Positions 1-64,000 of a stretch of 64,000 nt of DNA are shown here, in pieces. The stretch is from IMG/VR virus record IMGVR_UViG_3300043446_003158, positions 1 through 64,000 of that record; one strand, 5' to 3'. The position numbers and the translations under genes are program-made. How positions within the stretch are numbered: position 1 is the first letter of the stretch; each line of letters starts with the position of its first letter. The notes under the pieces were generated by a model, which worked only from the letters and a program-made list of their open reading frames with translations, did not search any database and was not told where the DNA came from. This DNA comes from a virus.

Positions 1-555
1 CATCACATATCGGTGTTTGCGGGAGCGTTCTTTCCATTCTCCTGCAGCACCTTTAATTTTGCCTCTAGAGTGTTTAGTTCCGTCTGCATAGTAGAAATCT
101 TTCTTTGGGTCTGTGAGTCCGCAATATTTAAAATTACAAGCACGATAGATTGTACCATTATGAAAATCACTATCAGCGTAAGAGATGATTGCTTTAACTT
201 CAGTATCCTTCCGTAACTGTCTAATCGATCTTGAAACAAACCAAGAAGTGATATTATGCTCGCCAGATTGGGTGTCTGGGTGAATGCAGAGCCGCGAAAG
301 TTCAAATAATCCTTGCTGTTCATTTCTTTCTAAACCAAAGGCACCCTTTGCGATTTCGGGGACTGGCAGTCCAGTAAAAATACAAACTCCCAGAAGACCA
401 CCAACATTCAAAGGACTGAAATCATTCTTCTTAAAAAGACCGTAATTATAACCAGATTTAAATCCTTTTGAAAAATCTTTGAGATAGTGGTATTCTAGGA
501 GTAGTTCTTCTGCCTGTTTTTTGGAAATCCTTTCAATATAATAATCAGATTTCAT
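1..555 (-). CDS. Mom-like (GNAT-fold) DNA adenine-modification protein, runs off the left edge
   Basis: My translation; not in the ORF track. ATG at 555, open for 185 codons to position 1: MKSDYYIERISKKQAEELLLEYHYLK...GLFELSRLCIHPD...ITSWFVSRSIRQLRKDTEVKAIISYADSDFHNGTIYRACNFKYCG. The HY, ELxRL and ISYAD-x-H-x-GxIY-x-A-x-NF motifs fit the Mu Mom family. Confidence 0.75.
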   Translation of the reverse strand, partial: MKSDYYIERISKKQAEELLLEYHYLKDFSKGFKSGYNYGLFKKNDFSPLNVGGLLGVCIFTGLPVPEIAKGAFGLERNEQQGLFELSRLCIHPDTQSGEHNITSWFVSRSIRQLRKDTEVKAIISYADSDFHNGTIYRACNFKYCGLTDPKKDFYYADGTKHSRGKIKGAAGEWKERSRKHRYVM

Positions 556-556
556 T

Positions 557-579
557 AAAAAAGGGGGATTTCTCCCCCC
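557..579 (-). terminator. Intrinsic terminator after gp32
   Basis: Minus strand GGGGGA-GAAA-TCCCCC-TTTTTT. Confidence 0.85.
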
Positions 580-593
580 ATTATAGCACCTAA

Positions 594-1523
594 TCAGTCT
601 TCTGCCAAGCGGGCGAAGTAGGAAAGGGCATCATCGTCTTCATCCTCTTCCGCAGGTGCAGCAGCACGGCGGGTAGGTTGAAGGTTGTTGATTTCTGAAC
701 GAAGATCTTCAGTCAGTTCGCGGGTAGAACCACGAGTGTTATCTTCTTCTTCAAACTCTTCAGGATCTTGATAACGAGGAGTACCTTTAGTACCAAGAAC
801 ATATTCAAGACGCTTCTTCAGTTCATCATAAGATTTGAACTGGTCGGCAGCAGTCAGTTCGGCAAGAGAATACTGCTTTTTCCACACTTCTTCCATTGCA
901 TCATCATCATCTAGAAGAGCACCCTGTTTACCAAACTCGCTGGAGTCATAGTTGCGATATCCAGCAACATTCTTTGCCTTCAGTTTAAAGTTAGCACCTT
1001 GCCAGAAGTCAAACGGATCAATTGCTTCCTCATCTTCAAATTCAGGTTGCATTGCTTCGGTAATTTTATCAAAGATTTTCTTACCGTATTTGAAGAGGAA
1101 AACTTTACCTTCGTTTTCAGGATTAGCAGGATCCTTGACAACGTAGATGTTAGAAATATAAGTCAGTTTACGCTTTTGCTTACGTGCCTGTTCTTTTCCA
1201 GCATCAGTGCCGTTGTTCCACAGCAAAGTATTGTGCTCGGAAACAGGATCTTTTTGCCCCAGAGTGGTGAGAGAATTTTCAATATACCAACCACCAGTGC
1301 CTTGGAATGCGTGACTGTAGAGTTTTACGAACGGAAGGTCTTCACCGTTAGGTGCAGGAAGGAAACGGATCACGGCATAACCATTGCCGCTTTTATCTAC
1401 ATCCAGTTTCCACACACGGTCATCACTAGAACCGCTACTAGTATTCATTTTTTCAACTTCTTTCACCAGTTTAGCGGTGAGAGAACCCAGTTTGGATTGT
1501 TTCTTAAGATCTGCGAAAGACAT
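594..1523 (-). CDS. gp32: T4-like single-stranded DNA-binding protein gp32
   Basis: MSFADLKKQS start; GNGYAVIRFLP, GWYIENSLTT, FDFWQGANFKLK; acidic C-terminal tail DDDALSYFARLAED. Confidence 0.96.
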   Translation of the reverse strand: MSFADLKKQSKLGSLTAKLVKEVEKMNTSSGSSDDRVWKLDVDKSGNGYAVIRFLPAPNGEDLPFVKLYSHAFQGTGGWYIENSLTTLGQKDPVSEHNTLLWNNGTDAGKEQARKQKRKLTYISNIYVVKDPANPENEGKVFLFKYGKKIFDKITEAMQPEFEDEEAIDPFDFWQGANFKLKAKNVAGYRNYDSSEFGKQGALLDDDDAMEEVWKKQYSLAELTAADQFKSYDELKKRLEYVLGTKGTPRYQDPEEFEEEDNTRGSTRELTEDLRSEINNLQPTRRAAAPAEEDEDDDALSYFARLAED

Positions 1524-1565
1524 TAGATTACCTCGGATTAATTGGATTTGGAGGATTACTTTGAT

Positions 1566-1594
1566 AGTATAACAGGGTTTCCTTCAGGCGTCAA
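1566..1594 (-). promoter_or_regulatory. Sigma70-type promoter for gp32
   Basis: Minus strand TTGACG-N17-TATACT, about 40 nt upstream of the gp32 ATG. Confidence 0.75.
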
Positions 1595-1916
1595 GGTATT
1601 GCTTGAGGGATTCAATTGTTTTGTTCATACTACTGAACAATAAATTCATATCAGTTTCTGGTGGAAATCCCATCAGAGCAACTGATTTTCTCAAATTCTC
1701 TTTCATTTCAACTGCTTGTGGATCATCGGAAAGAGACAAACGTGTATACATTACACGTTGCTTTTCAAGAAGTTCCGTAAGCTTTTCAATATGTTCCAGT
1801 TTATCTTCACGAGTCATCATTCCGAAAGTAAGAATACTTCCGTAAATTTTTTCTTGTAATTTGTTGATTTCTCTCAATTCTTCCTGAATAATATCAGAAT
1901 CAAAAAAACTACTCAT
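1584..1916 (-). CDS. Conserved cyanophage protein (DUF1825-like)
   Basis: MSSFFDSDIIQEEL...RLSLSDDPQAVEMKE; usual position between gp59 and gp32; ATG at 1916 preferred over the TTG start in the track. Confidence 0.7.
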   Translation of the reverse strand: MSSFFDSDIIQEELREINKLQEKIYGSILTFGMMTREDKLEHIEKLTELLEKQRVMYTRLSLSDDPQAVEMKENLRKSVALMGFPPETDMNLLFSSMNKTIESLKQYLDA

Positions 1917-2499
1917 CAACAATTCTCCTCAAAATTTTCTTAAACTGGAATACATCAATATTTAGGAATGGATTATATTTTTTAACTTTCAAACTTACGG
2001 TTTCCCACACTGGATCAAGCAGTTTCTTATCAAAATCTTTTGAAAAAGAAAAGATTTTGTCGTAGATTACGAATGTTTCTAGTGATAATTTCCCGCTTAG
2101 AAATTTTTTGAGAACTAGTGGATGTCCTTTGGAACAACTCAATACATCCTCTAATTTTGTTTCCGAGAACAATTCTTCCGATTGTTCTTTGAACAAGTAA
2201 GTCAAACTCTGCTGTCTCCGCATCCAATCTGCGTAAGTTCTTTCTCCAGAATTGATAATTTCGCCAATCCATAAGTTTGAAGGGTTATCTGCGGAAACAA
2301 AATTTGAAAGTAAAAAATCTATTACTTCTTTATCTGAATATTTACGACTGGTTTTCTCAAACCAATATTTATCTTTTCTTTTGTTAAATGATGTAATTGT
2401 TGCTCTTGACTTACCACCATACTTAAAAAAGTCATATTTACTGTTAGTAAAATGACTTTTCATAGAAAGATAAGTTTGATATGTCTCAAAAGGACTCAT
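1909..2499 (-). CDS. gp59: gp59 helicase loader
   Basis: YLSMKSHFTNSKYDFFKYGGK, RKDKYWFEK; synteny with gp33 and gp32. Confidence 0.9.
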   Translation of the reverse strand: MSPFETYQTYLSMKSHFTNSKYDFFKYGGKSRATITSFNKRKDKYWFEKTSRKYSDKEVIDFLLSNFVSADNPSNLWIGEIINSGERTYADWMRRQQSLTYLFKEQSEELFSETKLEDVLSCSKGHPLVLKKFLSGKLSLETFVIYDKIFSFSKDFDKKLLDPVWETVSLKVKKYNPFLNIDVFQFKKILRRIVDE

Positions 2500-2756
2500 A
2501 GAGGAAGTTTAGCACGGGAAGTTTTTTTCATAAAATTAAGACGAGTTGCGTCCCATTTTAACTTTTCTTTCAAAGGTTTTGAAATTATTTTAGTAATTGA
2601 TTCTATTTCAATCTCATTAACTTCACAATAATGTACAATAGCATCAATATAATTGATTTTTTCTATCGTCACTATTTTTTCAATTTCTAACGCAAATTTA
2701 GATGGTGTTAGAAATTTATTTTCTATTACCTTTTCTATTTCTTTATTTTGTTCCAT
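2496..2756 (-). CDS. gp33: gp33 late-transcription coactivator
   Basis: FALEIEKIV...NYIDAIVHYCEVNEIEIESITKIISKPLKEKLKWDA; likely start MEQNK at 2756. Confidence 0.85.
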   Translation of the reverse strand: MEQNKEIEKVIENKFLTPSKFALEIEKIVTIEKINYIDAIVHYCEVNEIEIESITKIISKPLKEKLKWDATRLNFMKKTSRAKLPL

Positions 2757-3429
2757 ACAGTTCCAGTTTATCTCTAACAAACTCTCTAATGTATTCGGTG
2801 AGTAGTTTGATGTACTTTGATTTGTCTCTTTCTTCATAAACAATGCATTCTCCATTTTCGCAAGCCATGATAATTACAAGTTTTTTTACGGGAATACCTG
2901 TGAGTTCATAGAACATACAAGCATAAGCAGCACACTGAACAAAATAGTGCTCAATCCACTCCCGTGGTTTTGGTTTTTTAGATGTTTTAAAGTCGATTAT
3001 TGCTAATTCGCCATCAAACTCTGCAATACAATCTACAGTTCCCGCTACTCCAAGAATTTTGCTGTATAAGGAACTTTCAAGAGCATGAATATTATTTATA
3101 CGATTTAAATCTGGTTTGGCAATTTTAAATAAAAATTGTGACAAAGGTTGAACATCTGGAAGATCTTCATTCTTTAGAAGATGTTCAACTAAGGTATGCA
3201 TATCAGTACCGCGACTGGTTGCCTGCCTAGTAATTTTATCTGCTTCTTCTTCTCCAATTTTTTTACGCCAGTTTGCAAAGAACTGGCGATTTTTATGACT
3301 GGTGACAGAAGTAATAGAAACTAAACGAAGCAATTCTTCTAAATCTGGAACCTTATAATATCTAACACCATCTATGGTCTCCCGTTCAAGTTTAGGGAGA
3401 TCAACATCAATATGTTTAAAAGTAATCAT
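2743..3429 (-). CDS. PD-(D/E)xK exonuclease
   Basis: SRGTDMH, AGTVDCIAEFDGELAIIDFKTS, QCAAYA motifs; conserved cyanomyovirus position. Confidence 0.85.
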   Translation of the reverse strand: MITFKHIDVDLPKLERETIDGVRYYKVPDLEELLRLVSITSVTSHKNRQFFANWRKKIGEEEADKITRQATSRGTDMHTLVEHLLKNEDLPDVQPLSQFLFKIAKPDLNRINNIHALESSLYSKILGVAGTVDCIAEFDGELAIIDFKTSKKPKPREWIEHYFVQCAAYACMFYELTGIPVKKLVIIMACENGECIVYEERDKSKYIKLLTEYIREFVRDKLELYGTK

Positions 3430-4235
3430 TTTTCAATAGCAAAAAAAACTTGGGTCAATCTATCTTCAAAATCGTTAACAAATGCTTCTGTAGCAGTGTG
3501 AAAATAAGTAGAATCGTAAATTACTAATCTGTTATAAACGTTTTCAAAATTTTTAACTGGTTCAAATTCAGAATCAAAAATATTTTTATAATAAAGATAT
3601 TTCTTAAGATGTTTTTCTTTTTTAAGAAATGTATTATACATTTCTTGATATTCCCAAAATATATTATTTGATGATAAAAAAACATCCTCATTATATTTTT
3701 TAAATTTTAGATTAAAAAATAAAGAATAATTAACTGGATTAAAAAATTTTATATCCTGTTCTGATGATTGTTTTAATTTAAAAATAGTTGTTCCAGAATT
3801 TGGGTTATGAACTTCTTTATTTAAATAAAGAACTCCAGCATAACATTTCCTATTTAAATTTTTAGACTTATACTGATAATTGTCAGTATGAATAAATCCA
3901 GTATTTAATTTAGAATATTTGCTTTTAGAAAATAATGGTGTTTTATGAAATGATAACTCTCTAAAAATATAATTATCTGGATTAAATAAACTACACTTTT
4001 TTTTTAATACATTTAAAAAATTTATATAATATTTTTTATACATCACATATTCTTTTATATGTGGGCAACTTTTAAAAGTACGTTTATAATTAAATCCTTG
4101 AGTTCTTAAACCAGGATATCCTTCAGTTTTTGATCTAAGATAAAAACAATTTTCAGACAAAGCAAAATTTCTAACATCATCGGGATCATCATAAAAATTA
4201 TCTATGCAAACTGTATCATTGAACCTATACTTCAT
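3426..4235 (-). CDS. 2OG-Fe(II) oxygenase-like protein (DUF6445-like)
   Basis: IDNFYDDPDDVR, YPGLRT, HxD (FIHTD), AGVLYLN, NRLVIYDSTYFH, RLTQVFF; strongly AT-rich. Confidence 0.7.
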   Translation of the reverse strand: MKYRFNDTVCIDNFYDDPDDVRNFALSENCFYLRSKTEGYPGLRTQGFNYKRTFKSCPHIKEYVMYKKYYINFLNVLKKKCSLFNPDNYIFRELSFHKTPLFSKSKYSKLNTGFIHTDNYQYKSKNLNRKCYAGVLYLNKEVHNPNSGTTIFKLKQSSEQDIKFFNPVNYSLFFNLKFKKYNEDVFLSSNNIFWEYQEMYNTFLKKEKHLKKYLYYKNIFDSEFEPVKNFENVYNRLVIYDSTYFHTATEAFVNDFEDRLTQVFFAIEK

Positions 4236-4241
4236 TATTAA

Positions 4242-5000
4242 TTAAAATCCAGAATCAATTTTTGCAATAATATATTCTTTAACTAATCCAGAACGAACAA
4301 TATCGTCAACACCAAATTCTATGAGTTCAATAGATGGCATAGATCTCAAAATTTTCATAAAATCAATAATTCCATTACGATCATTTGTTTTTTGAAGATC
4401 CGATTGTGTCGCATCTCCACAAAACATAATCTTGGAATTTTCACCAATACGTGTAATTATACTATCCAATTCATGAAAGGTCAAATTCTGAAACTCATCA
4501 ACAATAACAATAGCATTATCCAAAGTTGTTCCGCGAAGAAAAGAAGTACTCCAGAATTTAATTGTTTCTTGTGATTTTAAATTACCATAAAGCATTTCAA
4601 AATCAGCATCTGTTGGCATTTGGAACATATATTTGACCATATTCTTATAAGGAATTTGGTAAATATCTGCCTTATCATCATGAGTTCCTGGAAGAAATCC
4701 AATTTCACGAGTTGCAACAAGAGAACGAACTAGATAAATTTTTTCATAAGGACTACTTTCATCTAGAACATCACATAAAGCATTATAGAGAGTAATGAAA
4801 GTTTTGCCAGTTCCTGCACACCCATAAGCAACTACATGTTTATTTTGGGCATAAGCATCAAAAAACTTCTTTTGATTATCGGTAACTGGTTCAATATCTA
4901 AAAGATATTCTGAACTTAAAGGCTTTCTCCGTTTCATCTGCTTTGCCGTGAGTCCAACCCCAATAGGTTGCTCTGCAGATCCTCTTTTTCTTCTTGCCAT
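4242..5000 (-). CDS. phoH: PhoH-family ATPase
   Basis: Walker A GCAGTGKT, EIGFLPG, SFLRGTTL, IVDEFQN, GDATQSD, DDIVRSGLV. Confidence 0.95.
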   Translation of the reverse strand: MARRKRGSAEQPIGVGLTAKQMKRRKPLSSEYLLDIEPVTDNQKKFFDAYAQNKHVVAYGCAGTGKTFITLYNALCDVLDESSPYEKIYLVRSLVATREIGFLPGTHDDKADIYQIPYKNMVKYMFQMPTDADFEMLYGNLKSQETIKFWSTSFLRGTTLDNAIVIVDEFQNLTFHELDSIITRIGENSKIMFCGDATQSDLQKTNDRNGIIDFMKILRSMPSIELIEFGVDDIVRSGLVKEYIIAKIDSGF

Positions 5001-5001
5001 A

Positions 5002-5250
5002 CTAGATTTTCTTTACGTTTGATCCAGGCATTTTTGCAGCACGTCCTAAAACGTCGTTCCATCCTGGGTTTTTACTGATAAGTTTATTCTGCCAATCACC
5101 AACCTCCCCTGGTTGAGGGCAAGTTGATGGATCAGACCAATCACGAATCCAATCTGGATTATCTTTTCTCCACTGGTCCCAAACGTGGATACTCATTTCC
5201 ACTTCTTTTTGTTCACCAGTTTTTGTATTCACTACAGGATATGTTGGCAT
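5002..5250 (-). CDS. Conserved cyanophage hypothetical protein
   Basis: MPTYPVVNTKTGE...; tight spacing between thyX and phoH. Confidence 0.7.
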   Translation of the reverse strand: MPTYPVVNTKTGEQKEVEMSIHVWDQWRKDNPDWIRDWSDPSTCPQPGEVGDWQNKLISKNPGWNDVLGRAAKMPGSNVKKI

Positions 5251-5276
5251 AAAGTTACGAATTCAAGATAATTTAT

Positions 5277-5909
5277 TTAGACCCATTCAAGTGCTTCCGC
5301 AACTGTTGGAAATTGTTCGGAAAACACCTTCTTACATTCCAGAGCAATGTCCATATGCTCTTTCTGTGTTCCATTTTTTTCACGAAGGTTGATATAATGA
5401 ATCCAACTGCGGCAGGATCCAGTCATATAAATGCGTGTGGGCGTTGCTAGGGGCAATACAAACCTTGCACATTCCTTTGCTACCCCCTTATCAAGAAGTT
5501 CCTTGTAGAGTTCCATAGATGCCTGAAAATGATCATTAATCTTCAACCAAAGATCCTGTTTCACATCTTTGGAAAAATCATCAATAGAATTCTGACGATT
5601 TTTGGTATCCTGACGGCGGAGATCGGGCACAGGAATCTCACCCAATAGAGAAGAATCTGCATAACGTTGAGAAAACTCTTGGAACGTAAACGAACGGTGC
5701 CTCAAAATCTGTGCTGCAATCCCACGAGTCGTCTCAATCTCCAGAGTCATAGAACTTTGTTCAAACACAGACCAATGATTATGCTTAATACAATAAGCAA
5801 GCAACTTGGCATAGTTTTCGTTGTCTTGATTCGCAGGATTGCTAACTCGTGCAATAAACGCCATTGTTTTTTCTGCATCGGGGGTTACACTGATAAGTTT
5901 TACAGTCAT
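5277..5909 (-). CDS. thyX: Flavin-dependent thymidylate synthase
   Basis: RHRSFTFQEFSQRY signature, HWSVFEQ, KECARFVLP. Confidence 0.95.
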   Translation of the reverse strand: MTVKLISVTPDAEKTMAFIARVSNPANQDNENYAKLLAYCIKHNHWSVFEQSSMTLEIETTRGIAAQILRHRSFTFQEFSQRYADSSLLGEIPVPDLRRQDTKNRQNSIDDFSKDVKQDLWLKINDHFQASMELYKELLDKGVAKECARFVLPLATPTRIYMTGSCRSWIHYINLREKNGTQKEHMDIALECKKVFSEQFPTVAEALEWV

Positions 5910-6076
5910 TTCTTTCCAAATCCTTTTGATGTTTGTGCTTCCAATTTTGCAAGTTCTTCTTTTAATACTCGCAATTCCTCTTTCATTTCTTTACGTCTTT
6001 CTTCAGAAAACAAATATCCTTCTTGTTTTAAAAGTCTTTCTAAAAGTTTTACTAGTTCTTTTGCTCTATTACTCAT
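5906..6076 (-). CDS. Small hypothetical protein (56 aa)
   Basis: My translation MSNRAKELVKLLERLLKQ...TSKGFGKK; stop overlaps the thyX ATG (ATGA). Confidence 0.65.
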   Translation of the reverse strand: MSNRAKELVKLLERLLKQEGYLFSEERRKEMKEELRVLKEELAKLEAQTSKGFGKK

Positions 6077-6239
6077 CTAAATCAGAATCCTCAAATATTT
6101 CATCATAATCCAAAATTGGTTTTTTTCCAATCGGTTTCGTGGGAGTATAGGCAGAAACATCAGAATAAACTTCTGCCTTTAAAGAATCGACCAATAATTC
6201 AAGATTACGAACAATAAGTTTTAATTTTTCTTTATCCAT
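6069..6239 (-). CDS. Small conserved cyanophage protein (56 aa)
   Basis: My translation MDKEKLKLIVRNLELLVDSLKAEVYSD...DYDEIFEDSDLDE; overlaps the next gene start. Confidence 0.65.
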   Translation of the reverse strand: MDKEKLKLIVRNLELLVDSLKAEVYSDVSAYTPTKPIGKKPILDYDEIFEDSDLDE

Positions 6240-6245
6240 AAAATA

Positions 6246-6806
6246 TCAAATAGTTTCTGGAATTTTATATGACCAAACAGTTTGGTCATAGTCAACAATT
6301 GGATTTGGAATTAATTCATTTACTGCTTCCGTAACACCATAGAAATTAGCATAATCATGTCCAGCAATAATTCCACCTGGTTTTACTTTAGGCATCCATG
6401 CTTGAATGTCTTTAATGACATCCCAATATTCATGTGAAGCATCAATATAAACAAAATCTATAGATCTATCTTTAAATTTAGAAGCTGCAGAAAGAGAAGA
6501 AACTTTTAAAGGAAAATAATATTTTTCCAACGGTTTCATGTTTTCCAAAAAAGTATCATATAAAGTTGTCAAACAATCCATTCCCTGATGATCTGGTCCA
6601 CCTTGCCAAGTATCAACACAATAAAAATCAATATCTTTTCCAGAATTAATGATTTCAACAATCATAAAAGAAGAAGATTTTCCTTTCCAAGAACCAACTT
6701 CAACAAATTTACTACCACTAGGAAAAGTTTCAACTATACTTTTGTAAAAAGTGGAATAATTAAACCAATTTTCACCAAATTGTGGTTCAGTATAAATATG
6801 TTCCAT
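6246..6806 (-). CDS. Class I SAM-dependent methyltransferase (Methyltransf_24-like)
   Basis: VEVGSWKGKS, VDTW, FVYIDASHEY, PGGIIAGHDY. Confidence 0.85.
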   Translation of the reverse strand: MEHIYTEPQFGENWFNYSTFYKSIVETFPSGSKFVEVGSWKGKSSSFMIVEIINSGKDIDFYCVDTWQGGPDHQGMDCLTTLYDTFLENMKPLEKYYFPLKVSSLSAASKFKDRSIDFVYIDASHEYWDVIKDIQAWMPKVKPGGIIAGHDYANFYGVTEAVNELIPNPIVDYDQTVWSYKIPETI

Positions 6807-6837
6807 AAAAAGTTATATACATAACACCATTTTACAT

Positions 6838-6863
6838 AAAAAAAGGGGGGAAGTCAATCCCCC
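6838..6863 (-). terminator. Intrinsic terminator
   Basis: Minus strand GGGGGA-TTGACT-TCCCCC-C-TTTTTTT. Confidence 0.8.
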
Positions 6864-6870
6864 GATGTTA

Positions 6871-6972
6871 TCATGTAACTTGTGGTTGCTTTGCCATATT
6901 AATCTGGGCAAGATGAAGGAGTTTTTCTCTCCTTGCTTTTTGCTTCAGATAACGAACGAAGTAAGTATTCAT
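6871..6972 (-). CDS. Small basic peptide (33 aa)
   Basis: MNTYFVRYLKQKARREKLLHLAQINMAKQPQVT; strong SD GGAGGTG; ATGA overlap with the upstream ORF. Confidence 0.55.
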   Translation of the reverse strand: MNTYFVRYLKQKARREKLLHLAQINMAKQPQVT

Positions 6973-7133
6973 TTTACACCTCCCTTGGATTTCTCCATGT
7001 GAAGTTTGTTACCACTTTCATCAACATAAAACATTGTACCACGATATATTTCTACATGTGGTTCAATCTTAAATGTTTGATTTGGGCGATCTGTGGTGTC
7101 ATATTCAACACCACGATATACGACTTTAGACAT
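6969..7133 (-). CDS. DUF4278-like small protein (54 aa)
   Basis: MSKVVYRGVEYDTT...EIYRGTMF with two YRG motifs; SD AAGGAG at 7141-7146. Confidence 0.7.
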   Translation of the reverse strand: MSKVVYRGVEYDTTDRPNQTFKIEPHVEIYRGTMFYVDESGNKLHMEKSKGGVK

Positions 7134-7162
7134 TAGGTTTCTCCTTAATGGTTTAGGTTAAA

Positions 7163-7245
7163 GAGCGTTCCTTCAGTCGGCGTTTGCGTTCGCTATTTGA
7201 GAATAGCGAATGAACGATCCGTTCCGCGTCGGCTTACTTCCGTCC
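7163..7245 (-). ncRNA. Glutamine-riboswitch-like structured leader (glnA/Downstream-peptide type)
   Basis: Minus strand GACGGAAGTAAGCCGACGCGGAACGG-ATCGTTCA-[TTCGCTATT CTCA AATAGCGAA hairpin]-CGCAAACGCCGACTGAAGGAACGC. CGTTC/GAACG pairing plus GGAAGTAAG and CTGAAGGAACG elements resemble glnA aptamers; it lies upstream of a DUF4278-like gene. Confidence 0.6.
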
Positions 7246-7254
7246 TATTCAGTT

Positions 7255-7461
7255 TTAGCACTTAAGTTTTACAACATCCTTTCGGAGTTCTAATAGCAAT
7301 CGGTCTTCTCTTCTTTGGTCTACTACATCGTCGTTTTTAACGATGTCCATTAGTTCCCACGCTGCGTCGCAACTTATTGTCACATAATTTGATTTGGCAA
7401 GTTGAGGCGTAGAAATAGAAAGAAGCGGAACCCATGCCAAAAGCAAAAGTGCTTTAGTCAT
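7255..7461 (-). CDS. Small hypothetical protein with signal-peptide-like N-terminus
   Basis: MTKALLLLAWVPLLSISTP; two Cys residues. Confidence 0.6.
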   Translation of the reverse strand: MTKALLLLAWVPLLSISTPQLAKSNYVTISCDAAWELMDIVKNDDVVDQRREDRLLLELRKDVVKLKC

Positions 7462-7518
7462 AGGATGAACGGTAGAGGATTATTATACCTCTAGTTACAT
7501 TATATATGCAACTAATTT

Positions 7519-7534
7519 TGTAACATTTGTTACA
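7519..7534. promoter_or_regulatory. NtcA-type binding site
   Basis: T-GTA-ACATTTGT-TAC-A (GTA-N8-TAC with TGTA/TACA flanks); intergenic, just upstream of two minus-strand TATAAT hexamers. Confidence 0.6.
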
Positions 7535-7555
7535 ATTTTATAAAATCTTAAGGGC

Positions 7556-7585
7556 AAAAAAATACCTGGAATTTTTTTTCCAGGT
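7556..7585 (-). terminator. Intrinsic terminator
   Basis: Minus strand ACCTGGAA-AAAAAA-TTCCAGGT-A-TTTTTTT. Confidence 0.75.
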
Positions 7586-7594
7586 CTAGGTAAA

Positions 7595-7954
7595 TTACTT
7601 TCGCTTTTTCTTTTCTGGAGATTTGTATCCCCAAAGTTTTGGATTGGTTCTTCCATATCCAAAGTCAATTTTTTGAATTACATCTGGTCCAAATTTATCA
7701 TAATAAAGATCAAAAATTCTAGAGCGTGTTCCCCTACAAAGATCCATGTGAACATCATCCCCAACCTTATACCAAATTAGATATGCATCATTAGGCCAAG
7801 AAGAATCTTTGACTTGTTCATGTGTTCCATTTTCAACCAAAATTTGGCATCCATACCTAGGAGGAAGAGATTCCTTTTCTTCTTTAGTCCATTCAGTCAT
7901 TTCTTCCTCCTTTCCTTGAGATCTTTCAATTACATCACGAAGTTTACTACTCAT
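7595..7954 (-). CDS. Conserved cyanophage hypothetical protein
   Basis: WPNDAYLIWY, IFDLYYDKFG, YGRTNPKLWGY; ATGA overlap suggests a start at 7954. Confidence 0.65.
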   Translation of the reverse strand: MSSKLRDVIERSQGKEEEMTEWTKEEKESLPPRYGCQILVENGTHEQVKDSSWPNDAYLIWYKVGDDVHMDLCRGTRSRIFDLYYDKFGPDVIQKIDFGYGRTNPKLWGYKSPEKKKRK

Positions 7955-8562
7955 ACGCGATTGCCCCATTTAATATCAGGATATGCTTCGGATACTACTT
8001 CTTTTGAAATTTTATATTTTGTCTCTAATTTTTTGTCTTTAACTAGAATAAGAATCTCTGCCTCAAGAGGATGAAGACCTTGAAGCATGTTGATAAACAT
8101 GGTTTCTCTACGAAGAGAACTTAATCCATCATTTCCACCACGAATGAAGTTATAAAAACGAGTATATTCTTTACGAATTGTGGTTTGTCCTTGGTCATTC
8201 ATTCCCAGTGAATTAGATCCAAGTTCTTCCATTTTACCCACTGCATCACGAACTTTATCGCTTACAGTTCCACTAAATGAATTTTGTTCCCCAGTGCTTG
8301 CATAAGGAACATCTCCTTCTGGAAGTGAAGAAATCAAACTTTCATCAAAATTCCAAATAAAAAGTGCCTTTAGTGAAAGGTCTTCATATCTTTTGAGTAA
8401 TTCTACTTTTTTAGCATTAGTTTTTTGACTAGAAACTAGTTCCAAAACTTCAAATGCAAAAGGATTTGTGGGAAGATCCTCTGATAATTTTTTAGTAGGA
8501 GTAGATGCTGTTTTTGGTTTAGTCGTTCTACTCGTCTTCTTCTGTGCTGTCGTCGTTGTCAT
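7951..8562 (-). CDS. Conserved T4-like phage protein (DUF6433-like)
   Basis: LFIWNFDESLISSLPEGDVPY, RRETMFINMLQGLHPLEAE. Confidence 0.7.
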   Translation of the reverse strand: MTTTTAQKKTSRTTKPKTASTPTKKLSEDLPTNPFAFEVLELVSSQKTNAKKVELLKRYEDLSLKALFIWNFDESLISSLPEGDVPYASTGEQNSFSGTVSDKVRDAVGKMEELGSNSLGMNDQGQTTIRKEYTRFYNFIRGGNDGLSSLRRETMFINMLQGLHPLEAEILILVKDKKLETKYKISKEVVSEAYPDIKWGNRV

Positions 8563-8755
8563 AATAGTTTTCAAAATTAAATGCAATTACCTCATCGGGT
8601 ATAAGATTACCCTGCGAATCAAACATTTCAGGGTGAGGTCTTGGAATTTCCCTGTAGTTCATCATGTATTCTCTAGCGACCCATCCAGATAGCAGTCCAA
8701 CAATAAAAAACAAAATAGTCATGAATGAACCAAAAACTAAACTTGTTGCTAACAT
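8528..8755 (-). CDS. Small membrane protein (DUF2973-like HPEMFD motif)
   Basis: N-terminal transmembrane segment, then HPEMFDSQG. Confidence 0.6.
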   Translation of the reverse strand: MLATSLVFGSFMTILFFIVGLLSGWVAREYMMNYREIPRPHPEMFDSQGNLIPDEVIAFNFENYYDNDDSTEEDE

Positions 8756-8958
8756 TTTTTTCTTCCTCGGGAACTACTGGATTTCTTTATAGACAAAGAA
8801 AATTCAAAATAGATGGTTACTTCCCGTTTGAGAAAGCAAACCAACTTTTCAAAAATAATGTGAAAATCTTTGGGTTGCCTCCTCTTACCTCCGCTTAAGA
8901 TAAGTTCTAGTCCACGATTAACATGAATCTTGGAATTATTTATGTTCGTATCAGACAA
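8749..8958 (-). CDS. Hypothetical protein
   Basis: ORF overlapping both neighbours, in operon. Confidence 0.5.
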   Translation of the reverse strand: MSDTNINNSKIHVNRGLELILSGGKRRQPKDFHIIFEKLVCFLKREVTIYFEFSLSIKKSSSSRGRKKC

Positions 8959-9187
8959 TTTGCTTTTCTTTCAAAAATTTAACAGTATCTGTACATCCAC
9001 CAAGTTTTTCAGAGTTGCATAAAACTTGTGGAAAAGTAGATCCCTCACCAAATTCAGCATAAAACTGATCTTTAGTGAAGTCCTTATCTAAAGTATACTC
9101 CACAAACTTGTTTCCTGTCAACTCCAGTACTTGTTTAACTTTATAGCAATGTGGACAATCAGACTTTGTATAAACAGTAAAATTCAT
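8951..9187 (-). CDS. nrdC: Glutaredoxin (NrdC-like)
   Basis: CPHC active site, STFPQV, LGGCTD. Confidence 0.9.
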   Translation of the reverse strand: MNFTVYTKSDCPHCYKVKQVLELTGNKFVEYTLDKDFTKDQFYAEFGEGSTFPQVLCNSEKLGGCTDTVKFLKEKQIV

Positions 9188-9217
9188 ATTTTTATTAAAT
9201 GCAGCTTTTAGTATATA

Positions 9218-9832
9218 TTAAAAATCAATATCTAGAGAAATAGTAATTCTATCCATATCAGTTTCATTACTTTCAACATAATGAAAAGTAGATGCTGGAA
9301 ATATAATTAATTTTCCATCAAATGGTTCAACTTTATGAAAAGTTTTTAAGTTAAGATCTTTTTTAATTTTTTCATTATAGATTTCATGATGCCCTAAATT
9401 AGTATATAAATTGTTAAACACTAAATCACCAGAAAACCTATACGGACTACTTACAAAAAGAACAGCAGATAATATACCTTTTGAATGATGATTACAAATA
9501 TTACAATTTCCTTTCCTATTAATATTTGCCCAAGAATTTATTATATTTTCATGAGTTAATTCAATAGATCTATCTAAAACTTTTGATAGACAATATCTTA
9601 TTTCTTGATATAAAATATCAAAATATTTTTCAAATTTTTTAGTATGAAGTAAGGAATGTTCTTCTAATGATTGCCATCCTCCACAGTTGTTATAAGATTG
9701 TTTTTTAGGAAATTTACTTTCATATTCGTATATGTCATCGACTAAAGAATCTTTTATTTGATAAAAATTTTCAATTTGTTTTTCAATTACTGGAACTGGA
9801 AACAGAGTATAAATGTTTAAATTATTTTTCAT
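9218..9832 (-). CDS. Putative 2OG-Fe(II) oxygenase (TIGR02466-like)
   Basis: GGWQS, NSWANIN, LSAVLFV, GKLIIFPASTFHYV, RITIS; the first metal-ligand His looks atypical (NHH). Confidence 0.7.
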   Translation of the reverse strand: MKNNLNIYTLFPVPVIEKQIENFYQIKDSLVDDIYEYESKFPKKQSYNNCGGWQSLEEHSLLHTKKFEKYFDILYQEIRYCLSKVLDRSIELTHENIINSWANINRKGNCNICNHHSKGILSAVLFVSSPYRFSGDLVFNNLYTNLGHHEIYNEKIKKDLNLKTFHKVEPFDGKLIIFPASTFHYVESNETDMDRITISLDIDF

Positions 9833-9837
9833 AAAAC

Positions 9838-10638
9838 TTACGCTCCATCTTCATGCCAACATTCATTATATCCATTTTTTTGATCATCATATGGGTAAGA
9901 ATTTAGTTCTTTCTTTGGCCAAACTAAATCAATACCAGTTCTTGGAAAAGATTTAAATATTTTTTTACTTAAACTTTGACTAAGTTCATATGCCTCTTGC
10001 CATTTGGGAGCATAATCATAAAGATATTCGTTAGGATAAAGTAAAAATAATTTAATCCTGTCATCATAGTTAGAACAATAGTGTGCTCCAATATAAGTTT
10101 CTGTTCTCGTATAATGACCATAATACTTCCACAAATCATACTTGCTTATTCTCACTTTGTCAATAAGTCCATTTAATTCTAATGGAATATCAAACATTTT
10201 TAATAAGTGTTCTGTTTTTCCCCAGAAAACATGATCTCTGGGATGAAATAAAAGATGTGGATACATTCCAGGAACAAAAATTCTATCTTCATTCCTATTT
10301 TCAATAAAGAACTGATACATATTCAACATACTTTGATAAGTATATTTCTGATCGGTTCTCATTTTAATTGCATATTCAGTTGTAACTTTCTGCAATCCAG
10401 AAAAAGAAGTTACGATCTGAAGATTTCTATTATCTGTTCCAGGAGTAATTGGAAATTTATTTGAAACAACAAAAAATCTTGAAGTGGGATGATAATTGAC
10501 AATATCATCATCCCAACAAGAAAGAATAATGTTGTTTACGAAAGGTAGTTCAAAGTATGAATCTATAACCTCATTAGTAAATTCATCATATCTTCCTTGC
10601 AGAACAATATCAATTTTTTCAAAGTTATTATTCTGCAT
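9838..10638 (-). CDS. WavE-like lipopolysaccharide synthesis protein
   Basis: DIVLQG, IILSCW, NRNLQIVTSFSGL, YAIKMRTDQ, FHPRDHVFWG. Confidence 0.7.
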   Translation of the reverse strand: MQNNNFEKIDIVLQGRYDEFTNEVIDSYFELPFVNNIILSCWDDDIVNYHPTSRFFVVSNKFPITPGTDNRNLQIVTSFSGLQKVTTEYAIKMRTDQKYTYQSMLNMYQFFIENRNEDRIFVPGMYPHLLFHPRDHVFWGKTEHLLKMFDIPLELNGLIDKVRISKYDLWKYYGHYTRTETYIGAHYCSNYDDRIKLFLLYPNEYLYDYAPKWQEAYELSQSLSKKIFKSFPRTGIDLVWPKKELNSYPYDDQKNGYNECWHEDGA

Positions 10639-13600
10639 CAGATCTTTTTTTCAAGATGAATGTCATAGTGCTTTAAATTTTCAACAATAATATCATAATA
10701 ATCTTCACCAACATTATCATCTTCAGATAAAGATACAAAAATATTTTTGGATTCTTCTACTTTACCCCAATACCATCCAGACAAAGCCTTTTCAAATAAA
10801 AGACCATACTTACCTGGATACTCAACATCAGAAGTTGTTGATGGGTCAAACAATTCACAAATACTTAGTCCTAATGAAGCATACTTGTAGCAGTCATTCC
10901 ATTGATGTCTTCTTTCATGAAATCTAGCAAGTAAGAAATATGCCTCAGGTCTATTTGGAAGAGTGCAGAGAGCTTGTTGAAGTAAAGATATTGCAGTTCC
11001 ATCTCTAGTTCCTTGCTTATCATAACAATGGTGGCATTTGATTAAAGATTCATAGATCATATTCTCATCTTCGTATCTTTCAGATGCTCTCAAAAAATAA
11101 GATAATGCAGGAGCCGTGTGTCCCTCTTTTTCATACCAAAGACCCAAATCATAATTTCTTTGGGGATTTTCTGGATCTAACGAATATTCAGTTAGTAACA
11201 CTTCAAGATCAGTTTTATTCCTAGAAATAGAAATTTCATCATTAGATTCAACTAAATCTAAAATTTTTGATTGATAATTTTTTTTCCACCACCCAATAAC
11301 ATGTTCATATGTTTCTACATGATAATCTTTATTTTCTTTTTCAAGTTCAGAATGACCATAAAAAGTAGATTTAAGATTTTGGTCTTCAACAAAAAGATTT
11401 ACAGAATAAACTTTCCCCAAGTTATAAAATAAAAGATTTTCAGGCATTGGATAAAAATCTGTTCCTGGAATTTCTAATTTATAACAATCTCCTTCGATAT
11501 AAGTTTCAATTATTTTTCTTGCATAATCTCTAGTTAAAATATATGCAGTAACAGACCAATCCATCATTGATCTATTTCTTATTTTTACTTCTTGTTGATT
11601 TTCATTTATACAACAAAGTTGAACACACTCAGCATCTTCTGGTAAATTTTCTATAAAATCATTCCAAGTAAAGTTCCAATATTCAACTGTTTCAAGGCTC
11701 AAATCATCTTCGCAGAAAAATGCATAATCATCTTCAGTTTCTTCATACCATTTTTTAATTGCCTTTAAATGAGATATGCAACACCCAGTTGTTCCAGAGT
11801 CAAGAATATGAAGTTGTTTACCATAAACTACATCGTCACATTCATGAAATCTTTTAGAAATAATCCCATGAAGGTTTGTAACTCCAAGATCTAAAAATTG
11901 TTTGTGTAATTTTTCCCTTCTATCTACACTTTCCTCTAGACTAATGTAATAAACACTAGGAAAATCTACAAATTTAATTTTATTTGGAATAATTTTATCA
12001 GAAGTTAATTTAAAGCCCATTTCTTTCCACCAATTAAGAATTGTATTGTGAGAATTATAATGATGATCATTCAAATCATTAGTAACATTTTCTATTTCAT
12101 AAGAAGATTTAAATGAAACATCTTCAACAAAAAGAGGATAAACATATACTCTATTAGTTAAACCTAAAATAATAGTTTCTACTACTGGAATAACTGCCCA
12201 ATCTGGACGAGTATCTACATCATAACACTTACAGTCTAAATGAAAATAATCATCGTAATAGTATGTATCTATCAATTTTTGTGCATATTCTCTAGTAATT
12301 AAATATGCACAACAAGACCAATCACATGGCCATCTTTTTCTAAACTCAAAAGGATTTAAGTAGTCGGTATAATATTCTCTTAGTAAACAAAGTTGAATAC
12401 AATCCCACTTAGGAGGAAGAATATCCATAAATTCTTCCCAGGTAAAATTCCAGTATTCAACTGTTTGAAGACTTAAATCATCTTCACAGAAGAATGCATA
12501 TTCATCATTTGTACTGTTTAACCATTGTTTAATTGCTTTAAGGTGTGAAGTAACTGGTCCTCTACTACCTTGGCTTAATTTCCATTGACCAACTGCATTT
12601 AAATAATCACTAAGAATTACGTGCTCATCATCATTATATCTTTTGAATATGTGTGAGGTTATATTAGTTACTCCATACTTTTTAAATTTTTCATATAATT
12701 TTTTTCTTCTAAAAGTAGAATTTTCTATGCTAACGTAATGAACTGGTGGAAAATTTTTTAATTTGTTAAAATCATTATCAGTCTCTTCTTTTATACTGGC
12801 AATATAAAACCTATCTTTTTGTTCATCAATTACCCATTCTGTATTTGATTTATTATAATAATCAACTATGTTTTCCAATTTTTGAGAGTTAATTCTATTA
12901 TGTTCCATTGTAAGAACATAATCAGTTTGCCACTCCAATTCATCTCCAAAATATACATTGCTTAAATTAATACGAATAGTCTCTCTAAGATCTTTATCAG
13001 TTTCGGAAGATTTAAAATTTTCAACTCGTTTTGTATCTGGATGAGGTATATGGAACACATGATAATCAAAATCCATTTTCTTGTGCTCCAACCCCACCAT
13101 TTCTAATCTTTTATAGATTTCATCATCTTCAAAAGAATAATATTCACAAAAATCTTCATTATATCCACCAACTTTTAAAAAATTTTCTTTTGATACAAAT
13201 AAAAGACCAGTTAAAAATCTATAATAAGAACTATAAGAATTATAGTAATCAGTTAATTGATCTAAAGACATCTTATTGCGGTCTACAATATAATTACCAG
13301 TTCTTTCATCATAAAATTCATTATTTACAATAGAACTTTTTCCGCTTACAAATGATTGACTATCTATTTTGTACTTATCAAAAAAAGAATAATAACAATT
13401 AAATACATAATCACAATCAACTTTTAGAATATAATCTCCTTTTGCCACAGAAACCGCAAGATTAAGCGGTTGTGGTTGATTAAAATATTTTTGATTCTGA
13501 ACTCTAATAATTTTAATTCTTTCATCTAAAGAAATTAAATGCTCTAAACTTTCATCGGAACTCCAATCAACGATTATTATTTCAGTAATTTCTTTATGAT

Positions 13601-13673
13601 TTAACCAAGAATTTAAAGAAACATTTAAAGCTGAATTGCGATTTTTGCAAGCACAAATTAAAGAAATAGACAT
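10638..13673 (-). CDS. Multidomain glycosyltransferase: GT-A (GT2/GT7-like) + two GT25-like domains + TPR
   Basis: IIIVDWSS, LKVDCD, GGYNEDF..EDDE; twice SHLKAIK..YAFFCEDD; C-terminal TPR-like LQQALCTLPNRPEAYFLLARF. Confidence 0.75.
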   Translation of the reverse strand: MSISLICACKNRNSALNVSLNSWLNHKEITEIIIVDWSSDESLEHLISLDERIKIIRVQNQKYFNQPQPLNLAVSVAKGDYILKVDCDYVFNCYYSFFDKYKIDSQSFVSGKSSIVNNEFYDERTGNYIVDRNKMSLDQLTDYYNSYSSYYRFLTGLLFVSKENFLKVGGYNEDFCEYYSFEDDEIYKRLEMVGLEHKKMDFDYHVFHIPHPDTKRVENFKSSETDKDLRETIRINLSNVYFGDELEWQTDYVLTMEHNRINSQKLENIVDYYNKSNTEWVIDEQKDRFYIASIKEETDNDFNKLKNFPPVHYVSIENSTFRRKKLYEKFKKYGVTNITSHIFKRYNDDEHVILSDYLNAVGQWKLSQGSRGPVTSHLKAIKQWLNSTNDEYAFFCEDDLSLQTVEYWNFTWEEFMDILPPKWDCIQLCLLREYYTDYLNPFEFRKRWPCDWSCCAYLITREYAQKLIDTYYYDDYFHLDCKCYDVDTRPDWAVIPVVETIILGLTNRVYVYPLFVEDVSFKSSYEIENVTNDLNDHHYNSHNTILNWWKEMGFKLTSDKIIPNKIKFVDFPSVYYISLEESVDRREKLHKQFLDLGVTNLHGIISKRFHECDDVVYGKQLHILDSGTTGCCISHLKAIKKWYEETEDDYAFFCEDDLSLETVEYWNFTWNDFIENLPEDAECVQLCCINENQQEVKIRNRSMMDWSVTAYILTRDYARKIIETYIEGDCYKLEIPGTDFYPMPENLLFYNLGKVYSVNLFVEDQNLKSTFYGHSELEKENKDYHVETYEHVIGWWKKNYQSKILDLVESNDEISISRNKTDLEVLLTEYSLDPENPQRNYDLGLWYEKEGHTAPALSYFLRASERYEDENMIYESLIKCHHCYDKQGTRDGTAISLLQQALCTLPNRPEAYFLLARFHERRHQWNDCYKYASLGLSICELFDPSTTSDVEYPGKYGLLFEKALSGWYWGKVEESKNIFVSLSEDDNVGEDYYDIIVENLKHYDIHLEKKI

Positions 13674-13678
13674 ATAAA

Positions 13679-14149
13679 TCAGTTACTTGATATAAACTTT
13701 TTATAAAAAATTGCTTTGTCGGTGCATACACCGAATCCTTTTTTTAAATTTTCTAGATGATCATAATAATTTATTGATTCTGGAAGAACAATGATTCCTT
13801 TTGAGTATGGAAATTGCCCTATCAAAATCCAACCAAATCCTTTACTGGTGATAGTATACCTATCAGTTTCATGCCAAAAATAGTTAAATTCTACCATAGA
13901 TGTAGATAATTTTTCCAGTGCTTCTCTATTTTTACAGTGAATCCATAAAACATCTTTGTGTTTTACCAACCAATTAATAGGAACATGATATTGTGGTTTA
14001 TCATGTCCAAGATAACACTCATTATTTTCAACTCTTAAATCAATCTCAACATCAAATCCTTCAGCAATTGCTTCTTCAATATAATCAACACTATTTTCCT
14101 TGATTGGATTTGGACCAGTCAAATTTCCACGATGAGAAATAATTTTCAT
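13679..14149 (-). CDS. GDPD/PLC-like phosphodiesterase-fold protein
   Basis: True start MKIISHRGNL at 14149, 1 nt after the RLP stop; GFDVEIDL, YLGHD, WIHCKN, FWHETD. Confidence 0.7.
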   Translation of the reverse strand: MKIISHRGNLTGPNPIKENSVDYIEEAIAEGFDVEIDLRVENNECYLGHDKPQYHVPINWLVKHKDVLWIHCKNREALEKLSTSMVEFNYFWHETDRYTITSKGFGWILIGQFPYSKGIIVLPESINYYDHLENLKKGFGVCTDKAIFYKKFISSN

Positions 14150-14150
14150 A

Positions 14151-15389
14151 TCAAAAATCCAACACCCACTCAGGAAGAGAACCTCCACCAGTTTCATATC
14201 CCCACTTATCAATAGCAGCACGAAACTCTGGTCCAGGAGTTTTATCAATTGCCTGACGCATTGCCAGAGCACCTGCCAGAGTACCCCCAGGATGCCCGTG
14301 AACAGCGCCGCCACAGTTAGCAAGGAAGTCTGTTCCAAACTTCTCTGCAGTGGTGTTAACGATCCCTGGATGCATACCACAACTCAATGCTGGAAGAACA
14401 TTTCTATTGTAAAGTGTCGTTAAAGTCTTACGAAGTTCTGTCTCATCATCACTGAGATATCCACCCCACATTCCAGCATGAATGGTATCCACTCCACAAA
14501 GACCAGCAAGATCACAGAGAACATCCCAATCAATACCAAATGCATGTCTCTTATCAGTAAGGATTTTATCTCCACTCTTTTGGTAATGAATAAACATTGG
14601 AAGGTCCATTCTTCTAATTGAATTATAAACACCAAGACCAGACCAGAAATTAATGTGGATACCATTACCACCATTATTTGCAACAAAATTTGCACGTTCA
14701 AGAATGGTGTGATGATCTCCATTAATACAGAAGCAGTAAATTACTCCTCTTCCACATTCATTTACAATGTTTGAAATAAGTTCTACACGATCTTCAAGAC
14801 GGCAGAATGCAGGATTGGAAAGAATTTCATCTTCCTTAATAAAATCAACACCACCATCAAGAAGTTCTTTAACCATATCGGCAAGAGTTTGTGGTGTAAT
14901 GCCTGTTTTAGGTTTTACGATTGCACCAGAAAGTGGTTTATCAAACCTGTTAACGAACCTACGAATACCTTCAATTCCATATTTTGGTCCAAGAAATTGT
15001 GCTTCTACATCAGCAGGAAACTCCAGTTTCTGAAGGCGACAAACTTTAAATACATCAATATCAAGTTGTCCACCCATTACCTGACAGAGAAGATGTGAGA
15101 TACCATCACCTTCCCAATCAGTATTGACTTTGGGGAATCCAATCTTCACTTGCCCAGAGTGAACCCCAGTAAGGTTTTCTTCCGTATCATAGATGACACA
15201 AGATGCTAACTCAAAAAGTTCATCACTCTCCCAGCGATTACGAACCTTTGGATTTCCCACACTCTGCCCAATGGCAAGATTCCAAGCAGCATCTCTCAAA
15301 TCACCAACTTGATGATTTGCTTCAATATAATACGTTGCTACTACACAACGATCTCTTTCTTGTTCTGTTAGTTCTCTAAAAAATTTCAT
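14151..15389 (-). CDS. RuBisCO-like protein (form IV, RLP)
   Basis: GPKYGIEGIR, GAIVKPKTG (K175/K177), GVDFIKEDE (K201/D203/E204), DTIHAG, PALSCG, CGGAVHGHPGG. E60, N123, R295 and K334 equivalents appear substituted. Confidence 0.9.
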   Translation of the reverse strand: MKFFRELTEQERDRCVVATYYIEANHQVGDLRDAAWNLAIGQSVGNPKVRNRWESDELFELASCVIYDTEENLTGVHSGQVKIGFPKVNTDWEGDGISHLLCQVMGGQLDIDVFKVCRLQKLEFPADVEAQFLGPKYGIEGIRRFVNRFDKPLSGAIVKPKTGITPQTLADMVKELLDGGVDFIKEDEILSNPAFCRLEDRVELISNIVNECGRGVIYCFCINGDHHTILERANFVANNGGNGIHINFWSGLGVYNSIRRMDLPMFIHYQKSGDKILTDKRHAFGIDWDVLCDLAGLCGVDTIHAGMWGGYLSDDETELRKTLTTLYNRNVLPALSCGMHPGIVNTTAEKFGTDFLANCGGAVHGHPGGTLAGALAMRQAIDKTPGPEFRAAIDKWGYETGGGSLPEWVLDF

Positions 15390-16060
15390 GCTTCAACCTC
15401 ATTTCTTACTAAGACTAATATCTCATCACCATCAAATCCATATTGTTGATTAGAATTACAAGTTTTTACTTGAGTTATATTACTATAATACTTATCATGC
15501 CCATAAAGTTTAATTTCATCAGCATAACTGTAAATTCTATAAACAATATCTTCAATTATAAGACATCCTCCAGGATTTAAATACTTATAAGCATTTCTAA
15601 TTACTTTAATTTGATCCCAAAACTTATGGCTAGAATCATCTATAATAACATCAAATTTAGTATTAGATTTTTCAAAAGAATTATTAATTGACTCTTCGGA
15701 TTTGACATTCATATAATCATAAAACACATTATGTAAATTTTCAGTTTTGGCATTTTGTATAAAATCCTCTTGATATCTATCTTCAGAAGATTCTCCTACT
15801 TTACAATCCCACCCATAAAGAGTTGCATTTGAAAAGTATTCTCTCCACATTCTCATAGATGCGTTTTTATATATTCCAATCTCACCAAAAACAATATTCT
15901 TATGTCTAATATTAGAAAATAAAAAATTATAAAACGGAGTGTATGCGTGATGCCCCATAGAACGCGCCAGAGGAGATTTATCAGTTCCATACTTTTCACC
16001 AATAAAACACAAATCTGTAGGAGATGAAAAACTATTATACAATATTTGATTAAACTTCAC
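15386..16060 (-). CDS. SAM-dependent (sugar O-)methyltransferase-like protein
   Basis: KYGTDK, HAYTPFY, EIGIYKNASMRMWREYF, FDVIIDDSSH, GGCLIIED; resembles macrolide-sugar O-methyltransferases. Confidence 0.75.
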   Translation of the reverse strand: MKFNQILYNSFSSPTDLCFIGEKYGTDKSPLARSMGHHAYTPFYNFLFSNIRHKNIVFGEIGIYKNASMRMWREYFSNATLYGWDCKVGESSEDRYQEDFIQNAKTENLHNVFYDYMNVKSEESINNSFEKSNTKFDVIIDDSSHKFWDQIKVIRNAYKYLNPGGCLIIEDIVYRIYSYADEIKLYGHDKYYSNITQVKTCNSNQQYGFDGDEILVLVRNEVEA

Positions 16061-16062
16061 TT

Positions 16063-16383
16063 TTAAACCTCAAACTTATCTGATGGAATAGAAGGAACTT
16101 TAACGACAACTAATGTACAATCTTCAAGAAAAACTGGATCTGCAACTTCTCCTTTTTCAAAAATAAATACATCTCCACTATTTAATTCTTTTCCTTGAAT
16201 GGTCATTTTTCCAGAAACAAGAACATTATATTCTACACTTTCTTTATGGTAGTGCGGTGCCCAATACTCTCCCTTTTTATGCGTAAGTAACCCAACTTCA
16301 AATTGGTCTGTTTTCAATACTGAAGGTTTAAAGTTTCCTATAAACCAACCTCTCACATAATCAGTAATTTTTGATGTGTTCAT
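16063..16383 (-). CDS. Cupin-fold protein
   Basis: GWFIGNF, HYHKESVEYNVLVSG, GDVFIFEKGE. Confidence 0.8.
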   Translation of the reverse strand: MNTSKITDYVRGWFIGNFKPSVLKTDQFEVGLLTHKKGEYWAPHYHKESVEYNVLVSGKMTIQGKELNSGDVFIFEKGEVADPVFLEDCTLVVVKVPSIPSDKFEV

Positions 16384-17092
16384 ACTTTTCTAAAAAAGAA
16401 TTCAAATCTTCTGGAACTCCAACTGGATTATGTTGATAATTTGGAATATGATGTATTCCAACTTTAAGTCCTTTCTTAATCATATGATTATAAGATGGGC
16501 CAACATAAAACTCACCATTAGGTGCTCTATCATTACATTGTATCATATCTTCTGCACTTTGTACAAAATATTTCCCCTTTCTCCAATAATGAATTCCATT
16601 TAAGGATATATCACTTATAACTTCTTTTTCTTTTATTTCCTGAACAAATCCTTTACGATCAATTCTAGCGTAACTATTTTTTGGTGTAGATGTGGTATAA
16701 GTCACAATCAACCCATCATACTTATAATATCTTGCAGATGTTAAAAATAAATCAGAATCCCACCACATAATCTGATCACAGTTAGCAATTATTAATTCAT
16801 CCTCATTATTAATAAAATCTTTAAACAAAAGACAACTGGAAGCAGGTCCTTCTGTAGTTTCTTCTACGCTAATAATTTTTGAAGTTGGAAGTATGGAATG
16901 TAATAATGTACATACTTGATCATAATAACTATCTTTTCTTATGATAAAATGATAGGTTCCCGTTAATCCAAGAGAATGAACTGCTCTTTGAATCATTGCA
17001 ATTCCATCAATTTCAATTAATGGTTTTGGAATTTTATAGGTATCTCTAGGAAATCTAGTCCCTTCACCTGCCATTGGAATTATTATATTCAT
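16361..17092 (-). CDS. Sugar-phosphate nucleotidyltransferase
   Basis: IIIPMAGEGTRF...KPLIEI, EGPA, IANCDQ, EKEVIS, NGEFYV. Confidence 0.85.
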   Translation of the reverse strand: MNIIIPMAGEGTRFPRDTYKIPKPLIEIDGIAMIQRAVHSLGLTGTYHFIIRKDSYYDQVCTLLHSILPTSKIISVEETTEGPASSCLLFKDFINNEDELIIANCDQIMWWDSDLFLTSARYYKYDGLIVTYTTSTPKNSYARIDRKGFVQEIKEKEVISDISLNGIHYWRKGKYFVQSAEDMIQCNDRAPNGEFYVGPSYNHMIKKGLKVGIHHIPNYQHNPVGVPEDLNSFLEKYEHIKNY

Positions 17093-17098
17093 TACTTT

Positions 17099-17968
17099 TT
17101 ATTCAAACATTACCTTAACTATTTTTTTAGTTGTTAAATTATTTTTAGTATAATCAAAAAGATATTCATTTAATTCATCATAACAAGGATGAATTTCGTA
17201 TCTTCTGGCATATTTATTGGTTTCTTTAATAATATCTTTTGGAAAATTTACCATTGTTAAAGGAGGACAATCTTCAATATCTGGAAAATAAGGAATGCAT
17301 TTGTTTGCCAATATTTCATAATGCCTCATACAATTCCATTGAGATTTTTTCCAAGTCATACCATAATAAGAACTTGCATAATCATTATAGTAATCATTTT
17401 CATTATCGTAAATATAAGTTTCAAATTTTCCTGGAATAATGTAAGCAAATATTTTTTCTTTAGTTGGAGTATAATTAATTAATTGTGATTCTGGAATTCC
17501 AAAAGTAATTGGATTTGCAGCTCCAGGATCTATCAAATGAGTTTTCCAAATAGTTCCATAGGAATTTAGACCATGAGCATGTGCAAAATTCCAAGTATTA
17601 TCTGAACCATCAATTAAATGAATTTTATCTTTTGAATAATATTGTTTTACATATTCAAAATAATCTAAACATTGTCTTTTATTAAATCCTTCATGAGTAT
17701 AGATGCATCCATAAATTATAGCATCATAAAATCTTGATTTAATTTTTTCAATTATTGTTTCTGGAGAATCTAGTTTTGGAGTATGTTCTAACTTACCAAA
17801 TATTGTAAAACCTTTTCCATAAATGTGAGATCTTTCTGTAAAAGATTTTAACATATAAGAAGGATAATGAGTTTCATATACTTCTATACCATTATCAATC
17901 AAACCATGATAAATTGTATCTGATTGATAATCTGGATACTCAAAATTATAGACAAATAAAACCTTCAT
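17099..17968 (-). CDS. Putative glycosyltransferase-like protein
   Basis: LIDGSD, YYNDYASSYYG, WNCMRHYEILANKCIPYF (GT-B-like C-terminus); start MKVLF overlaps the upstream stop. Confidence 0.5.
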   Translation of the reverse strand: MKVLFVYNFEYPDYQSDTIYHGLIDNGIEVYETHYPSYMLKSFTERSHIYGKGFTIFGKLEHTPKLDSPETIIEKIKSRFYDAIIYGCIYTHEGFNKRQCLDYFEYVKQYYSKDKIHLIDGSDNTWNFAHAHGLNSYGTIWKTHLIDPGAANPITFGIPESQLINYTPTKEKIFAYIIPGKFETYIYDNENDYYNDYASSYYGMTWKKSQWNCMRHYEILANKCIPYFPDIEDCPPLTMVNFPKDIIKETNKYARRYEIHPCYDELNEYLFDYTKNNLTTKKIVKVMFE

Positions 17969-18612
17969 ATACGCTTTCTTGCAAAAGCAATTCCCCAATC
18001 TTTAGGGCAACAATTTTGCGTGATTTCCCATTTAGTTTTATCTAAAGCATTAACAAATTCTTTAGGTCCAGGATGACATGATACATCATGAAATCCAACA
18101 ACACCACTATCAGATAATAAATTTGTATATTCCCAATCTCTTAAAACTTGATTAATACTATGCCACCCATCAATAAAAATAAAATCAAATTTTACATCAT
18201 CAGTTCCTAATACCATTTTAAAAATATCAAGATTTTCATCATAAAATGAACTATCATTTTGAATAGTGTGAATATTATTTTCAGCGTTTCTTAAGAATGA
18301 TCTATCAGCAATATCTAGACCAACATAAACAGTATCCTTTTTTTTATTTTTTGTTAAAACATGAACAAAAGAATCTTCTGCATTCCTACCTACACCTATT
18401 TCCAAAATTGCTTTTGCAGTATCACGAACTTTTAAGAAATTTTCAAGTAAATAATACCTATTACAAATAGTAACTTCTTCAGGATAAATCATGTTACCTT
18501 CAAAATCACATTTATGCCCATATCTATATGGATGAGAATCTGCTACACCATCAACATCATCATATGCAGTGAATGTTCTAATATCTTTTGTTAAATCGTT
18601 TTCCCATTTCAT
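17965..18612 (-). CDS. Class I SAM methyltransferase (Methyltransf_24-like)
   Basis: ILEIGVG, FIFIDGWHS, GVVGFHD; paralogue of the C-terminal domain of 20704..23916. Confidence 0.8.
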   Translation of the reverse strand: MKWENDLTKDIRTFTAYDDVDGVADSHPYRYGHKCDFEGNMIYPEEVTICNRYYLLENFLKVRDTAKAILEIGVGRNAEDSFVHVLTKNKKKDTVYVGLDIADRSFLRNAENNIHTIQNDSSFYDENLDIFKMVLGTDDVKFDFIFIDGWHSINQVLRDWEYTNLLSDSGVVGFHDVSCHPGPKEFVNALDKTKWEITQNCCPKDWGIAFARKRI

Positions 18613-18638
18613 AAGTAATTAATCCGAATAAAAAAAAT

Positions 18639-18646
18639 TATTTATT
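18639..18646 (-). promoter_or_regulatory. T4-like late promoter (AATAAATA)
   Basis: Intergenic NATAAATA 27 nt upstream of the ATG at 18612. Confidence 0.55.
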
Positions 18647-18649
18647 GTT

Positions 18650-19399
18650 TTAATATAGGTTGGGATACCAAATCCTACGAAAATCAATATTATTATTAAT
18701 CCTAACTCTAAAATCACACCTGTTTATATTGATTTTTTTCAAATTAAAATATTTTAAAAGCATTGTTTCTGGATGATATGGAACACCTTCAATTTCAATT
18801 ATATTATTATAAAAATTGGAATATTCATCCATTACATTTGATGGTCCAAATGCAAATTGATCATTAATTCCACCACACCAATCTTCACCCTTTGGTATGT
18901 TTAGACTTTTTGGATATTCTTCAAGATTGAGTGTTTTGTTTTCAAAATCACTATCAAACCTCATTCTAATCACAGTATCAAAAGTCATATTATTTTCTTT
19001 TTCATATATAACTTTTAGATTATTTGACATGTTAATTGAATGATGCATACTAATTGGTCCCACATCATACCGAGGTTTGATGCACCCTTCGGGGTTTTCA
19101 AATGGAAGTAGATTTAATGAGTTATAAATTTCTTGAAACTTATGTTTTTTAGTTTCATAATCTTCAATTAAAAGTTTTTCATAATTATATTTTTCTAAAA
19201 AACTAAATTGAGTTTCAACAATATTATTATACTCTTTAAATTCTAATCCAGAAACAGTTTTTAAAAATTCTTCTCTATTAGAAATTTTCCAAGTATGAAT
19301 AAAAATTTTTACATGGTCATTTGGAAAAATATTTTTTATACTTTTCAATCCAATATGAGGATATCTAATAGCCCCAGATAAACAAACTGCTATTTTCAT
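18650..19399 (-). CDS. Hypothetical GT-A-like protein (KIAVCLSG type)
   Basis: MKIAVCLSGAIR, VFIHTW-like FIHTW, VIRMRFD, NDQFAFG, HPETML. Confidence 0.5.
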   Translation of the reverse strand: MKIAVCLSGAIRYPHIGLKSIKNIFPNDHVKIFIHTWKISNREEFLKTVSGLEFKEYNNIVETQFSFLEKYNYEKLLIEDYETKKHKFQEIYNSLNLLPFENPEGCIKPRYDVGPISMHHSINMSNNLKVIYEKENNMTFDTVIRMRFDSDFENKTLNLEEYPKSLNIPKGEDWCGGINDQFAFGPSNVMDEYSNFYNNIIEIEGVPYHPETMLLKYFNLKKININRCDFRVRINNNIDFRRIWYPNLY

Positions 19400-20388
19400 G
19401 CTTTAAAAATATAATCTTGTGTAAATGATTTAGAAACTCTCAGCAAGTATGCCGCATTATCCTGGAATCCAAATGTGATTAAGTAATCATCACCATACTC
19501 ACACATACCAACCGCAAATTCTATTTCTGCATTTAAGAAAGAAAATCTTTCAGAAACTTTAACAATATTCCAATCATTGTCCCAAACTACAAATCTATGA
19601 CGATAAGTTCCATCTTTTCTACCTGCTGGACTTTGGAAAAGAAAAGTTTCATGATTCAAGCAAAATCTATACTCGCCAAGTTTAAGAACTTGTGATCCAC
19701 CACGAAGATCTATACAACCTAAATCTTGCCAATCTTTAACTGCAACTCTTTCAGTAGTGTTAGATTTAATATCATATTTAACAACTTCAGTTCCATTTGT
19801 CCACTTAACAAAATGAAATGGAAGATCTAAAATAGGCATCCAATTTTTTTCGCAATACGAAGTTTCATCACCTTTATCAACTCCAGGAACAGGAATACGA
19901 TATTGATTTACTTCCTTCACACCACTATCAGTTATCTCAATTTCAGATAACTCCATTCTACCCTGTCCATTATATGTGGTGTCTCTTCTTACTCCACAAG
20001 TATAGAGTTTACCGTCCCATCTCATAATACGACAATCTTCCAATCCAACAAATTCCCATAGTTCTTGATCTGGAAATTTTGAAGTATCAATGTGATGATA
20101 CCATTTCATATTCATAGTATCATCCATTTCGCACATTATATTTTTTGTGCGAAGGCGAAGATCATTTTCTGGATGAATATAAACTAGAGGACCCCAGTGA
20201 TGTTCAAACTTTTTCTTTTCAGAATGATATAAAGTATAATTAATATTTCTCAAATTAACTAAAATTCTACCATTATCATTATAAATGGATGGATTTGTAA
20301 CAGCTGGTCCTTTTAAATCTGAAGAAGGAATAATAAGAGGATGAATACTTCCACCATTTTCCAACGCAAGTTTTACAAAATTTGACAT
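19396..20388 (-). CDS. Five-bladed beta-propeller glycosidase/phosphorylase-like protein (GH43/GH130 clan)
   Basis: NPSI, GLEDCRI, CEKNWMP, LRGGSQ, IEFAVG. Confidence 0.6.
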   Translation of the reverse strand: MSNFVKLALENGGSIHPLIIPSSDLKGPAVTNPSIYNDNGRILVNLRNINYTLYHSEKKKFEHHWGPLVYIHPENDLRLRTKNIMCEMDDTMNMKWYHHIDTSKFPDQELWEFVGLEDCRIMRWDGKLYTCGVRRDTTYNGQGRMELSEIEITDSGVKEVNQYRIPVPGVDKGDETSYCEKNWMPILDLPFHFVKWTNGTEVVKYDIKSNTTERVAVKDWQDLGCIDLRGGSQVLKLGEYRFCLNHETFLFQSPAGRKDGTYRHRFVVWDNDWNIVKVSERFSFLNAEIEFAVGMCEYGDDYLITFGFQDNAAYLLRVSKSFTQDYIFKA

Positions 20389-20440
20389 AATTATTTCGTT
20401 CTTAATTTTATTATACAATAGATTTTAATTATTTTCAAAT

Positions 20441-20686
20441 TTATTCAATAGTCGTCATAGTTTCTGAAATTAATGGTTGATTTTCTACGATAGATTCTGG
20501 TCTTCTATAAATTTTTACAGTTGCTTCAACTGGATAATCCCAACCATATTCATCTTTAAGATCAACAATTTCTTGAATAGACAAACTTACTTCTGCATAT
20601 TGTTCATGTGCTAATTGATATAGATGAGCAAGAGGCATACTTGAAGTAACTTCATGATCAAACATACTAGGATCTCTTGGGTCCAT
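20441..20686 (-). CDS. Hypothetical protein
   Basis: 81-aa ORF with AAGG SD, in operon. Confidence 0.5.
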   Translation of the reverse strand: MDPRDPSMFDHEVTSSMPLAHLYQLAHEQYAEVSLSIQEIVDLKDEYGWDYPVEATVKIYRRPESIVENQPLISETMTTIE

Positions 20687-20703
20687 AATCTACCTTATTG
20701 TAA

Positions 20704-23700
20704 TTATTTTTTATATATAGCAAATCCTATTCCCCAATCTTCTGGGCAAAGATTTTCTTGAACATCCCATTTATTCTTATCTAGTGCATTAACAAATCTG
20801 TTAGGGCCGAAATGGCATGTCGTATCATGAAATCCAACTACACCTCCAGGATTTAGAAGTTTTGTATATTCCCAATCTTTAAGAACTTGATTGATGCTGT
20901 GATACCCATCAATAAAAATAAAGTCAAATTTATCAACACCTAAAGATTTAAATAATTGAACATTATACTCATAATTAGAACTATCTGTTTTAAACGTATA
21001 TACTTTATTTTGAGAATCATTTAAGAAACTTCTGTCTTCAATATCAATCCCAATATAAATTGAATCTGGATTTTTATTTTTTGAGAAGATGTGTGCAAAA
21101 GACCTATCATCATTTCTGCCAATTCCTATTTCTAGAATTGCTTTACAATTTTCTTTAACAGTCAAAAACTTTTCTTCAAGATTCTTGAGGTTGCAGTCAC
21201 TAATTTCAGGAGGAGCAGAAAAAGTATTGTCTGGATTCAAATCATATCGTAAAGGATGTGCTCCTACTCCAGGAAAATCTTGGTCATCCCTTGGGTCATG
21301 ATACCGAATATCTTGAATTAAATCATCTTCCCATTTAAATTTTTTTTTTAAATTATTTGGAATTTCACCATCTTTAATCCAAAGTTCTTTTGAAAATTCA
21401 ATCCATTCTTTTACTCTTGTGTCCCAACTATAATAATCATTACAAACTTCTACTTGACGAGTGTTGTCAAATTTACCTTCATGATATTCTACAATCGTCT
21501 TCTTAAGTTCAGAAGCAAACTTAACAATGTGCTTGTTACGATCTGGAATGTATCCATAATGACGGGCAAATCCAAGACCAGTTTCTGGAAGAGCGGCAAG
21601 ATTGCTAGAAAGAACAGAACACCCAGCAGCAAGTGCTTCAATCATACAAATACAAGAAGTCTCCTGGAAGTATGATGGATAAGCAAAGATATGAGTCTTC
21701 ATTAATTGTTCACGAATCTTGGAGTTATTTGTTCTTGTATGGCGAACAACTCTACTGTCAGCATTAGCAAGTGCTAAACAATACCGAAGAAACTTTTCTT
21801 CATCCTCACAAACATGTGCATATTCGTATGTTTGGAATCCATCTAGATACTGCTTTTTCCTTTCATCGGGATCAAGTTCGTGGAAAATATGCAATTCAAA
21901 ATCCTCATCTGGGATAAGACGAATTGCTTCCAAAAGAAGATCTAATCCACGAATAGGATTAGGATGAAAAATTAATTGTAACTTTCCTTCAGGTTTTTTA
22001 TGTGGTTCAAATGGTTGAATAGCATTCTTAAGAACGTAGCACTTTTCCATAGGAAGATTAAACTTCTCACCAAACCGTTCATATTGCCAGTTAGAAACAA
22101 AAACATATGCTTTAAAATGTTTTTGAAACTGCTTATCCATTAACTGTTCAAGATTTTGCTCATTATGATGAGGATGCAACCAAACAATATTAGAATTATC
22201 TGGAGCAATTATATTATCACCAGGAATAACACACCAATGCCAATCTGCCAAATCTGGAGCTTTAGGGAGAACAAGATCTTGCCAGGCACGACCCATAATT
22301 TCCGTTCCTCCAGTTCCATCTGGATTTAATGATGCTTCCAAAAGTGGAGGCATATTATTGTGCAAATATTCTGGTTTTGTGTTTACCAAATCTTTTTCGG
22401 ATTTGTATAAATCTGAGATTGAGTCAATAGTCATATCTGGAAAATTGATTTTAATATCGTTTATTAATGTTTTGTTTTTACTAATTACACCTAACCCATG
22501 AGAATTTATAAAATTAATCTTATAATAACCAGTTATTTCATCAAAAAATTTCCCAACAAGTTCTTTAAAACTAACTGTATCATGAAATAATATTATACCA
22601 TCTTCTTTAACAAATTTATTCCAATTTTCAAAATCATTTTTGGCAGCATCGTAAGAATGATGCCCATCAATATGTAAAATATCAATACTCTTATTCCATT
22701 GTTTTGATATTTCAGAAAAGTCTCCAAATATAAAATTAAAATTATCAAGATTTAATTTTTTTGAAATATCCAAAACAAACTTATCAATTTCTTCATTCTC
22801 TCTTCCAGAATAAGAATCTATTCCATAAACTTTTCCATTTGAATATAAACTCATCAAAAATGATGAGTATCCGTAATCAACACCTAATTCAACAATAGTT
22901 TCTGGATTTTTATATTCAATTAACCATTTAATAAACTTTCTATGCCCTACTGGTTTTTGATTCCACGCAGATGGAATATTAGATATAATATCTTCAATAT
23001 CATTGTCTGGAAGATTCTTTACATAGTTTTTAAAATCTGTATTAGTTTCCCAAGAAAAATTTTCAATAACTTCTTTATTTTTAAACTCTTCAATTGCATT
23101 CATATTATACATTTCTTTTGGAAAAATTTTTATAATTATGTCTTGAAGATCTTTTGGAAAATTATTAAAACTAAAAAATTTAAGAGGATCGGATCTATGA
23201 AATAAATCTTTTCTAGTTTTTATACATTCTAGTATATTTTTTTCATTTTTATATTTTTCTTTATTAAATTCTTGATGAGAAAAAGATTCTATTTTGTGTT
23301 GAATTGTTTTAACATCACCAAAATATGAGAAGTGCCATCCACTATTATTGTAGCAATTAAACTCACCTCTTTGCCATCTCAATTGTGTAAATTTTATTTT
23401 AGAAGCATTTTGAACTTTAACAAAAATTGTCCCTGGCCAAACGTTAGTGTTTACTGTAGTAAAATTAAAATATAAACCAAAAAAGTTTGCGGTAGAACAA
23501 AAATTTTGTGGAAGATTTTCTACCCTTAACTGAGATATTAATCTTTTATCAGGTATTTCATCAACATCACTTAACATTAAAAGGTCATCAGGAGAAAACT
23601 GTTGTAGATTTTCTCCCATGTAATCTCTCTGACCGAATTCTATTTTCCAAAAATCAGATTCAAAATCACATTTATCAGTCTCTCCAAACTTACAATCACT

Positions 23701-23916
23701 GATATCTGGTTCATAATAAAGACGGATAATTTTTTTCTTTATTTCATCATCCAATTCATTAATATACTCATCAAGATAATAAGGTTTTTCTTTTCCAGAA
23801 AAAGTATATTTAGATTCACAGACTAAAAAGCAATCAACAACATCTTTAAGGTATTCAGTTCTTAATTTTAACATATTCTTTTCATTAAAGAATATAAAAC
23901 TATCAATTACTTTCAT
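20704..23916 (-). CDS. Multidomain enzyme: GT17-like + methyltransferase + GT4-like (GT-B) + methyltransferase
   Basis: IDSFIFFNE..LSDVDEIP..GWHFSY; VELGVDYG..HIDGHH..FHD; GGTE..RGLDLL..FQETSCICMIEALAAG; LEIGIG..IDGYH..FHD. Confidence 0.8.
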   Translation of the reverse strand: MKVIDSFIFFNEKNMLKLRTEYLKDVVDCFLVCESKYTFSGKEKPYYLDEYINELDDEIKKKIIRLYYEPDISDCKFGETDKCDFESDFWKIEFGQRDYMGENLQQFSPDDLLMLSDVDEIPDKRLISQLRVENLPQNFCSTANFFGLYFNFTTVNTNVWPGTIFVKVQNASKIKFTQLRWQRGEFNCYNNSGWHFSYFGDVKTIQHKIESFSHQEFNKEKYKNEKNILECIKTRKDLFHRSDPLKFFSFNNFPKDLQDIIIKIFPKEMYNMNAIEEFKNKEVIENFSWETNTDFKNYVKNLPDNDIEDIISNIPSAWNQKPVGHRKFIKWLIEYKNPETIVELGVDYGYSSFLMSLYSNGKVYGIDSYSGRENEEIDKFVLDISKKLNLDNFNFIFGDFSEISKQWNKSIDILHIDGHHSYDAAKNDFENWNKFVKEDGIILFHDTVSFKELVGKFFDEITGYYKINFINSHGLGVISKNKTLINDIKINFPDMTIDSISDLYKSEKDLVNTKPEYLHNNMPPLLEASLNPDGTGGTEIMGRAWQDLVLPKAPDLADWHWCVIPGDNIIAPDNSNIVWLHPHHNEQNLEQLMDKQFQKHFKAYVFVSNWQYERFGEKFNLPMEKCYVLKNAIQPFEPHKKPEGKLQLIFHPNPIRGLDLLLEAIRLIPDEDFELHIFHELDPDERKKQYLDGFQTYEYAHVCEDEEKFLRYCLALANADSRVVRHTRTNNSKIREQLMKTHIFAYPSYFQETSCICMIEALAAGCSVLSSNLAALPETGLGFARHYGYIPDRNKHIVKFASELKKTIVEYHEGKFDNTRQVEVCNDYYSWDTRVKEWIEFSKELWIKDGEIPNNLKKKFKWEDDLIQDIRYHDPRDDQDFPGVGAHPLRYDLNPDNTFSAPPEISDCNLKNLEEKFLTVKENCKAILEIGIGRNDDRSFAHIFSKNKNPDSIYIGIDIEDRSFLNDSQNKVYTFKTDSSNYEYNVQLFKSLGVDKFDFIFIDGYHSINQVLKDWEYTKLLNPGGVVGFHDTTCHFGPNRFVNALDKNKWDVQENLCPEDWGIGFAIYKK

Positions 23917-24647
23917 TGTTTAAGACTTTGTAATGGTTTTGTTATATCTATGGTCTTGTGATATTCATTTCTAGTTCCTAATTGATCTTTGTGAATTGCT
24001 TTATATTGAGTAATCAAATTATTGAATGAACAATTACCAAACAAAGAATAAAGTTGTTTAAAAATTTCCGCGTCAAGGCAAAACGTTTGGAAAGATGGAA
24101 ATCTTATATCAACATCTTTTCTATGAAAAACATTAGTTCTCCAAGAAACTTGACTAGCATCTAGTTGTAAATGTGGATTTAAATCATCAATTCTATTTAA
24201 ATGATAATTATTATTGAATTTTATATCATTTAAAGAACGCACTTCAAATGGATCAAAAATAACAGAGTGTCCATATGAATAATTTTTTTGAGGACTTCTT
24301 TCATACCATTTACATAAACCTTCAAGATATCCAGGATATAGAGCATCATCGTCGCATAAAATTATGCAAATATCAGAATCACTTTCTAAAACTGCCCTAT
24401 TCCAATAATGACCATGAGTGCTAAATCTTTTTTGTTTTCCTTCAAAAGTATCATGAGTATGATAAAATTTTACTTTTTCAGTTTCACTACCTAGTATATC
24501 TTCAACAATTGGTTTTCCTGGATAATCACTAGAGTCATCAACGAAAATCCATTCCCAGTCTTTATGAGATTGATACTTTATAGACTCCGCAGTATATCTA
24601 ATCATATTAGGACGATTAAAATAAGAAGACAATATGGTTATTTTCAT
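23913..24647 (-). CDS. GT2-family glycosyltransferase
   Basis: YFNRP, WIFVDDSS, IILCDDD. Confidence 0.75.
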   Translation of the reverse strand: MKITILSSYFNRPNMIRYTAESIKYQSHKDWEWIFVDDSSDYPGKPIVEDILGSETEKVKFYHTHDTFEGKQKRFSTHGHYWNRAVLESDSDICIILCDDDALYPGYLEGLCKWYERSPQKNYSYGHSVIFDPFEVRSLNDIKFNNNYHLNRIDDLNPHLQLDASQVSWRTNVFHRKDVDIRFPSFQTFCLDAEIFKQLYSLFGNCSFNNLITQYKAIHKDQLGTRNEYHKTIDITKPLQSLKQ

Positions 24648-26851
24648 TTAAGTGCTTCTCTAATAAAATTTTCCATAGGGGTCTTCTTAAAGATATCAAG
24701 ACCTTTTTCTGCCTGCAAATCAAGTTCTTGAGGATTTTTTAGAAGTTCATATGCCTTTTCAACAAAGTTTTCATACGTTGTCGTAAAAACAGTACCCTCC
24801 ATGTAATCTGGAAAATCAGTTTCTGAACTTCTTTCACAAAGAACAGGAACTTTATTTTGAATCAAATGACTTACACGAACCATTTCAAAAATTTTATTCT
24901 CATGATTATGTAAATTAATCACCAATTTTGCTCTCTTAATATATGCATCACGATCATCACCATAAACACTATGGAAATGAACAAAGTTAATGTTTTTATT
25001 TTCGGCAAACTGATTTAAAATTTTAATTCTCCTATCAGAAGTATACATGTAAGCAAGAATATCAATGTCTCTTTCCTCTGGTTTATTTCTTTCAAAGTAA
25101 GAAATCTCAGGAACATATCCAATCTGAACATGTTTAATATTATCTACACCAGCTTTACGAAGAATATTACTGTTTCTCATTGAATAATCCCACACCTCAA
25201 GACCGCGATACTTACGACACCAACGAAGACATTCTGGACTATCTCTCATTTGTTCCAAAGAATAAATGATTGTATTTTTTGGGACATCATGTCTTACCAT
25301 ATCTACTGGACAGTGATGCATTCCAAATACGATATTTCGGGCATCCTGTCTAAATTCATTTACACTGTTCGTAACCTCATACCCCATTCGTTGTAGAGTG
25401 AAGAATACCGCAGCTTCAATCTCATGGAATACATTAGAGTGAATATTAAAATGATTATCAGGAACGATGCGACACATGTTAAATTTATTTGTTGCAGGTG
25501 TAGCATATGAAATTGAAGAATTTAAAAATTGAGAATTTTGATTATGGTAATCATTATCCTTTAATAAAACTTCTTTTAATACAGCATTATCAACTACGGG
25601 ATTAGCAGATAAGGGTGCTTTTTCCTGCCTAACATGTATGTAATGAAGTTTTCCATTACCAGATCCAATCCATTTTTTATAAGCTTCTTTATTATCCTGT
25701 TTTGAATAATACTTATTAATATTTAAAGGATCAGAAAGAGTTTTGATATAATCAGTTTTTGCCCACCAAAAATTTCCAGCAAATGGATAATAATCTTTAT
25801 AAAAATTAGATCCAATTACATCATACCCATCATTTAGTTTTTGAATACATTCTTCCCAGTTTTCAATACAATGCTTTTGCATGTATTGTCTCCATTTTTT
25901 ATCTTCATCAATAAGTCCATGTTGTATGTAAGAACTATTTGTTATTCCTTTATTATGGAAGTATAAAACATATCCTTCATTTTTAAGGGAATAATCATAC
26001 AATTCTTTTAGAGTTTGCCCCTCGTAAATATTTTCTTGGGCATTAATGTCACGATACGAAATAATATCTACAAATGGATACTTTCTAATGATATATTCAG
26101 AAACTAATTGATCGTAATTTTTTATTATACGTTCTTCACCTACTTTTAATTCTCCACTCAATGCCAATGGCATAGTAATGCATACGTTAACTTTTGCTTT
26201 TTTACTAAGACCAGTTTTTTTGAGAAGTCCTAATTGTTCATTAATCCACCAAACCCACATTCCAGAAGTATTGGGAATAAAAAGATGATAAAAAATACTT
26301 AACATGTCTTTCTTTTGATTATTTTTAATGCCGTAAAAATACAAATCTTTTGAATGTGAATTTACTTCAAATCCATATTCAGAAAAATATTGCTCTAAAT
26401 TTAAATCTTCAAAATGAGATTGATTTAAATTTTTATAATAATTCCATCCTTTTTGGATTGTAAATGGAGAATCTTCTGGTTTATGATTAGAAGTTCCATG
26501 TTCTTCTCTTCCATCAGTTGCACAAGTAAAAAAAACTAAACCATCTTTTTTACACATGCGTATCATGTTTAAAAAAGTTTCTTTCCAATAAGGATTATGC
26601 TCAAAACATTCTGCGGAAAATACTGTATCAAAAGTTTCATCTGGGGCATCATAGTTTTGCCCCTCACAGACAACATCGACACAGTATCCAGGTTCTAAAT
26701 CTACTCCAGTATAATCACACTTATCAAAAAATCCTTTGATAGTTCCATTGATATTTAAACTTCCAATTTCAAGAACTTTTTTTTCCTTGAAAAATTCTGG
26801 AAATCTTTGCCTTAAATTTTCTGTGTAATCAAATTGTTCTTGATGTGCCAT
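24644..26851 (-). CDS. Methyltransferase + HxKG/AGNFWW domain + GT-like C-terminal domain
   Basis: VLEIGS..GVDL..ECFEHNP; YFHNKG..FAGNFWWAK; KLVINLH..FEMVRVSHL. Confidence 0.65.
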   Translation of the reverse strand: MAHQEQFDYTENLRQRFPEFFKEKKVLEIGSLNINGTIKGFFDKCDYTGVDLEPGYCVDVVCEGQNYDAPDETFDTVFSAECFEHNPYWKETFLNMIRMCKKDGLVFFTCATDGREEHGTSNHKPEDSPFTIQKGWNYYKNLNQSHFEDLNLEQYFSEYGFEVNSHSKDLYFYGIKNNQKKDMLSIFYHLFIPNTSGMWVWWINEQLGLLKKTGLSKKAKVNVCITMPLALSGELKVGEERIIKNYDQLVSEYIIRKYPFVDIISYRDINAQENIYEGQTLKELYDYSLKNEGYVLYFHNKGITNSSYIQHGLIDEDKKWRQYMQKHCIENWEECIQKLNDGYDVIGSNFYKDYYPFAGNFWWAKTDYIKTLSDPLNINKYYSKQDNKEAYKKWIGSGNGKLHYIHVRQEKAPLSANPVVDNAVLKEVLLKDNDYHNQNSQFLNSSISYATPATNKFNMCRIVPDNHFNIHSNVFHEIEAAVFFTLQRMGYEVTNSVNEFRQDARNIVFGMHHCPVDMVRHDVPKNTIIYSLEQMRDSPECLRWCRKYRGLEVWDYSMRNSNILRKAGVDNIKHVQIGYVPEISYFERNKPEERDIDILAYMYTSDRRIKILNQFAENKNINFVHFHSVYGDDRDAYIKRAKLVINLHNHENKIFEMVRVSHLIQNKVPVLCERSSETDFPDYMEGTVFTTTYENFVEKAYELLKNPQELDLQAEKGLDIFKKTPMENFIREALK

Positions 26852-26852
26852 A

Positions 26853-28274
26853 TCAATTAATATATTGATTCTTATTAATGTATTTTATTTCTATAATATC
26901 CTCAAATGTTTTATTAATTTCTTCAATTAATTTTTCATTTTTTGATACAACACCAAGTCCATTTGAAACTATAAAATTAGTTTTTGGAAGATCAATTTCG
27001 TTGAAAAATTTCCTTACTCCAAAACTTGGATTTTCAACACAAGTATCATGCATTAATATTATTCCATCTTCCTTAACAAATTTATTCCACTTTTCAAAAT
27101 CATTTTTAATTGCTTCGTATGTGTGGAGACCATCAATATGTAAAATATCAATTTTTTTATCCCACGTTTTTTCTATTTCATCAAAGTATCCTTTAATAAA
27201 AGTAATATTCTCAAGGTTTAATTGGGTTTGTTTTTCAACAACATAATCATAAGTATTTCTAAACCCCGCATGTTTATCACCTTCAAAACTATCTACACCG
27301 TACACATGACCGATTTTAGGTAATGCAAATGAAAAAGTTGAATATCCATGATCAACTCCCAAATCAACAATTACTTCAGGTTGTTTTTTTCTAACAATCC
27401 ATTCGGCAAACTTTTTATGATCCTTCCAAGTAAATCCACTAGAACATGCTATTTCAAGCATAAAATTATCTTGTGTTAAAATATTTTTTTCTTCATTTGG
27501 ATCATATTCGCTACGATCATAAAGTTGGAAATAATGATGAGTATCACTTAAATGAAAACAATATTCTTTTGTTTTTTCTGTACCAATCCACGATTCAAAT
27601 GCATACCGATAAGTCTTTAGTTTTGACATGAGATATTCATAATTTGCATACTTATCAATTTCTAATGGATTTGGAAGTGTACGAATATACTTATTGTTTG
27701 CCCACCAAAAATTACCAGCAAAATGATAACATAAAAATCTTTGTTCTTCAGTAAAAGCTTTATTAGTTAAATTCTTTTCTACTAACCAATTAACACCACA
27801 ACAATCGTATCCTTCATCTAATTTTGCAACACAATCTTCCCACTTTTCAATATTAAAATAGTGCATGTATTCTCTCCAATCATGCAAACCACCAGGAACA
27901 TGAGTTCCATATGAAGTCATTCCTTTGTTATGGAAATACAATACATATCCATCAGTTTTTTGGCAGTGGTCATACAATCTAGCAAGTGTTTGCCCCTCAA
28001 ACAAATTAGGTTGATCTGTTACATTTCTCACATCAAGAATATTAACAAAAGAATAATTTTCTTTGATGTAATTAATGACCAATTGATCATATGTGTAATT
28101 ATTTTTTTGGTTAACTAAACCCAAAGGAATAGTAATGCACATATTAACCGTTGATGCATCTGCAAGTCCAGTAGATCTCAACAGTTCCATTTGTTCATCA
28201 ATCCACCAAACCCAATCTACCGATGTATCTGGCACATAAAAATGATAAAAAACACTAATATTTTTAATTTGCAT
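26853..28274 (-). CDS. HxKG/AGNFWW domain + methyltransferase
   Basis: YFHNKG..HFAGNFWWAN; VDLGVDHG..HIDGLH..MHD. Confidence 0.65.
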   Translation of the reverse strand: MQIKNISVFYHFYVPDTSVDWVWWIDEQMELLRSTGLADASTVNMCITIPLGLVNQKNNYTYDQLVINYIKENYSFVNILDVRNVTDQPNLFEGQTLARLYDHCQKTDGYVLYFHNKGMTSYGTHVPGGLHDWREYMHYFNIEKWEDCVAKLDEGYDCCGVNWLVEKNLTNKAFTEEQRFLCYHFAGNFWWANNKYIRTLPNPLEIDKYANYEYLMSKLKTYRYAFESWIGTEKTKEYCFHLSDTHHYFQLYDRSEYDPNEEKNILTQDNFMLEIACSSGFTWKDHKKFAEWIVRKKQPEVIVDLGVDHGYSTFSFALPKIGHVYGVDSFEGDKHAGFRNTYDYVVEKQTQLNLENITFIKGYFDEIEKTWDKKIDILHIDGLHTYEAIKNDFEKWNKFVKEDGIILMHDTCVENPSFGVRKFFNEIDLPKTNFIVSNGLGVVSKNEKLIEEINKTFEDIIEIKYINKNQYIN

Positions 28275-28974
28275 AACGTTCTCTTGGATAAAGTGCAAAA
28301 TAATGATCTACAGCACTGTAATGTATTGATCTTACTTTTGGTTTATTGGAGCACAACCAAACTTCATAACAAAATCTATGACCTTCAAACCTTTCCGTAA
28401 ACTTTTCATCATAATATAAAGTACGATCTAAAACATTTGGTAATGTTTTAATATAATCTGTTGTTGCCCACCAGAAATTTCCAGCAAAATGGGGGTATGG
28501 TTCTCTTGACCAGTTTGTTCCAACAGCATCTACTTGATCGTCTTCAATTTTTTGAATACAATCTTTCCATCTTTCCACACACCAATAGTTCATATAGTGT
28601 CTCCAGTCAGTTGTTGGAGCAGTTTGATATGAATTTACAGCATGAAGCATTCCTTTTGAATGGAAATAAAGAACATATCCATCATTTGTTTTTGAATATG
28701 TTTGAATTTCTTTAAGTGTTTGACCTTCAAAAATATTTTCTTGTTCTCCTTGACCCTCCAAAACTCTAGATGAAAGAATATTTACAAATGGATATTTTTG
28801 CCGAACATAAATTCTAATTTCATTAATAGCATGATCTGGAGCAGCATAGCACATATACACATTTGCAACATCGGAAAGACCAGAAGATTTGAGTAGTCCG
28901 AATTGCTCATCAAGAAATTTATTCCAAAGGCTATTAACTGCTCCTAAATGATAAAAAACAGCAATTTTTTTCAT
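28264..28974 (-). CDS. Stand-alone HxKG/AGNFWW domain protein
   Basis: YFHSKG, WRHYM, HFAGNFWWAT, RFCYEVW. Confidence 0.6.
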   Translation of the reverse strand: MKKIAVFYHLGAVNSLWNKFLDEQFGLLKSSGLSDVANVYMCYAAPDHAINEIRIYVRQKYPFVNILSSRVLEGQGEQENIFEGQTLKEIQTYSKTNDGYVLYFHSKGMLHAVNSYQTAPTTDWRHYMNYWCVERWKDCIQKIEDDQVDAVGTNWSREPYPHFAGNFWWATTDYIKTLPNVLDRTLYYDEKFTERFEGHRFCYEVWLCSNKPKVRSIHYSAVDHYFALYPRERYAN

Positions 28975-29705
28975 ACAACAATGTTTGATTTTACATGTCC
29001 AACAACAACTGTAGGATCTAGATGAACAATATCTCCGTTTTCAGTAACTCTTTCACACCAATAAAGATCTTCACCAAGAGGAATCTCATATTCAATTCCA
29101 TCAACTTCTTGTTTAACTTTACCTAATCCATACCAAGGGCGTTTAAGTTTTTCAAAAACTCCTTGACGAATACACATAAATCCAAGACCAACACCATATA
29201 CTGGAATTGGATCTCCTATTTTTTGATAGACTTCTAATTCAGAGCGAGTCATAAATCTAAAACTATCTTTTGTTTGGTGAACTACTGCATCCCTTCCTTC
29301 TGCTTCAAAATAAACACCAGAAATTACATCATAACCTGATGTATAAAGTTTAATAAAGTGTTCAGGATTCCAAACAATATCACTATCAATACAAAAAATT
29401 TTATCGTATGTATAAATTCCTTTTCCTGGTGATGTATTAAAAATTTCTAAATTTCTACTCCCAGTAATTGTTGCCTCTCTAGCATTAGTAACTAAAGATG
29501 CATATTCATTTTGGTAGTGCCAGGTAATTCCGTTCGCATTTAATATTTGAATTGTTGCCAATAAAGATTTAACATATTCGGCATTTAAAATTCTACCTGG
29601 TGTTGCAATCACCACATTTACATGTGGTTTTTGATTCTCTTGCTGCTGCTCTTTAATTTCTTCTTGAACAGTTTCTACGTCTATTACTTGATCTTGATTT
29701 TCCAT
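28971..29705 (-). CDS. GT-A-fold glycosyltransferase-like protein
   Basis: IDSDIVW, GLGFMCI..VFE, GEDLYWC, VGH. Confidence 0.7.
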   Translation of the reverse strand: MENQDQVIDVETVQEEIKEQQQENQKPHVNVVIATPGRILNAEYVKSLLATIQILNANGITWHYQNEYASLVTNAREATITGSRNLEIFNTSPGKGIYTYDKIFCIDSDIVWNPEHFIKLYTSGYDVISGVYFEAEGRDAVVHQTKDSFRFMTRSELEVYQKIGDPIPVYGVGLGFMCIRQGVFEKLKRPWYGLGKVKQEVDGIEYEIPLGEDLYWCERVTENGDIVHLDPTVVVGHVKSNIVV

Positions 29706-30421
29706 TATAGAATTACCATTTTTTGATGACCGACTTTTACTTTTGGATTACACCAAATTTCAAATCCATGTTCACGAATATCTTCACACATAGCAACATC
29801 TTCAGAACACATATCTTCAAGAATTATACCATCTTCTCTAATTAATTGCACCTTTTTAGGAGCAAACCAAGGATAAGGAATTTTTTCAAAAACTCCTTTC
29901 TTCATAAGAACCCAACCAAATCCACAATATTCAATCTTAAATGGTCCTGGGCGTTTTGCCATGTCTTCAACCGTTTCAAAATAATAAGAACCTTGCTCAA
30001 GAAGTCTTTTTTTATCCATATTAACAACAACAGTTGTTTGATTTGAAACTGGTGTTCCATTTGATTGAACATACCATCCAGTTGCAATATCCTTATCCAT
30101 TTGAAGAAGTTCTAAAAGATCTTCTGTTTTAAAAATAATATCACTATCAATCCACATAATATAATCATACGCAATTTGCCCACGCCAAGGCGTGAGCATT
30201 GTTCCCGCAAAGTTATCTGCCTGCAAACAATCAGTTCTGGCAAAATTTACCATGGAACTGTATTTTTGCGAAATATAAAAATTAATTCCTTGCTGATTTA
30301 AATCAAACAATAACCTAACAAATTGTGTAAGAAAAGTTCCAGAATAAGAAAATCCAGGTAAACAAAATGCAATTGTTTTTCCTCTAAAATCATTTTTCGG
30401 TTGATTTGAATAATTTAACAT
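29705..30421 (-). CDS. GT-A-fold glycosyltransferase-like protein (paralogue of 28971..29705)
   Basis: WIDSDIIF, GFGWVLM..VFE..YPWF, SEDVAMC, VGHQK. Confidence 0.7.
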   Translation of the reverse strand: MLNYSNQPKNDFRGKTIAFCLPGFSYSGTFLTQFVRLLFDLNQQGINFYISQKYSSMVNFARTDCLQADNFAGTMLTPWRGQIAYDYIMWIDSDIIFKTEDLLELLQMDKDIATGWYVQSNGTPVSNQTTVVVNMDKKRLLEQGSYYFETVEDMAKRPGPFKIEYCGFGWVLMKKGVFEKIPYPWFAPKKVQLIREDGIILEDMCSEDVAMCEDIREHGFEIWCNPKVKVGHQKMVIL

Positions 30422-30453
30422 AAATCAAAATAGTATATGTTTATATATGTAAT

Positions 30454-33400
30454 TTACCACCAGGTAATTCTAACATATCCATCTCCACCATTTCCACCAG
30501 TTCCAGACAAATTATTTTCTACAGAATAACCTCCTCCGCCTCCGCCGCCGCCGCGAGTTCCATCTCCACCATTTCCAGCTGCAGAAACTGGTTCACCACC
30601 ATTAAAAGATGACATAGTTGCTTGAGGTCCACCAACAAGATATAATGAATTACCATATACTATTGCGGAAATTGCAGTTGATCCAAAACCACCATAAGTA
30701 GAAGTTCTTAAACGCCATGTAATTGCATCTGTAGAATAAACAATTGTTGAACCTCCTATGGCAGCATAATATAATCCATCATGGGCAAATCCATTGATTG
30801 CGGTAGATCCAAATCCAGAAGTTCTTAATTGCCAAGAAATACTATCAGTTGAATAAATCAATATAGGTTGATTTGAATTATCGGTTCCACCAATTAAATA
30901 CCGAGTTCCAGAAGAATTTATTGAATAAACAGAATTAAAAGTTTGAAGATTATTTTTAACTGTTCTAGATTGCCAAGAAATAGTATCAGTTGAAACTACC
31001 ATTCTACCATTTCCTTCTGTTAATCCAATATAACTGGCAGAAGACATTGTCGCATTTATTCCACCAATTACAAAAATATCATTTAAATATGTCATAGTAT
31101 TAATTGTACTAGAACCAAATCCAGAAGTTCTAAATCTCCAAATAATTGCATCTGTTGAAATGGAAACTGTTCCATTAGCACCACCTATAACATATAAATT
31201 ATTATTATAAGAAATAGAATTTATATCAGAAGTTCCAAATCCAGTTGTTCTTAATGTCCATGCAATCGCATCTGTAGAAGTTGTCAATGTTCCTTTTATA
31301 CCAATTGCAACATAAGTTGTTGTTGGAGAAGATGAATACACAAGAGATTGTATATTAGATGTTCCGAATCCAGAAGTTTGAAGGGTCCATCTAATAGTAT
31401 CAGTAGAAGTCATTAATGTTCCACTATCTCCAGATGCAACATAAGTATCTGTGGGAAGTGAACCATAAGTAAACGCATTAATTGCAGTTGTTCCAAATCC
31501 AGAAGTTCTTAGAACCCATATAATATTATTTGTAGATGCAATAATTTGTCTCTGAGAAGCACCGTCTAGCGCAGATGCTAAAACATATGATCCCACTTGT
31601 TTAATTGTAGATAGTGAGAATATTTCAATAGGAGAAGTTCTTAAAGACCAAGAAATAGTATCAGTTGAAGCTGCTAGTAATGCCCCAGAAGATCCGTAAG
31701 TTAATGTTTTTATTACGGCACTGTTTAACAAACCATTTAATCCACCACCAATCAATGCAAGGGTTCCACCATAAGTCATTGCAGAAATTGAAGAACTTCC
31801 AAATCCAGTAGTTGTTCTTATGACCCAAGAAATTGCATCAGTAGAAATTCTATTTGTGCCACTTTGTCCACCAATTACATAGATATTAGTATCATTAATA
31901 TACATCAATGAATTTATTGATGATGTTCCAAATCCAGTTGTTCTTATTGTCCAAGCAATTCCATCAGTAGAAGTTGCTAATCTACCAGAAGTTCCAGAAG
32001 CAACATAAGTTGTAGTAGGAGATGATCCATATGCTAAATTATTAATTGAATTAGTTAAAAATCCAGAAGTTTGAAGAGTCCAAGAAATAGTATCTGTAGA
32101 AGTCATTAAAGTTCCACTAGCACCAGCAGCAACATAAGTATCTGTGGGAAGTGAACCATAAGTAAACGCATTAATTGCAGTTGTTCCAAATCCAGAAGTT
32201 CTTAGAACCCATATAATATTATCAGTAGAAACCGTAATAATTGTTTGAGAAAGCGAATTAGTACCAGTTGCAATAGAATAAGATCCCTCTTTTTCCATTA
32301 CGGAAATTGCTTGAACACTTGCCGAAGTGGTTCGTGTAACCCATGCTATAGAATCAGTAGATGCTCTTAGCAATCCTCCTGTTCCTAAATTTCTAATGCT
32401 TAAATGATTAGATGTCATTATCGTGGCATTAGTACTAATAACTCCAGCCATTAACCACACATCAGCACCAGAACCATAAGTAAGACAAAGATTTGCAGTA
32501 GCTGATCCAGTTGTTCTCATTATCCACACAATTCCATCTGTTGAAGTTAAACTTCTTCCAGTATTGGCAGCAATTACATACGCACCATCATAATATCTAA
32601 CAGAATTAATAGTAGTTGTACCCAATCCAGAAGGTGTTGTTCTAAATGCCCAAGCAATAGCATCAGTAGAAGTCATTATAGTTGCATTATTTCCAGCAGC
32701 AACATAAGTAGATGTTGGTTGATTACCATATGCCAATCCATTAATATTTGTTGCACCAAATCCAGAAGTTTGAAGAGTCCAAGAAATAGTATCTGTAGAA
32801 GTCATTAAAGTTCCACTAGCACCAGCAGCAACATAAGTATCTGTGGGAAGTGAACCATAAGTAAAGGCATTAATTGCAGTTAATCCAAATCCAGAAGTTC
32901 TTAGAACCCATATAATATTATTTGTAGAGACAATTAAACCTCCAGATTGTCCAAGATAATTTGTCGTATGTGCTAAAACATAAGAACCAGAATATTCAAG
33001 ATCCGTAGTATTTTGATTACTTAATGGAGTAGTTCTTATTTGCCAAGAAATACTATCTGTTGAAGCACTAATTAAAGATCCAGCACCTAAACCATATAAA
33101 ATAGGTCCAGTTGAAGATGCCAATGTTCCATTTACTCCACCAATTATATAAGTAGAATTAAATCCAGAACCACCAGAAGCAATACAATTAATTGAACTAG
33201 TTCCAAATCCAGATGTTCTCAATATCCATACAAATGAATCTGTTGAGGTTAAAATTCTTCCGCTAGAACCACCAACAACAAAAGCATCTAAGTCAAAATT
33301 AATATAAGAGGCAACGTTTGCGGTAGAAGTTCCAAACCCAGCACCAGAAGTTCTAATTGTCCAGGCAATAGCATCAGTTGAAGCCCCTATTGCTCCACCA

Positions 33401-36400
33401 GCAGAACCAACAACATAATATGGTTGAGATGATGGTCCTACAGTTCCATATGCTAAACTTGCTAAATTACTAGTTCCAAATCCAGAAGTTTGAAGAGTCC
33501 AAGAAATAGTATCTGTAGAAGTCATTAAAGTTCCACTAGCACCAGCAGCAACATAAGTATCTGTGGGAAGTGAACCATAAGTAAACGCATTAATTGCAGT
33601 TGTTCCAAATCCAGAAGTTCTTAGAACCCATATAATATTATCAGTAGAAACCGTAATAATTGTTTGAGAAAGCGAATTAGTACCAGTTGCAATAGAATAA
33701 GATCCCTCTTTTTCCATTACGGAAATTGCTTGAACACTTGCCGAAGTGGTTCGTGTAACCCATGCTATAGAATCAGTAGATGCTCTTAGCAATCCTCCTG
33801 TTCCTAAATTTCTAATGCTTAAATGATTAGATGTCATTATAAGATTGCCACTATTTCCACTTGCAATCCAAACATCAGCACCAGAACCATAAGCAATATC
33901 AGTAATTGCAGAAGTTCCAAAACCAGAGTTTGTTCTTAGTATCCATACAATCGTATCAGTTGAAGTTAAAGTTCTTCCGTTGCTAGCAGCAATTACATAT
34001 GTTCCAGAATAAGAATTAACAGCATTAATAGTAGTTGTTCCCAATCCCGTTGTTCTTAGTGTCCAAGCAATACCATCAGTAGAAGATGTTAAAGTTCCAC
34101 TAGGACCACCAGCAACATAAGTTGCAGAAGGAGATGAACTATATGTAAGTGATGAAATAGATGTAGTTCCAAATCCAGAAGTTTGAAGAGTCCAAGAAAT
34201 AGTATCTGTAGAAGTCATTAAAGTTCCACTAGCACCAGCAGCAACATAAGTATCTGTGGGAAGTGAACCATAAGTAAAGGCATTAATTGCACTAATTCCA
34301 AATCCAGAACTTCTGAATTGCCATATTATATTGTTAGTAGAAGCAATTAAACCTCCAGACCCACCAGTAATATCAGAAGATCCTGCTAAAACATAAGAAC
34401 CAACAGATTCTATTGCAGATATTCCTATTATTCCTGTCGGAGAAGTTCTTAAAACCCAAATAATACTATCTGTAGATGCTCCTATCACACCACCATATCC
34501 ATAAGATAAATTAATTGAGGAATTCATTATTCCTGATCCACCAACCATGAGATAATTATTATTTCCATATGTAACTGAATTAATTTGCGATGTTCCAAAT
34601 CCAGTTGTTGTCCTTATAATCCAGGTAATTCCATCGGTAGAAGTTTGATTTCTTCCTTGAGCACCTGCTATAAGATAAAAAGGACTTCTGTATAAAATAC
34701 TTGTGATGGTAGATGTTCCAAATCCAGAAGTTCTTATTGACCAAGAAATTGAATCTGTAGAAGATCTTAAAGTTCCATTTACACCAATCGCAACATATTT
34801 TTCTACTTTATCAGATCCATAAGAAATACCATTAATTGTAGATGTTCCAAATCCTGCTGTTCGCAAAGTCCAAGAAATAGTATCAGTTGAAGTTGCTAGA
34901 GAACCAATCGCACCTGCTGCAACATAATTAGTTCCATCATATAAAATAGAATTAACTCCAGTTCCTAAACCAGTATTTAATAAAGACCACGATATATTAT
35001 TGGTAGACATTATTAAATCTGCTCCAGTTCCACCATAATAATTACTTAAATTACCAAAAACATATGATCCAGCAGCATTTAAATAAGTTACAGACAAACT
35101 ATCATAAGTAGTTGTTCTTGTAGTCCATGAAGAAAGATCTGCAGAAGCTCGTAAAATACCTCCAGTACCCAAAGAAATACTTGAACTTGTTGCATATTGA
35201 ACAGATCCACCCGTTGAACCTATTAAAAATTCACTACCTGTAGAATTAGAAATAATTGCATTGTAAGAAGCTGTTGTGGTGGCATTTGTTCTCAAAACCC
35301 ACATAATTCCATTAGTTGAAGATGCCACATAATTAGTAGTTCCATTACTGACACACAAATAATCTCCATTACTATAATAAAGTTTAGATACATTAGTAGA
35401 TAAACCACCAGCAGCATTTCCAGCTTCCCAGGTAATTGAATCGGTTGAAGTTGCTATTTCCCCAGTATTAAGACCAATTACATAAGTTGATGATGGTAAA
35501 CTACCAAAAGTTAATGACGTAATTGTTGCGGTTTGATATCCCGTTGTTCTCAAAGTCCAAGAAATAGTATCACTTGAAACTATGAAAGATCCTCTAGTTC
35601 CTGCAGCAATATAAGGATTTGTTTGACCACTAGCATACCAAAGAGATCTAATTTGATCGCCATCAAGTCCAGTTGTTCTCAATATCCAAATAATATTATC
35701 AGTAGAAACGCAAATATTTGTACCATTTCCACTATAATCTGGAGATTGAAATACTACATAAGAACCACCAAATTCTATTGCTCCAGCATTTTGTGTATTA
35801 TAAGGAGCAGTTCTAGTAACCCATGCTATAGAATCAGTAGATGCTCTTAAAAAAGCTCCAGTTCCATTTGATTTTACTAATGATGCCGTAGCATATTCCA
35901 TTGCCCCATTATCACCACCAACAACATAACTATCAAGTAAACTATGATATGTTATAGCATTAATATTAGTAAACACCGAAGTTCTTAATTGCCAAGTAAT
36001 TGTATCAGTTGAAACAAGTAGTGCTGTTGTTAAATTTGCAAGATAAACATTATTAGAATAATTAATATCCCTAACATCAGATCCAGCAAATCCTAATGTT
36101 CTTATAAACCATGTTATTGCATCAGTAGAAGAAGCAATAGTGGAATTTGCTCCCGCAATAAGGTATCTTTGTGATTGATCACTTGCATATTGAGCAATAT
36201 AAATTGCACTAGTTCCAAATCCAGAAGTTCTCAAAGTCCAAAAAATAGAATCTGAAGATATCGCAATTCCACCGAGATCAGATGTTACCAAATAATTGCT
36301 ACCATCATAAAGAGATCCGTATACTAATTGATTTCCTAAAAGACCAGTAGTTCTTAAAGTCCATATAACGTTATCAGTAGATAATGCAAGAGCAGTATTA

Positions 36401-39400
36401 GATCCACGATAATCACGCAATCCACAAAAAACATAAGAACCATTTTGTTTTAAAGACCAGTTATTAATACCAACCGTAGAAAGTGGAGTTGTTCTAGTAG
36501 TCCAAGCAATACTATCAGTAGAAGCGCGAAGTAAAGCACCAGATCCTAAAAGATCTAAACTTGATCTGGTAGCAGATTGAATAGTTCCACCTTGACCACC
36601 AATAATCCAAACATCAGTCAATTCACTTGTAGTAAGTATGAGAGAACTTCCAAATCCAGTTGTTCTTAAAACCCAATTTATAGTGTCAGTTGATGTTATT
36701 GTATTTCCAAATGGAGAAGATGCACTGGAAAGAACATATAAACCATTATCATAGTATCCACTAGAATATGTACCCGATGCTATTGCTGTCGCCTGTGTCC
36801 TTATAAACCAATTAATTGAATCGGTAGAAACTCTTATACCATTCGTAATATCGTATGTTAAGAATCTTTCACCATAAAGTAACATAGTTGAAGTTGCATT
36901 ACCAGATGCTGAAGTTCTTGCTATCCAAGATAAAGAGTCATCTGAACTAAAAACTTGACCATTTGCAGATAAAGTTAAAGAATATGTATTATTTCCATAC
37001 GCAACAGAAAGAATACTAGACGACCCAAATGATCCTATACCTTGCGTTCTTAATTCCCAAGTAATGTTGTCTGTTGAAGATATTAATGCAGATTGACTAA
37101 TTTGATTAGTTACTCTACTAAACACATAAGATGGTGTTGAAGAAAATTGATCTATGGATTCAATATTATATGGAGAAGTTCTAGTAACCCATGCTATAGT
37201 ATCAGTTGATGCTCTTAAAACTCCGCCAGTTCCAAGAGAAGATAATAGTAATGGTGTTGATATTGCTATTGCAGCATTTGATCCAGTAAATAGTCCACCT
37301 ATTAAAAATATACCATTTCCTGGCGATGCTATGTTTTGCCCCGCAATACCTGTAGTTCTCAATATCCATGTAATTGCATCAGTTGAAGATGCTGATGCCG
37401 CATTAAGAAGTGCAACACCATTTGAATATACAACAGGAGTATAAGATCCAATTATATTAGCAGTTGTTCGTATAACCCAACGAATTGAATCTGTAGATGT
37501 TAAAGTAACTTGATTTCCTGAAACAATATATTTTTGTTCAAATTCTGGAGCATATGTGGCAGAATATAAAAGATATCCAGTAGATGGCGATGTTCTGTAT
37601 ACCCAACTAATAGTATCAGTTGAAGCCATTATTATTCCACTATTACCAACAGCTAAGTAAGTGGTTGATCCGTCATAAGTAAATCCTCTTACAGCAGTAT
37701 TTCCAAAACCAGAAGTTCTTAATGTCCATATAACATTATCACTAGAAGCACAAATTATTCCATTATTAAATCCAAAATAATCCTGGCATCCAACTAAACT
37801 ATAAGACCCCACAGATTGTGTAGCTAAAAAAGTTGGGTTTGCAGACCCAAAAGGAGTTGTTCTAGCAACCCAAGAAATTCCATCTGTTGAAGCTTGTAAT
37901 GTAAATCCTGTTCCTAATTGAGATAATATATCTTGTCGTGAAGCAATAACAGTTGCTCCATTTCCACCTTGCATCCAAATATTATTTCCATATGCAGTTG
38001 TATTAATTGTAGATGATCCAAAACCAGAAGTTCTAATTACCCAAACAATGCTATCAGTCGAAGTTAATGAAACAGAAGATCCAGAAATAACAAAAACACC
38101 ACTATTATATTCAAGTGAAGTAACAGTATTAGTTGATAATCCCGATACAGTTCTAAGAACCCAAGCAATTGCGTCTGTAGATGATCTTACTAATCCATTC
38201 ACTCCCCCAATTACATATTTGTTTGAAGATTGATCTCCAGCATAAACAACTTGAGTAATTCCAGTCGCTCCAAATCCAGAAGTTCTAAACGTCCATGCAA
38301 TTCCATCAGTAGATGATCTTAAAGTTGCAGCAGGTCCAACTGCAAGGAAATTAACCGCAGGAAGAGCACCATATGCAAGATTATTAATTGCACTGGTTCC
38401 AAATCCAGAAGTTCTAAAGGTCCAGTTAATTGTATCTGTAGAGAATGATAAATCTCCAGTAATTGATGCTGCATAGTAATTACTATTCAAGAACGCAACA
38501 GCAGTAATTGCACTTGTTCCAAATCCAATAGTTCTAATAAACCAACTAATATTATCAGTAGAAGACGCTAAAATTCCACCAGCTCCCAAATAATTAGTAA
38601 ATCCACCAAGTGTATACCCAGAACCACTTGCAATTGGTCGATAAGCAGAAGCAGAAACACCTTGTATATTTGAACATGTTGTTCTTAAAACCCAATAAAT
38701 GGAATCGGATGAAGTTGCAATTAATGCTCCTGCACCCACACCATTTAATCTACTTGTAGTTGAAGATTGAACAAAACCATTTTGAGATCCAGATACGTGC
38801 AATTCATTGGCATAAGCAAGAGTTAAAAATCCATTAGCAGTAGTGCTTGTTCTAAATATCCAACTAATTGTATCTGTTGAAGTTTTAACTGTTCCATTTG
38901 GTCCACCAATTACATAACTATTAGAAATAGAATCAAAAGAAATAGTGCTAACACTTGTAGTTCCAAATCCAGTTGTTCTTAATGTCCAGGCAATCGCATC
39001 TGTTGAAACACTTAAAGCGCCAGAAGTTCCACCAGTAACATATCCATAAGTTGAATTGCTATAAATTAAGCTTAAAAATCCTGATGGTGCTGTACCAGCA
39101 GTTCTAAATGTCCATGCAATTCCATCTGTAGAAGACCTAGTTGTTCCGTTATTACCAACGGCAACAAATTTTTCTGATGTTGCATTACTAAATGTAACAG
39201 CTCCAATTGAAGTTGATCCAAATCCAGAAGTTCTAAATGTCCATGCAATAGTATCTGTTGAAGTTTTAATTGATGCCCCACCACATATAATATAAGTATG
39301 GGTACTATTAACAAATCCATATGCTAAAGAATAAACTTGACTAGTTCCAAATCCAGCAGTTCTTAAAGACCAACGAATACCATCACTAGAAGATGAAATT

Positions 39401-42400
39401 TGCCCAGTAGATCCACCATAAACATATGGAAATGGTGAACCAGAAGCATATAATAAAGCAGTTATAGAAGTTGATGCTGTTGATGATGTCCTTAAAACCC
39501 AATTAATAGTATTTGTAGAAACTGAAATCGTTCCAGATGCACCACCTAAAATAAAATTACTGCCGTCGTAAGTTGAGCAGTTAACATTTTCTGTAGCTCC
39601 AAATACTGCAGTTCTTAAGTTCCATGATGTATTATTGGATAATCCAACAGCAACAAATTCATTTGTAGAAGAATAATAAGAACTGCCGAATATACCAGTA
39701 GATCCAAATCCACTTGTAGTTCTAAAAGTCCACATTGTAGAACCATAAGATGTAATCAAATATTCGGATGATAAAGAAGACCAAGCAGATCCTTGAGGAG
39801 TAAAAGATCCAAATGCAACTGCGGTTGTTCTAATAATCCATATGATTGAATCTGACGAAGAAGCAACTTGATATGGGGAAATATTTCCAGTAGCAGCAAC
39901 ATATTTGTCACTTGCAGACGGTGCAGTTGAACCATAACTTAATGTATAAACTTGAGCATTTGCTACATTAAATGGAGTTGTTCTTAAACTCCAAACTCTA
40001 CTTACTGTTGATCCTCCGATTAAAAATTCTCCACCATTTAATGAAGACCATACTAAAGTACTAATTGCACTAGTTCCAAATCCAGAAGTTCTTTGAATCC
40101 AAACTACACCATCAGTTGATCCTGCAACAGAACCTTGAGATCCAAAAGCAGCTAAGTTACTTATCGTAGATGATGTTCTAAAATTGTAAACTATAGAAGA
40201 AATCGCACTAGTTCCAAATCCAGAAGTTCTAAATGTCCAAGTTGTTGTTGGTGTAAATCCTCCAATTAAATATTCACCTTGATTAGATTCTCCACCAAAA
40301 GAAGACCAAGTAGCAGAATCAATTCTTGTTGTTCCAAAACCACAAGTTCTTAAAACCCAACGAATACCATCAGTTGATCCACCAACAAATCCATTAGTTC
40401 CAGCAGATATAAAATTACTAATAGTTGAAGATGTTTTATTATTATTTGCTAAGTCCCATATGTGAGTTGTTCCAAATCCTGCGGTTCTTAAAGTCCAAAG
40501 AGTTGAAATTGTAGTAGCAGCAGCAGCTAAAAATTCTCCATTATTAAAAGAAGAATATGTTATAGTTGCAATAGAACTTGTCCCAAAACCAGAAGTTCTT
40601 AAAGACCATGCAATTGTATCTGTAGAAGATCTTAATGATCCCCCACTATAAGCATTAACAAAAAGATTAGGTGGAGAAAGAGTAGCTTTATTAGTATATG
40701 CAATTTGATTAACTTGTTGTGTTGTAACCGCAGTTCTTAAGATCCAAGTTGTTACGTTTCCAGAAAATCCACCAATTAAATATTCACCATTAAAATATGT
40801 TAGAGATGATATGGTGGTAGAACCAAATCCAGTTGCAGCAGGAGAAACCCATGCTATTGAGTCTGTAGATCCATATATAGAAGCACCAGTAACATAAGCA
40901 AAATTAGGAATTGTTGAAGAAGATTGATTATTAAATGTTACTAAATTAATCGCTGTTGCAACTCCAGATGTTCTTGCAGTCCAAGTTGTTGATGCTGTTG
41001 CATTACCACACAACAAATATTCATTGCTGAGTGTAGAATAAGTTAATCCTCCACTAGATCCAGATCCACCAACAGTGGTTCTTGCAAACCAAACAATTGC
41101 GTCAGTTGAAGATCCTAACCCATTTATTGTTGGACTAAGATAGACAAAATTACCATCAGTACTTGAATTTAAATTATTAGAAGTTACATAATTAATTACT
41201 GTGCTGCCTAAAGTTTGAACAGAAGTTCTTAAAGTCCAAACAGTAAGTGGTTGTAAAGTGCCACCTATTAAAAATTCATTAGAATTATAAGTAGCACCAG
41301 AAATAGAAGTAGAACCAAACCCAGAAGTTCTTAATTGCCAAATAACAGTATCAGTAGATGAAGCTAAAGTAGCACCAGCACCTCCAGCAATATAAGTTGT
41401 AATTCCACTTGATGGACTACCATTAGATGCTACTGCAATAATACTATTTGTAGAGAATATGGTTGTAGTTCTTACATACCATGTTACATCTGTAGCATAA
41501 CCACCTATTAAATATTCACCAACTTCTCCATTAAATGTTGAATATGTTAAACTAGTTACTGATGTTGATCCAAAACCAGAAGTTCTTAAAATCCAATTTA
41601 CCCCATCAGTAGATCCACCAACAGTTCCAGAAAGTCCAGAAAATACAAAATTACTATTAGTACTTGAATTTAAATTGTTAGACGCAACATTTAAAATATT
41701 GTTTGCATAATTAGCAGCAGTTCTTAAAGTCCAAACGGTAAGTGGTTGTAAAGTTCCACCTATTAAATATTCACCATAATTGTAAGTAAGACCAGTAATA
41801 GCAGTTGATCCAAACCCAGAAGTTCTTAATTCCCAAATAGTTCCATCAGTTGATGAAGTTAGAGTGGCACCTGCTCCACCCGCAACATAAGTTGTAATTC
41901 CACTTAATGGACTGCCATTGGATGTTAAAAAAGAAATAGAAGTAGAACCAAATCCAGAAGTTCTTAAAGACCATATAAAATAAGTTGCAGTACCACCTAT
42001 TAAAAATTCTTTATTATTGTATGGCGAATACGCTAATCCAGAAACATTTGTTGATCCAAATCCAGAAGTTCTAAAAGACCAAGCAATAGTATCAGTAGAA
42101 GACCTTAGTGGACCGCCTCCAGTACCAGGACCTGCAGCAACATAATAACTTGTATTACTTTCAAATAAATTTCCAGATGATAATAAAGTAATACTAGAAG
42201 ATCCAAATCCAGAAGTTCTTAAAATCCAATCAAAAGTATTACCATACCCAATCATGTAGTAAGGATTTAAATATCCAATGGCAGAAACTCCATATGTTTC
42301 AAGTCCAGAAGTTCTTAATTCCCACTGAATACCATCAGAAGAATTAGAAACGACTCCAGAAGAACTTACAGCAAGATATTTGTATGTTGATCCAAAAATA

Positions 42401-43596
42401 AGACCAGTGATTGCAGAAGAACCAAAACCACTTGCTGTTCTAAAAGTCCAAGCGATACCATCACTAGATGATTTTAATGTTCCACCAGTTCCAGCAATCA
42501 AATAACCTTCAGTTAATCCAGATCCATAAACCATGGATTGAATAAGACTGCTTCCAAATCCAGATGTTCTGAAAGTCCAAGATACAGAATCTGTAGATGA
42601 TCTTAATGTCCCACCGCTAGTTCCAGGACCAGATGCAAGATATAATGAATTTCCATATAAAAGATTATTAATTGCGCTACTTCCAAAACCAGAAGTTCTA
42701 AAAGACCATCCATTAAATCCTGAAGATATTGCCCCACCACCAGAACCACCAGATCCGTGTTTTCCACCATAATATAATGGATCAATTCCAGAACTACCAT
42801 TTCCTCCAGATGAACTTCCCCCAGATATTAAATAAGTATTATTAAATGCATAAGCAGTTACACTTCCACCAGAAACACCAGATTGTGTGCCATAAGATCC
42901 TCCACCACCACCAGAAGGGACTACCGTTTGACTTACATTTTCACCACTTCCAATCGCAGATCCAGATCCACCATCACCTCCAGTATAACCAACAGTATAA
43001 TTATAAGTTACAGAAGCTCCCCCAGGACCTTTGGTTGATCCAGAAGCTGCAGATCCACCAGCAGCATTAACAGAATAAGTAGTAGTTCCACTAGTTGAGT
43101 TTCCAGTCCAAGAAACTGTAGATGCATATCCAGCGGTTGGAGTTGTTCCCCCAGTTCCTCCTTTACCAACATCAACTGTAAATGTAGTTTCAGAAGATGC
43201 TATTTCAGAACGTCTAATTTCAAATTTAGCATATATACCACCACCACCACCTCCACCAGATGCACCACCAGTTGCAGTTTGCCCACCACCACCAGCACCA
43301 ACTAATTCAATTGTAAAAAACGATGCTGCAGGGGGAATGTAAAAAGTACTACTACCAATAGAAGTAAATTCTTGGTATCCTTTATATGTATTAGAACTTG
43401 AAGAAGAAAATCTAGAATCAACTGATTCCCAACTAGCAGTAACTATACCAACACTTGCAGAATCAATAACTAAGAAAGAATCCTGCACTGGATATGGTCT
43501 TGCAATTAAATCAACATAACGTCGGTTAACTGCATCATCTGAATTTAATATTGAAGAACTTACACCCGTAACTTTATTGCTATCTAATGAAGCCAT
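30454..43596 (-). CDS. Giant (4380 aa) Ser/Thr/Gly-rich virion fibre/adhesin-like protein with Asp-box-like beta-propeller repeats
   Basis: Many ~42-47 aa repeats S(S/T)DxIxWxxRTSGFG; DAVNRRYVD N-terminal motif; Gly-rich segments at both ends; late promoter upstream. Confidence 0.75.
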   Translation of the reverse strand: MASLDSNKVTGVSSSILNSDDAVNRRYVDLIARPYPVQDSFLVIDSASVGIVTASWESVDSRFSSSSSNTYKGYQEFTSIGSSTFYIPPAASFFTIELVGAGGGGQTATGGASGGGGGGGIYAKFEIRRSEIASSETTFTVDVGKGGTGGTTPTAGYASTVSWTGNSTSGTTTYSVNAAGGSAASGSTKGPGGASVTYNYTVGYTGGDGGSGSAIGSGENVSQTVVPSGGGGGSYGTQSGVSGGSVTAYAFNNTYLISGGSSSGGNGSSGIDPLYYGGKHGSGGSGGGAISSGFNGWSFRTSGFGSSAINNLLYGNSLYLASGPGTSGGTLRSSTDSVSWTFRTSGFGSSLIQSMVYGSGLTEGYLIAGTGGTLKSSSDGIAWTFRTASGFGSSAITGLIFGSTYKYLAVSSSGVVSNSSDGIQWELRTSGLETYGVSAIGYLNPYYMIGYGNTFDWILRTSGFGSSSITLLSSGNLFESNTSYYVAAGPGTGGGPLRSSTDTIAWSFRTSGFGSTNVSGLAYSPYNNKEFLIGGTATYFIWSLRTSGFGSTSISFLTSNGSPLSGITTYVAGGAGATLTSSTDGTIWELRTSGFGSTAITGLTYNYGEYLIGGTLQPLTVWTLRTAANYANNILNVASNNLNSSTNSNFVFSGLSGTVGGSTDGVNWILRTSGFGSTSVTSLTYSTFNGEVGEYLIGGYATDVTWYVRTTTIFSTNSIIAVASNGSPSSGITTYIAGGAGATLASSTDTVIWQLRTSGFGSTSISGATYNSNEFLIGGTLQPLTVWTLRTSVQTLGSTVINYVTSNNLNSSTDGNFVYLSPTINGLGSSTDAIVWFARTTVGGSGSSGGLTYSTLSNEYLLCGNATASTTWTARTSGVATAINLVTFNNQSSSTIPNFAYVTGASIYGSTDSIAWVSPAATGFGSTTISSLTYFNGEYLIGGFSGNVTTWILRTAVTTQQVNQIAYTNKATLSPPNLFVNAYSGGSLRSSTDTIAWSLRTSGFGTSSIATITYSSFNNGEFLAAAATTISTLWTLRTAGFGTTHIWDLANNNKTSSTISNFISAGTNGFVGGSTDGIRWVLRTCGFGTTRIDSATWSSFGGESNQGEYLIGGFTPTTTWTFRTSGFGTSAISSIVYNFRTSSTISNLAAFGSQGSVAGSTDGVVWIQRTSGFGTSAISTLVWSSLNGGEFLIGGSTVSRVWSLRTTPFNVANAQVYTLSYGSTAPSASDKYVAATGNISPYQVASSSDSIIWIIRTTAVAFGSFTPQGSAWSSLSSEYLITSYGSTMWTFRTTSGFGSTGIFGSSYYSSTNEFVAVGLSNNTSWNLRTAVFGATENVNCSTYDGSNFILGGASGTISVSTNTINWVLRTSSTASTSITALLYASGSPFPYVYGGSTGQISSSSDGIRWSLRTAGFGTSQVYSLAYGFVNSTHTYIICGGASIKTSTDTIAWTFRTSGFGSTSIGAVTFSNATSEKFVAVGNNGTTRSSTDGIAWTFRTAGTAPSGFLSLIYSNSTYGYVTGGTSGALSVSTDAIAWTLRTTGFGTTSVSTISFDSISNSYVIGGPNGTVKTSTDTISWIFRTSTTANGFLTLAYANELHVSGSQNGFVQSSTTSRLNGVGAGALIATSSDSIYWVLRTTCSNIQGVSASAYRPIASGSGYTLGGFTNYLGAGGILASSTDNISWFIRTIGFGTSAITAVAFLNSNYYAASITGDLSFSTDTINWTFRTSGFGTSAINNLAYGALPAVNFLAVGPAATLRSSTDGIAWTFRTSGFGATGITQVVYAGDQSSNKYVIGGVNGLVRSSTDAIAWVLRTVSGLSTNTVTSLEYNSGVFVISGSSVSLTSTDSIVWVIRTSGFGSSTINTTAYGNNIWMQGGNGATVIASRQDILSQLGTGFTLQASTDGISWVARTTPFGSANPTFLATQSVGSYSLVGCQDYFGFNNGIICASSDNVIWTLRTSGFGNTAVRGFTYDGSTTYLAVGNSGIIMASTDTISWVYRTSPSTGYLLYSATYAPEFEQKYIVSGNQVTLTSTDSIRWVIRTTANIIGSYTPVVYSNGVALLNAASASSTDAITWILRTTGIAGQNIASPGNGIFLIGGLFTGSNAAIAISTPLLLSSLGTGGVLRASTDTIAWVTRTSPYNIESIDQFSSTPSYVFSRVTNQISQSALISSTDNITWELRTQGIGSFGSSSILSVAYGNNTYSLTLSANGQVFSSDDSLSWIARTSASGNATSTMLLYGERFLTYDITNGIRVSTDSINWFIRTQATAIASGTYSSGYYDNGLYVLSSASSPFGNTITSTDTINWVLRTTGFGSSLILTTSELTDVWIIGGQGGTIQSATRSSLDLLGSGALLRASTDSIAWTTRTTPLSTVGINNWSLKQNGSYVFCGLRDYRGSNTALALSTDNVIWTLRTTGLLGNQLVYGSLYDGSNYLVTSDLGGIAISSDSIFWTLRTSGFGTSAIYIAQYASDQSQRYLIAGANSTIASSTDAITWFIRTLGFAGSDVRDINYSNNVYLANLTTALLVSTDTITWQLRTSVFTNINAITYHSLLDSYVVGGDNGAMEYATASLVKSNGTGAFLRASTDSIAWVTRTAPYNTQNAGAIEFGGSYVVFQSPDYSGNGTNICVSTDNIIWILRTTGLDGDQIRSLWYASGQTNPYIAAGTRGSFIVSSDTISWTLRTTGYQTATITSLTFGSLPSSTYVIGLNTGEIATSTDSITWEAGNAAGGLSTNVSKLYYSNGDYLCVSNGTTNYVASSTNGIMWVLRTNATTTASYNAIISNSTGSEFLIGSTGGSVQYATSSSISLGTGGILRASADLSSWTTRTTTYDSLSVTYLNAAGSYVFGNLSNYYGGTGADLIMSTNNISWSLLNTGLGTGVNSILYDGTNYVAAGAIGSLATSTDTISWTLRTAGFGTSTINGISYGSDKVEKYVAIGVNGTLRSSTDSISWSIRTSGFGTSTITSILYRSPFYLIAGAQGRNQTSTDGITWIIRTTTGFGTSQINSVTYGNNNYLMVGGSGIMNSSINLSYGYGGVIGASTDSIIWVLRTSPTGIIGISAIESVGSYVLAGSSDITGGSGGLIASTNNIIWQFRSSGFGISAINAFTYGSLPTDTYVAAGASGTLMTSTDTISWTLQTSGFGTTSISSLTYSSSPSATYVAGGPSGTLTSSTDGIAWTLRTTGLGTTTINAVNSYSGTYVIAASNGRTLTSTDTIVWILRTNSGFGTSAITDIAYGSGADVWIASGNSGNLIMTSNHLSIRNLGTGGLLRASTDSIAWVTRTTSASVQAISVMEKEGSYSIATGTNSLSQTIITVSTDNIIWVLRTSGFGTTAINAFTYGSLPTDTYVAAGASGTLMTSTDTISWTLQTSGFGTSNLASLAYGTVGPSSQPYYVVGSAGGAIGASTDAIAWTIRTSGAGFGTSTANVASYINFDLDAFVVGGSSGRILTSTDSFVWILRTSGFGTSSINCIASGGSGFNSTYIIGGVNGTLASSTGPILYGLGAGSLISASTDSISWQIRTTPLSNQNTTDLEYSGSYVLAHTTNYLGQSGGLIVSTNNIIWVLRTSGFGLTAINAFTYGSLPTDTYVAAGASGTLMTSTDTISWTLQTSGFGATNINGLAYGNQPTSTYVAAGNNATIMTSTDAIAWAFRTTPSGLGTTTINSVRYYDGAYVIAANTGRSLTSTDGIVWIMRTTGSATANLCLTYGSGADVWLMAGVISTNATIMTSNHLSIRNLGTGGLLRASTDSIAWVTRTTSASVQAISVMEKEGSYSIATGTNSLSQTIITVSTDNIIWVLRTSGFGTTAINAFTYGSLPTDTYVAAGASGTLMTSTDTISWTLQTSGFLTNSINNLAYGSSPTTTYVASGTSGRLATSTDGIAWTIRTTGFGTSSINSLMYINDTNIYVIGGQSGTNRISTDAISWVIRTTTGFGSSSISAMTYGGTLALIGGGLNGLLNSAVIKTLTYGSSGALLAASTDTISWSLRTSPIEIFSLSTIKQVGSYVLASALDGASQRQIIASTNNIIWVLRTSGFGTTAINAFTYGSLPTDTYVASGDSGTLMTSTDTIRWTLQTSGFGTSNIQSLVYSSSPTTTYVAIGIKGTLTTSTDAIAWTLRTTGFGTSDINSISYNNNLYVIGGANGTVSISTDAIIWRFRTSGFGSSTINTMTYLNDIFVIGGINATMSSASYIGLTEGNGRMVVSTDTISWQSRTVKNNLQTFNSVYSINSSGTRYLIGGTDNSNQPILIYSTDSISWQLRTSGFGSTAINGFAHDGLYYAAIGGSTIVYSTDAITWRLRTSTYGGFGSTAISAIVYGNSLYLVGGPQATMSSFNGGEPVSAAGNGGDGTRGGGGGGGGYSVENNLSGTGGNGGDGYVRITWW
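32059..32421. repeat. Exact 363-bp intragenic duplication, copy 1
   Basis: Reads identical by eye to 33478..33840 (offset 1419 bp). Confidence 0.85.
33478..33840. repeat. Exact 363-bp intragenic duplication, copy 2
   Basis: Reads identical by eye to 32059..32421. Confidence 0.85.
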
Positions 43597-43618
43597 TTAA
43601 TTACTTTTACCGTAAAAA

Positions 43619-43626
43619 TATTTATC
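43619..43626 (-). promoter_or_regulatory. T4-like late promoter (GATAAATA)
   Basis: NATAAATA 23 nt upstream of the giant-protein ATG. Confidence 0.6.
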
Positions 43627-44587
43627 AGAACCAAGTGACCCTAACAAAACCATTTCCACCATTTCCACCTGTTCCAAACCCAGATACAACACTTCCACCT
43701 CCTCCACCACCACTTCCGCGACTACCTTGTCCTCCTGCTCCAGCACCACTAGTATTAACAGCACCTCCTCCCCCACCACCATATCCATAATTAATTCCAT
43801 CTATTGCGGTGGAAGAAGTTCCATTAGCATTTCCAGAACCACCAGATGCCGCTAGTGTATTTCCATACAAACTTATAGATCCTCCTGATCCACCAGTATA
43901 AGAAGTAGAAGTAGTGGATCTTGCACCTGAACCTCCACCAGTTGCTTGATATGAATTACTTTGTGCAGTAGCAGAACTACCAGTTCCATCTGTAGCTCTT
44001 CCAGAAGCTCCAGCAAGTCCCACAGTAGTGTAGTGCCTACCAGTTTGAAATCCTTGAGATAATGCAGCAACTCCAGAAGAACCAGCGCCCAATGAAGTTA
44101 GAGTTACAACTCCAACTGTATTGTTTGAAGTAAATGAAACTGTAGAAGCAACTCCTGCAGATCCAGATTGTCCATCAGAAATTCCACCTGTTCCACCAGA
44201 ACCAACTATAATTGTTAAATCGGAATTAATTAAATTAGTTGGTATATACCAACTAGTATAAGATCCAGATCCACCACCATGTCCAGAAGTTCCATTACTA
44301 GCACCAGATCCACCTCCGCCACCTCCTCCCATTATTTCAATAAACAAAATATTAGATCCAGAATAAACTGTAAAAGTTTGCTGTCCTACAGAAGTAAATT
44401 CTTGACTGTTTGATATATAATTCCATGATTGTGATATTCCATCAGTAGAATATAAATATTTTCCACTATTTCCAGTTACAGATGGTATTGGAACAACTTG
44501 ATCAACATATTGTTTATTGACAACTTCAGTTAATTCAAAAACATTTGTTGTTATTCCAGATATTTTGTTAGAATGTGCGGTTGTCAT
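43625..44587 (-). CDS. Glycine-rich virion/adhesin-like protein (320 aa)
   Basis: VVNKQYVD, QEFTSVG, GGGGGGGSG ... GGNGGNGFVRVTWF. Confidence 0.7.
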   Translation of the reverse strand: MTTAHSNKISGITTNVFELTEVVNKQYVDQVVPIPSVTGNSGKYLYSTDGISQSWNYISNSQEFTSVGQQTFTVYSGSNILFIEIMGGGGGGGSGASNGTSGHGGGSGSYTSWYIPTNLINSDLTIIVGSGGTGGISDGQSGSAGVASTVSFTSNNTVGVVTLTSLGAGSSGVAALSQGFQTGRHYTTVGLAGASGRATDGTGSSATAQSNSYQATGGGSGARSTTSTSYTGGSGGSISLYGNTLAASGGSGNANGTSSTAIDGINYGYGGGGGGAVNTSGAGAGGQGSRGSGGGGGGSVVSGFGTGGNGGNGFVRVTWF

Positions 44588-44590
44588 GTC

Positions 44591-45652
44591 TTATCCTCTC
44601 CACATTATCATTACATATCCAGCACCGCCATTTCCACCATTTCCAGATGCTTGACTTCCAAAAACAGAATTTCCTTGTCCTCCTCCTCCGCCGCCGCCGC
44701 CACCACCACGAGTACCAACTCCTCCAGGAGTTCCACTAGCTTGAGAACCTGGTCCTCCTGAACCACCATATCCATATGATAATCCAGTGATTGCAGTAGA
44801 AGCTCTAGACGTAGTTGTTGTTTGATAAGTATTATTGTATACATATATTGCTCCACCAACTCCCTGTACATAATCAGATCCAGCATTTGATCCTCCCCCA
44901 CCTCCACCAGTACACTGATATCTTGAACTCATATTAGTTCCATTACCAGCAGTTTGTATATTTGGTGCGGAAATTCTTGCGCCTCTACCACCAGCAGTTC
45001 CAGCAGTGGCCCAAACATAGTTAGGATCAGTGGTAATTACTCCACCAGGACCACCAGCGCCACCTACAGATGGAGCAGTATTGCCTCCAATTCCAGCACC
45101 TCCACCAGATCCACCAGGAGCTGTTAGTGTATAAGTATATCCCCCAGTTCCAGTCCAAGAAACTGTCGTAGATCCTCCTGCAGTTCCTACAGTTCCACTT
45201 GAACCTGCTGCTGGTGATCCAGGTCCACCAGGTCCACCCGCACCAACAGTAATATCTATTGTAGATCCTGTTATATTAGATCTGGGAATTATCCACATTG
45301 CAGAAGATCCTCCTCCGCCGCCACCTCCACCAGAATCATATCCATAAAATCCACTTGGTCCACTACCTCCACCACCTCCGCCACCTCCACCGCCAGTTAA
45401 AATAAAAGTAAATTCTTTAGCTTGAGTAGGTATTGTGAAGGTTGAACTTCCAGAAGTTGTATATTGAATATATGAAGTAATTCCAACCCAAGAGTTTGTA
45501 GATCCATCTGTATAAAGAAATTCATAAATTTCAGTGCTAGTTGGAGTTGTTATAGTATTCATACCGTCTACATGTTCTTTGTAGACTGCATCATAAGAAT
45601 CAACTGTAGTTGTTATACCACTAATATGAGTATTACCTATACTTACTGGCAT
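44591..45652 (-). CDS. Glycine-rich virion/adhesin-like protein (353 aa)
   Basis: DAVYKEHVD, poly-Gly segments, GGNGGAGYVMIMW. Confidence 0.7.
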   Translation of the reverse strand: MPVSIGNTHISGITTTVDSYDAVYKEHVDGMNTITTPTSTEIYEFLYTDGSTNSWVGITSYIQYTTSGSSTFTIPTQAKEFTFILTGGGGGGGGGGSGPSGFYGYDSGGGGGGGGSSAMWIIPRSNITGSTIDITVGAGGPGGPGSPAAGSSGTVGTAGGSTTVSWTGTGGYTYTLTAPGGSGGGAGIGGNTAPSVGGAGGPGGVITTDPNYVWATAGTAGGRGARISAPNIQTAGNGTNMSSRYQCTGGGGGGSNAGSDYVQGVGGAIYVYNNTYQTTTTSRASTAITGLSYGYGGSGGPGSQASGTPGGVGTRGGGGGGGGGGQGNSVFGSQASGNGGNGGAGYVMIMWRG

Positions 45653-45656
45653 TTTT

Positions 45657-48600
45657 TTATTTACTATCTATTTTTAAGTTAAGTTCTTTAATTGCTTCAA
45701 TCAATAAAGCAACCAAATTAGAATATGCAACTGATTTAACTTCATAATTTTCTGTTTTTTTCTTAGGGTACACTACATCAGGAACAATCTTTTCAATTTC
45801 TTGAGCTATAAGTCCTATTTGATGATCTCCACTATCTGTGCGATCAAATTCGACTCCACGTAACATTAGAACTTTATCTAAAGCATTTTCTATAGTTTTA
45901 ACATTTATTTTTAATATTTCATCGGAATTTGCCGTTAATGTTCCACCAGCAACAAGATTTCCTGTCGATGGATTAAATGTAAGTTTTGTTGATGATACAT
46001 AAGCAGTTTGTGCAGCTCCAGCAGTAACAGAAAGAATACCGACATACCAATTTGAATTTGTAGTTGTATCATCATATATTGTTACAGATCCGCTAGCATT
46101 TATGTTTGATAATTTAGATCCATCACCATAATAAGAAGTTGCACTAACAATTCCCAAAGAACCATAGAATGTAATTGCAGAACCAACTTGCATTACTTGA
46201 GTTGTTTTATCAAATGTTAAATTTGCAGATGCTCCAGCAGAATTATTATCATTAAATATAATTTGCTTATCAGATCCAGCAACAGGTCCTATTGTTCCCT
46301 GCAAACCTTGAAGTCCTTGTGTTCCCTGAACACCTTGAAGTCCTTGGGTTCCCTGAATTCCTTGAAGTCCTTGAGTTCCTTGAACACCCTGATCACCCTG
46401 GAGTCCTTGGGTTCCCTGAACTCCCTGCAATCCTTGTATTCCCTGATCACCCTGGAGTCCTTGTGTTCCTTGAACTCCCTGATCACCCTGGAGTCCTTGG
46501 GTTCCCTGAACACCTTGAAGTCCTTGAACTCCCTGTAAACCTTGTGTTCCCTGAACTCCCTGCAATCCTTGTGTTCCTTGAACTCCTTGGACACCTTGAA
46601 GTCCTTGAGTGCCTTGAACACCTTGGAGTCCTTGTGTTCCTTGAACTCCCTGATCACCCTGGAGTCCTTGTGTTCCTTGAACTCCCTGTAAACCTTGAGT
46701 ACCTTGAACACCTTGAAGTCCTTGGGTTCCTTGTGTTCCTTGAACTCCCTGTAAACCTTGAGTACCTTGAACACCTTGAAGTCCTTGGGTTCCTTGTGTT
46801 CCTTGAACTCCCTGTAAACCTTGAGTACCTTGAACACCTTGAAGTCCTTGGGTTCCTTGAACACCTTGATCACCTTGAAGTCCTTGGATTCCTTGAACTC
46901 CCTGCAATCCTTGAGTTCCTTGAGTTCCTTGAGTTCCTTGTGTTCCTTGTAAACCTTGGGTTCCTTGAACTCCTTGGACACCTTGAAGTCCTTGAGTGCC
47001 TTGAACACCTTGGAGTCCTTGTGTTCCTTGAACTCCCTGATCACCCTGGAGTCCTTGAGTGCCTTGAGTCCCCTGCAAACCTTGAGTTCCCTGAACTCCT
47101 TGAAGTCCTTGAGTACCTTGAGTACCTTGATCACCTTGAAGTCCTTGAAGTCCTTGAAGTCCTTGAGTACCTTGAACTCCCTGCAATCCTTGAGTTCCTT
47201 GAGTTCCTTGAACACCTTGGAGTCCTTGAGTACCTTGAACTCCCTGCAATCCTTGAGTTCCTTGAGTTCCTTGGAGTCCTTGAGTACCTTGAACTCCTTG
47301 TAAACCTTGAAGTCCTTGTGTTCCCTGAACACCTTGAAGTCCTTGTGTTCCTTGAACTCCCTGTAAACCTTGAGTACCTTGAAATCCATCAACACCTATA
47401 ACACCATCTTGCCCACGAAGACCTTGTAATCCTTGTAACCCAGCAGCATAAGGAGTAGTCCAAGAAACTCCAGCGCCAGTAGAAATAAGAACTGATCCAG
47501 CAGCGCCTACATTATTATAAATGTCCTTTAATGTAGAATTCAGTTCAATAGGACCTTCAAAAAGGAAGTTTCCAGTACCATCAATTTGTGCTCTTACTGC
47601 AGCAGAACTAGCATCAACAAAACGAAGACTTGGTGTTGATGTATTGCCATAAACATCAATATACCAAGAAGTAGCATTATCAGTTGCTCTACCAAAACTT
47701 AACTGACCACCTTCACTACCCGTATCAACTCTACCTGCTTTGATTTCTCCACCATTAAAGTTAAGAGATGTATCACTAACTTGCATTCCACCAGCAGCAA
47801 GCCTTACACCATTAGGAATTGTTAAAGTTCCAATACCAAGAGCATAGTTAAATGCCCAAGCATCAGTGTTCAATCCAGTGAAAGTACCAGACTTGAACCA
47901 CATTAATTGCTTATAAGTATCTGGAGTTATTTCTCCACCAGAATTAAAATTAACTAATGGACTACCTTCAGTGGATGCAATCGCAATACCACCAGTGTTT
48001 GCAGTGGTATCTGTAGAAACATCATTACCAAATGCATCTGTTATTACACCAACTACAATATCCTTATCTTTGATTCTAAGTTCATTAGATACAATATATG
48101 ATGATGTACCTCCGATAGTAATATTACCACCAACATAAAGATTAGATCCATCAAAAGTTAAATTACCAGAACCAGTAGGATTGTTGGAGCCATCTTTATA
48201 AACAATTTGATTGGCAGATCCTGCTACAGGTCCAGTTTGTCCTTGAACTCCCTGTAAACCTTGTGTTCCTTGAACTCCCTGCAATCCTTGTGTTCCCTGA
48301 ACACCTTGAACTCCTTGTAAACCTTGAGTACCTTGAACACCTTGAAGTCCTTGAGTACCTTGAGTACCTTGTAAACCTTGGGTTCCTTGAACTCCTTGTA
48401 GTCCTTGGATGCCCTGAACACCCTGAACACCTTGAAGTCCTTGTGCTCCTTGTGTTCCTTGTAAACCTTGGGTTCCTTGAACTCCTTGAAGTCCTTGAGT
48501 ACCTTGAACTCCTTGAAGTCCTTGGGTGCCTTGAACACCCTGAACACCTTGAAGTCCTTGTGCTCCTTGTGTTCCTTGTAAACCTTGGGTTCCTTGTACT

Positions 48601-51600
48601 CCTTGATCTCCTTGAAGTCCTTGAGTGCCTTGAGTCCCCTGCAAACCTTGAGTTCCCTGAACTCCTTGAAGTCCTTGAGTACCTTGAGTACCTTGATCAC
48701 CTTGAAGTCCTTGAGTACCTTGAACTCCTTGTAAACCTTGAGTACCTTGAACACCTTGAAGTCCTTGGGTTCCTTGAACACCTTGATCACCTTGAAGTCC
48801 TTGAGTACCTTGAACTCCCTGCAATCCTTGAGTTCCTTGAGTTCCTTGTGTTCCTTGTAAACCTTGGGTTCCTTGAGTCCCTTGCCCACCTGAACCTTGA
48901 GTCCCCTGCAAACCTTGAGTTCCTTGTACTCCTTGATCTCCTTGAAGTCCTTGAGTGCCTTGAGTCCCCTGCAAACCTTGAGTTCCCTGAACTCCTTGAA
49001 GTCCTTGAGTACCTTGAGTACCTTGATCACCTTGAAGTCCTTGAGTACCTTGAACTCCCTGCAATCCTTGAGTACCTTGTGTTCCTTGTAAACCTTGGGT
49101 TCCTTGAGTCCCTTGCCCACCTGAACCTTGAATTCCTTGTAAACCTTGAGTTCCTTGTACTCCTTGATCTCCTTGAAGACCTTGAAGACCTTGAACACCC
49201 TGATTACTTAAACCTTGAAGACCTTGAACACCCTGATCACCTTGAAGCCCTTGAGTTCCCTGAACTCCTTGATTACCGGATCCTTGAACTCCCTGTAAAC
49301 CTTGATCACCTTGGAGTCCTTGTGTTCCTTGAGGTCCTTGCGATCCAACACCTTGAAGTCCTTGCAGTCCTTGGGTTCCTTGAACTCCCTGTAATCCTTG
49401 AGTACCCTGAACTCCTTGATTACTTAAACCTTGAATTCCCTGATCACCTTGCAATCCTTGGATTCCCTGATCACCCTGAAGTCCTTGTGTTCCTTGAACA
49501 CCCTGAACACCTTGATTACTTAATCCTTGAACACCTTGGATTCCTTGATCACCTTGAAGTCCTTGAGTACCTTGAACTCCTTGATTACTTAATCCCTGAA
49601 CACCTTGAATTCCTTGATCACCTTGAAGTCCTTGAGTTCCCTGAACACCTTGATTACTTAAACCTTGAATACCTTGTAGTCCTTGTGTACCTTGAAGACC
49701 TTGAATTCCCTGTCTTCCCTGCAACCCTTGAGTTCCTTGGAATCCCTGAACACCTTGTAAACCTTGAGTACCTTGATTTCCTTGAGGTCCTTGATCTCCA
49801 ACATCTCCAGTTCTAGCAAACGTGATAATAACATCATCATTATCACTAAAATAAGTACTACTACCAACAATAAAATTACAGTTTACATCCCAATATCCAG
49901 TTTGCAGTTCAGCTCCTGGTCCTCCACCTTGACCAGTTATTGAATTTATTGTAAATAAAGCAAATACAGAAGAATCAAATTTTTTAGAGATTCTAAAATG
50001 TCCCTTTATTACAGAACTAGAATCATTAATAGTTGTTAAAAATGATTGTATATCAGTTGAATTATCATCAAGATTATCAATATACATTGAATCTGATAAT
50101 TTATAATCACTATTATTAAACTTTAATCTACCAGTTCCAGGGTCAGAATTATCATAATCAGACTCAAAAGTATAATCAAAACTAGCTCCACCAAAATTAC
50201 CATCTCTACCTCTTGGTCCTTGAGTTCCTTGAAGTCCTTGTGTTGCTTGAGTTCCTTGAGTTCCTTGAGTTCCAGAACCTTGAATTCCCTGGAATCCTTG
50301 CAATCCTTGTGTCCCCTGTGTTCCTTGAATTCCTTGATTACTTAATCCTTGAACACCTTGGATTCCTTGATCACCTTGAAGTCCTTGAGTACCTTGAACT
50401 CCTTGATTACTTAATCCCTGAACACCTTGAATTCCTTGATCACCCTGAAGTCCTTGAATACCTTGAGTTCCTTGAGTACCTTGGTCACCTTGCAATCCTT
50501 GAATTCCTTGAATTCCTTGATCACCTTGCAATCCTTGAATTCCCTGAATTCCTTGATCACCTTGCAATCCTTGGATTCCTTGATTACCTTGCAATCCTTG
50601 GATTCCTTGGTCACCCTGAAGTCCTTGAGTTCCTTGTCTTCCTTGAATACCTTGATTACCCTGAGATCCTGTATTTCCTACACTTCCACGAAATCCTTGA
50701 GTACCCTGAAGTCCTTGAGAACCTTGATTACTTAATCCTTGAATACCTTGAATTCCTTGATCACCCTGGAGTCCTTGTGTTCCTTGATCACCCTGAAGTC
50801 CTTGGGTTCCTTGAGTTCCTTGAACTCCCTGTAAACCTTGAGTTCCTTGGTCACCTTGAAGTCCTTGAGTACCTTGAACTCCTTGAGTACCCTGAAGTCC
50901 TTGAGAACCTTGATTGCCAGAACCTTGAACACCTTGAGTTCCTTGATCACCTTGAAGTCCTTGAGTTCCTTGTGTTCCTTGAACACCTTGATTACCAGAT
51001 CCCTGAACACCTTGAGTGCCTTGAACTCCTTGTAAACCTTGAGTTCCTTGAACTCCCTGTAATCCTTGAGTACCTTGAACACCTTGAAGTCCTTGGGTTC
51101 CTTGAACACCTTGAAGTCCTTGCGTTCCCTGAACTCCTTGATTACCAGATCCTTGAACACCTTGAGTTCCTTGGCCACCTTGAAGTCCTTGTGTTCCTTG
51201 AACTCCCTGCAATCCTTGAGTTCCTTGATCACCTTGAAGTCCTTGAGTTCCCTGTAATCCTTGAGTACCTTGAACTCCTTGAAATCCTTGTATTCCTTGA
51301 ACACCTTGATCACCCTGAAGTCCTTGAGTACCCTGAACTCCTTGATTACTTAAACCCTGCAATCCTTGAGTGCCTTGAGGTCCTCTAACAGTTCCAACAT
51401 CATTCCAAATAGATCCATCAAAAACCCATAAATTTCCAGTATCCGAAGCAATAACACCATCACCAGTTCCTGGAGGATACCATGAATAGATAGTGTCATT
51501 ATTTGTTAATGTTGTAGATCCAACAGAAGTAGTTTTTGATGGTACTGATCCAACAATAGTAACTGAAGTTCCAGCATCACCTTTATCACCTTTTTGCCCC

Positions 51601-54600
51601 AAAACACCTTGAGTTCCCTGTAAACCTTGAGTTCCTTGAATTCCCTGATTACTTAAACCTTGGACACCTTGGATTCCTTGGTCACCTTGTAATCCTTGGA
51701 TACCTTGAGTTCCCTGTAACCCTTGAGTTCCTTGAACTCCCTGATCACCCTGAAGTCCTTGAGTACCTTGAACTCCTTGATTACTTAAACCTTGAACACC
51801 TTGAGTTCCTTGAACTCCCTGTAAACCTTGAGTTCCTTGGTCACCTTGAAGTCCTTGAATTCCTTGAGTACCTTGATTACCAGATCCTTGAACACCTTGA
51901 GTTCCTTGAACTCCCTGTAAACCTTGAGTTCCTTGAGTACCTTGATTACCAGATCCTTGAACACCTTGAGTTCCTTGGTCACCTTGAAGTCCTTGTGTCC
52001 CTTGAGTTCCCTGTCCACCAGAACCTTGAATTCCCTGTAAACCTTGAGTTCCTTGAACCCCCTGATCACCTTGCAATCCTTGAATTCCCTGAGTTCCCTG
52101 TCCACCAAAACCTTGAATTCCCTGTAAACCTTGAGTTCCTTGAACTCCTTGCAAACCTTGAGTACCTTGGGTTCCTTGGTCACCCTGAAGTCCTTGAGTA
52201 CCTTGAACTCCTTGATCACCTTGAAGTCCTTGAATTCCCTGATCACCCTGAAGTCCTTGTGTTCCTTGAGTTCCTTGAACACCTTGAAGTCCTTGAGTAC
52301 CTTGAACTCCTTGATCACCTTGAAGTCCTTGAGTACCTTGAACTCCTTGATCACCTTGAAGTCCTTGTGTTCCTTGATCACCTTGAAGTCCTTGAGTACC
52401 TTGAACTCCTTGATCACCTTGAAGTCCTTGAACTCCCTGTAAACCTTGTGTTCCCTGAACTCCCTGTAAACCTTGAGTACCTTGAACTCCTTGATCACCT
52501 TGAAGTCCTTGTGTTCCCTGAGTGCCTTGAGCACCAGAAGTTCCAGTGGCAGAAAATGTTATTGATTTTGGAGCAGAAGCTTTAGTTGTAATTGCAATTC
52601 CAGGACCAGCAATAAACTCAACAGTATCTTCACCAACAGCTTCTAATGTATCTTGACCAGCAACGTTCCAAGTTTTAAAGCTACTACCCAACTCAACAAA
52701 TACTTCACCACCACCAAGACTTGTAACCGCAAATCCAGTAGTTTTGTCAAATCTTATAGCACTTACATTAGATACAACATCACTATTGTTACTACCAGAA
52801 TATCCATTTCTAGTGCTAACAGTTAAAGCTGGTGCAGATGTTCCTTGAATACCCTGAAATCCTTGCAATCCAACACCTTGAACTCCCTGCAATCCTTGAG
52901 TTCCCTGTACTCCTTGATCCCCCTGAAGTCCTTGAGTACCTTGAACTCCCTGCAATCCTTGAGTTCCTTGAATTCCCTGATCACCCTGAAGTCCTTGTGT
53001 TCCTTGAGTTCCTTGAGTTCCTTGAACACCTTGAAGTCCTTGAGTACCTTGAACTCCTTGATCACCTTGAAGTCCTTGTGTTCCTTGATCACCTTGAAGT
53101 CCTTGTGTTCCTTGAACTCCCTGCAATCCTTGAGTTCCTTGAACTCCTTGGTCACCTTGAAGTCCTTGAGTACCTTGAACTCCTTGAAGTCCTTGTGTTC
53201 CTTGTAAACCTTGAAGTCCTTGTGTTCCTTGAACACCTTGATTACTTAAACCTTGAATTCCCTGAACTCCTTGATCACCCTGGAGTCCTTGAGTTCCTTG
53301 AACTCCCTGCAATCCTTGAGTTCCTTGTGTTCCTTGTAAACCTTGGGTTCCTTGAGTTCCTTGAACTCCTTGATTTCCTTGGAGTCCTTGAGTACCTTGA
53401 ACACCTTGATTACCCTGAAGTCCTTGAGTACCTTGTAATCCTTGGGTTCCTTGTAATCCTTGTGTTCCTTGAACTCCTTGATCACCCTGAAGTCCTTGAG
53501 TACCTTGAGTTCCTTGAATTCCTTGTAATCCCTGAGTTCCTTGAACTCCTTGATTTCCTTGGAGTCCTTGAGTACCTTGAACTCCTTGATCCCCCTGAAG
53601 TCCTTGAATACCTTGAACTCCTTGATTACTTAAACCTTGTAATCCTTGAGTACCTTGCGGACCTCTAATATTTCCAACATCATTCCAAACTGGTGTTGTT
53701 GAATCATATACCCACAAATTTCCAGTATCTGAAGCAATAACACCATCACCAGTTGAAGCAGGATACCAAGAATAAACAGTATCATTATTAGTTAAAGTAG
53801 ATGATCCAATAGAAGTAGTTTTTGAAGGTACTGATCCAATAATTTTAACGGATGTTCCTGTGTCACCTTTATCACCTTTTTGCCCTAAAATTCCTTGTAT
53901 TCCTTGAAGTCCTTGAACTCCTTGATTACTTAAACCTTGAACACCTTGAATTCCTTGATTACCCTGAAGTCCTTGTGTTCCTTGAGTTCCTTGAACACCT
54001 TGAAGTCCTTGAGTACCTTGAACACCTTGAATTCCTTGATCACCCTGAAGTCCTTGAGTACCTTGAGTTCCTTGATTACCCTGTGTTCCTTGAACTCCTT
54101 GATCACCCTGAAGTCCTTGAGTTCCTTGTGTTCCTTGAGTACTTTGAGTTCCTTGTAAACCTTGAATCCCTTGAATACCTTGTTCACCTTGAAGACCTTG
54201 GATTCCTTGATTACCCTGAAGTCCTTGAGTTCCTTGATTACCCTGAAGTCCTTGAGTTCCTTGATTACCCTGAAGTCCTTGAGTTCCCTGAACTCCTTGA
54301 TTACCGGATCCTTGAACTCCCTGTAAACCTTGAGTACCTTGAGTACCTTGAGTTCCCTGTATTCCTTGATCACCTTGAAGTCCTTGTGTTCCTTGAACAC
54401 CTTGATTACTTAAACCTTGAATTCCCTGAACTCCTTGATCACCCTGGAGTCCTTGAGTTCCTTGAACTCCCTGCAATCCTTGAGTTCCTTGTGTTCCTTG
54501 TAAACCTTGGGTTCCTTGAGTTCCTTGCCCACCACTAAATCCTTGAACACCTTGAACACCTTGCTCACCTTGGAGTCCTTGTGTTCCTTGATTTCCTTGA

Positions 54601-54950
54601 GTTCCTTGAGTTCCTTGAGTTCCTTGCCCACCACTAAATCCTTGAACACCTTGCTCACCTTGGAGTCCTTGTGTTCCTTGAACGCCTTGACCTGCAAATT
54701 CACCAGATAATCCTTGAATACCTTGTTCACCTTGAAGACCTTGGATTCCTTGGTCACCTTTACCAACAAATCCTCCAGATAAACCTTGAGTTCCCTGTTC
54801 ACCAATAGATCCATCAGATCCTTTTTGTCCCTGCAATCCTTGAGTGCCTTGAGCACCAGAACTACTGGCAACTATTTTTACAGCATTTTCTTGGCCGACC
54901 CTAACGGTTGGTTGATTTCCAGAATTTACACGAACCCGTATGTCTGCCAT
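45657..54950 (-). CDS. Collagen-like tail fibre (3097 aa) with C-terminal intramolecular chaperone (peptidase S74-like)
   Basis: Long (G-X-Q)n tracts separated by globular domains; C-terminus [39 protein letters not shown]. Confidence 0.85.
46289..54854. repeat. Coding 9-bp-period repeat blocks (Gly-X-Gln collagen triplets), six blocks, approximate limits
   Basis: Plus strand (g/a)ttccttga / gtccttga / caccttga iterations. Confidence 0.9.
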
Positions 54951-54996
54951 TAGATGATTTCTCTCGCTGATAAATCAAAAAATTCTCTGTTATGTA

Positions 54997-55004
54997 TATT
55001 TATT
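54997..55004 (-). promoter_or_regulatory. T4-like late promoter (AATAAATA) for the fibre operon
   Basis: NATAAATA about 47 nt upstream of the collagen-fibre ATG. Confidence 0.6.
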
Positions 55005-55375
55005 TAAGTACAATTATTCCTCCTCAATCTATATGGATACAATTCTTTTACTTGTTTTTTAGTAATCCAATCACTTATTTTATTATATTTGTTCTCCGAA
55101 AAAAACTCTTTTTTAAAAAACCATTCATCCCATTTTTTATGTCCTTTATCATGATTACAAGTTTTACAACAACAAACAATATTAGTTGAAACGTCAAGTC
55201 CACCAAACGATTGAGGAATTACATGATCTAATGTAATATCAGTTTTAGATCCACAATAAGCACACTCATAATTCCATTTTTCTTTTATTGCTTCTTTCCA
55301 AATTTTTTTTGCTTTATTTGATGAAGTAGTTTCAAGATTGTACAAATAACATTCGGAAGAATGAAACAATTCCAT
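55004..55375 (-). CDS. HNH endonuclease
   Basis: CAYCG..LDHVIP..GG..NIVCCCKTCNHDKG. Confidence 0.88.
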   Translation of the reverse strand: MELFHSSECYLYNLETTSSNKAKKIWKEAIKEKWNYECAYCGSKTDITLDHVIPQSFGGLDVSTNIVCCCKTCNHDKGHKKWDEWFFKKEFFSENKYNKISDWITKKQVKELYPYRLRRNNCT

Positions 55376-55396
55376 AAAGAAAATATAACTTATACT

Positions 55397-55404
55397 TATT
55401 TATT
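55397..55404 (-). promoter_or_regulatory. T4-like late promoter (AATAAATA) for the HNH gene
   Basis: NATAAATA 22 nt upstream of the ATG. Confidence 0.55.
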
Positions 55405-55523
55405 TAATCTTTAATAGTATTTTTGCAGTTTCTTTTAGAGTTATAAAAATATAATGAAACTCTTCATAATAAGTAATGTCAGAATCTCTTTCTAAAAAAA
55501 ATTTAAAATTTTGAATATATTTT

Positions 55524-56489
55524 TTATAATAATGCATCTTTAACTTTATTTGCAATTTGATTCATTAAATTGTTCCACCAATTTAAATTTTTTTCTTGCA
55601 TTTCTTGCAATTTTTCAGGATATTTTAATAGGTTATTACATTTAACTACAGCATCTTCCCAAGAACTTGCATATAACCAAGGAGGATGTTCTAAAAAGTT
55701 AAATACGATTGATATTTCATTTGGAAATCTTTCAACAACAACAGGTATTGCTCCACAAATAGTACATTCATAATTCCTAAAACAATTTAATGATGTATTA
55801 CCTCTCCCACACGGAACAAATATAGAATTATTATAGAGATCAACCAACTGTTTTTTACTTACTCCACTTTCTTTAAAAATATAATTGTCAACATTAGATG
55901 AAAATATATCAATCATCTTCCCCCTATCAGTTGTTGGAAGCCATTTTTCATACGTAAAATCATAATAATAAAATTGATAGTCTTTTATAGCACCAACAAA
56001 AGACCAATTTAACTTTCTATTACACATAGGTATTATATCATTTTTGTTAATATGAGTATCATTTAAATATCCAAGAGGCATGTGAATTAAATTTTCAAAT
56101 TTTGGGATACCTGTTCCAAATTGAACATTTCTAAATTCACTATGATTATGCTGCCTTAACATTAAATTGCAGTGCAAAGAAAGACTATTATGTATCTCCA
56201 AATTTTCGTGAGAATATTCGTCAGACAATTGAATTATAACCTTAGGTTTTATTTTTAAAACACATTCCAAGGTTTCTTCATATGTTGGCATATATCCCCA
56301 TTCATATTTTTTAGGATCTCTACAACTATAAACAAAAACATCAAATTGTTTTTCCGAATTTCTAACTTGTTCTAAATCTAAAAAATATATACTTTTTTCA
56401 ATTTCTTTTGGTAAAATACTATTCATAATGAAATCATATTCCCACACTTCTTCCCTACAATTTCTGGAAAAAAATAATACGTTAATCAT
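55524..56489 (-). CDS. Exostosin/GT47-like glycosyltransferase
   Basis: LSDE, WSFVG, SIFVPCGRG..CFRNYECTICGAIPVV. Confidence 0.65.
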   Translation of the reverse strand: MINVLFFSRNCREEVWEYDFIMNSILPKEIEKSIYFLDLEQVRNSEKQFDVFVYSCRDPKKYEWGYMPTYEETLECVLKIKPKVIIQLSDEYSHENLEIHNSLSLHCNLMLRQHNHSEFRNVQFGTGIPKFENLIHMPLGYLNDTHINKNDIIPMCNRKLNWSFVGAIKDYQFYYYDFTYEKWLPTTDRGKMIDIFSSNVDNYIFKESGVSKKQLVDLYNNSIFVPCGRGNTSLNCFRNYECTICGAIPVVVERFPNEISIVFNFLEHPPWLYASSWEDAVVKCNNLLKYPEKLQEMQEKNLNWWNNLMNQIANKVKDALL

Positions 56490-57612
56490 ATTCTACACCA
56501 TCAATCCAGTTTTTAATGCTAGCAGATCCCCATTGACTAAAACCTTTACTTTTTGTTATACAATCAAAAAACGTATTATTTTTCGCATAATCTAACGCAA
56601 ATTTAAATTGACAATCAGGTTCAAATTTTAATGATTTTGCATATTTCCAAAATGTCGTATCATATTTTGACCCATATTGGTAATGCCATAGTATAAAATT
56701 TTGAATTTTATACATTTCATTTCTAATTTCTGTGTTGCATTGTTCTTTACTTTTATTATTAAAAATATAATCTAAACAAATTCTAACAACAGACAAATAA
56801 TAAGTCATGGAAGATGCTTCTAATGGTTCCAAAAAACACAATCTATTCCCATTCAAAATTGTTTTTTCACCACAAAAACAATTTTTAGCAATATAATTTT
56901 CAAATTTAAAATCAAAATCTAAATCAACATTAAACATATTAAAAAAATTATTTGATGCTTCTTCAAAATTAGTTATATTATCATTAAACAGATATCCATA
57001 AGATACACTGTCTTGATTTGGAATAACAAAAGTCCACCCATCAGGAGTTGCTACAGTTCTAGTATAATTTAATTTTAAATCTGGTTTTAACTTTTTACCA
57101 ACAATCACGTGATTGAGTGGATTAATTAATTTATCATATAATTCTGGATTTCTATTATTTTTACCCCTACAATCAAAAATATAATCTGCATCAATTTCTT
57201 TTTCCGGATCAACTATATTTTTTTCAACTACATTAAACAATCCACATTCTAAAATTACTTTAGATAATAAATGAGGAACAAAATGAATTCCAGTAGTATC
57301 TAAAGGAAATGGATGAAATATTTTTTCTTTTTTATTTCCCCAATTCTCATAAAGAATTCCACTTTTATATGTTGCCTTTATCAAATTATCATTTTCATGC
57401 CAATTAATTCCAAGAACTGTAAAAATATAATCTGGAAAATCTAAGGTAGTTCCTTGTCCAACTTTTTCTATAGGTATAGAAGGATCATAATATATTGTTA
57501 TACTATCAATTAAATCGGAAGCATGTCGATAAAGACAAAGTGCTGTTGCGGAAGCAGCATTACCAGCACCAACAATTGCAATTTTCTTTTTTCTATCTAT
57601 ATTTTTTAGCAC
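56482..57612 (-). CDS. Flavin-dependent halogenase-like protein (PrnA family)
   Basis: IVGAGNAA, VGQGT, ATYKSGILYENW (catalytic-Lys region), GWTFVIP, FLEPLEAS; likely GTG start at 57612 with SD AAGGAG. Confidence 0.75.
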   Translation of the reverse strand: MLKNIDRKKKIAIVGAGNAASATALCLYRHASDLIDSITIYYDPSIPIEKVGQGTTLDFPDYIFTVLGINWHENDNLIKATYKSGILYENWGNKKEKIFHPFPLDTTGIHFVPHLLSKVILECGLFNVVEKNIVDPEKEIDADYIFDCRGKNNRNPELYDKLINPLNHVIVGKKLKPDLKLNYTRTVATPDGWTFVIPNQDSVSYGYLFNDNITNFEEASNNFFNMFNVDLDFDFKFENYIAKNCFCGEKTILNGNRLCFLEPLEASSMTYYLSVVRICLDYIFNNKSKEQCNTEIRNEMYKIQNFILWHYQYGSKYDTTFWKYAKSLKFEPDCQFKFALDYAKNNTFFDCITKSKGFSQWGSASIKNWIDGVEYD

Positions 57613-57778
57613 AAGCACTCCTTGCCCAAGCACGACTTAAACTATTTACATAAGAACAAGATCTTTGTTTTTTTCCACAATAAGGACATACTGCATCTGG
57701 AGGATCTGCATTATATCCTTCTGGCGTATACATTCTATTTTTTTGATTTTGTTCTCGTTTACGTTTACGATGGTTCAT
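57593..57778 (-). CDS. Small hypothetical protein with CPYC motif
   Basis: DPPDAVCPYCG..CSYVNSL..C; ATGA overlap. Confidence 0.55.
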   Translation of the reverse strand: MNHRKRKREQNQKNRMYTPEGYNADPPDAVCPYCGKKQRSCSYVNSLSRAWARSACAKKYR

Positions 57779-58083
57779 ACAACAACTGGTTTCCCTTGAC
57801 CCTCTGGAAGTTTTAATTTCCTAGGTTCAAGTAAGTTATCAATATACTCATCAAATTTTTCCGAAGGCACCGTGTGAACAGCAACAATTTCGGTTGTTGG
57901 AAGTGCCTTTGGAATTTCAATGTCCACAACAGGACCCATTAAGAACTTATTACGAGTATAAATTCTATTCTCTGGATCCATAGAAACCATTGCAAGAGCA
58001 TCTTGTTCGTCACCACAATCTAAAAGTTTTTTTCCAGTTTTTTTATTTAATACTGAAAAATATTCTTCATTGTATCTTTTCAT
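57775..58083 (-). CDS. Conserved cyanophage hypothetical protein
   Basis: Start MKRYNEEYFSV at 58083; DCGDEQDA, YTRNKFLMG. Confidence 0.6.
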   Translation of the reverse strand: MKRYNEEYFSVLNKKTGKKLLDCGDEQDALAMVSMDPENRIYTRNKFLMGPVVDIEIPKALPTTEIVAVHTVPSEKFDEYIDNLLEPRKLKLPEGQGKPVVV

Positions 58084-58192
58084 TTTTAGAAGTCTTTTGA
58101 TTATTATAGGACACATGAGGTTTCCTGTAAAGACCAGGCCAAGTGTCTCTAATAATTTCCGCAAGTTTATATGGAGTTTCTGAAGTAATCAT
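58067..58192 (-). CDS. Small hypothetical protein (41 aa)
   Basis: My translation MITSETPYKLAEIIRDTWPGLYRKP...; ATGA overlap with the gnd stop. Confidence 0.55.
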   Translation of the reverse strand: MITSETPYKLAEIIRDTWPGLYRKPHVSYNNQKTSKNEKIQ

Positions 58193-59214
58193 CGGACGTG
58201 ATGTCCTCCAAACATAAATCTCATACCATTTAAAATCTTGGCAGCGAAAGTGCCCAGATTGCGTGAATTAAATCTTTCATAAAGAGCAGTGGTGATGACA
58301 GGAGCGGGAACCCCCAAATCCACAGCAGCATTAACCGTCCACCTACCTTCACCACTGTCGGATACTCCTCCAGAGAAGTTAGAAAGATGTGGGCTGCGGC
58401 GCAACACATCAGCAGTAAGGTCAAGTAACCAGCTACCAACAACGCTACCACGACGCCATAACTCAGCAACCTCAGCAACGTCAATATCATAGCAGTAACT
58501 TTCTGGATCTGCCATAGGGGCAACCTCTGCGTCTCCTTCTCTGACATACTTGGCACCTGCATTAGCGTTCTTGATGATATTGAATCCTTCAGCATATGCT
58601 TGCATAATACCATACTCAATGCCATTATGCACCATCTTTACAAAGTGACCAGCACCAGGACCACCACAATGTAACCAACCGTGTTCTGCTGATGTTATGT
58701 CCGAGTCAAAGTTAGTTCTGGGGGCAGATGCGATGCCTGGTGCGAGGGCATCAAAAATTCTTGCACAAGTGGCGACCGCAGTATTTCCGCCACCAACCAT
58801 AAGACAGTATCCACGATCCAAACCGTAAACGCCACCGCTAGTGCCACAATCAATATATTGGATACCAAGTTTTGCCAAGCGTTCTGCTCTTTTCCGACTG
58901 TCTTTAAAATTGCTATTGCCATGATCAATAATAATATCTCCTTCACCACAATATCGTAGTAACTCATTGATCGTCTCCTCTACTGTTTCGGCAGGAACCA
59001 CCATTTGGAAAATTCCTGGTTGCGTTCCACAACTTTTAACTACTTGAACAAGGCTTTGTATAGAAGTTGTAACACCATTAACATATCCGTTTTCGTATGC
59101 TTCTTGTGCTTTTTCATAATTTCTTCTATAACCCCAAACTTCTATGCCTGCTTTCATCATACGACGGGACATTCCTTCTCCCATTCGTCCGAGTCCAATT
59201 AGTCCTACTTTCAT
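58189..59214 (-). CDS. gnd: 6-phosphogluconate dehydrogenase (short type)
   Basis: IGLGRMG, IDHGNS, DCGTSGG, GHFVKMVHNGIEYG. Confidence 0.95.
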   Translation of the reverse strand: MKVGLIGLGRMGEGMSRRMMKAGIEVWGYRRNYEKAQEAYENGYVNGVTTSIQSLVQVVKSCGTQPGIFQMVVPAETVEETINELLRYCGEGDIIIDHGNSNFKDSRKRAERLAKLGIQYIDCGTSGGVYGLDRGYCLMVGGGNTAVATCARIFDALAPGIASAPRTNFDSDITSAEHGWLHCGGPGAGHFVKMVHNGIEYGIMQAYAEGFNIIKNANAGAKYVREGDAEVAPMADPESYCYDIDVAEVAELWRRGSVVGSWLLDLTADVLRRSPHLSNFSGGVSDSGEGRWTVNAAVDLGVPAPVITTALYERFNSRNLGTFAAKILNGMRFMFGGHHVR

Positions 59215-59223
59215 CTCTTTCTC

Positions 59224-60555
59224 CTACTTGAGTTTAAGTGGATAATCCCACTTTGTAATAAGTTCTGTTTTAGTTATTGGTCCCCAATTTCCACCATCAT
59301 AAAGATATGGTAATGTCATAATGCGGCATTGATCTCCAGTGCAAAGAAGATCATCAACAATTCTCCAAGACTCCAACACTTCATCTGCATGAACAAAGTG
59401 TGACTGATCTTCATTAATCGCATCATAAAAAAGTTTTACATAACCATCAATTGCTTTTTCCACTGGATAATGATACTGAAGAAGTGCTGGTTCTACATTA
59501 TCATTTAGTCCAGGAGACTTAATATCAATCCGCATATCCAGATGTGGGTCTGGTTGCAGTCTCATTACTATTCTATCATTACATTCATGCCCTTCAAACA
59601 ATTGTTGTGGAGGTGCTTTAAATTTAATCACAACTTCAACACAACCAACTGGCATTTTTTTACCAGTCATAAAGTAAAAAGGAACTCCTTTCCATCTCCA
59701 GTTATCAACATACAACTCACCAGCAACAAATGTTGGTGTCTGTGATTCGGGTTTTACACCTTCTTCATTCTTGTATCCATCATATTGTCCAAGAACCACA
59801 TTATCACCAAGTCTTGTCGCAGCAAGAACTTTAACTTTCTCTCTACGAATCTCTTTAGCATCATTTCTACAAGGTGGTTCCATTGCAATCAGAGCAAGCA
59901 CCTGGAGCATATGATTCTGAAGCATGTCTCTCACGGCACCAGCGGTATCATAATACTGGGCACGACCTTCACAACCGATTGTTTCAGTAGCAAAGATCTG
60001 AACCTCTTCTATGAAGTTCCTGTTCCAGAGTGGCTCCAGAAGTATATTGCTAAAGCGGGTGGCAAGGATATTATTAACAGTATCTTTACCGAGATAATGG
60101 TCAATGCGATATACTTGTTTTTCGCGTAAATACCCAGCCACCACAGATTGTAAATAATTAGCAGATTGAAGATCGGTGCCAAAAGGCTTCTCAATAATAA
60201 CTCGTGATTTTTCTGCGTCATCTACCTTACCTGCTTCTTTGAGGTTTGTAACTGCATCAGCATATCTTTCTGGTGGAACAGAAAGAAAATAAGTCGTATC
60301 ATCAGAAGAATCCAGTGACTTAAGAGACTCTGCATCACTCAAATCACAAGGAACATATTCAAGTCTCTTAATAAACTCTTGGGAATAATTGCCAAGAACT
60401 TCTACCCAACTATCTTTAGAATGTTGTGTCCTAGATGCACCAATAATCTTCAGGTCCTTTGGTAAGAGACCTTTCTTATGAAGAGTATAAAGTGCTGGAA
60501 TTAGTTTCTTCTTACAGAGATCTCCAGTTGCACCAAATATAACTAGACCTTTCAT
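59224..60555 (-). CDS. zwf: Glucose-6-phosphate dehydrogenase
   Basis: GATGDLC, EKPFG, RIDHYLGK, RDMLQNH, WRWKGVPF. Confidence 0.96.
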   Translation of the reverse strand: MKGLVIFGATGDLCKKKLIPALYTLHKKGLLPKDLKIIGASRTQHSKDSWVEVLGNYSQEFIKRLEYVPCDLSDAESLKSLDSSDDTTYFLSVPPERYADAVTNLKEAGKVDDAEKSRVIIEKPFGTDLQSANYLQSVVAGYLREKQVYRIDHYLGKDTVNNILATRFSNILLEPLWNRNFIEEVQIFATETIGCEGRAQYYDTAGAVRDMLQNHMLQVLALIAMEPPCRNDAKEIRREKVKVLAATRLGDNVVLGQYDGYKNEEGVKPESQTPTFVAGELYVDNWRWKGVPFYFMTGKKMPVGCVEVVIKFKAPPQQLFEGHECNDRIVMRLQPDPHLDMRIDIKSPGLNDNVEPALLQYHYPVEKAIDGYVKLFYDAINEDQSHFVHADEVLESWRIVDDLLCTGDQCRIMTLPYLYDGGNWGPITKTELITKWDYPLKLK

Positions 60556-61217
60556 TATTCACCTTTACTCTTAATAACTTCATCCCAATCTTTTTGGAAT
60601 AAATCCAATCCCTTCTCAGTCATAATGTTCTTATACATTCCCCAAAAAACAACTGGTGGTATTGTAGCAACATCTGCTCCATTTAGTGCCGATTGTTCTA
60701 CTTGCCTAACATCACGAAGAGATGCGGCAAGAATTTGTGTAAATGTTCCAGAATAATCAAATGCCCTACGAATGTTTCTGATAAGTTCAATACCATCAAT
60801 TGAATTATCCATCCATCTACCAACAAAAGGAGAGATGAATGTTGCACCAGCCTTAGATGCGAGAATTGCTTGTGCAACTGAGAAAACCAAAGTTACATTG
60901 ACTTGAATTCCTTTATCAGAAAGAAACTTACAAGCCTTAAGTCCTTCTACCGTGCAGGGAACTTTAATTGTAACTGTTGGGGAAATTGAGTAATACTTTT
61001 GTGCCTGTGAAAGCATTTCTTCATGAGAATCTGCAACAACTTCTGCAGAAATGCTTGTTAAATTTGGAAATGATTGTGATATGTTTTCAATAACTTCTTT
61101 TAATTGCTTTCCACTTTTGAGAATGAGGGTGGGATTTGTAGTGACTCCATCCAATAGTCCAGTATCATATGCTGGACCAATCATATCAACATCTGCCGTG
61201 TCTAAAAAGATCTTCAT
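60555..61217 (-). CDS. talC: Transaldolase (TalC/FSA-type)
   Basis: FLDTAD, GVTTNPTL, VTIKVP, NVTLVFS, ISPFVGR. Confidence 0.95.
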   Translation of the reverse strand: MKIFLDTADVDMIGPAYDTGLLDGVTTNPTLILKSGKQLKEVIENISQSFPNLTSISAEVVADSHEEMLSQAQKYYSISPTVTIKVPCTVEGLKACKFLSDKGIQVNVTLVFSVAQAILASKAGATFISPFVGRWMDNSIDGIELIRNIRRAFDYSGTFTQILAASLRDVRQVEQSALNGADVATIPPVVFWGMYKNIMTEKGLDLFQKDWDEVIKSKGE

Positions 61218-61225
61218 AAAAGAAA

Positions 61226-61256
61226 AAGAACTCCTAAGTAATTATACGGAGTTCTT
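61226..61256 (-). promoter_or_regulatory. Hairpin covering the talC SD, with TATAAT(TA) in its loop
   Basis: Minus strand AAGAACTCC-GTATAATTACTTA-GGAGTTCTT-TTTCTTTT-ATG. Confidence 0.55.
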
Positions 61257-61296
61257 GTTTGAGTGTCTTTAAATTGTTATGAATTGAACATATTTA

Positions 61297-61416
61297 CTAA
61301 AAATACATTAAACTGAGAGTAAATATGAGAAATATAATAACTGTAAACATCATAATTCCTACACCTGCCCAGACTACCCAGGGTTCCATAGGTTCATGTT
61401 GGGGTTTATGAGACAT
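61297..61416 (-). CDS. Small single-pass membrane protein (39 aa)
   Basis: My translation MSHKPQHEPMEPWVVWAGVGIMMFTVIIFLIFTLSLMYF. Confidence 0.5.
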   Translation of the reverse strand: MSHKPQHEPMEPWVVWAGVGIMMFTVIIFLIFTLSLMYF

Positions 61417-61443
61417 AAAAAAAGAGGGTTGTTATACCCTCTT
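61417..61443 (-). terminator. Intrinsic terminator after psbA
   Basis: Minus strand AAGAGGGT-ATAACA-ACCCTCTT-TTTTT. Confidence 0.85.
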
Positions 61444-61469
61444 AATTATATCAGTTATTCAGTTTTATA

Positions 61470-62549
61470 TCAACCGATTGCAGGTGCAGTCAGAGCAACA
61501 GGGGTTACATCTGCAGCAGCAAGGTCAAGAGGGAAGTTGTGAGCGTTGCGCTCGTGCATCACTTCAAAACCAAGATTGGCACGGTTGAGAACGTCAGCCC
61601 AAGTAGGAATTACGCGATTGGAACTATCAAGCAGAGATTGGTTGAAGTTGAATCCGTTGAGGTTGAACGCCATTGTTGAAACGCCCAGGGCAGCAAACCA
61701 GATACCGACAACAGGCCAAGCAGCAAGGAAAAAGTGTAGCGAACGAGAATTGTTGAACGAAGCATATTGGAAGATCAGGCGACCAAAATAACCGTGTGCA
61801 GCAACGATGTTATAAGTCTCTTCTTCTTGACCGAACTTGTAACCGTAGTTTTGAGATTCGGTTTCGGTGGTTTCACGAACCAGCGAGGAAGTAACCAGAG
61901 AACCATGCATCGCACTGAACAGAGAACCACCGAACACACCAGCAACTCCAAGCATGTGGAAGGGGTGCATCAGGATGTTGTGCTCTGCCTGGAACACAAG
62001 CATATAGTTGAAGGTGCCAGAGATACCCAGAGGCATCGCATCAGAGAAAGAACCTTGACCGAAAGGATAGACCAGGAACACTGCAGAAGCAGCAGCAACA
62101 GGTGCAGAGTATGCAACACAGATCCAAGGACGCATACCAAGACGGTAGGAAAGTTCCCACTCACGACCCATATAGGCGTAAATACCAATCAGGAAGTGGA
62201 ACACAATCAGTTGGAAAGGACCACCATTATAGAGCCATTCATCAAGAGATGCGGCTTCCCAAATGGGATAAAAGTGCAATCCAATAGCGTTGCTTGAAGG
62301 AACTACAGCACCTGAGATGATGTTGTTTCCCCACATTAGTGAACCAGAAACAGGTTCACGAATGCCGTCGATGTCCACAGGGGGAGCACCGATGAAGGCG
62401 ATGATGAAACACGTTGCTGCAGCGAGCAGAGTAGGAATCATCAGGACTCCGAACCAACCCACATACAGGCGGTTGTTCGTTGAAGTAACCCACTGGCAAA
62501 AAGATTCCCAAGTGGAAGTAGATCGTTGTTGAGCAATTGAAGCAGTCAT
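61470..62549 (-). CDS. psbA: Photosystem II D1 protein
   Basis: Full-length 359 aa with no intron; Mn-cluster ligands D170, E189, H332, E333, D342 and A344 present; Glu130. Confidence 0.99.
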
Positions 62550-62559
62550 AATCGTTTAA

Positions 62560-62668
62560 AAGAATAGTAGGACCATCAGGGAAATGGTGGTGATACTATG
62601 CTCCCCGCACCCTCAGCGGGGATATGAGAGACTGTGTTTAACCTCCCCATAGGTCTCGGTTGAAAGAG
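62560..62668 (-). ncRNA. Structured psbA 5' leader (PhotoRC-II-like)
   Basis: TTCAACCGAGACC...GTCTCTCATATCCCCGC-TGAGGGT-GCGGGGA..AGTATCACC..CCCTGATGG; resembles cyanophage psbA leaders. Confidence 0.6.
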
Positions 62669-62711
62669 GAACTTGTTACAAAAGATTAAGATCTTGTAAC
62701 ATTTGTTTACC

Positions 62712-62745
62712 TATTTATCATACTACGGTTTCCCGTCCCTGTCAA
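62712..62745 (-). promoter_or_regulatory. psbA promoter: sigma70 TTGACA-N17-TATGAT overlapping late promoter GATAAATA
   Basis: -35 at 62740-62745, -10 at 62717-62722, NATAAATA at 62712-62719. Confidence 0.8.
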
Positions 62746-62802
62746 GCCCCCAAACGAAAACTTGTTCCTAAATAAAAATAGTGTTTATCACAACATAAGA
62801 AA

Positions 62803-63294
62803 ATGAAAAGACTTCTATTAGTTTTTTCGTTATTCTTCACTATTCCAGTTAATGCTGCTGAAATCACATCAAGAATTACTGATTCCGTTCAATTGAAAGT
62901 TGATGGTGCCGCGATTCAATCAACACGAATTGGTAGTTCATACTCCGCTTCAGGTTCAAATATAGATGTAACCACCCTTGGTGGATTATCAACTGGTTCC
63001 ACAACAGCACCCGCTTCTATTACTGATGGAACCTATGGTATTAATACTAACGGTCAAGCATTTACATTTTCAGAAACTGCTATTGTTGGTGATGTTCCAG
63101 TAACCAATCAAACTGTTACTAACGGTGTTGTTGGTTCTCCAAATCTTTATGGAGATACGATTACACAACCTGGAGGTGACAAAGGTTCTCTTGCTGGTAC
63201 TCTTTCAACTACAGGTGTTCCTACTGTTACTGCAGGTGGTGCTGGAACCACAGCAACAGCACAACGTAGTATTGAGTTGAGCGTATTCAAATGA
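62803..63294 (+). CDS. Conserved cyanophage protein with signal peptide (Thr/Gly-rich)
   Basis: MKRLLLVFSLFFTIPVNA|AEI; CTAAATA late-like motif at 62768-62774. Confidence 0.7.
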   Translation: MKRLLLVFSLFFTIPVNAAEITSRITDSVQLKVDGAAIQSTRIGSSYSASGSNIDVTTLGGLSTGSTTAPASITDGTYGINTNGQAFTFSETAIVGDVPVTNQTVTNGVVGSPNLYGDTITQPGGDKGSLAGTLSTTGVPTVTAGGAGTTATAQRSIELSVFK

Positions 63295-63650
63295 GACATA
63301 TCCTAGCAGGGTTGTTCCTGCTAGGGTTTTCTTGTCCTGCCCTAGCTGAAAGTGTTGTGCCTAATTTTACTAGAGGTACAATCAACGCAACAACCGAATC
63401 GACTACAAAGATTATAGAAACAATCCGCCAAGTTGAATATACAACTGGTGAATCTTATACTGTAACTGGAACAAACATCAACATTCCTAGCATTCCACAA
63501 AGAGGTGCTAATTATTCCATTATGACACAAGGTGCTCCATTCCAGTTCAGCGAAACCTATCTCGGCCCTGGAGTGGCAAAAGAAACATGGATAGATCGCA
63601 CCACAGAAACCCAATCAACCACTACATCAATATCTGTCTTTACACAGTAA
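63291..63650 (+). CDS. Conserved cyanophage protein with signal peptide
   Basis: MRHILAGLFLLGFSCPALA|ESVVPNF; ATGA overlap. Confidence 0.7.
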   Translation: MRHILAGLFLLGFSCPALAESVVPNFTRGTINATTESTTKIIETIRQVEYTTGESYTVTGTNINIPSIPQRGANYSIMTQGAPFQFSETYLGPGVAKETWIDRTTETQSTTTSISVFTQ

Positions 63651-64000
63651 CTAGTGCCTTACTTTGTGGATCCACAGCAGCTCAAACTGCTCCGTCAAAC
63701 ACTAACATCGCTGGTCCTAGTGCCAGTGCTACTGGTAACGTTACAAACCAGGCTGTCCAAGTATTACAAGGTCCTTATGCCGTCAACACATACGGTGGTG
63801 GTGTATCCTGTCAAGGACCGACGATGAGTTTTGCTCCGTTTGTTTTAACAACAGGAAATGGAAGTGATGATCCAGAAACATTTAAATCCTATAGTGGCAA
63901 CGCTGGTGTCAGTATGGGATTTAATTTTCCGTTAGATGGAAGTTTAAGTGAACTGTGTAAAGAAAGAGCAAGAACAGAAATTGCTAGACAACAAGCAGAA
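63587..64000 (+). CDS. Conserved cyanophage protein, runs off the right edge
   Basis: My translation; not in the track. MDRSHHRNPINHYINICLYTVTSALLCGSTAAQ...NQAVQVLQGPY..SCQGPT..PLDGSLSELCKERA. Confidence 0.65.
   Translation, partial: MDRSHHRNPINHYINICLYTVTSALLCGSTAAQTAPSNTNIAGPSASATGNVTNQAVQVLQGPYAVNTYGGGVSCQGPTMSFAPFVLTTGNGSDDPETFKSYSGNAGVSMGFNFPLDGSLSELCKERARTEIARQQAE

Follow-up and report, generated by a model that had tools for sequence, protein, structure and literature searches.

Gene order and setting

The window analysed here is a 64,000-nt stretch of an IMG/VR-type virus record of 177,187 bp that is ~90% complete. Its open reading frames place all window genes on the minus strand. 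The flanking genes (gp32, gp59, gp33, phoH, thyX, psbA, talC, zwf and gnd) mark the source as a T4-like cyanomyovirus, and the best explanation of the whole is an uncultured freshwater phage of this type, the stretch being its hypervariable host-recognition region. Four tail-fibre genes are followed, after a 32-nt gap, by a 20.6-kb island (9838-30421) holding ~9 glycosyltransferase (GT) and 6 methyltransferase (MT) domains and a sugar-nucleotide cassette (Pfam domains GT2, GT17, GT1, GT7C, GT25, WavE, six methyltransferase, NTP_transferase, cupin and RuBisCO_large). The initial annotation had placed four fibre genes directly ahead of glycosylation genes on the same strand, which was confirmed. 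It had also described a gap of 33 bp lacking a terminator; the gap measures 32 nt (30422-30453), and the absence of a terminator held. No terminator-like site was found in the intergenic spaces, and the few intragenic matches were no commoner than in shuffled sequence. The fibre cluster and the island are bordered by the following genes:

56482..57633, minus strand: Trp-halogenase-like protein, 383 aa (Pfam Trp_halogenase, E 8e-33), upstream neighbour of the fibre cluster
55524..56489, minus strand: putative glycosyltransferase-like protein, 321 aa (weak Pfam RXYLT1_C match, E 2e-4)
55004..55375, minus strand: HNH endonuclease (Pfam HNH_5, E 2e-13), with its own ATAAATA motif at 55397-55403
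9218..9832, minus strand: 2OG-Fe(II) oxygenase, 204 aa (2OG-FeII_Oxy_5, E 4e-15), abutting the island

Homologs of the 321-aa protein (36-39% identity) were found inside the glycan island of four related loci (L009, L090, L110 and L111); it is an island-type gene placed across the fibre cluster from the island. The 2OG-Fe(II) oxygenase had no homolog in 111 related loci and is not conserved with the island. Elsewhere the record carries a further glycan locus, spanning about 70.5-83.5 kb, and, at 169.4 kb, at the end of an early-gene array, a conserved ortholog of the gene at 29705; neither is fibre-linked.

Tail fibre genes

45657..54950, minus strand: collagen-like trimeric tail fibre, 3097 aa (Collagen, E 2e-292; C-terminal Peptidase_S74, E 6e-11)
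44591..45652, minus strand: Gly-rich minor tail protein, 353 aa (Gly_rich_2; phrog_754 minor tail protein, E 3e-13)
43625..44587, minus strand: Gly-rich minor tail protein, 320 aa (Gly_rich_2, E 4e-9; phrog_356 and phrog_754)
30454..43596, minus strand: giant fibre, 4380 aa, with a Gly-rich domain at each end and Asp-box-like beta-propeller blades between

The collagen-like fibre contains 723 G-X-Y triplets, mostly GTQ/GLQ/GVQ; Y is Gln in 90% of them, and X is most often Thr (28%, 204 residues), Leu (27%) or Val (19%); its triple helix has only 5 Lys, all at Y. The Peptidase_S74 part is predicted to be a C-terminal intramolecular chaperone. Ser and Thr make up 30% of the giant fibre over its full length. 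The protein carries at least 68 Asp-box-like blades (S-[ST]-D-x-[IVLG]-x-W) with a period of ~43 aa and a super-period of about 231 aa, and an AlphaFold (AF2) model of residues 3560-4030 (pLDDT 75.8) was all-beta, with Foldseek matches to the beta-propellers GH74, Ycf48 and WD40. In its homologs, Gly_rich_2, collagen and tail-collar domains accompany the propeller. The initial annotation had stressed the Ser/Thr richness; the 30% is real, but its source is the Asp-box propeller blades. The sequence is thus not of a disordered, mucin-like kind.

Glycosylation island

The island consists of two separable modules, A (29705-20704) and B (19396-9838). Module A and the small reading frame at its border with module B are as follows:

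29705..30421, minus strand: gene 1, GT-A glycosyltransferase, 238 aa (phrog_1574, E 3e-73)
28971..29705, minus strand: gene 2, paralog of gene 1, 244 aa (29% identity; phrog_1574, E 1e-46)
28264..28974, minus strand: gene 3, DUF8361 protein, 236 aa (protein atlas 0.98 to viral DUF8361 clusters)
26853..28298, minus strand: gene 4, 481 aa (DUF8361-like N-terminal half and Methyltransf_24, E 1e-18)
24644..26851, minus strand: gene 5, 735 aa (Methyltransf_23, E 3e-10, and C-terminal GT-B-like domain)
23913..24647, minus strand: GT2 glycosyltransferase, 244 aa (Glycos_transf_2, E 1e-10)
20704..23916, minus strand: gene 6, 1070 aa (GT17-like, two Methyltransf_24 and GT1 domains)
20441..20686, minus strand: small ORF, 81 aa, read from the sequence

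In gene 1 the DSD (DXD) motif, D92-S93-D94, was invariant in the homolog comparison. When its AF2 model (pLDDT 87.9) was compared by VIA-align, Z was 18.1 to STIV A197, 17.8 to human LH3 residues 293-521, 16.0 to mimivirus R699 and 15.0 to COLGALT1, as against <=13.2 for generic GT-A folds; the nearest folds of the model thus appear to be the archaeal-virus protein STIV A197 and collagen glycosyltransferase domains (LH3, R699, COLGALT1). The matched regions of LH3 (293-521) and COLGALT1 (about 42-310) may, we presume, be the non-catalytic GT-like domains of those enzymes. Gene 3 is 43% identical to the N-terminal half of gene 4 homologs, and the GT-B-like domain of gene 5 is a weak match (Glyco_trans_1_2, E 0.0085). 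Gene 6, with relatives at 31 viral loci, gave E values of 4e-24 (GT17), 5e-28 (MT24, in two stretches) and 1e-5 (Glyco_trans_1_4). The GT2 gene had no homolog among 111 related loci and is specific to this window. A coding sequence similar to the small ORF precedes the homologs of the 19396 gene in L081-L090.

Module B comprises:

19396..20388, minus strand: gene 1 of module B, 330 aa, true ATG at 20388 (28 related loci)
18650..19399, minus strand: DUF7796-like protein, 249 aa (weak Pfam DUF7796, E 3e-5; phrog_13607)
17965..18612, minus strand: Methyltransf_24 methyltransferase (Pfam), 215 aa
17099..17998, minus strand: open reading frame, 299 aa
16361..17092, minus strand: sugar-1-phosphate nucleotidylyltransferase, 243 aa, core of the RLP cassette (NTP_transferase, E 1e-7)
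16063..16383, minus strand: small cupin, 106 aa, core of the RLP cassette (weak Cupin_7 and Cupin_2; 68/80 RLP loci)
15386..16060, minus strand: class I methyltransferase, 224 aa (Methyltransf_31 and Methyltransf_24)
14151..15389, minus strand: RuBisCO-like protein (RLP), form IV-like, 412 aa (RuBisCO_large, E 3e-43)
13679..14149, minus strand: ~156-aa protein, phrog_34507, always downstream of RLP (72/80 RLP loci)
10638..13673, minus strand: multi-domain GT, 1011 aa (GT2/GT7C GT-A domain, GT25 domain, C-terminal TPR-like region)
9838..10638, minus strand: WavE-family glycosyltransferase, 266 aa, last island gene (WavE, E 5e-12)

The proteins at 19396..20388 and 17099..17998 had no Pfam, NCBIfam or PHROG match. 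The nucleotidylyltransferase was present in 78 of 80 RLP loci, its NCBIfam matches to RmlA/GlmU-type models all being below cut-off. Alignment of the RLP, which has 226 viral-contig relatives, to PDB 2cwx showed K175, K177, K201, D203 and E204 to be kept and N123G, H294Q, R295K, H298D, K334Y and S379C to be altered. TPR matches in the 1011-aa GT were weak (E 5e-4), and its protein atlas match to TPR-carrying viral clusters (score 0.87) serves as a lead only; its GT25 domain is of the COLGALT family in CAZy.

The numerous sugar O-methyltransferases and multi-domain GTs suggest a complex glycan, which argues against the very unlikely reading that the GTs glycosylate modified bases of the phage genome against restriction. 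The GT families also differ from the T4 alpha/beta-GT type, and no thymidylate-synthase or dCMP-hydroxymethylase family gene was found in the ~90% complete genome. Such DNA hypermodification would be in keeping with a Mom-family gene in the window, with the DNA alpha-GT included in the S-TIM5 annotation and with the placement of glycans on DNA by phage GTs (Pyle 2024, as cited in PMC12619734).

Sets of GTs, sugar O-methyltransferases and halogenases are typical of natural-product tailoring. Together with the sugar-nucleotide cassette and the 2OG oxygenases, the enzymes here might decorate a small molecule or build a cytoplasmic methylated oligosaccharide instead of making a glycan for a protein or the envelope, a role that we consider improbable. 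A Trp-halogenase-like gene does lie upstream, contig G017 has a full-length halogenase close to its RLP cassette, and solubility of all the enzymes would suit this role. However, the window has no scaffold-forming enzyme (PKS, NRPS or terpene synthase), stand-alone halogenases and 2OG oxygenases are common in cyanophages, and the linkage of module A to a fibre would go unexplained.

Cellular site of the enzymes

No island protein had a Kyte-Doolittle segment of >=1.6 (the control, psbA, has one), and the Pfam hits included no initiating phosphoglycosyltransferase, flippase, ABC transporter, polymerase or ligase. All island enzymes are therefore predicted to be soluble, with lipid-carrier and export genes absent. 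The initial annotation had held that missing signal peptides favour cytoplasmic substrates; the enzymes do appear soluble, but a lack of signal peptides is uninformative here, LPS and O-antigen GTs being cytoplasmic too.

The GTs and MTs could work on host lipid-linked O-antigen, LPS-core or exopolysaccharide intermediates on the cytoplasmic side of the host membrane. Export by host machinery would then alter the infected cell's surface, resulting in superinfection exclusion, no re-adsorption of progeny to debris, or grazer evasion. We regard such envelope remodelling as doubtful yet a serious candidate. It is the standard reading of such clusters in P-SSM2 (PMC1079782), and likewise in the hypervariable regions of pelagimyophages and cyanomyophages (PMC7029224) and in S-SCSM2R (PMC12801897); the vicinity of phoH is a known LPS-cluster hotspot (PMC3037559), and the island ends about 5 kb from phoH. 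WavE and GT25 bear LPS-type family names. On the other hand, no membrane component (Gtr-type, Wzx/Wzy, ABC transporter, ligase or initiating transferase) is encoded, known phage seroconversion modules are far smaller than ~9 GT and 6 MT domains, and a lytic T4-like phage is short of time for rebuilding envelope glycans. The nearness of gene 1 to protein- and virus-associated GT-A folds also speaks against it.

Promoter motifs

54997..55003, minus strand: late-promoter motif (TAAATAAATA), 47 nt upstream of the start of the collagen fibre
43619..43625, minus strand: late-promoter motif (GATAAATA), 23 nt upstream of the start of the giant gene
30422..30453, minus strand: giant fibre/module A gap, 32 nt, extended -10 promoter degenerate in the window
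20410..20438, minus strand: sigma-70-type promoter-like site before module B (TTGAAA-17-TATAAT, 11/12 matches)
18639..18645, minus strand: late-promoter motif (CAATAAATA), 27 nt upstream of the MT gene start at 18612

The three ATAAATA motifs lie where the initial annotation had placed them. ATAAATA is depleted overall (12 found, 30.6 +/- 5.2 expected) and strongly enriched just upstream of start codons: on the minus strand of 1-62549, five of eight copies were intergenic, within 2957 intergenic bases, and four lie 22-47 nt before the start codons of the HNH (55375), collagen (54950), giant (43596) and MT (18612) genes. Relatives do not share the motif at 18639..18645.

In relatives the fibre stop and module A lie about 46 nt apart, and an extended -10 promoter (ATATGnTAnAAT) is conserved in this interval; its -10 class is that of the early promoters in the phage studied here. 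Co-transcription in the late phase only is thus not general in the family, which speaks against a purely late role directed at fibres. A host-type promoter before module A fits early host-directed expression as well as pre-loading of enzymes. At the position matching 20410..20438 relatives carry GTGCTATAAT, and L012 and L019 also have a late AAATAAATA. Host-type promoters ahead of modules A and B in relatives, and of module B here, favour envelope remodelling; the late motifs upstream of the giant gene and within module B count against it.

Linkage to fibres across relatives

Module A (29705, 28971, 28264, 26853, 24644 and 20704) lay directly behind a propeller-fibre homolog in all 20 informative relatives, i.e. 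those whose upstream DNA is available, separated from it by a short gap that is conserved across relatives. Among 32 long viral contigs, nine had both fibre and module A, 23 had neither and none had one alone. The nine positives represent about five lineages of one clade plus this window, so the co-occurrence may reflect a single shared acquisition.

Module B is a mobile cassette, not tied to fibres. In one relative (L005 and L109) the RLP cassette sits between gnd/talC and psbA, with module A still behind the fibre; in complete, more distant phages it adjoins DNA polymerase B or DenV/halogenase genes; and it is present in four long contigs that lack a propeller fibre, two of which CheckV estimates to be 100% complete. 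The coupled fibre and glycan module of the initial annotation thus survives for module A, the island's first third, and not for the island as one unit. The comparison of fibre and GT co-occurrence that it had called for was concordant for module A; module B occurs independently of fibres, at other positions and in the four fibre-less contigs, which is an outcome that the annotation had named as refuting its idea.

The perfect concordance of module A with the fibre weighs against envelope remodelling, and the fibre-independent mobility of module B weighs for it. On the envelope reading, one host glycan would be followed both by the receptor-binding proteins and by the enzymes that modify the receptor, hence the position of the GT and MT genes beside the fibres. 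Receptor-masking enzymes and receptor-binding fibres would be co-inherited as well, so that the acceptor cannot be read from linkage.

Between relatives, module A proteins share 77-91% identity, similar to the core genes phoH and thyX, whereas the adjacent fibres share only 35-45% and differ in length, with about 900 aa at one extreme and 4380 aa at the other. Purifying selection thus acts on the enzymes, and they do not represent stuffer DNA. Horizontally acquired cargo with no role in infection, raised as a possibility for cyanophage LPS clusters by Sullivan et al. 2010 (PMC3037559), would suit the high variability of the region among relatives. We rate it the least probable of the readings: all frames are intact, module A (77-91%) and RLP (82-91%) equal core genes in conservation over many contigs of differing sample origin, the catalytic DXD motif does not vary, and the RLP metal-site residues are retained here.

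Proposed function

Our tentative preference, held at less than even confidence, is for a hypervariable host-recognition region in three layers, in which module A glycosylates the phage's own fibres and module B is portable. In the first layer, late promoters would drive the collagen-like fibre, the two Gly-rich minor-tail proteins and the giant multi-beta-propeller fibre. The second would be module A, a block of six GT/MT genes for soluble enzymes that is passed on together with the propeller fibre. While the tail fibres are being assembled, or earlier, these enzymes would modify the phage's fibre proteins in the cytoplasm with O-linked glycans, some of them O-methylated. Gene content, modularity, the linkage of module A to the fibre, enzyme solubility, promoter motifs and fold relations are shown by the analysis; both the acceptor, a fibre protein, and the glycan chemistry are what we infer. 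In the third, module B (nucleotidyltransferase, cupin, RuBisCO-like enolase/isomerase, small protein, MTs and GTs) would make and transfer an unusual nucleotide sugar, changing genome position and phage lineage, and may supply the same glycan in this phage. Fibre glycosylation by the island is plausible, with only the first six enzyme genes always accompanying one fibre type.

Module A enzymes may be likened to the soluble viral GTs that glycosylate capsids in chloroviruses, collagen and fibrils in mimivirus, and capsid and tail-tube proteins in mycobacteriophages. The last case has been published (Freeman 2023, as cited in PMC12801897 and PMC12619734), so that virion glycosylation in tailed phages can no longer be called poorly documented, as it was in the initial annotation.

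Counted against fibre glycosylation were module B, the 70.5-83.5 kb locus and the 169.4-kb ortholog, none of them fibre-linked, the naming of WavE and GT25 after LPS-core enzymes, the relatives' host-type promoter, the structural nature of the giant fibre's Ser/Thr, the confinement of the nine positive contigs to one clade plus this window, the ambiguity of linkage as to the acceptor and the chance that the matched LH3 and COLGALT1 regions are non-catalytic. Counted for it were the linkage and full concordance of module A with the propeller fibre, the conservation and solubility of the enzymes, the published tailed-phage precedent, the late motifs before fibre genes, the lack of a terminator between the giant gene and module A, the 204 Thr offered at X by the collagen-like fibre, the GT25 domain and TPR-like C-terminus of the 1011-aa protein, and the DXD motif of gene 1 with the modelled similarity (Z 15-18) to STIV A197, LH3, R699 and COLGALT1. 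GT genes beside fibre genes have already been described in the hypervariable regions of pelagimyophages and cyanomyophages (PMC7029224).

Genomic setting

The full viral record is 177,187 bp long and ~90% complete (CheckV), and the window is its first 64 kb. The fibre genes and the island of glycosyltransferase (GT) and methyltransferase (MT) genes are flanked on one side by gp32, gp59, a gp33-type late coactivator, phoH and thyX and on the opposite side by psbA, talC, zwf and gnd, and all genes of 9.2-62.5 kb lie on the minus strand. The best DNA matches were to Synechococcus phages (myoviruses), at 75-81% identity. Because a T4-type core and cyanophage auxiliary genes share one contig that also has these Synechococcus myovirus matches, the source virus was classified by sequence as an uncultured T4-like cyanomyovirus, the window covering a Kyanoviridae-type hypervariable fibre/AMG region. 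Close relatives in IMG/VR were drawn from many metagenome samples, many of them presumably freshwater, as read off the sample numbers. Searches of GenBank phages with the island (megablast) and with its RuBisCO-like protein (RLP; tblastn) returned no matches, in a database from which the record of the window itself may have been hidden. The main features are as follows, with single genes of the island named by their lower coordinate.

Features of the fibre cluster and island (window coordinates)
45657-54950, minus strand: collagen-like protein, 3097 aa, with a C-terminal Peptidase_S74 intramolecular chaperone
Minus strand: two Gly-rich proteins, 320-353 aa, with a Gly_rich_2 domain and matches to PHROG minor-tail families
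30454-43596, minus strand: giant propeller fibre, 4380 aa
29705 to 20704, minus strand: module A, six GT/MT genes (29705, 28971, 28264, 26853, 24644 and 20704)
19396 to 9838, minus strand: module B, built around RLP
13679-17092, minus strand, within module B: RLP cassette (nucleotidyltransferase, cupin, RLP, small phrog_34507 protein), conserved in the related loci L001-L080

Fibre proteins

The Peptidase_S74 intramolecular chaperone is a hallmark of trimeric fibres or spikes. Its carrier here, the collagen-like protein, contains 723 G-X-Y triplets in which Y is Gln in 90% and X is Thr, Leu or Val (GTQ/GLQ/GVQ). The 4380-aa protein has at each end a Gly-rich domain of the type found in the two minor-tail proteins, and its middle consists of at least 68 Asp-box-like blades (S-[ST]-D-x-[IVLG]-x-W) spaced ~43 aa apart with a super-period of ~231 aa. 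Modelled with AlphaFold (pLDDT 75.8), residues 3560-4030 were all-beta and matched beta-propellers including GH74 and Ycf48. In metagenomic homologs the propeller is joined to Gly_rich_2, collagen and phage tail-collar domains. When the C-terminal 499 aa of the giant fibre served as query in a locus search, 20 pattern matches came up and none was confirmed. The initial annotation described this protein as extremely rich in Ser/Thr; the composition was borne out (30%), but the residues belong to folded Asp-box blades, and a mucin-like Ser/Thr substrate region was accordingly rejected.

Island enzymes

The island (9838-30421) encodes ~19 proteins with ~9 GT domains, six MT domains and one sugar-nucleotide cassette. 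The GT domains comprise two phrog_1574 GT-A paralogs, GT2, GT17-like, two GT-B-like, GT2/GT7C, GT25 and WavE; GT and nucleotide-sugar genes thus stand together (GT2, GT17, GT1, GT25, WavE, NTP_transferase, cupin). The MT domains are mostly Methyltransf_24 of the sugar-O-MT type. No hydrophobic (transmembrane) segment was found among the island proteins, and no Pfam family for an initiating phosphoglycosyltransferase, flippase, ABC transporter, polymerase or ligase was detected in the island.

Two window genes, a GT2 gene (23913-24647) and a 2OG-Fe(II) oxygenase gene (9218-9832), had no homologs in 111 related loci and appear to be recent additions specific to the window phage. A stand-alone DUF8361 protein (28264-28974) is followed by a Methyltransf_24 (MT24) protein (26853-28298) whose N-terminal half is DUF8361 again; in relatives the two copies are 43% identical. 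An acidic 81-aa ORF (20441-20686) takes up most of what looks like a 285-bp gap between modules A and B; several relatives have similar coding sequence ahead of their module B genes.

Division of the island into two modules

Related viral loci were fetched with RLP (80 loci) and with the 1070-aa GT (31 loci), and all window proteins were mapped onto them. Across these 111 loci, fibre and GT/LPS-type genes shared one plastic region in which modules A and B were gained, lost or moved and the flanks stayed fixed. The island is two modules, of which A is locked to the fibre and B is mobile.

A propeller-fibre homolog lay directly upstream of module A in all 20 loci that had upstream DNA, with a conserved gap of ~46 nt. 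Downstream of module A the relatives had module B genes or ran straight into the DUF6433/phoH/gp33/gp59/gp32 block. Module A proteins of relatives share 77-91% identity with their window counterparts, comparable to core genes, and the fibres beside them are 35-45% identical, range from ~900 to 4380 aa and are encoded by one to four genes. Concordance was counted in 32 long contigs (60-518 kb, many of them fragments) among the loci already fetched: nine carried both the propeller repeat and the marker of module A (28264), 23 carried neither, and no contig was discordant. The soluble GTs of module A are therefore genetically linked to structural genes. As the nine positive contigs represent about five lineages of one clade, this strong linkage possibly reflects a single evolutionary event.

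Module B behaves otherwise. Its core is a nucleotidyltransferase, a cupin, RLP and the small phrog_34507 protein, and an MT24 gene often accompanies this core. On contig 3300044825_002608 (loci L005 and L109) the core lies between gnd/talC and psbA, and module A stands behind the fibre ~25 kb away. In a complete phage of 172 kb (G003) the core is flanked by GT2, MT24, MT23 and DUF7796 genes beside DNA polymerase B. In another of 123 kb (G017) its flanks are two GT61 genes and an APS-kinase/cytidylyltransferase-like gene, with a halogenase and DenV nearby. Even in such distant complete phages GTs and MTs surround the cassette, which adjoins replication genes there, and four long contigs (G001-G004) carry it and lack the propeller fibre.

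The initial annotation had joined the fibre genes and the whole island into one coupled virion glycosylation system. The gene content and motifs were as described, and coupling to the fibre holds for module A. It fails for module B, two-thirds of the island, because the RLP cassette relocates (to psbA, to DNA polymerase B) and occurs in phages without these fibres.

The RLP cassette

Relatives of RLP were found on 226 IMG/VR viral contigs. Among the 80 RLP loci, the nucleotidyltransferase was present in 78, the small protein in 72 and the cupin in 68. RLP belongs to RuBisCO form IV (RuBisCO_large, E 3e-43); its scores against NCBIfam equivalog models were all far under the cut-off. It keeps K175, K177, the carbamylated K201 and the metal ligands D203 and E204, and has changed or lost N123 (N123G), H294 (H294Q), R295 (R295K), H298 and the loop-6 K334 (K334Y). 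Given these losses, RLP is predicted not to be a carboxylase. The conserved nucleotidyltransferase-cupin-RLP cassette, with these neighbours in most of the 80 loci, points to a putative sugar-nucleotide role for this orphan branch of the RuBisCO superfamily.

Jaffe et al. 2019 (PMC6389311) described divergent, form IV-like phage RLPs from many environments, on contigs of Myoviridae type, and the window RLP resembles them in its divergence and in lacking carboxylase residues. It differs from that account in standing in a conserved four-gene cassette flanked by GTs and MTs; the main text of PMC6389311 has no mention of glycosyl-, nucleotidyl-, cupin or methyltransferase neighbours of phage RLPs. 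A literature search retrieved no paper combining phage RLP with such neighbours.

Promoters and transcription

The late-promoter motif ATAAATA was present at all three sites claimed for it. The motif is depleted across the window (12 copies against 30.6 expected), which fits selection against stray late promoters. On the coding strand five of eight copies are intergenic, although intergenic DNA makes up 4.7% of the sequence, and four copies lie 22-47 nt upstream of the start codons of the HNH, collagen, giant fibre and MT (18612) genes. Such intergenic and pre-start placement, far above chance, supports reading them as genuine late promoters. The short gap between the giant gene and the island was confirmed, at 32 nt (30422-30453) and not the 33 first counted, and, in line with the initial annotation, no intergenic terminator-like hairpin was found.

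A conserved extended -10 element, ATATGnTAnAAT, occurs in 11 distinct relatives within the spacer of ~46 nt that separates the fibre stop codon from the 29705 homolog opening module A (loci L081-L108). The element falls in the -10 class TGnTAGAAT, to which the ~ten early promoters repeated in the early-gene array of the window phage also belong. In the window the spacer is shorter than in relatives and the element is degenerate (CATATATAAAC), so module A is there more likely to be transcribed by read-through from the giant gene's late promoter, to judge from the spacer sequence. Across the family, module A is unlikely to be expressed only late. The argument that the island is late and therefore structural retains the late motif before the giant gene and the open path behind it; it is weakened by the host-type promoter that relatives conserve before module A, and is not overturned by it, because enzymes acting on late proteins can be made early.

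A sigma-70-type site (TTGAAA-17-TATAAT, 20438-20410) lies just upstream of 20388, the true ATG of module B's first gene. Another extended -10 element, TGTTAGAAT at 30467-30475, was set aside: it falls within codons for a conserved YVRI motif and may stem from coding. Sigma-70-like sites are depleted in 28.9-48.8 kb (47 against 74.6 expected).

The fibre-adjacent glycosyltransferase

Gene 29705, the first of module A, encodes a phrog_1574 member with an invariant D-S-D motif. Its model (pLDDT 87.9) aligned best with STIV A197 (Z 18.1), residues 293-521 of human LH3 (17.8), yeast Mnn9 (16.3), mimivirus R699 (16.0) and COLGALT1 (15.0), versus Z of at most 13.2 for generic GT-A enzymes. The protein thus has a GT-A fold related to collagen GTs; a GT25 Pfam domain is also present in a 1011-aa island protein. 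R699 is a mimivirus collagen glucosyltransferase (PMC9546862, PMC12279948). The modelled fold is a lead pointing to protein-acting viral GTs, and by itself leaves the acceptor unproven.

An ortholog of the 29705 type with ~50% identity occurs in 105 cultured cyanophage (cyanomyovirus) records, its carriers including the freshwater phage DSL-LC03 and the marine phages S-SCSM2R, ACG-2014f and S-TIM5, and the window genome carries its own at 169,407-170,168, outside the window. Since this GT is so conserved and is present elsewhere in the genome, the two fibre-side copies are extra paralogs of a widespread cyanophage GT. The ortholog (also in L116, L117 and L118) closes the array of tiny early genes; gp25, gp6 and a giant gp7-like baseplate protein follow a few genes later. 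Proximity to the baseplate was dropped as evidence of a structural role, as the position may merely mark the early/late boundary. In S-SCSM2R a 2OG-Fe(II) oxygenase gene lies two genes downstream of the ortholog.

Candidate acceptors

Glycosylation of fibres or other virion proteins by module A is proposed tentatively, at somewhat less than even probability. Hydroxylysine-linked collagen glycosylation was rejected as its main chemistry: the collagen-like fibre has just five triple-helix Lys in 723 triplets, all at Y. No gene of the lysyl hydroxylase family was identified, and the neighbouring 2OG oxygenase is a 2OG-FeII_Oxy_5 member without conserved linkage to the island. Collagen of the BclA or Riftia type, G-X-Thr(glycan), is also a poor fit, with Thr at X and Gln at Y in 90% of triplets. 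The 204 Thr at position X and the propeller surface are more plausible O-glycosylation sites, if any exist.

Remodelling of the host envelope by the same GT/MT enzymes is an alternative judged only slightly less probable. Like GtrABC/Oac seroconversion modules and O-antigen clusters, the island holds GTs that could alter a surface glycan, with superinfection exclusion as a possible outcome. Those systems require membrane proteins (GtrA/B/C, Wzx/Wzy, ABC transporter, WaaL), and the island has none: neither the membrane-protein set of a Wzx/Wzy- or ABC-dependent O-antigen, LPS or capsule cluster (Pfam, hydrophobicity) nor the families or membrane proteins of a seroconversion set (GtrA flippase, GtrB bactoprenol GT, GtrC, membrane acyltransferase) were found in it. 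T4-type DNA glycosylation was rejected as the main reading and is unlikely, because no gene of the ThyA/hydroxymethylase family (PF00303) was detected in the ~90% complete genome; the family was detected in control genomes. Other acceptors take the remaining probability.

A fuller version of the virion reading, in which a T4-like cyanophage lineage would have its own cytoplasmic pathway of protein O-glycosylation and O-methylation acting on giant propeller and collagen-like fibres, here drawing on an unusual nucleotide sugar from the RLP cassette, itself widespread in aquatic phages, is considered unlikely. If it holds, it would give cyanophages their first virion glycosylation system and phage RLPs their first assigned role.

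Comparison with known systems

Since 2005 the large GT clusters of marine and freshwater myoviruses have gone under the label 'LPS genes', and to our knowledge no acceptor has ever been identified for them. The present locus splits the acceptor problem, with one six-gene soluble module genetically locked to one fibre type and directly testable. Were the fibres glycosylated, views of cyanophage host range, adsorption and grazing or immune-type recognition would be altered. New here are the split into fibre-locked and mobile RLP modules, the complete lack of membrane machinery in the island, the fold relation of the fibre-adjacent GT and the conserved host-type promoter before module A in relatives.

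Chloroviruses have GT-MT fusion enzymes, as does the island. Tail fibres and GTs share a hypervariable region in cyano- and pelagimyophages, read as serving host O-chain modification (Zaragoza-Solas et al. 2020, PMC7029224), and P-SSM2, S-SM2 and S-SSM7 have 'LPS' clusters near phoH whose function was left unknown (Sullivan 2005, PMC1079782; Sullivan 2010, PMC3037559). As in all of these myophages, a T4-like aquatic myovirus carries fibre and many GT/sugar-synthesis genes in one plastic region, and as in the P-SSM2, S-SM2 and S-SSM7 clusters the island is large and next to phoH. Unlike the regions of these three papers, the island divides into one module locked to the fibre and one mobile module with RLP, and is rich in sugar O-MT domains and multi-domain GT-MT fusions; host O-chain modification was favoured there and linkage to a particular fibre was not addressed.

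Virion glycosylation by phage GTs is established in mycobacteriophages (Freeman et al. 2023, PMC10527164, as cited in PMC12801897 and PMC12619734). The likeness lies in a tailed phage with soluble, phage-encoded GTs near structural genes and a virion protein as proposed acceptor. The mycobacteriophage glycans were reportedly shown by experiment on capsid and tail-tube C-termini and involve few GTs; the proposed acceptors of the window system are fibres, and its enzyme set is much larger. With mimivirus R699 (PMC9546862, PMC12279948) and STIV A197 the island shares a soluble viral GT-A enzyme, close in fold although the sequence identity of 29705 is only 12-20%. As in mimivirus, a collagen-like virion fibre is encoded close to the GTs, but the phage collagen is nearly without the triple-helix Lys.

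Other genes of the region

A second cluster of ~14 genes over ~13 kb (genome positions ~70506-83458, beyond the window) has two further Methyltransf_24 domains and no large fibre gene alongside. A Mom-family gene (DNA adenine modification) lies at the window edge (1-555); according to a 2025 paper, S-SCSM2R was the first cyanophage in which mom was identified. Upstream of the fibre cluster is a truncated-looking Trp-halogenase-like gene (56482-57633, 383 aa), and a full-length halogenase gene (515 aa, 13778-15325 of locus L042) lies near the RLP cassette of an unrelated complete phage.

Follow-up and report, generated by a model that had tools for sequence, protein, structure and literature searches.

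A RuBisCO-like protein and a nucleotidyltransferase in a predicted nucleotide-sugar cassette of a freshwater cyanophage

To our knowledge, enzymes with the RuBisCO fold have been described only in CO2 fixation and in catabolic or salvage pathways. The DK-MTP-1-P enolase MtnW/YkrW (form IV-YkrW) shares with the phage RuBisCO-like protein (RLP) considered here the fold, the carbamyl-lysine/Mg site and, presumably, an enolisation chemistry on monophosphates that involves no carboxylation. OiaX, the RLPs of the apiose and hamamelose pathways and the MTRu-1-P 1,3-isomerase of R. rubrum, all of them catabolic, illustrate the range of reactions on keto-sugar phosphates that an RLP active site can support: isomerisation, decarboxylation or transcarboxylation. 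In the GDP-D-glycero-alpha-D-manno-heptose pathway (GmhA, HddA, GmhB, HddC), isomerase, phosphoesterase and nucleotidyltransferase steps are applied to a ketose phosphate, a logic that resembles the one proposed below. Divergent phage RLPs, named 'Form IV-like', were reported from myovirus-like contigs of many environments; in the sections of that paper cited here, they group with Beckwithbacteria sequences, are without the carboxylase residues, and their function is left open (Jaffe, Castelle, Dupont and Banfield, Mol Biol Evol 2019; PMC6389311).

The window analysed here comprises 64,000 nucleotides (positions 1 to 64,000) of the IMG/VR record IMGVR_UViG_3300043446_003158, a 177-kb contig of a T4-like cyanomyovirus from freshwater. 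The contig is from a true phage and is not chimeric; near-identical pieces of it are present in an independent freshwater study. No match to positions 13000-18000 was found in the GenBank phage collection by megablast. The phage also carries the pentose-phosphate auxiliary genes talC, zwf and gnd. The RLP gene is predicted, with a probability of roughly 60%, to be the conserved heart of a mobile cassette of three to four genes that converts a common sugar phosphate to an unusual nucleotide-activated sugar for the surrounding glycosyltransferases. The genes discussed lie on the minus strand, and the ORF coordinates bear out the overlapping or abutting chain of nucleotidyltransferase, cupin, methyltransferase, RLP, GDPD-like protein, GT/TPR protein and WavE that was described in the initial annotation: the cupin and nucleotidyltransferase ORFs overlap by 23 nt, the methyltransferase ORF overlaps the RLP start by 4 nt, and the real start of the GDPD-like gene is an ATG at 14149, 1 base past the RLP stop, so that this gene is corrected to 13679-14149 (156 aa) instead of a 233-aa ORF. 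The RLP gene is, as had been noticed, richer in GC than its neighbours (GC 0.405 vs 0.23-0.32; GC3 0.245 vs 0.10-0.19). This difference is not good evidence of a recent transfer, since GC3 is only modestly raised and the gene is the most conserved of the island, with 82-91% identity among the cyanophage-type loci.

The RLP (14151..15389, minus strand), the third gene of the core cassette, is encoded by an intact ORF and is complete at 412 aa, as first described. It belongs to the RuBisCO large-subunit superfamily, as indicated by its match to PF00016 (RuBisCO_large; E 2.8e-43, 148.7 bits vs a cut-off of 30.1); the N-terminal domain is borderline (PF02788, 20.6 bits vs a cut-off of 20.7). RuBisCO or RLP chains in the PDB match it 99 times at E<=1e-3, and the best of these matches are AMP-pathway form III RuBisCOs and RLPs. 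The scores for the described families fall far below their cut-offs: 203.6 bits vs 497 for the form III profile TIGR03326, 158.6 bits vs 700 for OiaX (3-oxo-isoapionate-4-phosphate decarboxylase; NF042437), and 121 bits vs 513.6 (TIGR03332) and 167 vs 409 (NF007095) for MtnW/YkrW, to which the identity is about 30%. Phylogenetic analysis against the form IV clades placed the RLP outside the methionine-salvage enolases, in a separate clade of 45 rows that is split with an SH-aLRT of 100 from 88 other representatives of the superfamily, including proteins labelled form III-like, OiaX-like and MtnW. The MtnW protein P0254 lies in a distant clade, and the OiaX-like P0172 group is on the other side of the fully supported split. 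Scores, clade and the annotated neighbours, among which there is no mtn gene, set the RLP apart from MtnW/YkrW. The clade includes viral contigs and a Beckwithbacteria sequence (L098). Its assignment to the 'Form IV-like' phage/Beckwithbacteria clade is based on these shared phage and Beckwithbacteria members, the sequences of Jaffe et al. not being in the tree; the loss of carboxylase residues is a further likeness to the RLPs in the cited sections of that paper (PMC6389311). The RuBisCO family had been called rare in viruses, and this holds for GenBank, where tblastn detected no relative in 50,697 phage records, but not for the uncultured viruses of IMG/VR, in which 226 contigs encode one. 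A genome scan found no homologue in the cyanobacterial hosts.

The residue states were read, and numbered, from an alignment to the P. horikoshii RuBisCO 2cwx and from an alignment of 24 clade sequences. K175, K177, K201, D203, E204, S379, G381 and G403 are retained in the window RLP and in all 24 clade sequences. The window RLP differs from 2cwx by E60->G (in GQS), T65->N, W66->P, N123->G (in GGQ), T173->I, R295->Y, H298->S and K334->Y. Across the clade, E60->G, T173->I and K334->Y occur in every sequence and T65->N, N123->G and H298->S in 23 of 24, a count also reached by F or Y at position 295. The initial reading of the site, in which the carbamyl-lysine/Mg site and K175/K177 are kept while E60, N123, R295 and K334 are substituted, therefore proved correct in both parts. 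The carbamyl-lysine/Mg2+ site and K175 are, we assume, the residues needed for enolisation, and the replaced ones presumably serve CO2 addition or the second phosphate site. The residue set of the carboxylating RuBisCOs of forms I-III (E60, T65, N123, T173, K175, K177, K201, D203, E204, H294, R295, H298, H327, K334, S379, G381, G403 and G404) is complete neither in the window RLP nor in the clade. Judged from the alignment, in which the residues that bind the second phosphate and serve CO2 addition are replaced across the clade, the RLP is a non-carboxylating enzyme. Carboxylation is accordingly rated unlikely, as is a carboxylated product, because K334, N123 and E60 are lost throughout. H294 is variable (H in 15 and F in 7 of the 24 sequences), and since it is not conserved across the clade, the chemistry of the RLP may differ from that of any studied RLP.

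The first gene of the core cassette (16361..17092, minus strand, 243 aa) matches PF00483 (NTP_transferase; E 1.2e-7, 32 bits vs a cut-off of 21.2). Its profile matches the PDB entry 4evw (4.7e-34), followed by mannose-1-phosphate guanylyltransferases (GMPP), RmlA and HddC at about 1e-10 to 1e-7, and G9, G11, R13 and K23 of the G-x-G-x-R...K signature are invariant. From these sequence matches, the product is assigned as a nucleotidyltransferase of the RmlA/GMPP sugar-1-phosphate superfamily. The second gene (16063..16383, minus strand) encodes a minimal metal cupin of 106 aa with an invariant HxH(x4)E(x6)G motif (H44, H46, E51, G58). The Pfam matches are sub-threshold (Cupin_7 23.2 and Cupin_2 21.2 bits vs about 27), and membership of the cupin superfamily, defined by a double-stranded beta-helix with the motif G(x)5HxH(x)3-4E(x)6G, is given by the invariant motif and by Foldseek, which aligned the AF2 model (pLDDT 97) with mini cupins at E 7e-6. 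The top matches are single-domain cupins, including the Thermococcus phosphomannose isomerases 7zvm/7zvy, KdgF and putative sugar-phosphate isomerases, and the modelled fold thus resembles that of mini phosphomannose isomerases. The fourth gene (13679..14149, minus strand) has no match in Pfam or NCBIfam. In an alignment of 30 sequences, the motifs HR(G), EN, ExD, GHD and WxHxK are invariant; the profile matches the GDPD 7e0v (E 2.8e-4), and the Foldseek top matches of the AF2 model (pLDDT 92.6) are all GDPDs (prob 1.0, TMq 0.6). With the catalytic and metal motifs HR...EN...ExD...HD on a (beta/alpha) barrel, the 156-aa protein belongs to the GDPD superfamily and, as judged from motifs and model, is a shortened GDPD of about 150 aa, instead of about 240, with the full catalytic motif set; it is here called mini-GDPD. 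GDPD enzymes are phosphodiester hydrolases. A predicted complex of the RLP and the mini-GDPD scored 0.00, which weighs neither way.

To count the linkage of these genes, 40 loci from phages, SAR11, CPR, DPANN, Nonomuraea and Azospirillum were used after dereplication. In 38 of them no more than 3 kb separates the RLP from the nucleotidyltransferase; the metal cupin of about 107 aa is present in 25, and the mini-GDPD of about 150 aa is present in 27 and undetected in 13. Of 86 viral and SAR11 loci, nearly all keep the order nucleotidyltransferase > cupin > RLP > mini-GDPD; permuted orders occur in SAR11, Beckwithbacteria, Saccharibacteria, Woese-, Nano- and Micrarchaeota, Verrucomicrobia, Planctomycetes and Elusimicrobia, and in Nonomuraea rosea and Azospirillum oleiclasticum. 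Two cultured bacteria, A. oleiclasticum RWY-5-1-1 and N. rosea JCM 17326, carry the complete cassette. Natural fusions join the RLP to the nucleotidyltransferase (P0123, 667 aa) and the GDPD to the RLP (P0160). The surroundings of the RLP are always glycan genes (GT1, GT2, GT9, GT11, GT17, GT25, GT61 and WavE), with UDP-Galp mutase, a GDP-Man-dehydratase-like protein and FkbM/MT24 methyltransferases as further neighbours. The conserved neighbourhood that had been anticipated thus exists in phages, bacteria and archaea for the nucleotidyltransferase, cupin, RLP and mini-GDPD, whereas WavE, the methyltransferase and the individual glycosyltransferases are accessories that vary between loci. Since the cupin is absent from the SAR11-type cassette and the mini-GDPD is undetected in 13 of the 40 loci, the minimal functional unit may be only the RLP and the nucleotidyltransferase. 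A full-text literature search returned no paper on a cassette of these four genes. The cited sections of Jaffe et al. (PMC6389311) do not mention the partner genes; the present analysis adds the cassette and its fusions, and extends the range to SAR11, DPANN, Nonomuraea and Azospirillum.

The linkage to the nucleotidyltransferase, the other partners, the fusions and the glycan surroundings make an anabolic nucleotide-sugar role the best reading of the cassette. Such a role had been proposed from the start; the non-carboxylating RLP and the recurrent sugar-nucleotide/glycan cassette agree with it, and the carboxylated product considered possible at that time is unlikely. In the proposed route, the RLP would enolise a ketose phosphate, leading to isomerisation or epimerisation without carboxylation, and the cupin would carry out an aldose-ketose or keto-isomerisation step. 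The mini-GDPD would process a phosphate ester or cyclic phosphate to leave an anomeric phosphate, a step that a HAD domain fused to the nucleotidyltransferase may replace in some lineages, and the nucleotidyltransferase would make the NDP-sugar. The order of these steps is purely inferential. The product would then feed the island of glycosyltransferases and methyltransferases, with virion fibres or the envelope of the infected cell as the target. In likeness to the GDP-heptose pathway, HddC-type structures match the nucleotidyltransferase profile, and HAD-fused forms of the nucleotidyltransferase exist, one of which adjoins a SIS (GmhA-type) gene in SAR11; the cassette differs from that pathway in having neither a SIS isomerase nor a GHMP kinase, and we know of no heptose route with an RLP and a GDPD-type enzyme. 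Several points weigh against the anabolic reading: every characterised RLP known to us is catabolic or salvage, the cassette holds no obvious kinase or mutase for the C1 phosphate, and we are aware of no evident phosphodiester in the standard NDP-sugar route on which the mini-GDPD could act. More tentatively, the clade might catalyse the first biosynthetic reaction of the RuBisCO superfamily, enolising or isomerising a ketose phosphate or an NDP-linked ketose toward an undescribed nucleotide sugar for surface decoration by phages, SAR11, CPR and DPANN, with a collagen-like tail fibre as a possible target here.

The phosphodiesterase is also compatible with a different product, namely a head group other than a sugar (a phosphate of the polyol, keto-acid or glycerate type) that is activated by a nucleotide and installed on a glycan as a phosphodiester, the mini-GDPD being the phosphotransferase or an editing diesterase. 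A GDPD-type active site acts on phosphodiesters, related-family nucleotidyltransferases activate alditol or ketose phosphates (CDP-ribitol, CDP-arabinitol, CDP-glucitol), and the RLP keeps its P1 phosphate site with a remodelled P2 site. The nucleotidyltransferase profile, however, most resembles RmlA, GMPP and HddC, which act on hexose- and heptose-1-phosphates, and not the IspD/TarI cytidylyltransferases, and a small soluble protein such as the mini-GDPD, with its fusion to the RLP in P0160, is easier to place in a metabolic step than in glycan modification. A head-group product is considered unlikely.

Still less probable is a catabolic or salvage RLP that recycles 5-deoxy-, methylthio- or nucleotide-derived pentose phosphates during infection and was inserted in the glycan island by chance. 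The AMP-pathway enzymes among the best PDB matches, the pentose-phosphate genes of the phage, and a set of RLP, cupin and phosphoesterase reminiscent of methionine salvage, with its enolase, phosphatase and dioxygenase, would fit this explanation. Against it, the NCBIfam scores are far under the cut-offs for form III, MtnW and OiaX, and the clade stands apart; adjacency to the nucleotidyltransferase, which is seen in 38 of the 40 loci and in different domains of life, along with changes of gene order and gene fusions, is not chance; no mtnA, mtnB, mtnK, deoA or e2b2 gene lies beside the RLP in the neighbour-annotated loci; and the genome scan gave no cyanobacterial host homologue. A real carboxylase/oxygenase acting on RuBP or a related bisphosphate through an unusual active site is very improbable, for although the Mg/carbamate site, K175 and K177 are intact and a conserved K/R at position 297 could bind the second phosphate, K334, N123, E60, T173, R295 and H298 are replaced in at least 23 of 24 clade sequences, H294 varies, and no small subunit, PRK or R15P isomerase is found in the neighbour-annotated loci.

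An RLP clade coupled to a nucleotidyltransferase within islands of surface-glycan genes would add an anabolic role to the RuBisCO superfamily and point to a new activated sugar. The carriers are abundant, including freshwater and marine cyanophages, SAR11, CPR bacteria and DPANN archaea, and their surface glycans determine adsorption of phages and grazing. Since the four cassette proteins are small and soluble and two carriers are cultured, the role is directly testable.

The remaining genes of the locus are all on the minus strand. The accessory SAM methyltransferase between the cupin and the RLP (15386..16060, 224 aa; Methyltransf_31 and Methyltransf_24 in Pfam) occupies this position in only a few related loci, and two contigs from the source sample join 15388 to 16061, an exact absence of the gene. 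Further accessories, downstream of the cassette, are a multidomain glycosyltransferase (GT2/GT7C + GT25 + TPR; 10638..13673), with homologues in about 30 of 86 loci, and a WavE-like protein (9838..10638; Pfam WavE, E 4.6e-12). The rest of the glycan island (20704..30421) encodes a GT17+MT24+GT1 protein of 1070 aa, a GT2, an MT23+GT1-like protein of 735 aa and an MT24 protein, as well as three proteins of no clear family. The glycosyltransferase/methyltransferase island as a whole spans about 20 kb and adjoins giant fibre genes. A Thr-rich G-T-Q collagen-like tail fibre is encoded about 30 kb away. Modification of its lysines by a 2OG-Fe(II) oxygenase and GT25 (hydroxylation and glycosylation) was considered and rejected, the Y position of the G-X-Y repeats being Q in 92% and K in 1%, and the idea that the cassette is generally associated with collagen-like genes was likewise dropped, as such a gene lies within 10 kb in only 10 of 87 loci. 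Of the upstream accessory genes (17099..20418), two encode proteins of 299 and 340 aa, and the others a Methyltransf_24 protein and a DUF7796 protein. The 299-aa and 340-aa proteins have no Pfam or NCBIfam match; for the former, the ESM Atlas gives a weak GT1-like lead. DUF7796 homologues occur in 47 of 86 loci, and the DUF7796 clusters of the ESM Atlas carry the name capsular polysaccharide biosynthesis proteins.

The RuBisCO-like protein (RLP) gene of the window (14151-15389, minus strand) encodes 412 amino acids with a RuBisCO_large domain (E 2.8e-43), and among solved structures its nearest relatives, form III RuBisCOs and several RLPs, each share about 30% identity with it. The residue pattern was derived from an alignment to 2cwx and a clade alignment of 24 sequences (RuBisCO numbering), both of which agree with the initial annotation that the carbamylated-lysine/Mg site and K175/K177 are kept and that E60, N123, R295 and K334 are substituted. 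K175, K177, K201, D203, E204, S379, G381 and G403 are retained in 24/24 sequences. In the window protein, E60 is replaced by G, T173 by I and K334 by Y, changes found throughout the 24 sequences, and T65 by N, W66 by P, N123 by G and H298 by S, each in 23 of the 24; R295 is replaced by Y, this position being F or Y in 23/24. Q296 (24/24) and K/R297 are newly conserved, and position 294 is variable (H in 15/24, F in 7/24). The RLP therefore retains the enolisation apparatus and has lost the residues for CO2 addition, for hydration/cleavage and for the second phosphate site, and from this pattern it is predicted to be enolisation-competent but non-carboxylating. The gene is also more GC-rich than its neighbours, as had been remarked earlier (GC 0.405 against 0.23-0.32), and its GC3 is only modestly higher.

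Metagenomic relatives of this RLP number in the thousands, and its clade comprises at least 2,600 proteins. Those 75-91% identical to it sit on phage-like contigs with the same glycan island, the approximately 20-kb glycosyltransferase/methyltransferase region surrounding the gene, and SAR11 RLPs are about 62-67% identical (for example, in the complete genome CP159823.1). A relative is encoded by 226 IMG/VR contigs, and none was found by tblastn in GenBank phage records. When 133 representatives of the superfamily were placed in a tree, the window RLP fell within a clade of 45 rows (SH-aLRT 100) comprising viral contigs, SAR11, Beckwithbacteria, Saccharibacteria, Woese- and Micrarchaeota, Verrucomicrobia, Planctomycetes, Elusimicrobia, Nonomuraea rosea and Azospirillum oleiclasticum. 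The remaining 88 rows include sequences that we labelled form III-like (P0154, P0177), OiaX-like (P0172) and MtnW (P0254). None of the NCBIfam equivalog cut-offs was reached by the window RLP, the scores being far below each, and assignment to MtnW, OiaX or a carboxylase family was rejected on clade position, these scores and the residue losses. About 80 phage RLPs were reported previously, with no function assigned to them (Jaffe et al., 2019; PMC6389311), and the composition given there for the 'Form IV-like' group, phage and Beckwithbacteria, matches that of the present clade. By sequence, the protein belongs to the RuBisCO superfamily and is best placed in this 'Form IV-like' clade. No homologue from a cyanobacterium turned up in the genome scan; unlike psbA or talC, the RLP gene is therefore not copied from the host.

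The RLP gene belongs to a chain whose adjacent members overlap or are separated by 1-6 nt, which upholds the overlapping or abutting arrangement first described, with the start of the downstream gene revised. This gene (13679-14149, minus strand; 156 aa) begins one base past the RLP stop and encodes a small protein, here called mini-GDPD; together with the nucleotidyltransferase (16361-17092, minus strand), the cupin (16063-16383, minus strand) and the RLP, it forms the cassette. All ORFs of 86 loci were clustered for gene-order comparison, and the viral order nucleotidyltransferase (~240 aa), cupin (~107 aa), RLP, ~150-aa protein was nearly invariant. The SAR11-type order is ~150-aa protein, nucleotidyltransferase, RLP, without a cupin, and 44 further loci from named genomes have other orders of the same genes, such as RLP, nucleotidyltransferase; GDPD, RLP, cupin, nucleotidyltransferase; or RLP, nucleotidyltransferase, cupin. 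Dereplication at 80% RLP identity, with 3 kb of flank demanded on both sides, left 40 loci: 38 of them have a nucleotidyltransferase no more than 3 kb from the RLP, 25 have a cupin, 27 have mini-GDPD, and 20 have all three. Fusions of the RLP with the nucleotidyltransferase (P0123, 667 aa) and of mini-GDPD with the RLP (P0160) were also found. The permuted order across domains and the fusions argue for functional coupling of the cassette genes rather than inherited synteny.

The conserved neighbourhood anticipated in the initial annotation was recovered for these three partners. The methyltransferase encoded between the cupin and the RLP (15386-16060, minus strand) is missing from most relatives. 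In the source sample, 15388 is joined directly to 16061 on two contigs, with exactly this gene absent; a genotype without it co-occurs there, as a presence/absence polymorphism. On both grounds, the methyltransferase is accessory. The complete cassette, with its genes ordered as in the viral loci, is present on two short contigs: L087 (WTHI01000081.1, 4.6 kb), binned as 'Methanobacteriota archaeon', whose RLP is 82% identical to that of the window, and L088 (DORI01000002.1, 3.3 kb), binned as 'Crocinitomicaceae bacterium', whose RLP is 66% identical to it and whose four cassette genes match an IMG/VR viral locus at 99-100%. Both look like mis-binned phage fragments, and the taxa in their labels should be left out of any list of cassette hosts.

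The IMG/VR viral contig originates from a freshwater metagenome and comprises 177,187 bp (GC 34.2%, 11 tRNA genes, completeness ~90% as estimated by CheckV), the window being its first third. It encodes the T4-type major capsid protein Gp23 (E 1.5e-150) as well as gp32 SSB, ThyX, psbA, talC, zwf and gnd, and Synechococcus myoviruses have an auxiliary-gene block about 75% identical to its own; on this evidence, it is a T4-like cyanomyovirus. The cassette and its flanks are covered at ~97-98% identity by contigs of an independent freshwater study of 2022, so the glycan island is no assembly chimera; with the capsid gene, this settles the earlier concern that the contig might be bacterial or chimeric. 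A tryptophan-halogenase-like protein (56482-57633, minus strand; phrog_2928, E 4.5e-68) is encoded just upstream of the gnd-zwf-talC-psbA block.

Thirty mini-GDPD sequences all have the motifs H6-R7, E18-N19, E35-x-D37, G48-H49-D50 and W69-x-H71-x-K73 without variation, which make up the GDPD motif set. Its profile matches the GDPD 7e0v (E 2.8e-4), and the top Foldseek matches of its AF2 model (pLDDT 92.6) are exclusively GDPDs; the small protein is a GDPD-type phosphodiesterase that is shortened yet apparently complete. The cupin has an invariant metal motif, HxH(x4)E(x6)G, and its model (pLDDT 97) is similar to single-domain cupins, the related structures including Thermococcus phosphomannose isomerases, KdgF and putative sugar-phosphate isomerases. 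The nucleotidyltransferase profile is nearest to the uncharacterised 4evw (4.7e-34), followed by mannose-1-P guanylyltransferases, RmlA and HddC-type enzymes; IspD/TarI-type cytidylyltransferases are not among its close relatives. In some lineages, a HAD domain is fused to the nucleotidyltransferase.

Glycan genes surround the cassette in every lineage, including glycosyltransferases of families GT1, GT2, GT9, GT11, GT17, GT25 and GT61, WavE, UDP-galactopyranose mutase, a GDP-mannose-dehydratase-like protein, FkbM and MT24 methyltransferases, DUF7796 and radical SAM enzymes. One phage subgroup (IMG/VR loci L033-L042) has genes for an APH-like kinase, a 3-dehydroquinate-synthase-like sugar-phosphate cyclase, an SDR and a radical SAM enzyme after the cassette, a hint that this lineage has a cyclitol or heptose-derived branch. 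Sequence comparison within the glycan island points to internal paralogy: the C-terminus of a 1070-aa GT17+MT24+GT1 protein (20704-23916, minus strand) is 55% identical to a separately encoded 215-aa Methyltransf_24 protein (17965-18612, minus strand), and three adjacent genes (24644-28974, minus strand) have a common ~240-aa domain (37-42% identity) without a Pfam family.

Beyond the observed residue pattern, partner families, tight linkage with fusions and glycan context, the cassette is read here, with a probability of roughly 0.6, as a pathway to an NDP-sugar for the adjacent transferases in which the RLP does not carboxylate. The RLP would enolise a ketose phosphate, leading to isomerisation or epimerisation; the cupin would catalyse an aldose-ketose or keto-isomerisation step; mini-GDPD, or the fused HAD domain where present, would act on a cyclic phosphate or a phosphate ester; and the nucleotidyltransferase would then make the NDP-sugar. 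In an alternative order, which the RLP-nucleotidyltransferase fusion would permit, the RLP would act on the product of the nucleotidyltransferase. The anabolic RLP of the initial annotation is favoured by the non-carboxylating pattern, the nucleotidyltransferase linkage and the glycan context; the carboxylated product suggested with it as a possibility is unlikely, the CO2-addition residues being gone. The weak points of the NDP-sugar pathway are the non-universal cupin and mini-GDPD, the variability of H294 in the RLP clade, the absence of a kinase or mutase from the cassette, and the diesterase, which does not obviously fit into a standard NDP-sugar route. A nucleotide-activated non-sugar head group, installed as a phosphodiester, is a rather unlikely product. 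A salvage or catabolic role of the RLP is more doubtful still and is contradicted by where the RLP falls in the tree, by equivalog scores below the cut-offs and by the linkage to the nucleotidyltransferase; no methionine-salvage or AMP-pathway genes were found beside the RLP among loci with annotated neighbours, and in the comparison with form IV clades MtnW lies outside the RLP clade, so the methionine-salvage affiliation weighed earlier did not emerge. That the RLP is a true carboxylase or oxygenase is, given the replaced residues, highly improbable. Divergent RLPs in phages are already published; in full-text searches of the published literature, neither the cassette with its fusions and spread nor the anabolic inference was found.

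The window also contains a 3097-aa ORF (45657-54950, minus strand) in which 27 collagen-like runs make up 1989 residues and a Peptidase_S74 intramolecular chaperone forms the C-terminus, and on these features it is probably a giant tail fibre. Its triplets are of the form G-X-Q: position Y is Q in 92%, and position X is T, L or V (T 29%). BclA is an O-glycosylated collagen-like fibre of Bacillus spores; the Thr-rich phage fibre recalls it and might, by analogy, be a candidate target of the glycan island. A 2OG-Fe(II) oxygenase (9218-9832, minus strand) adjoins a GT25-domain protein (10638-13673, minus strand), GT25 being the family to which collagen galactosyltransferases belong; hydroxylysine glycosylation of the fibre by such a pair was rejected because the repeats are nearly without Lys or Pro. 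Between the glycan island and two Gly_rich_2 proteins (43625-44587 and 44591-45652) is located a 4380-aa ORF (30454-43596, minus strand), which has a weak SH3_10 stretch near residue 4060 and otherwise no family match.
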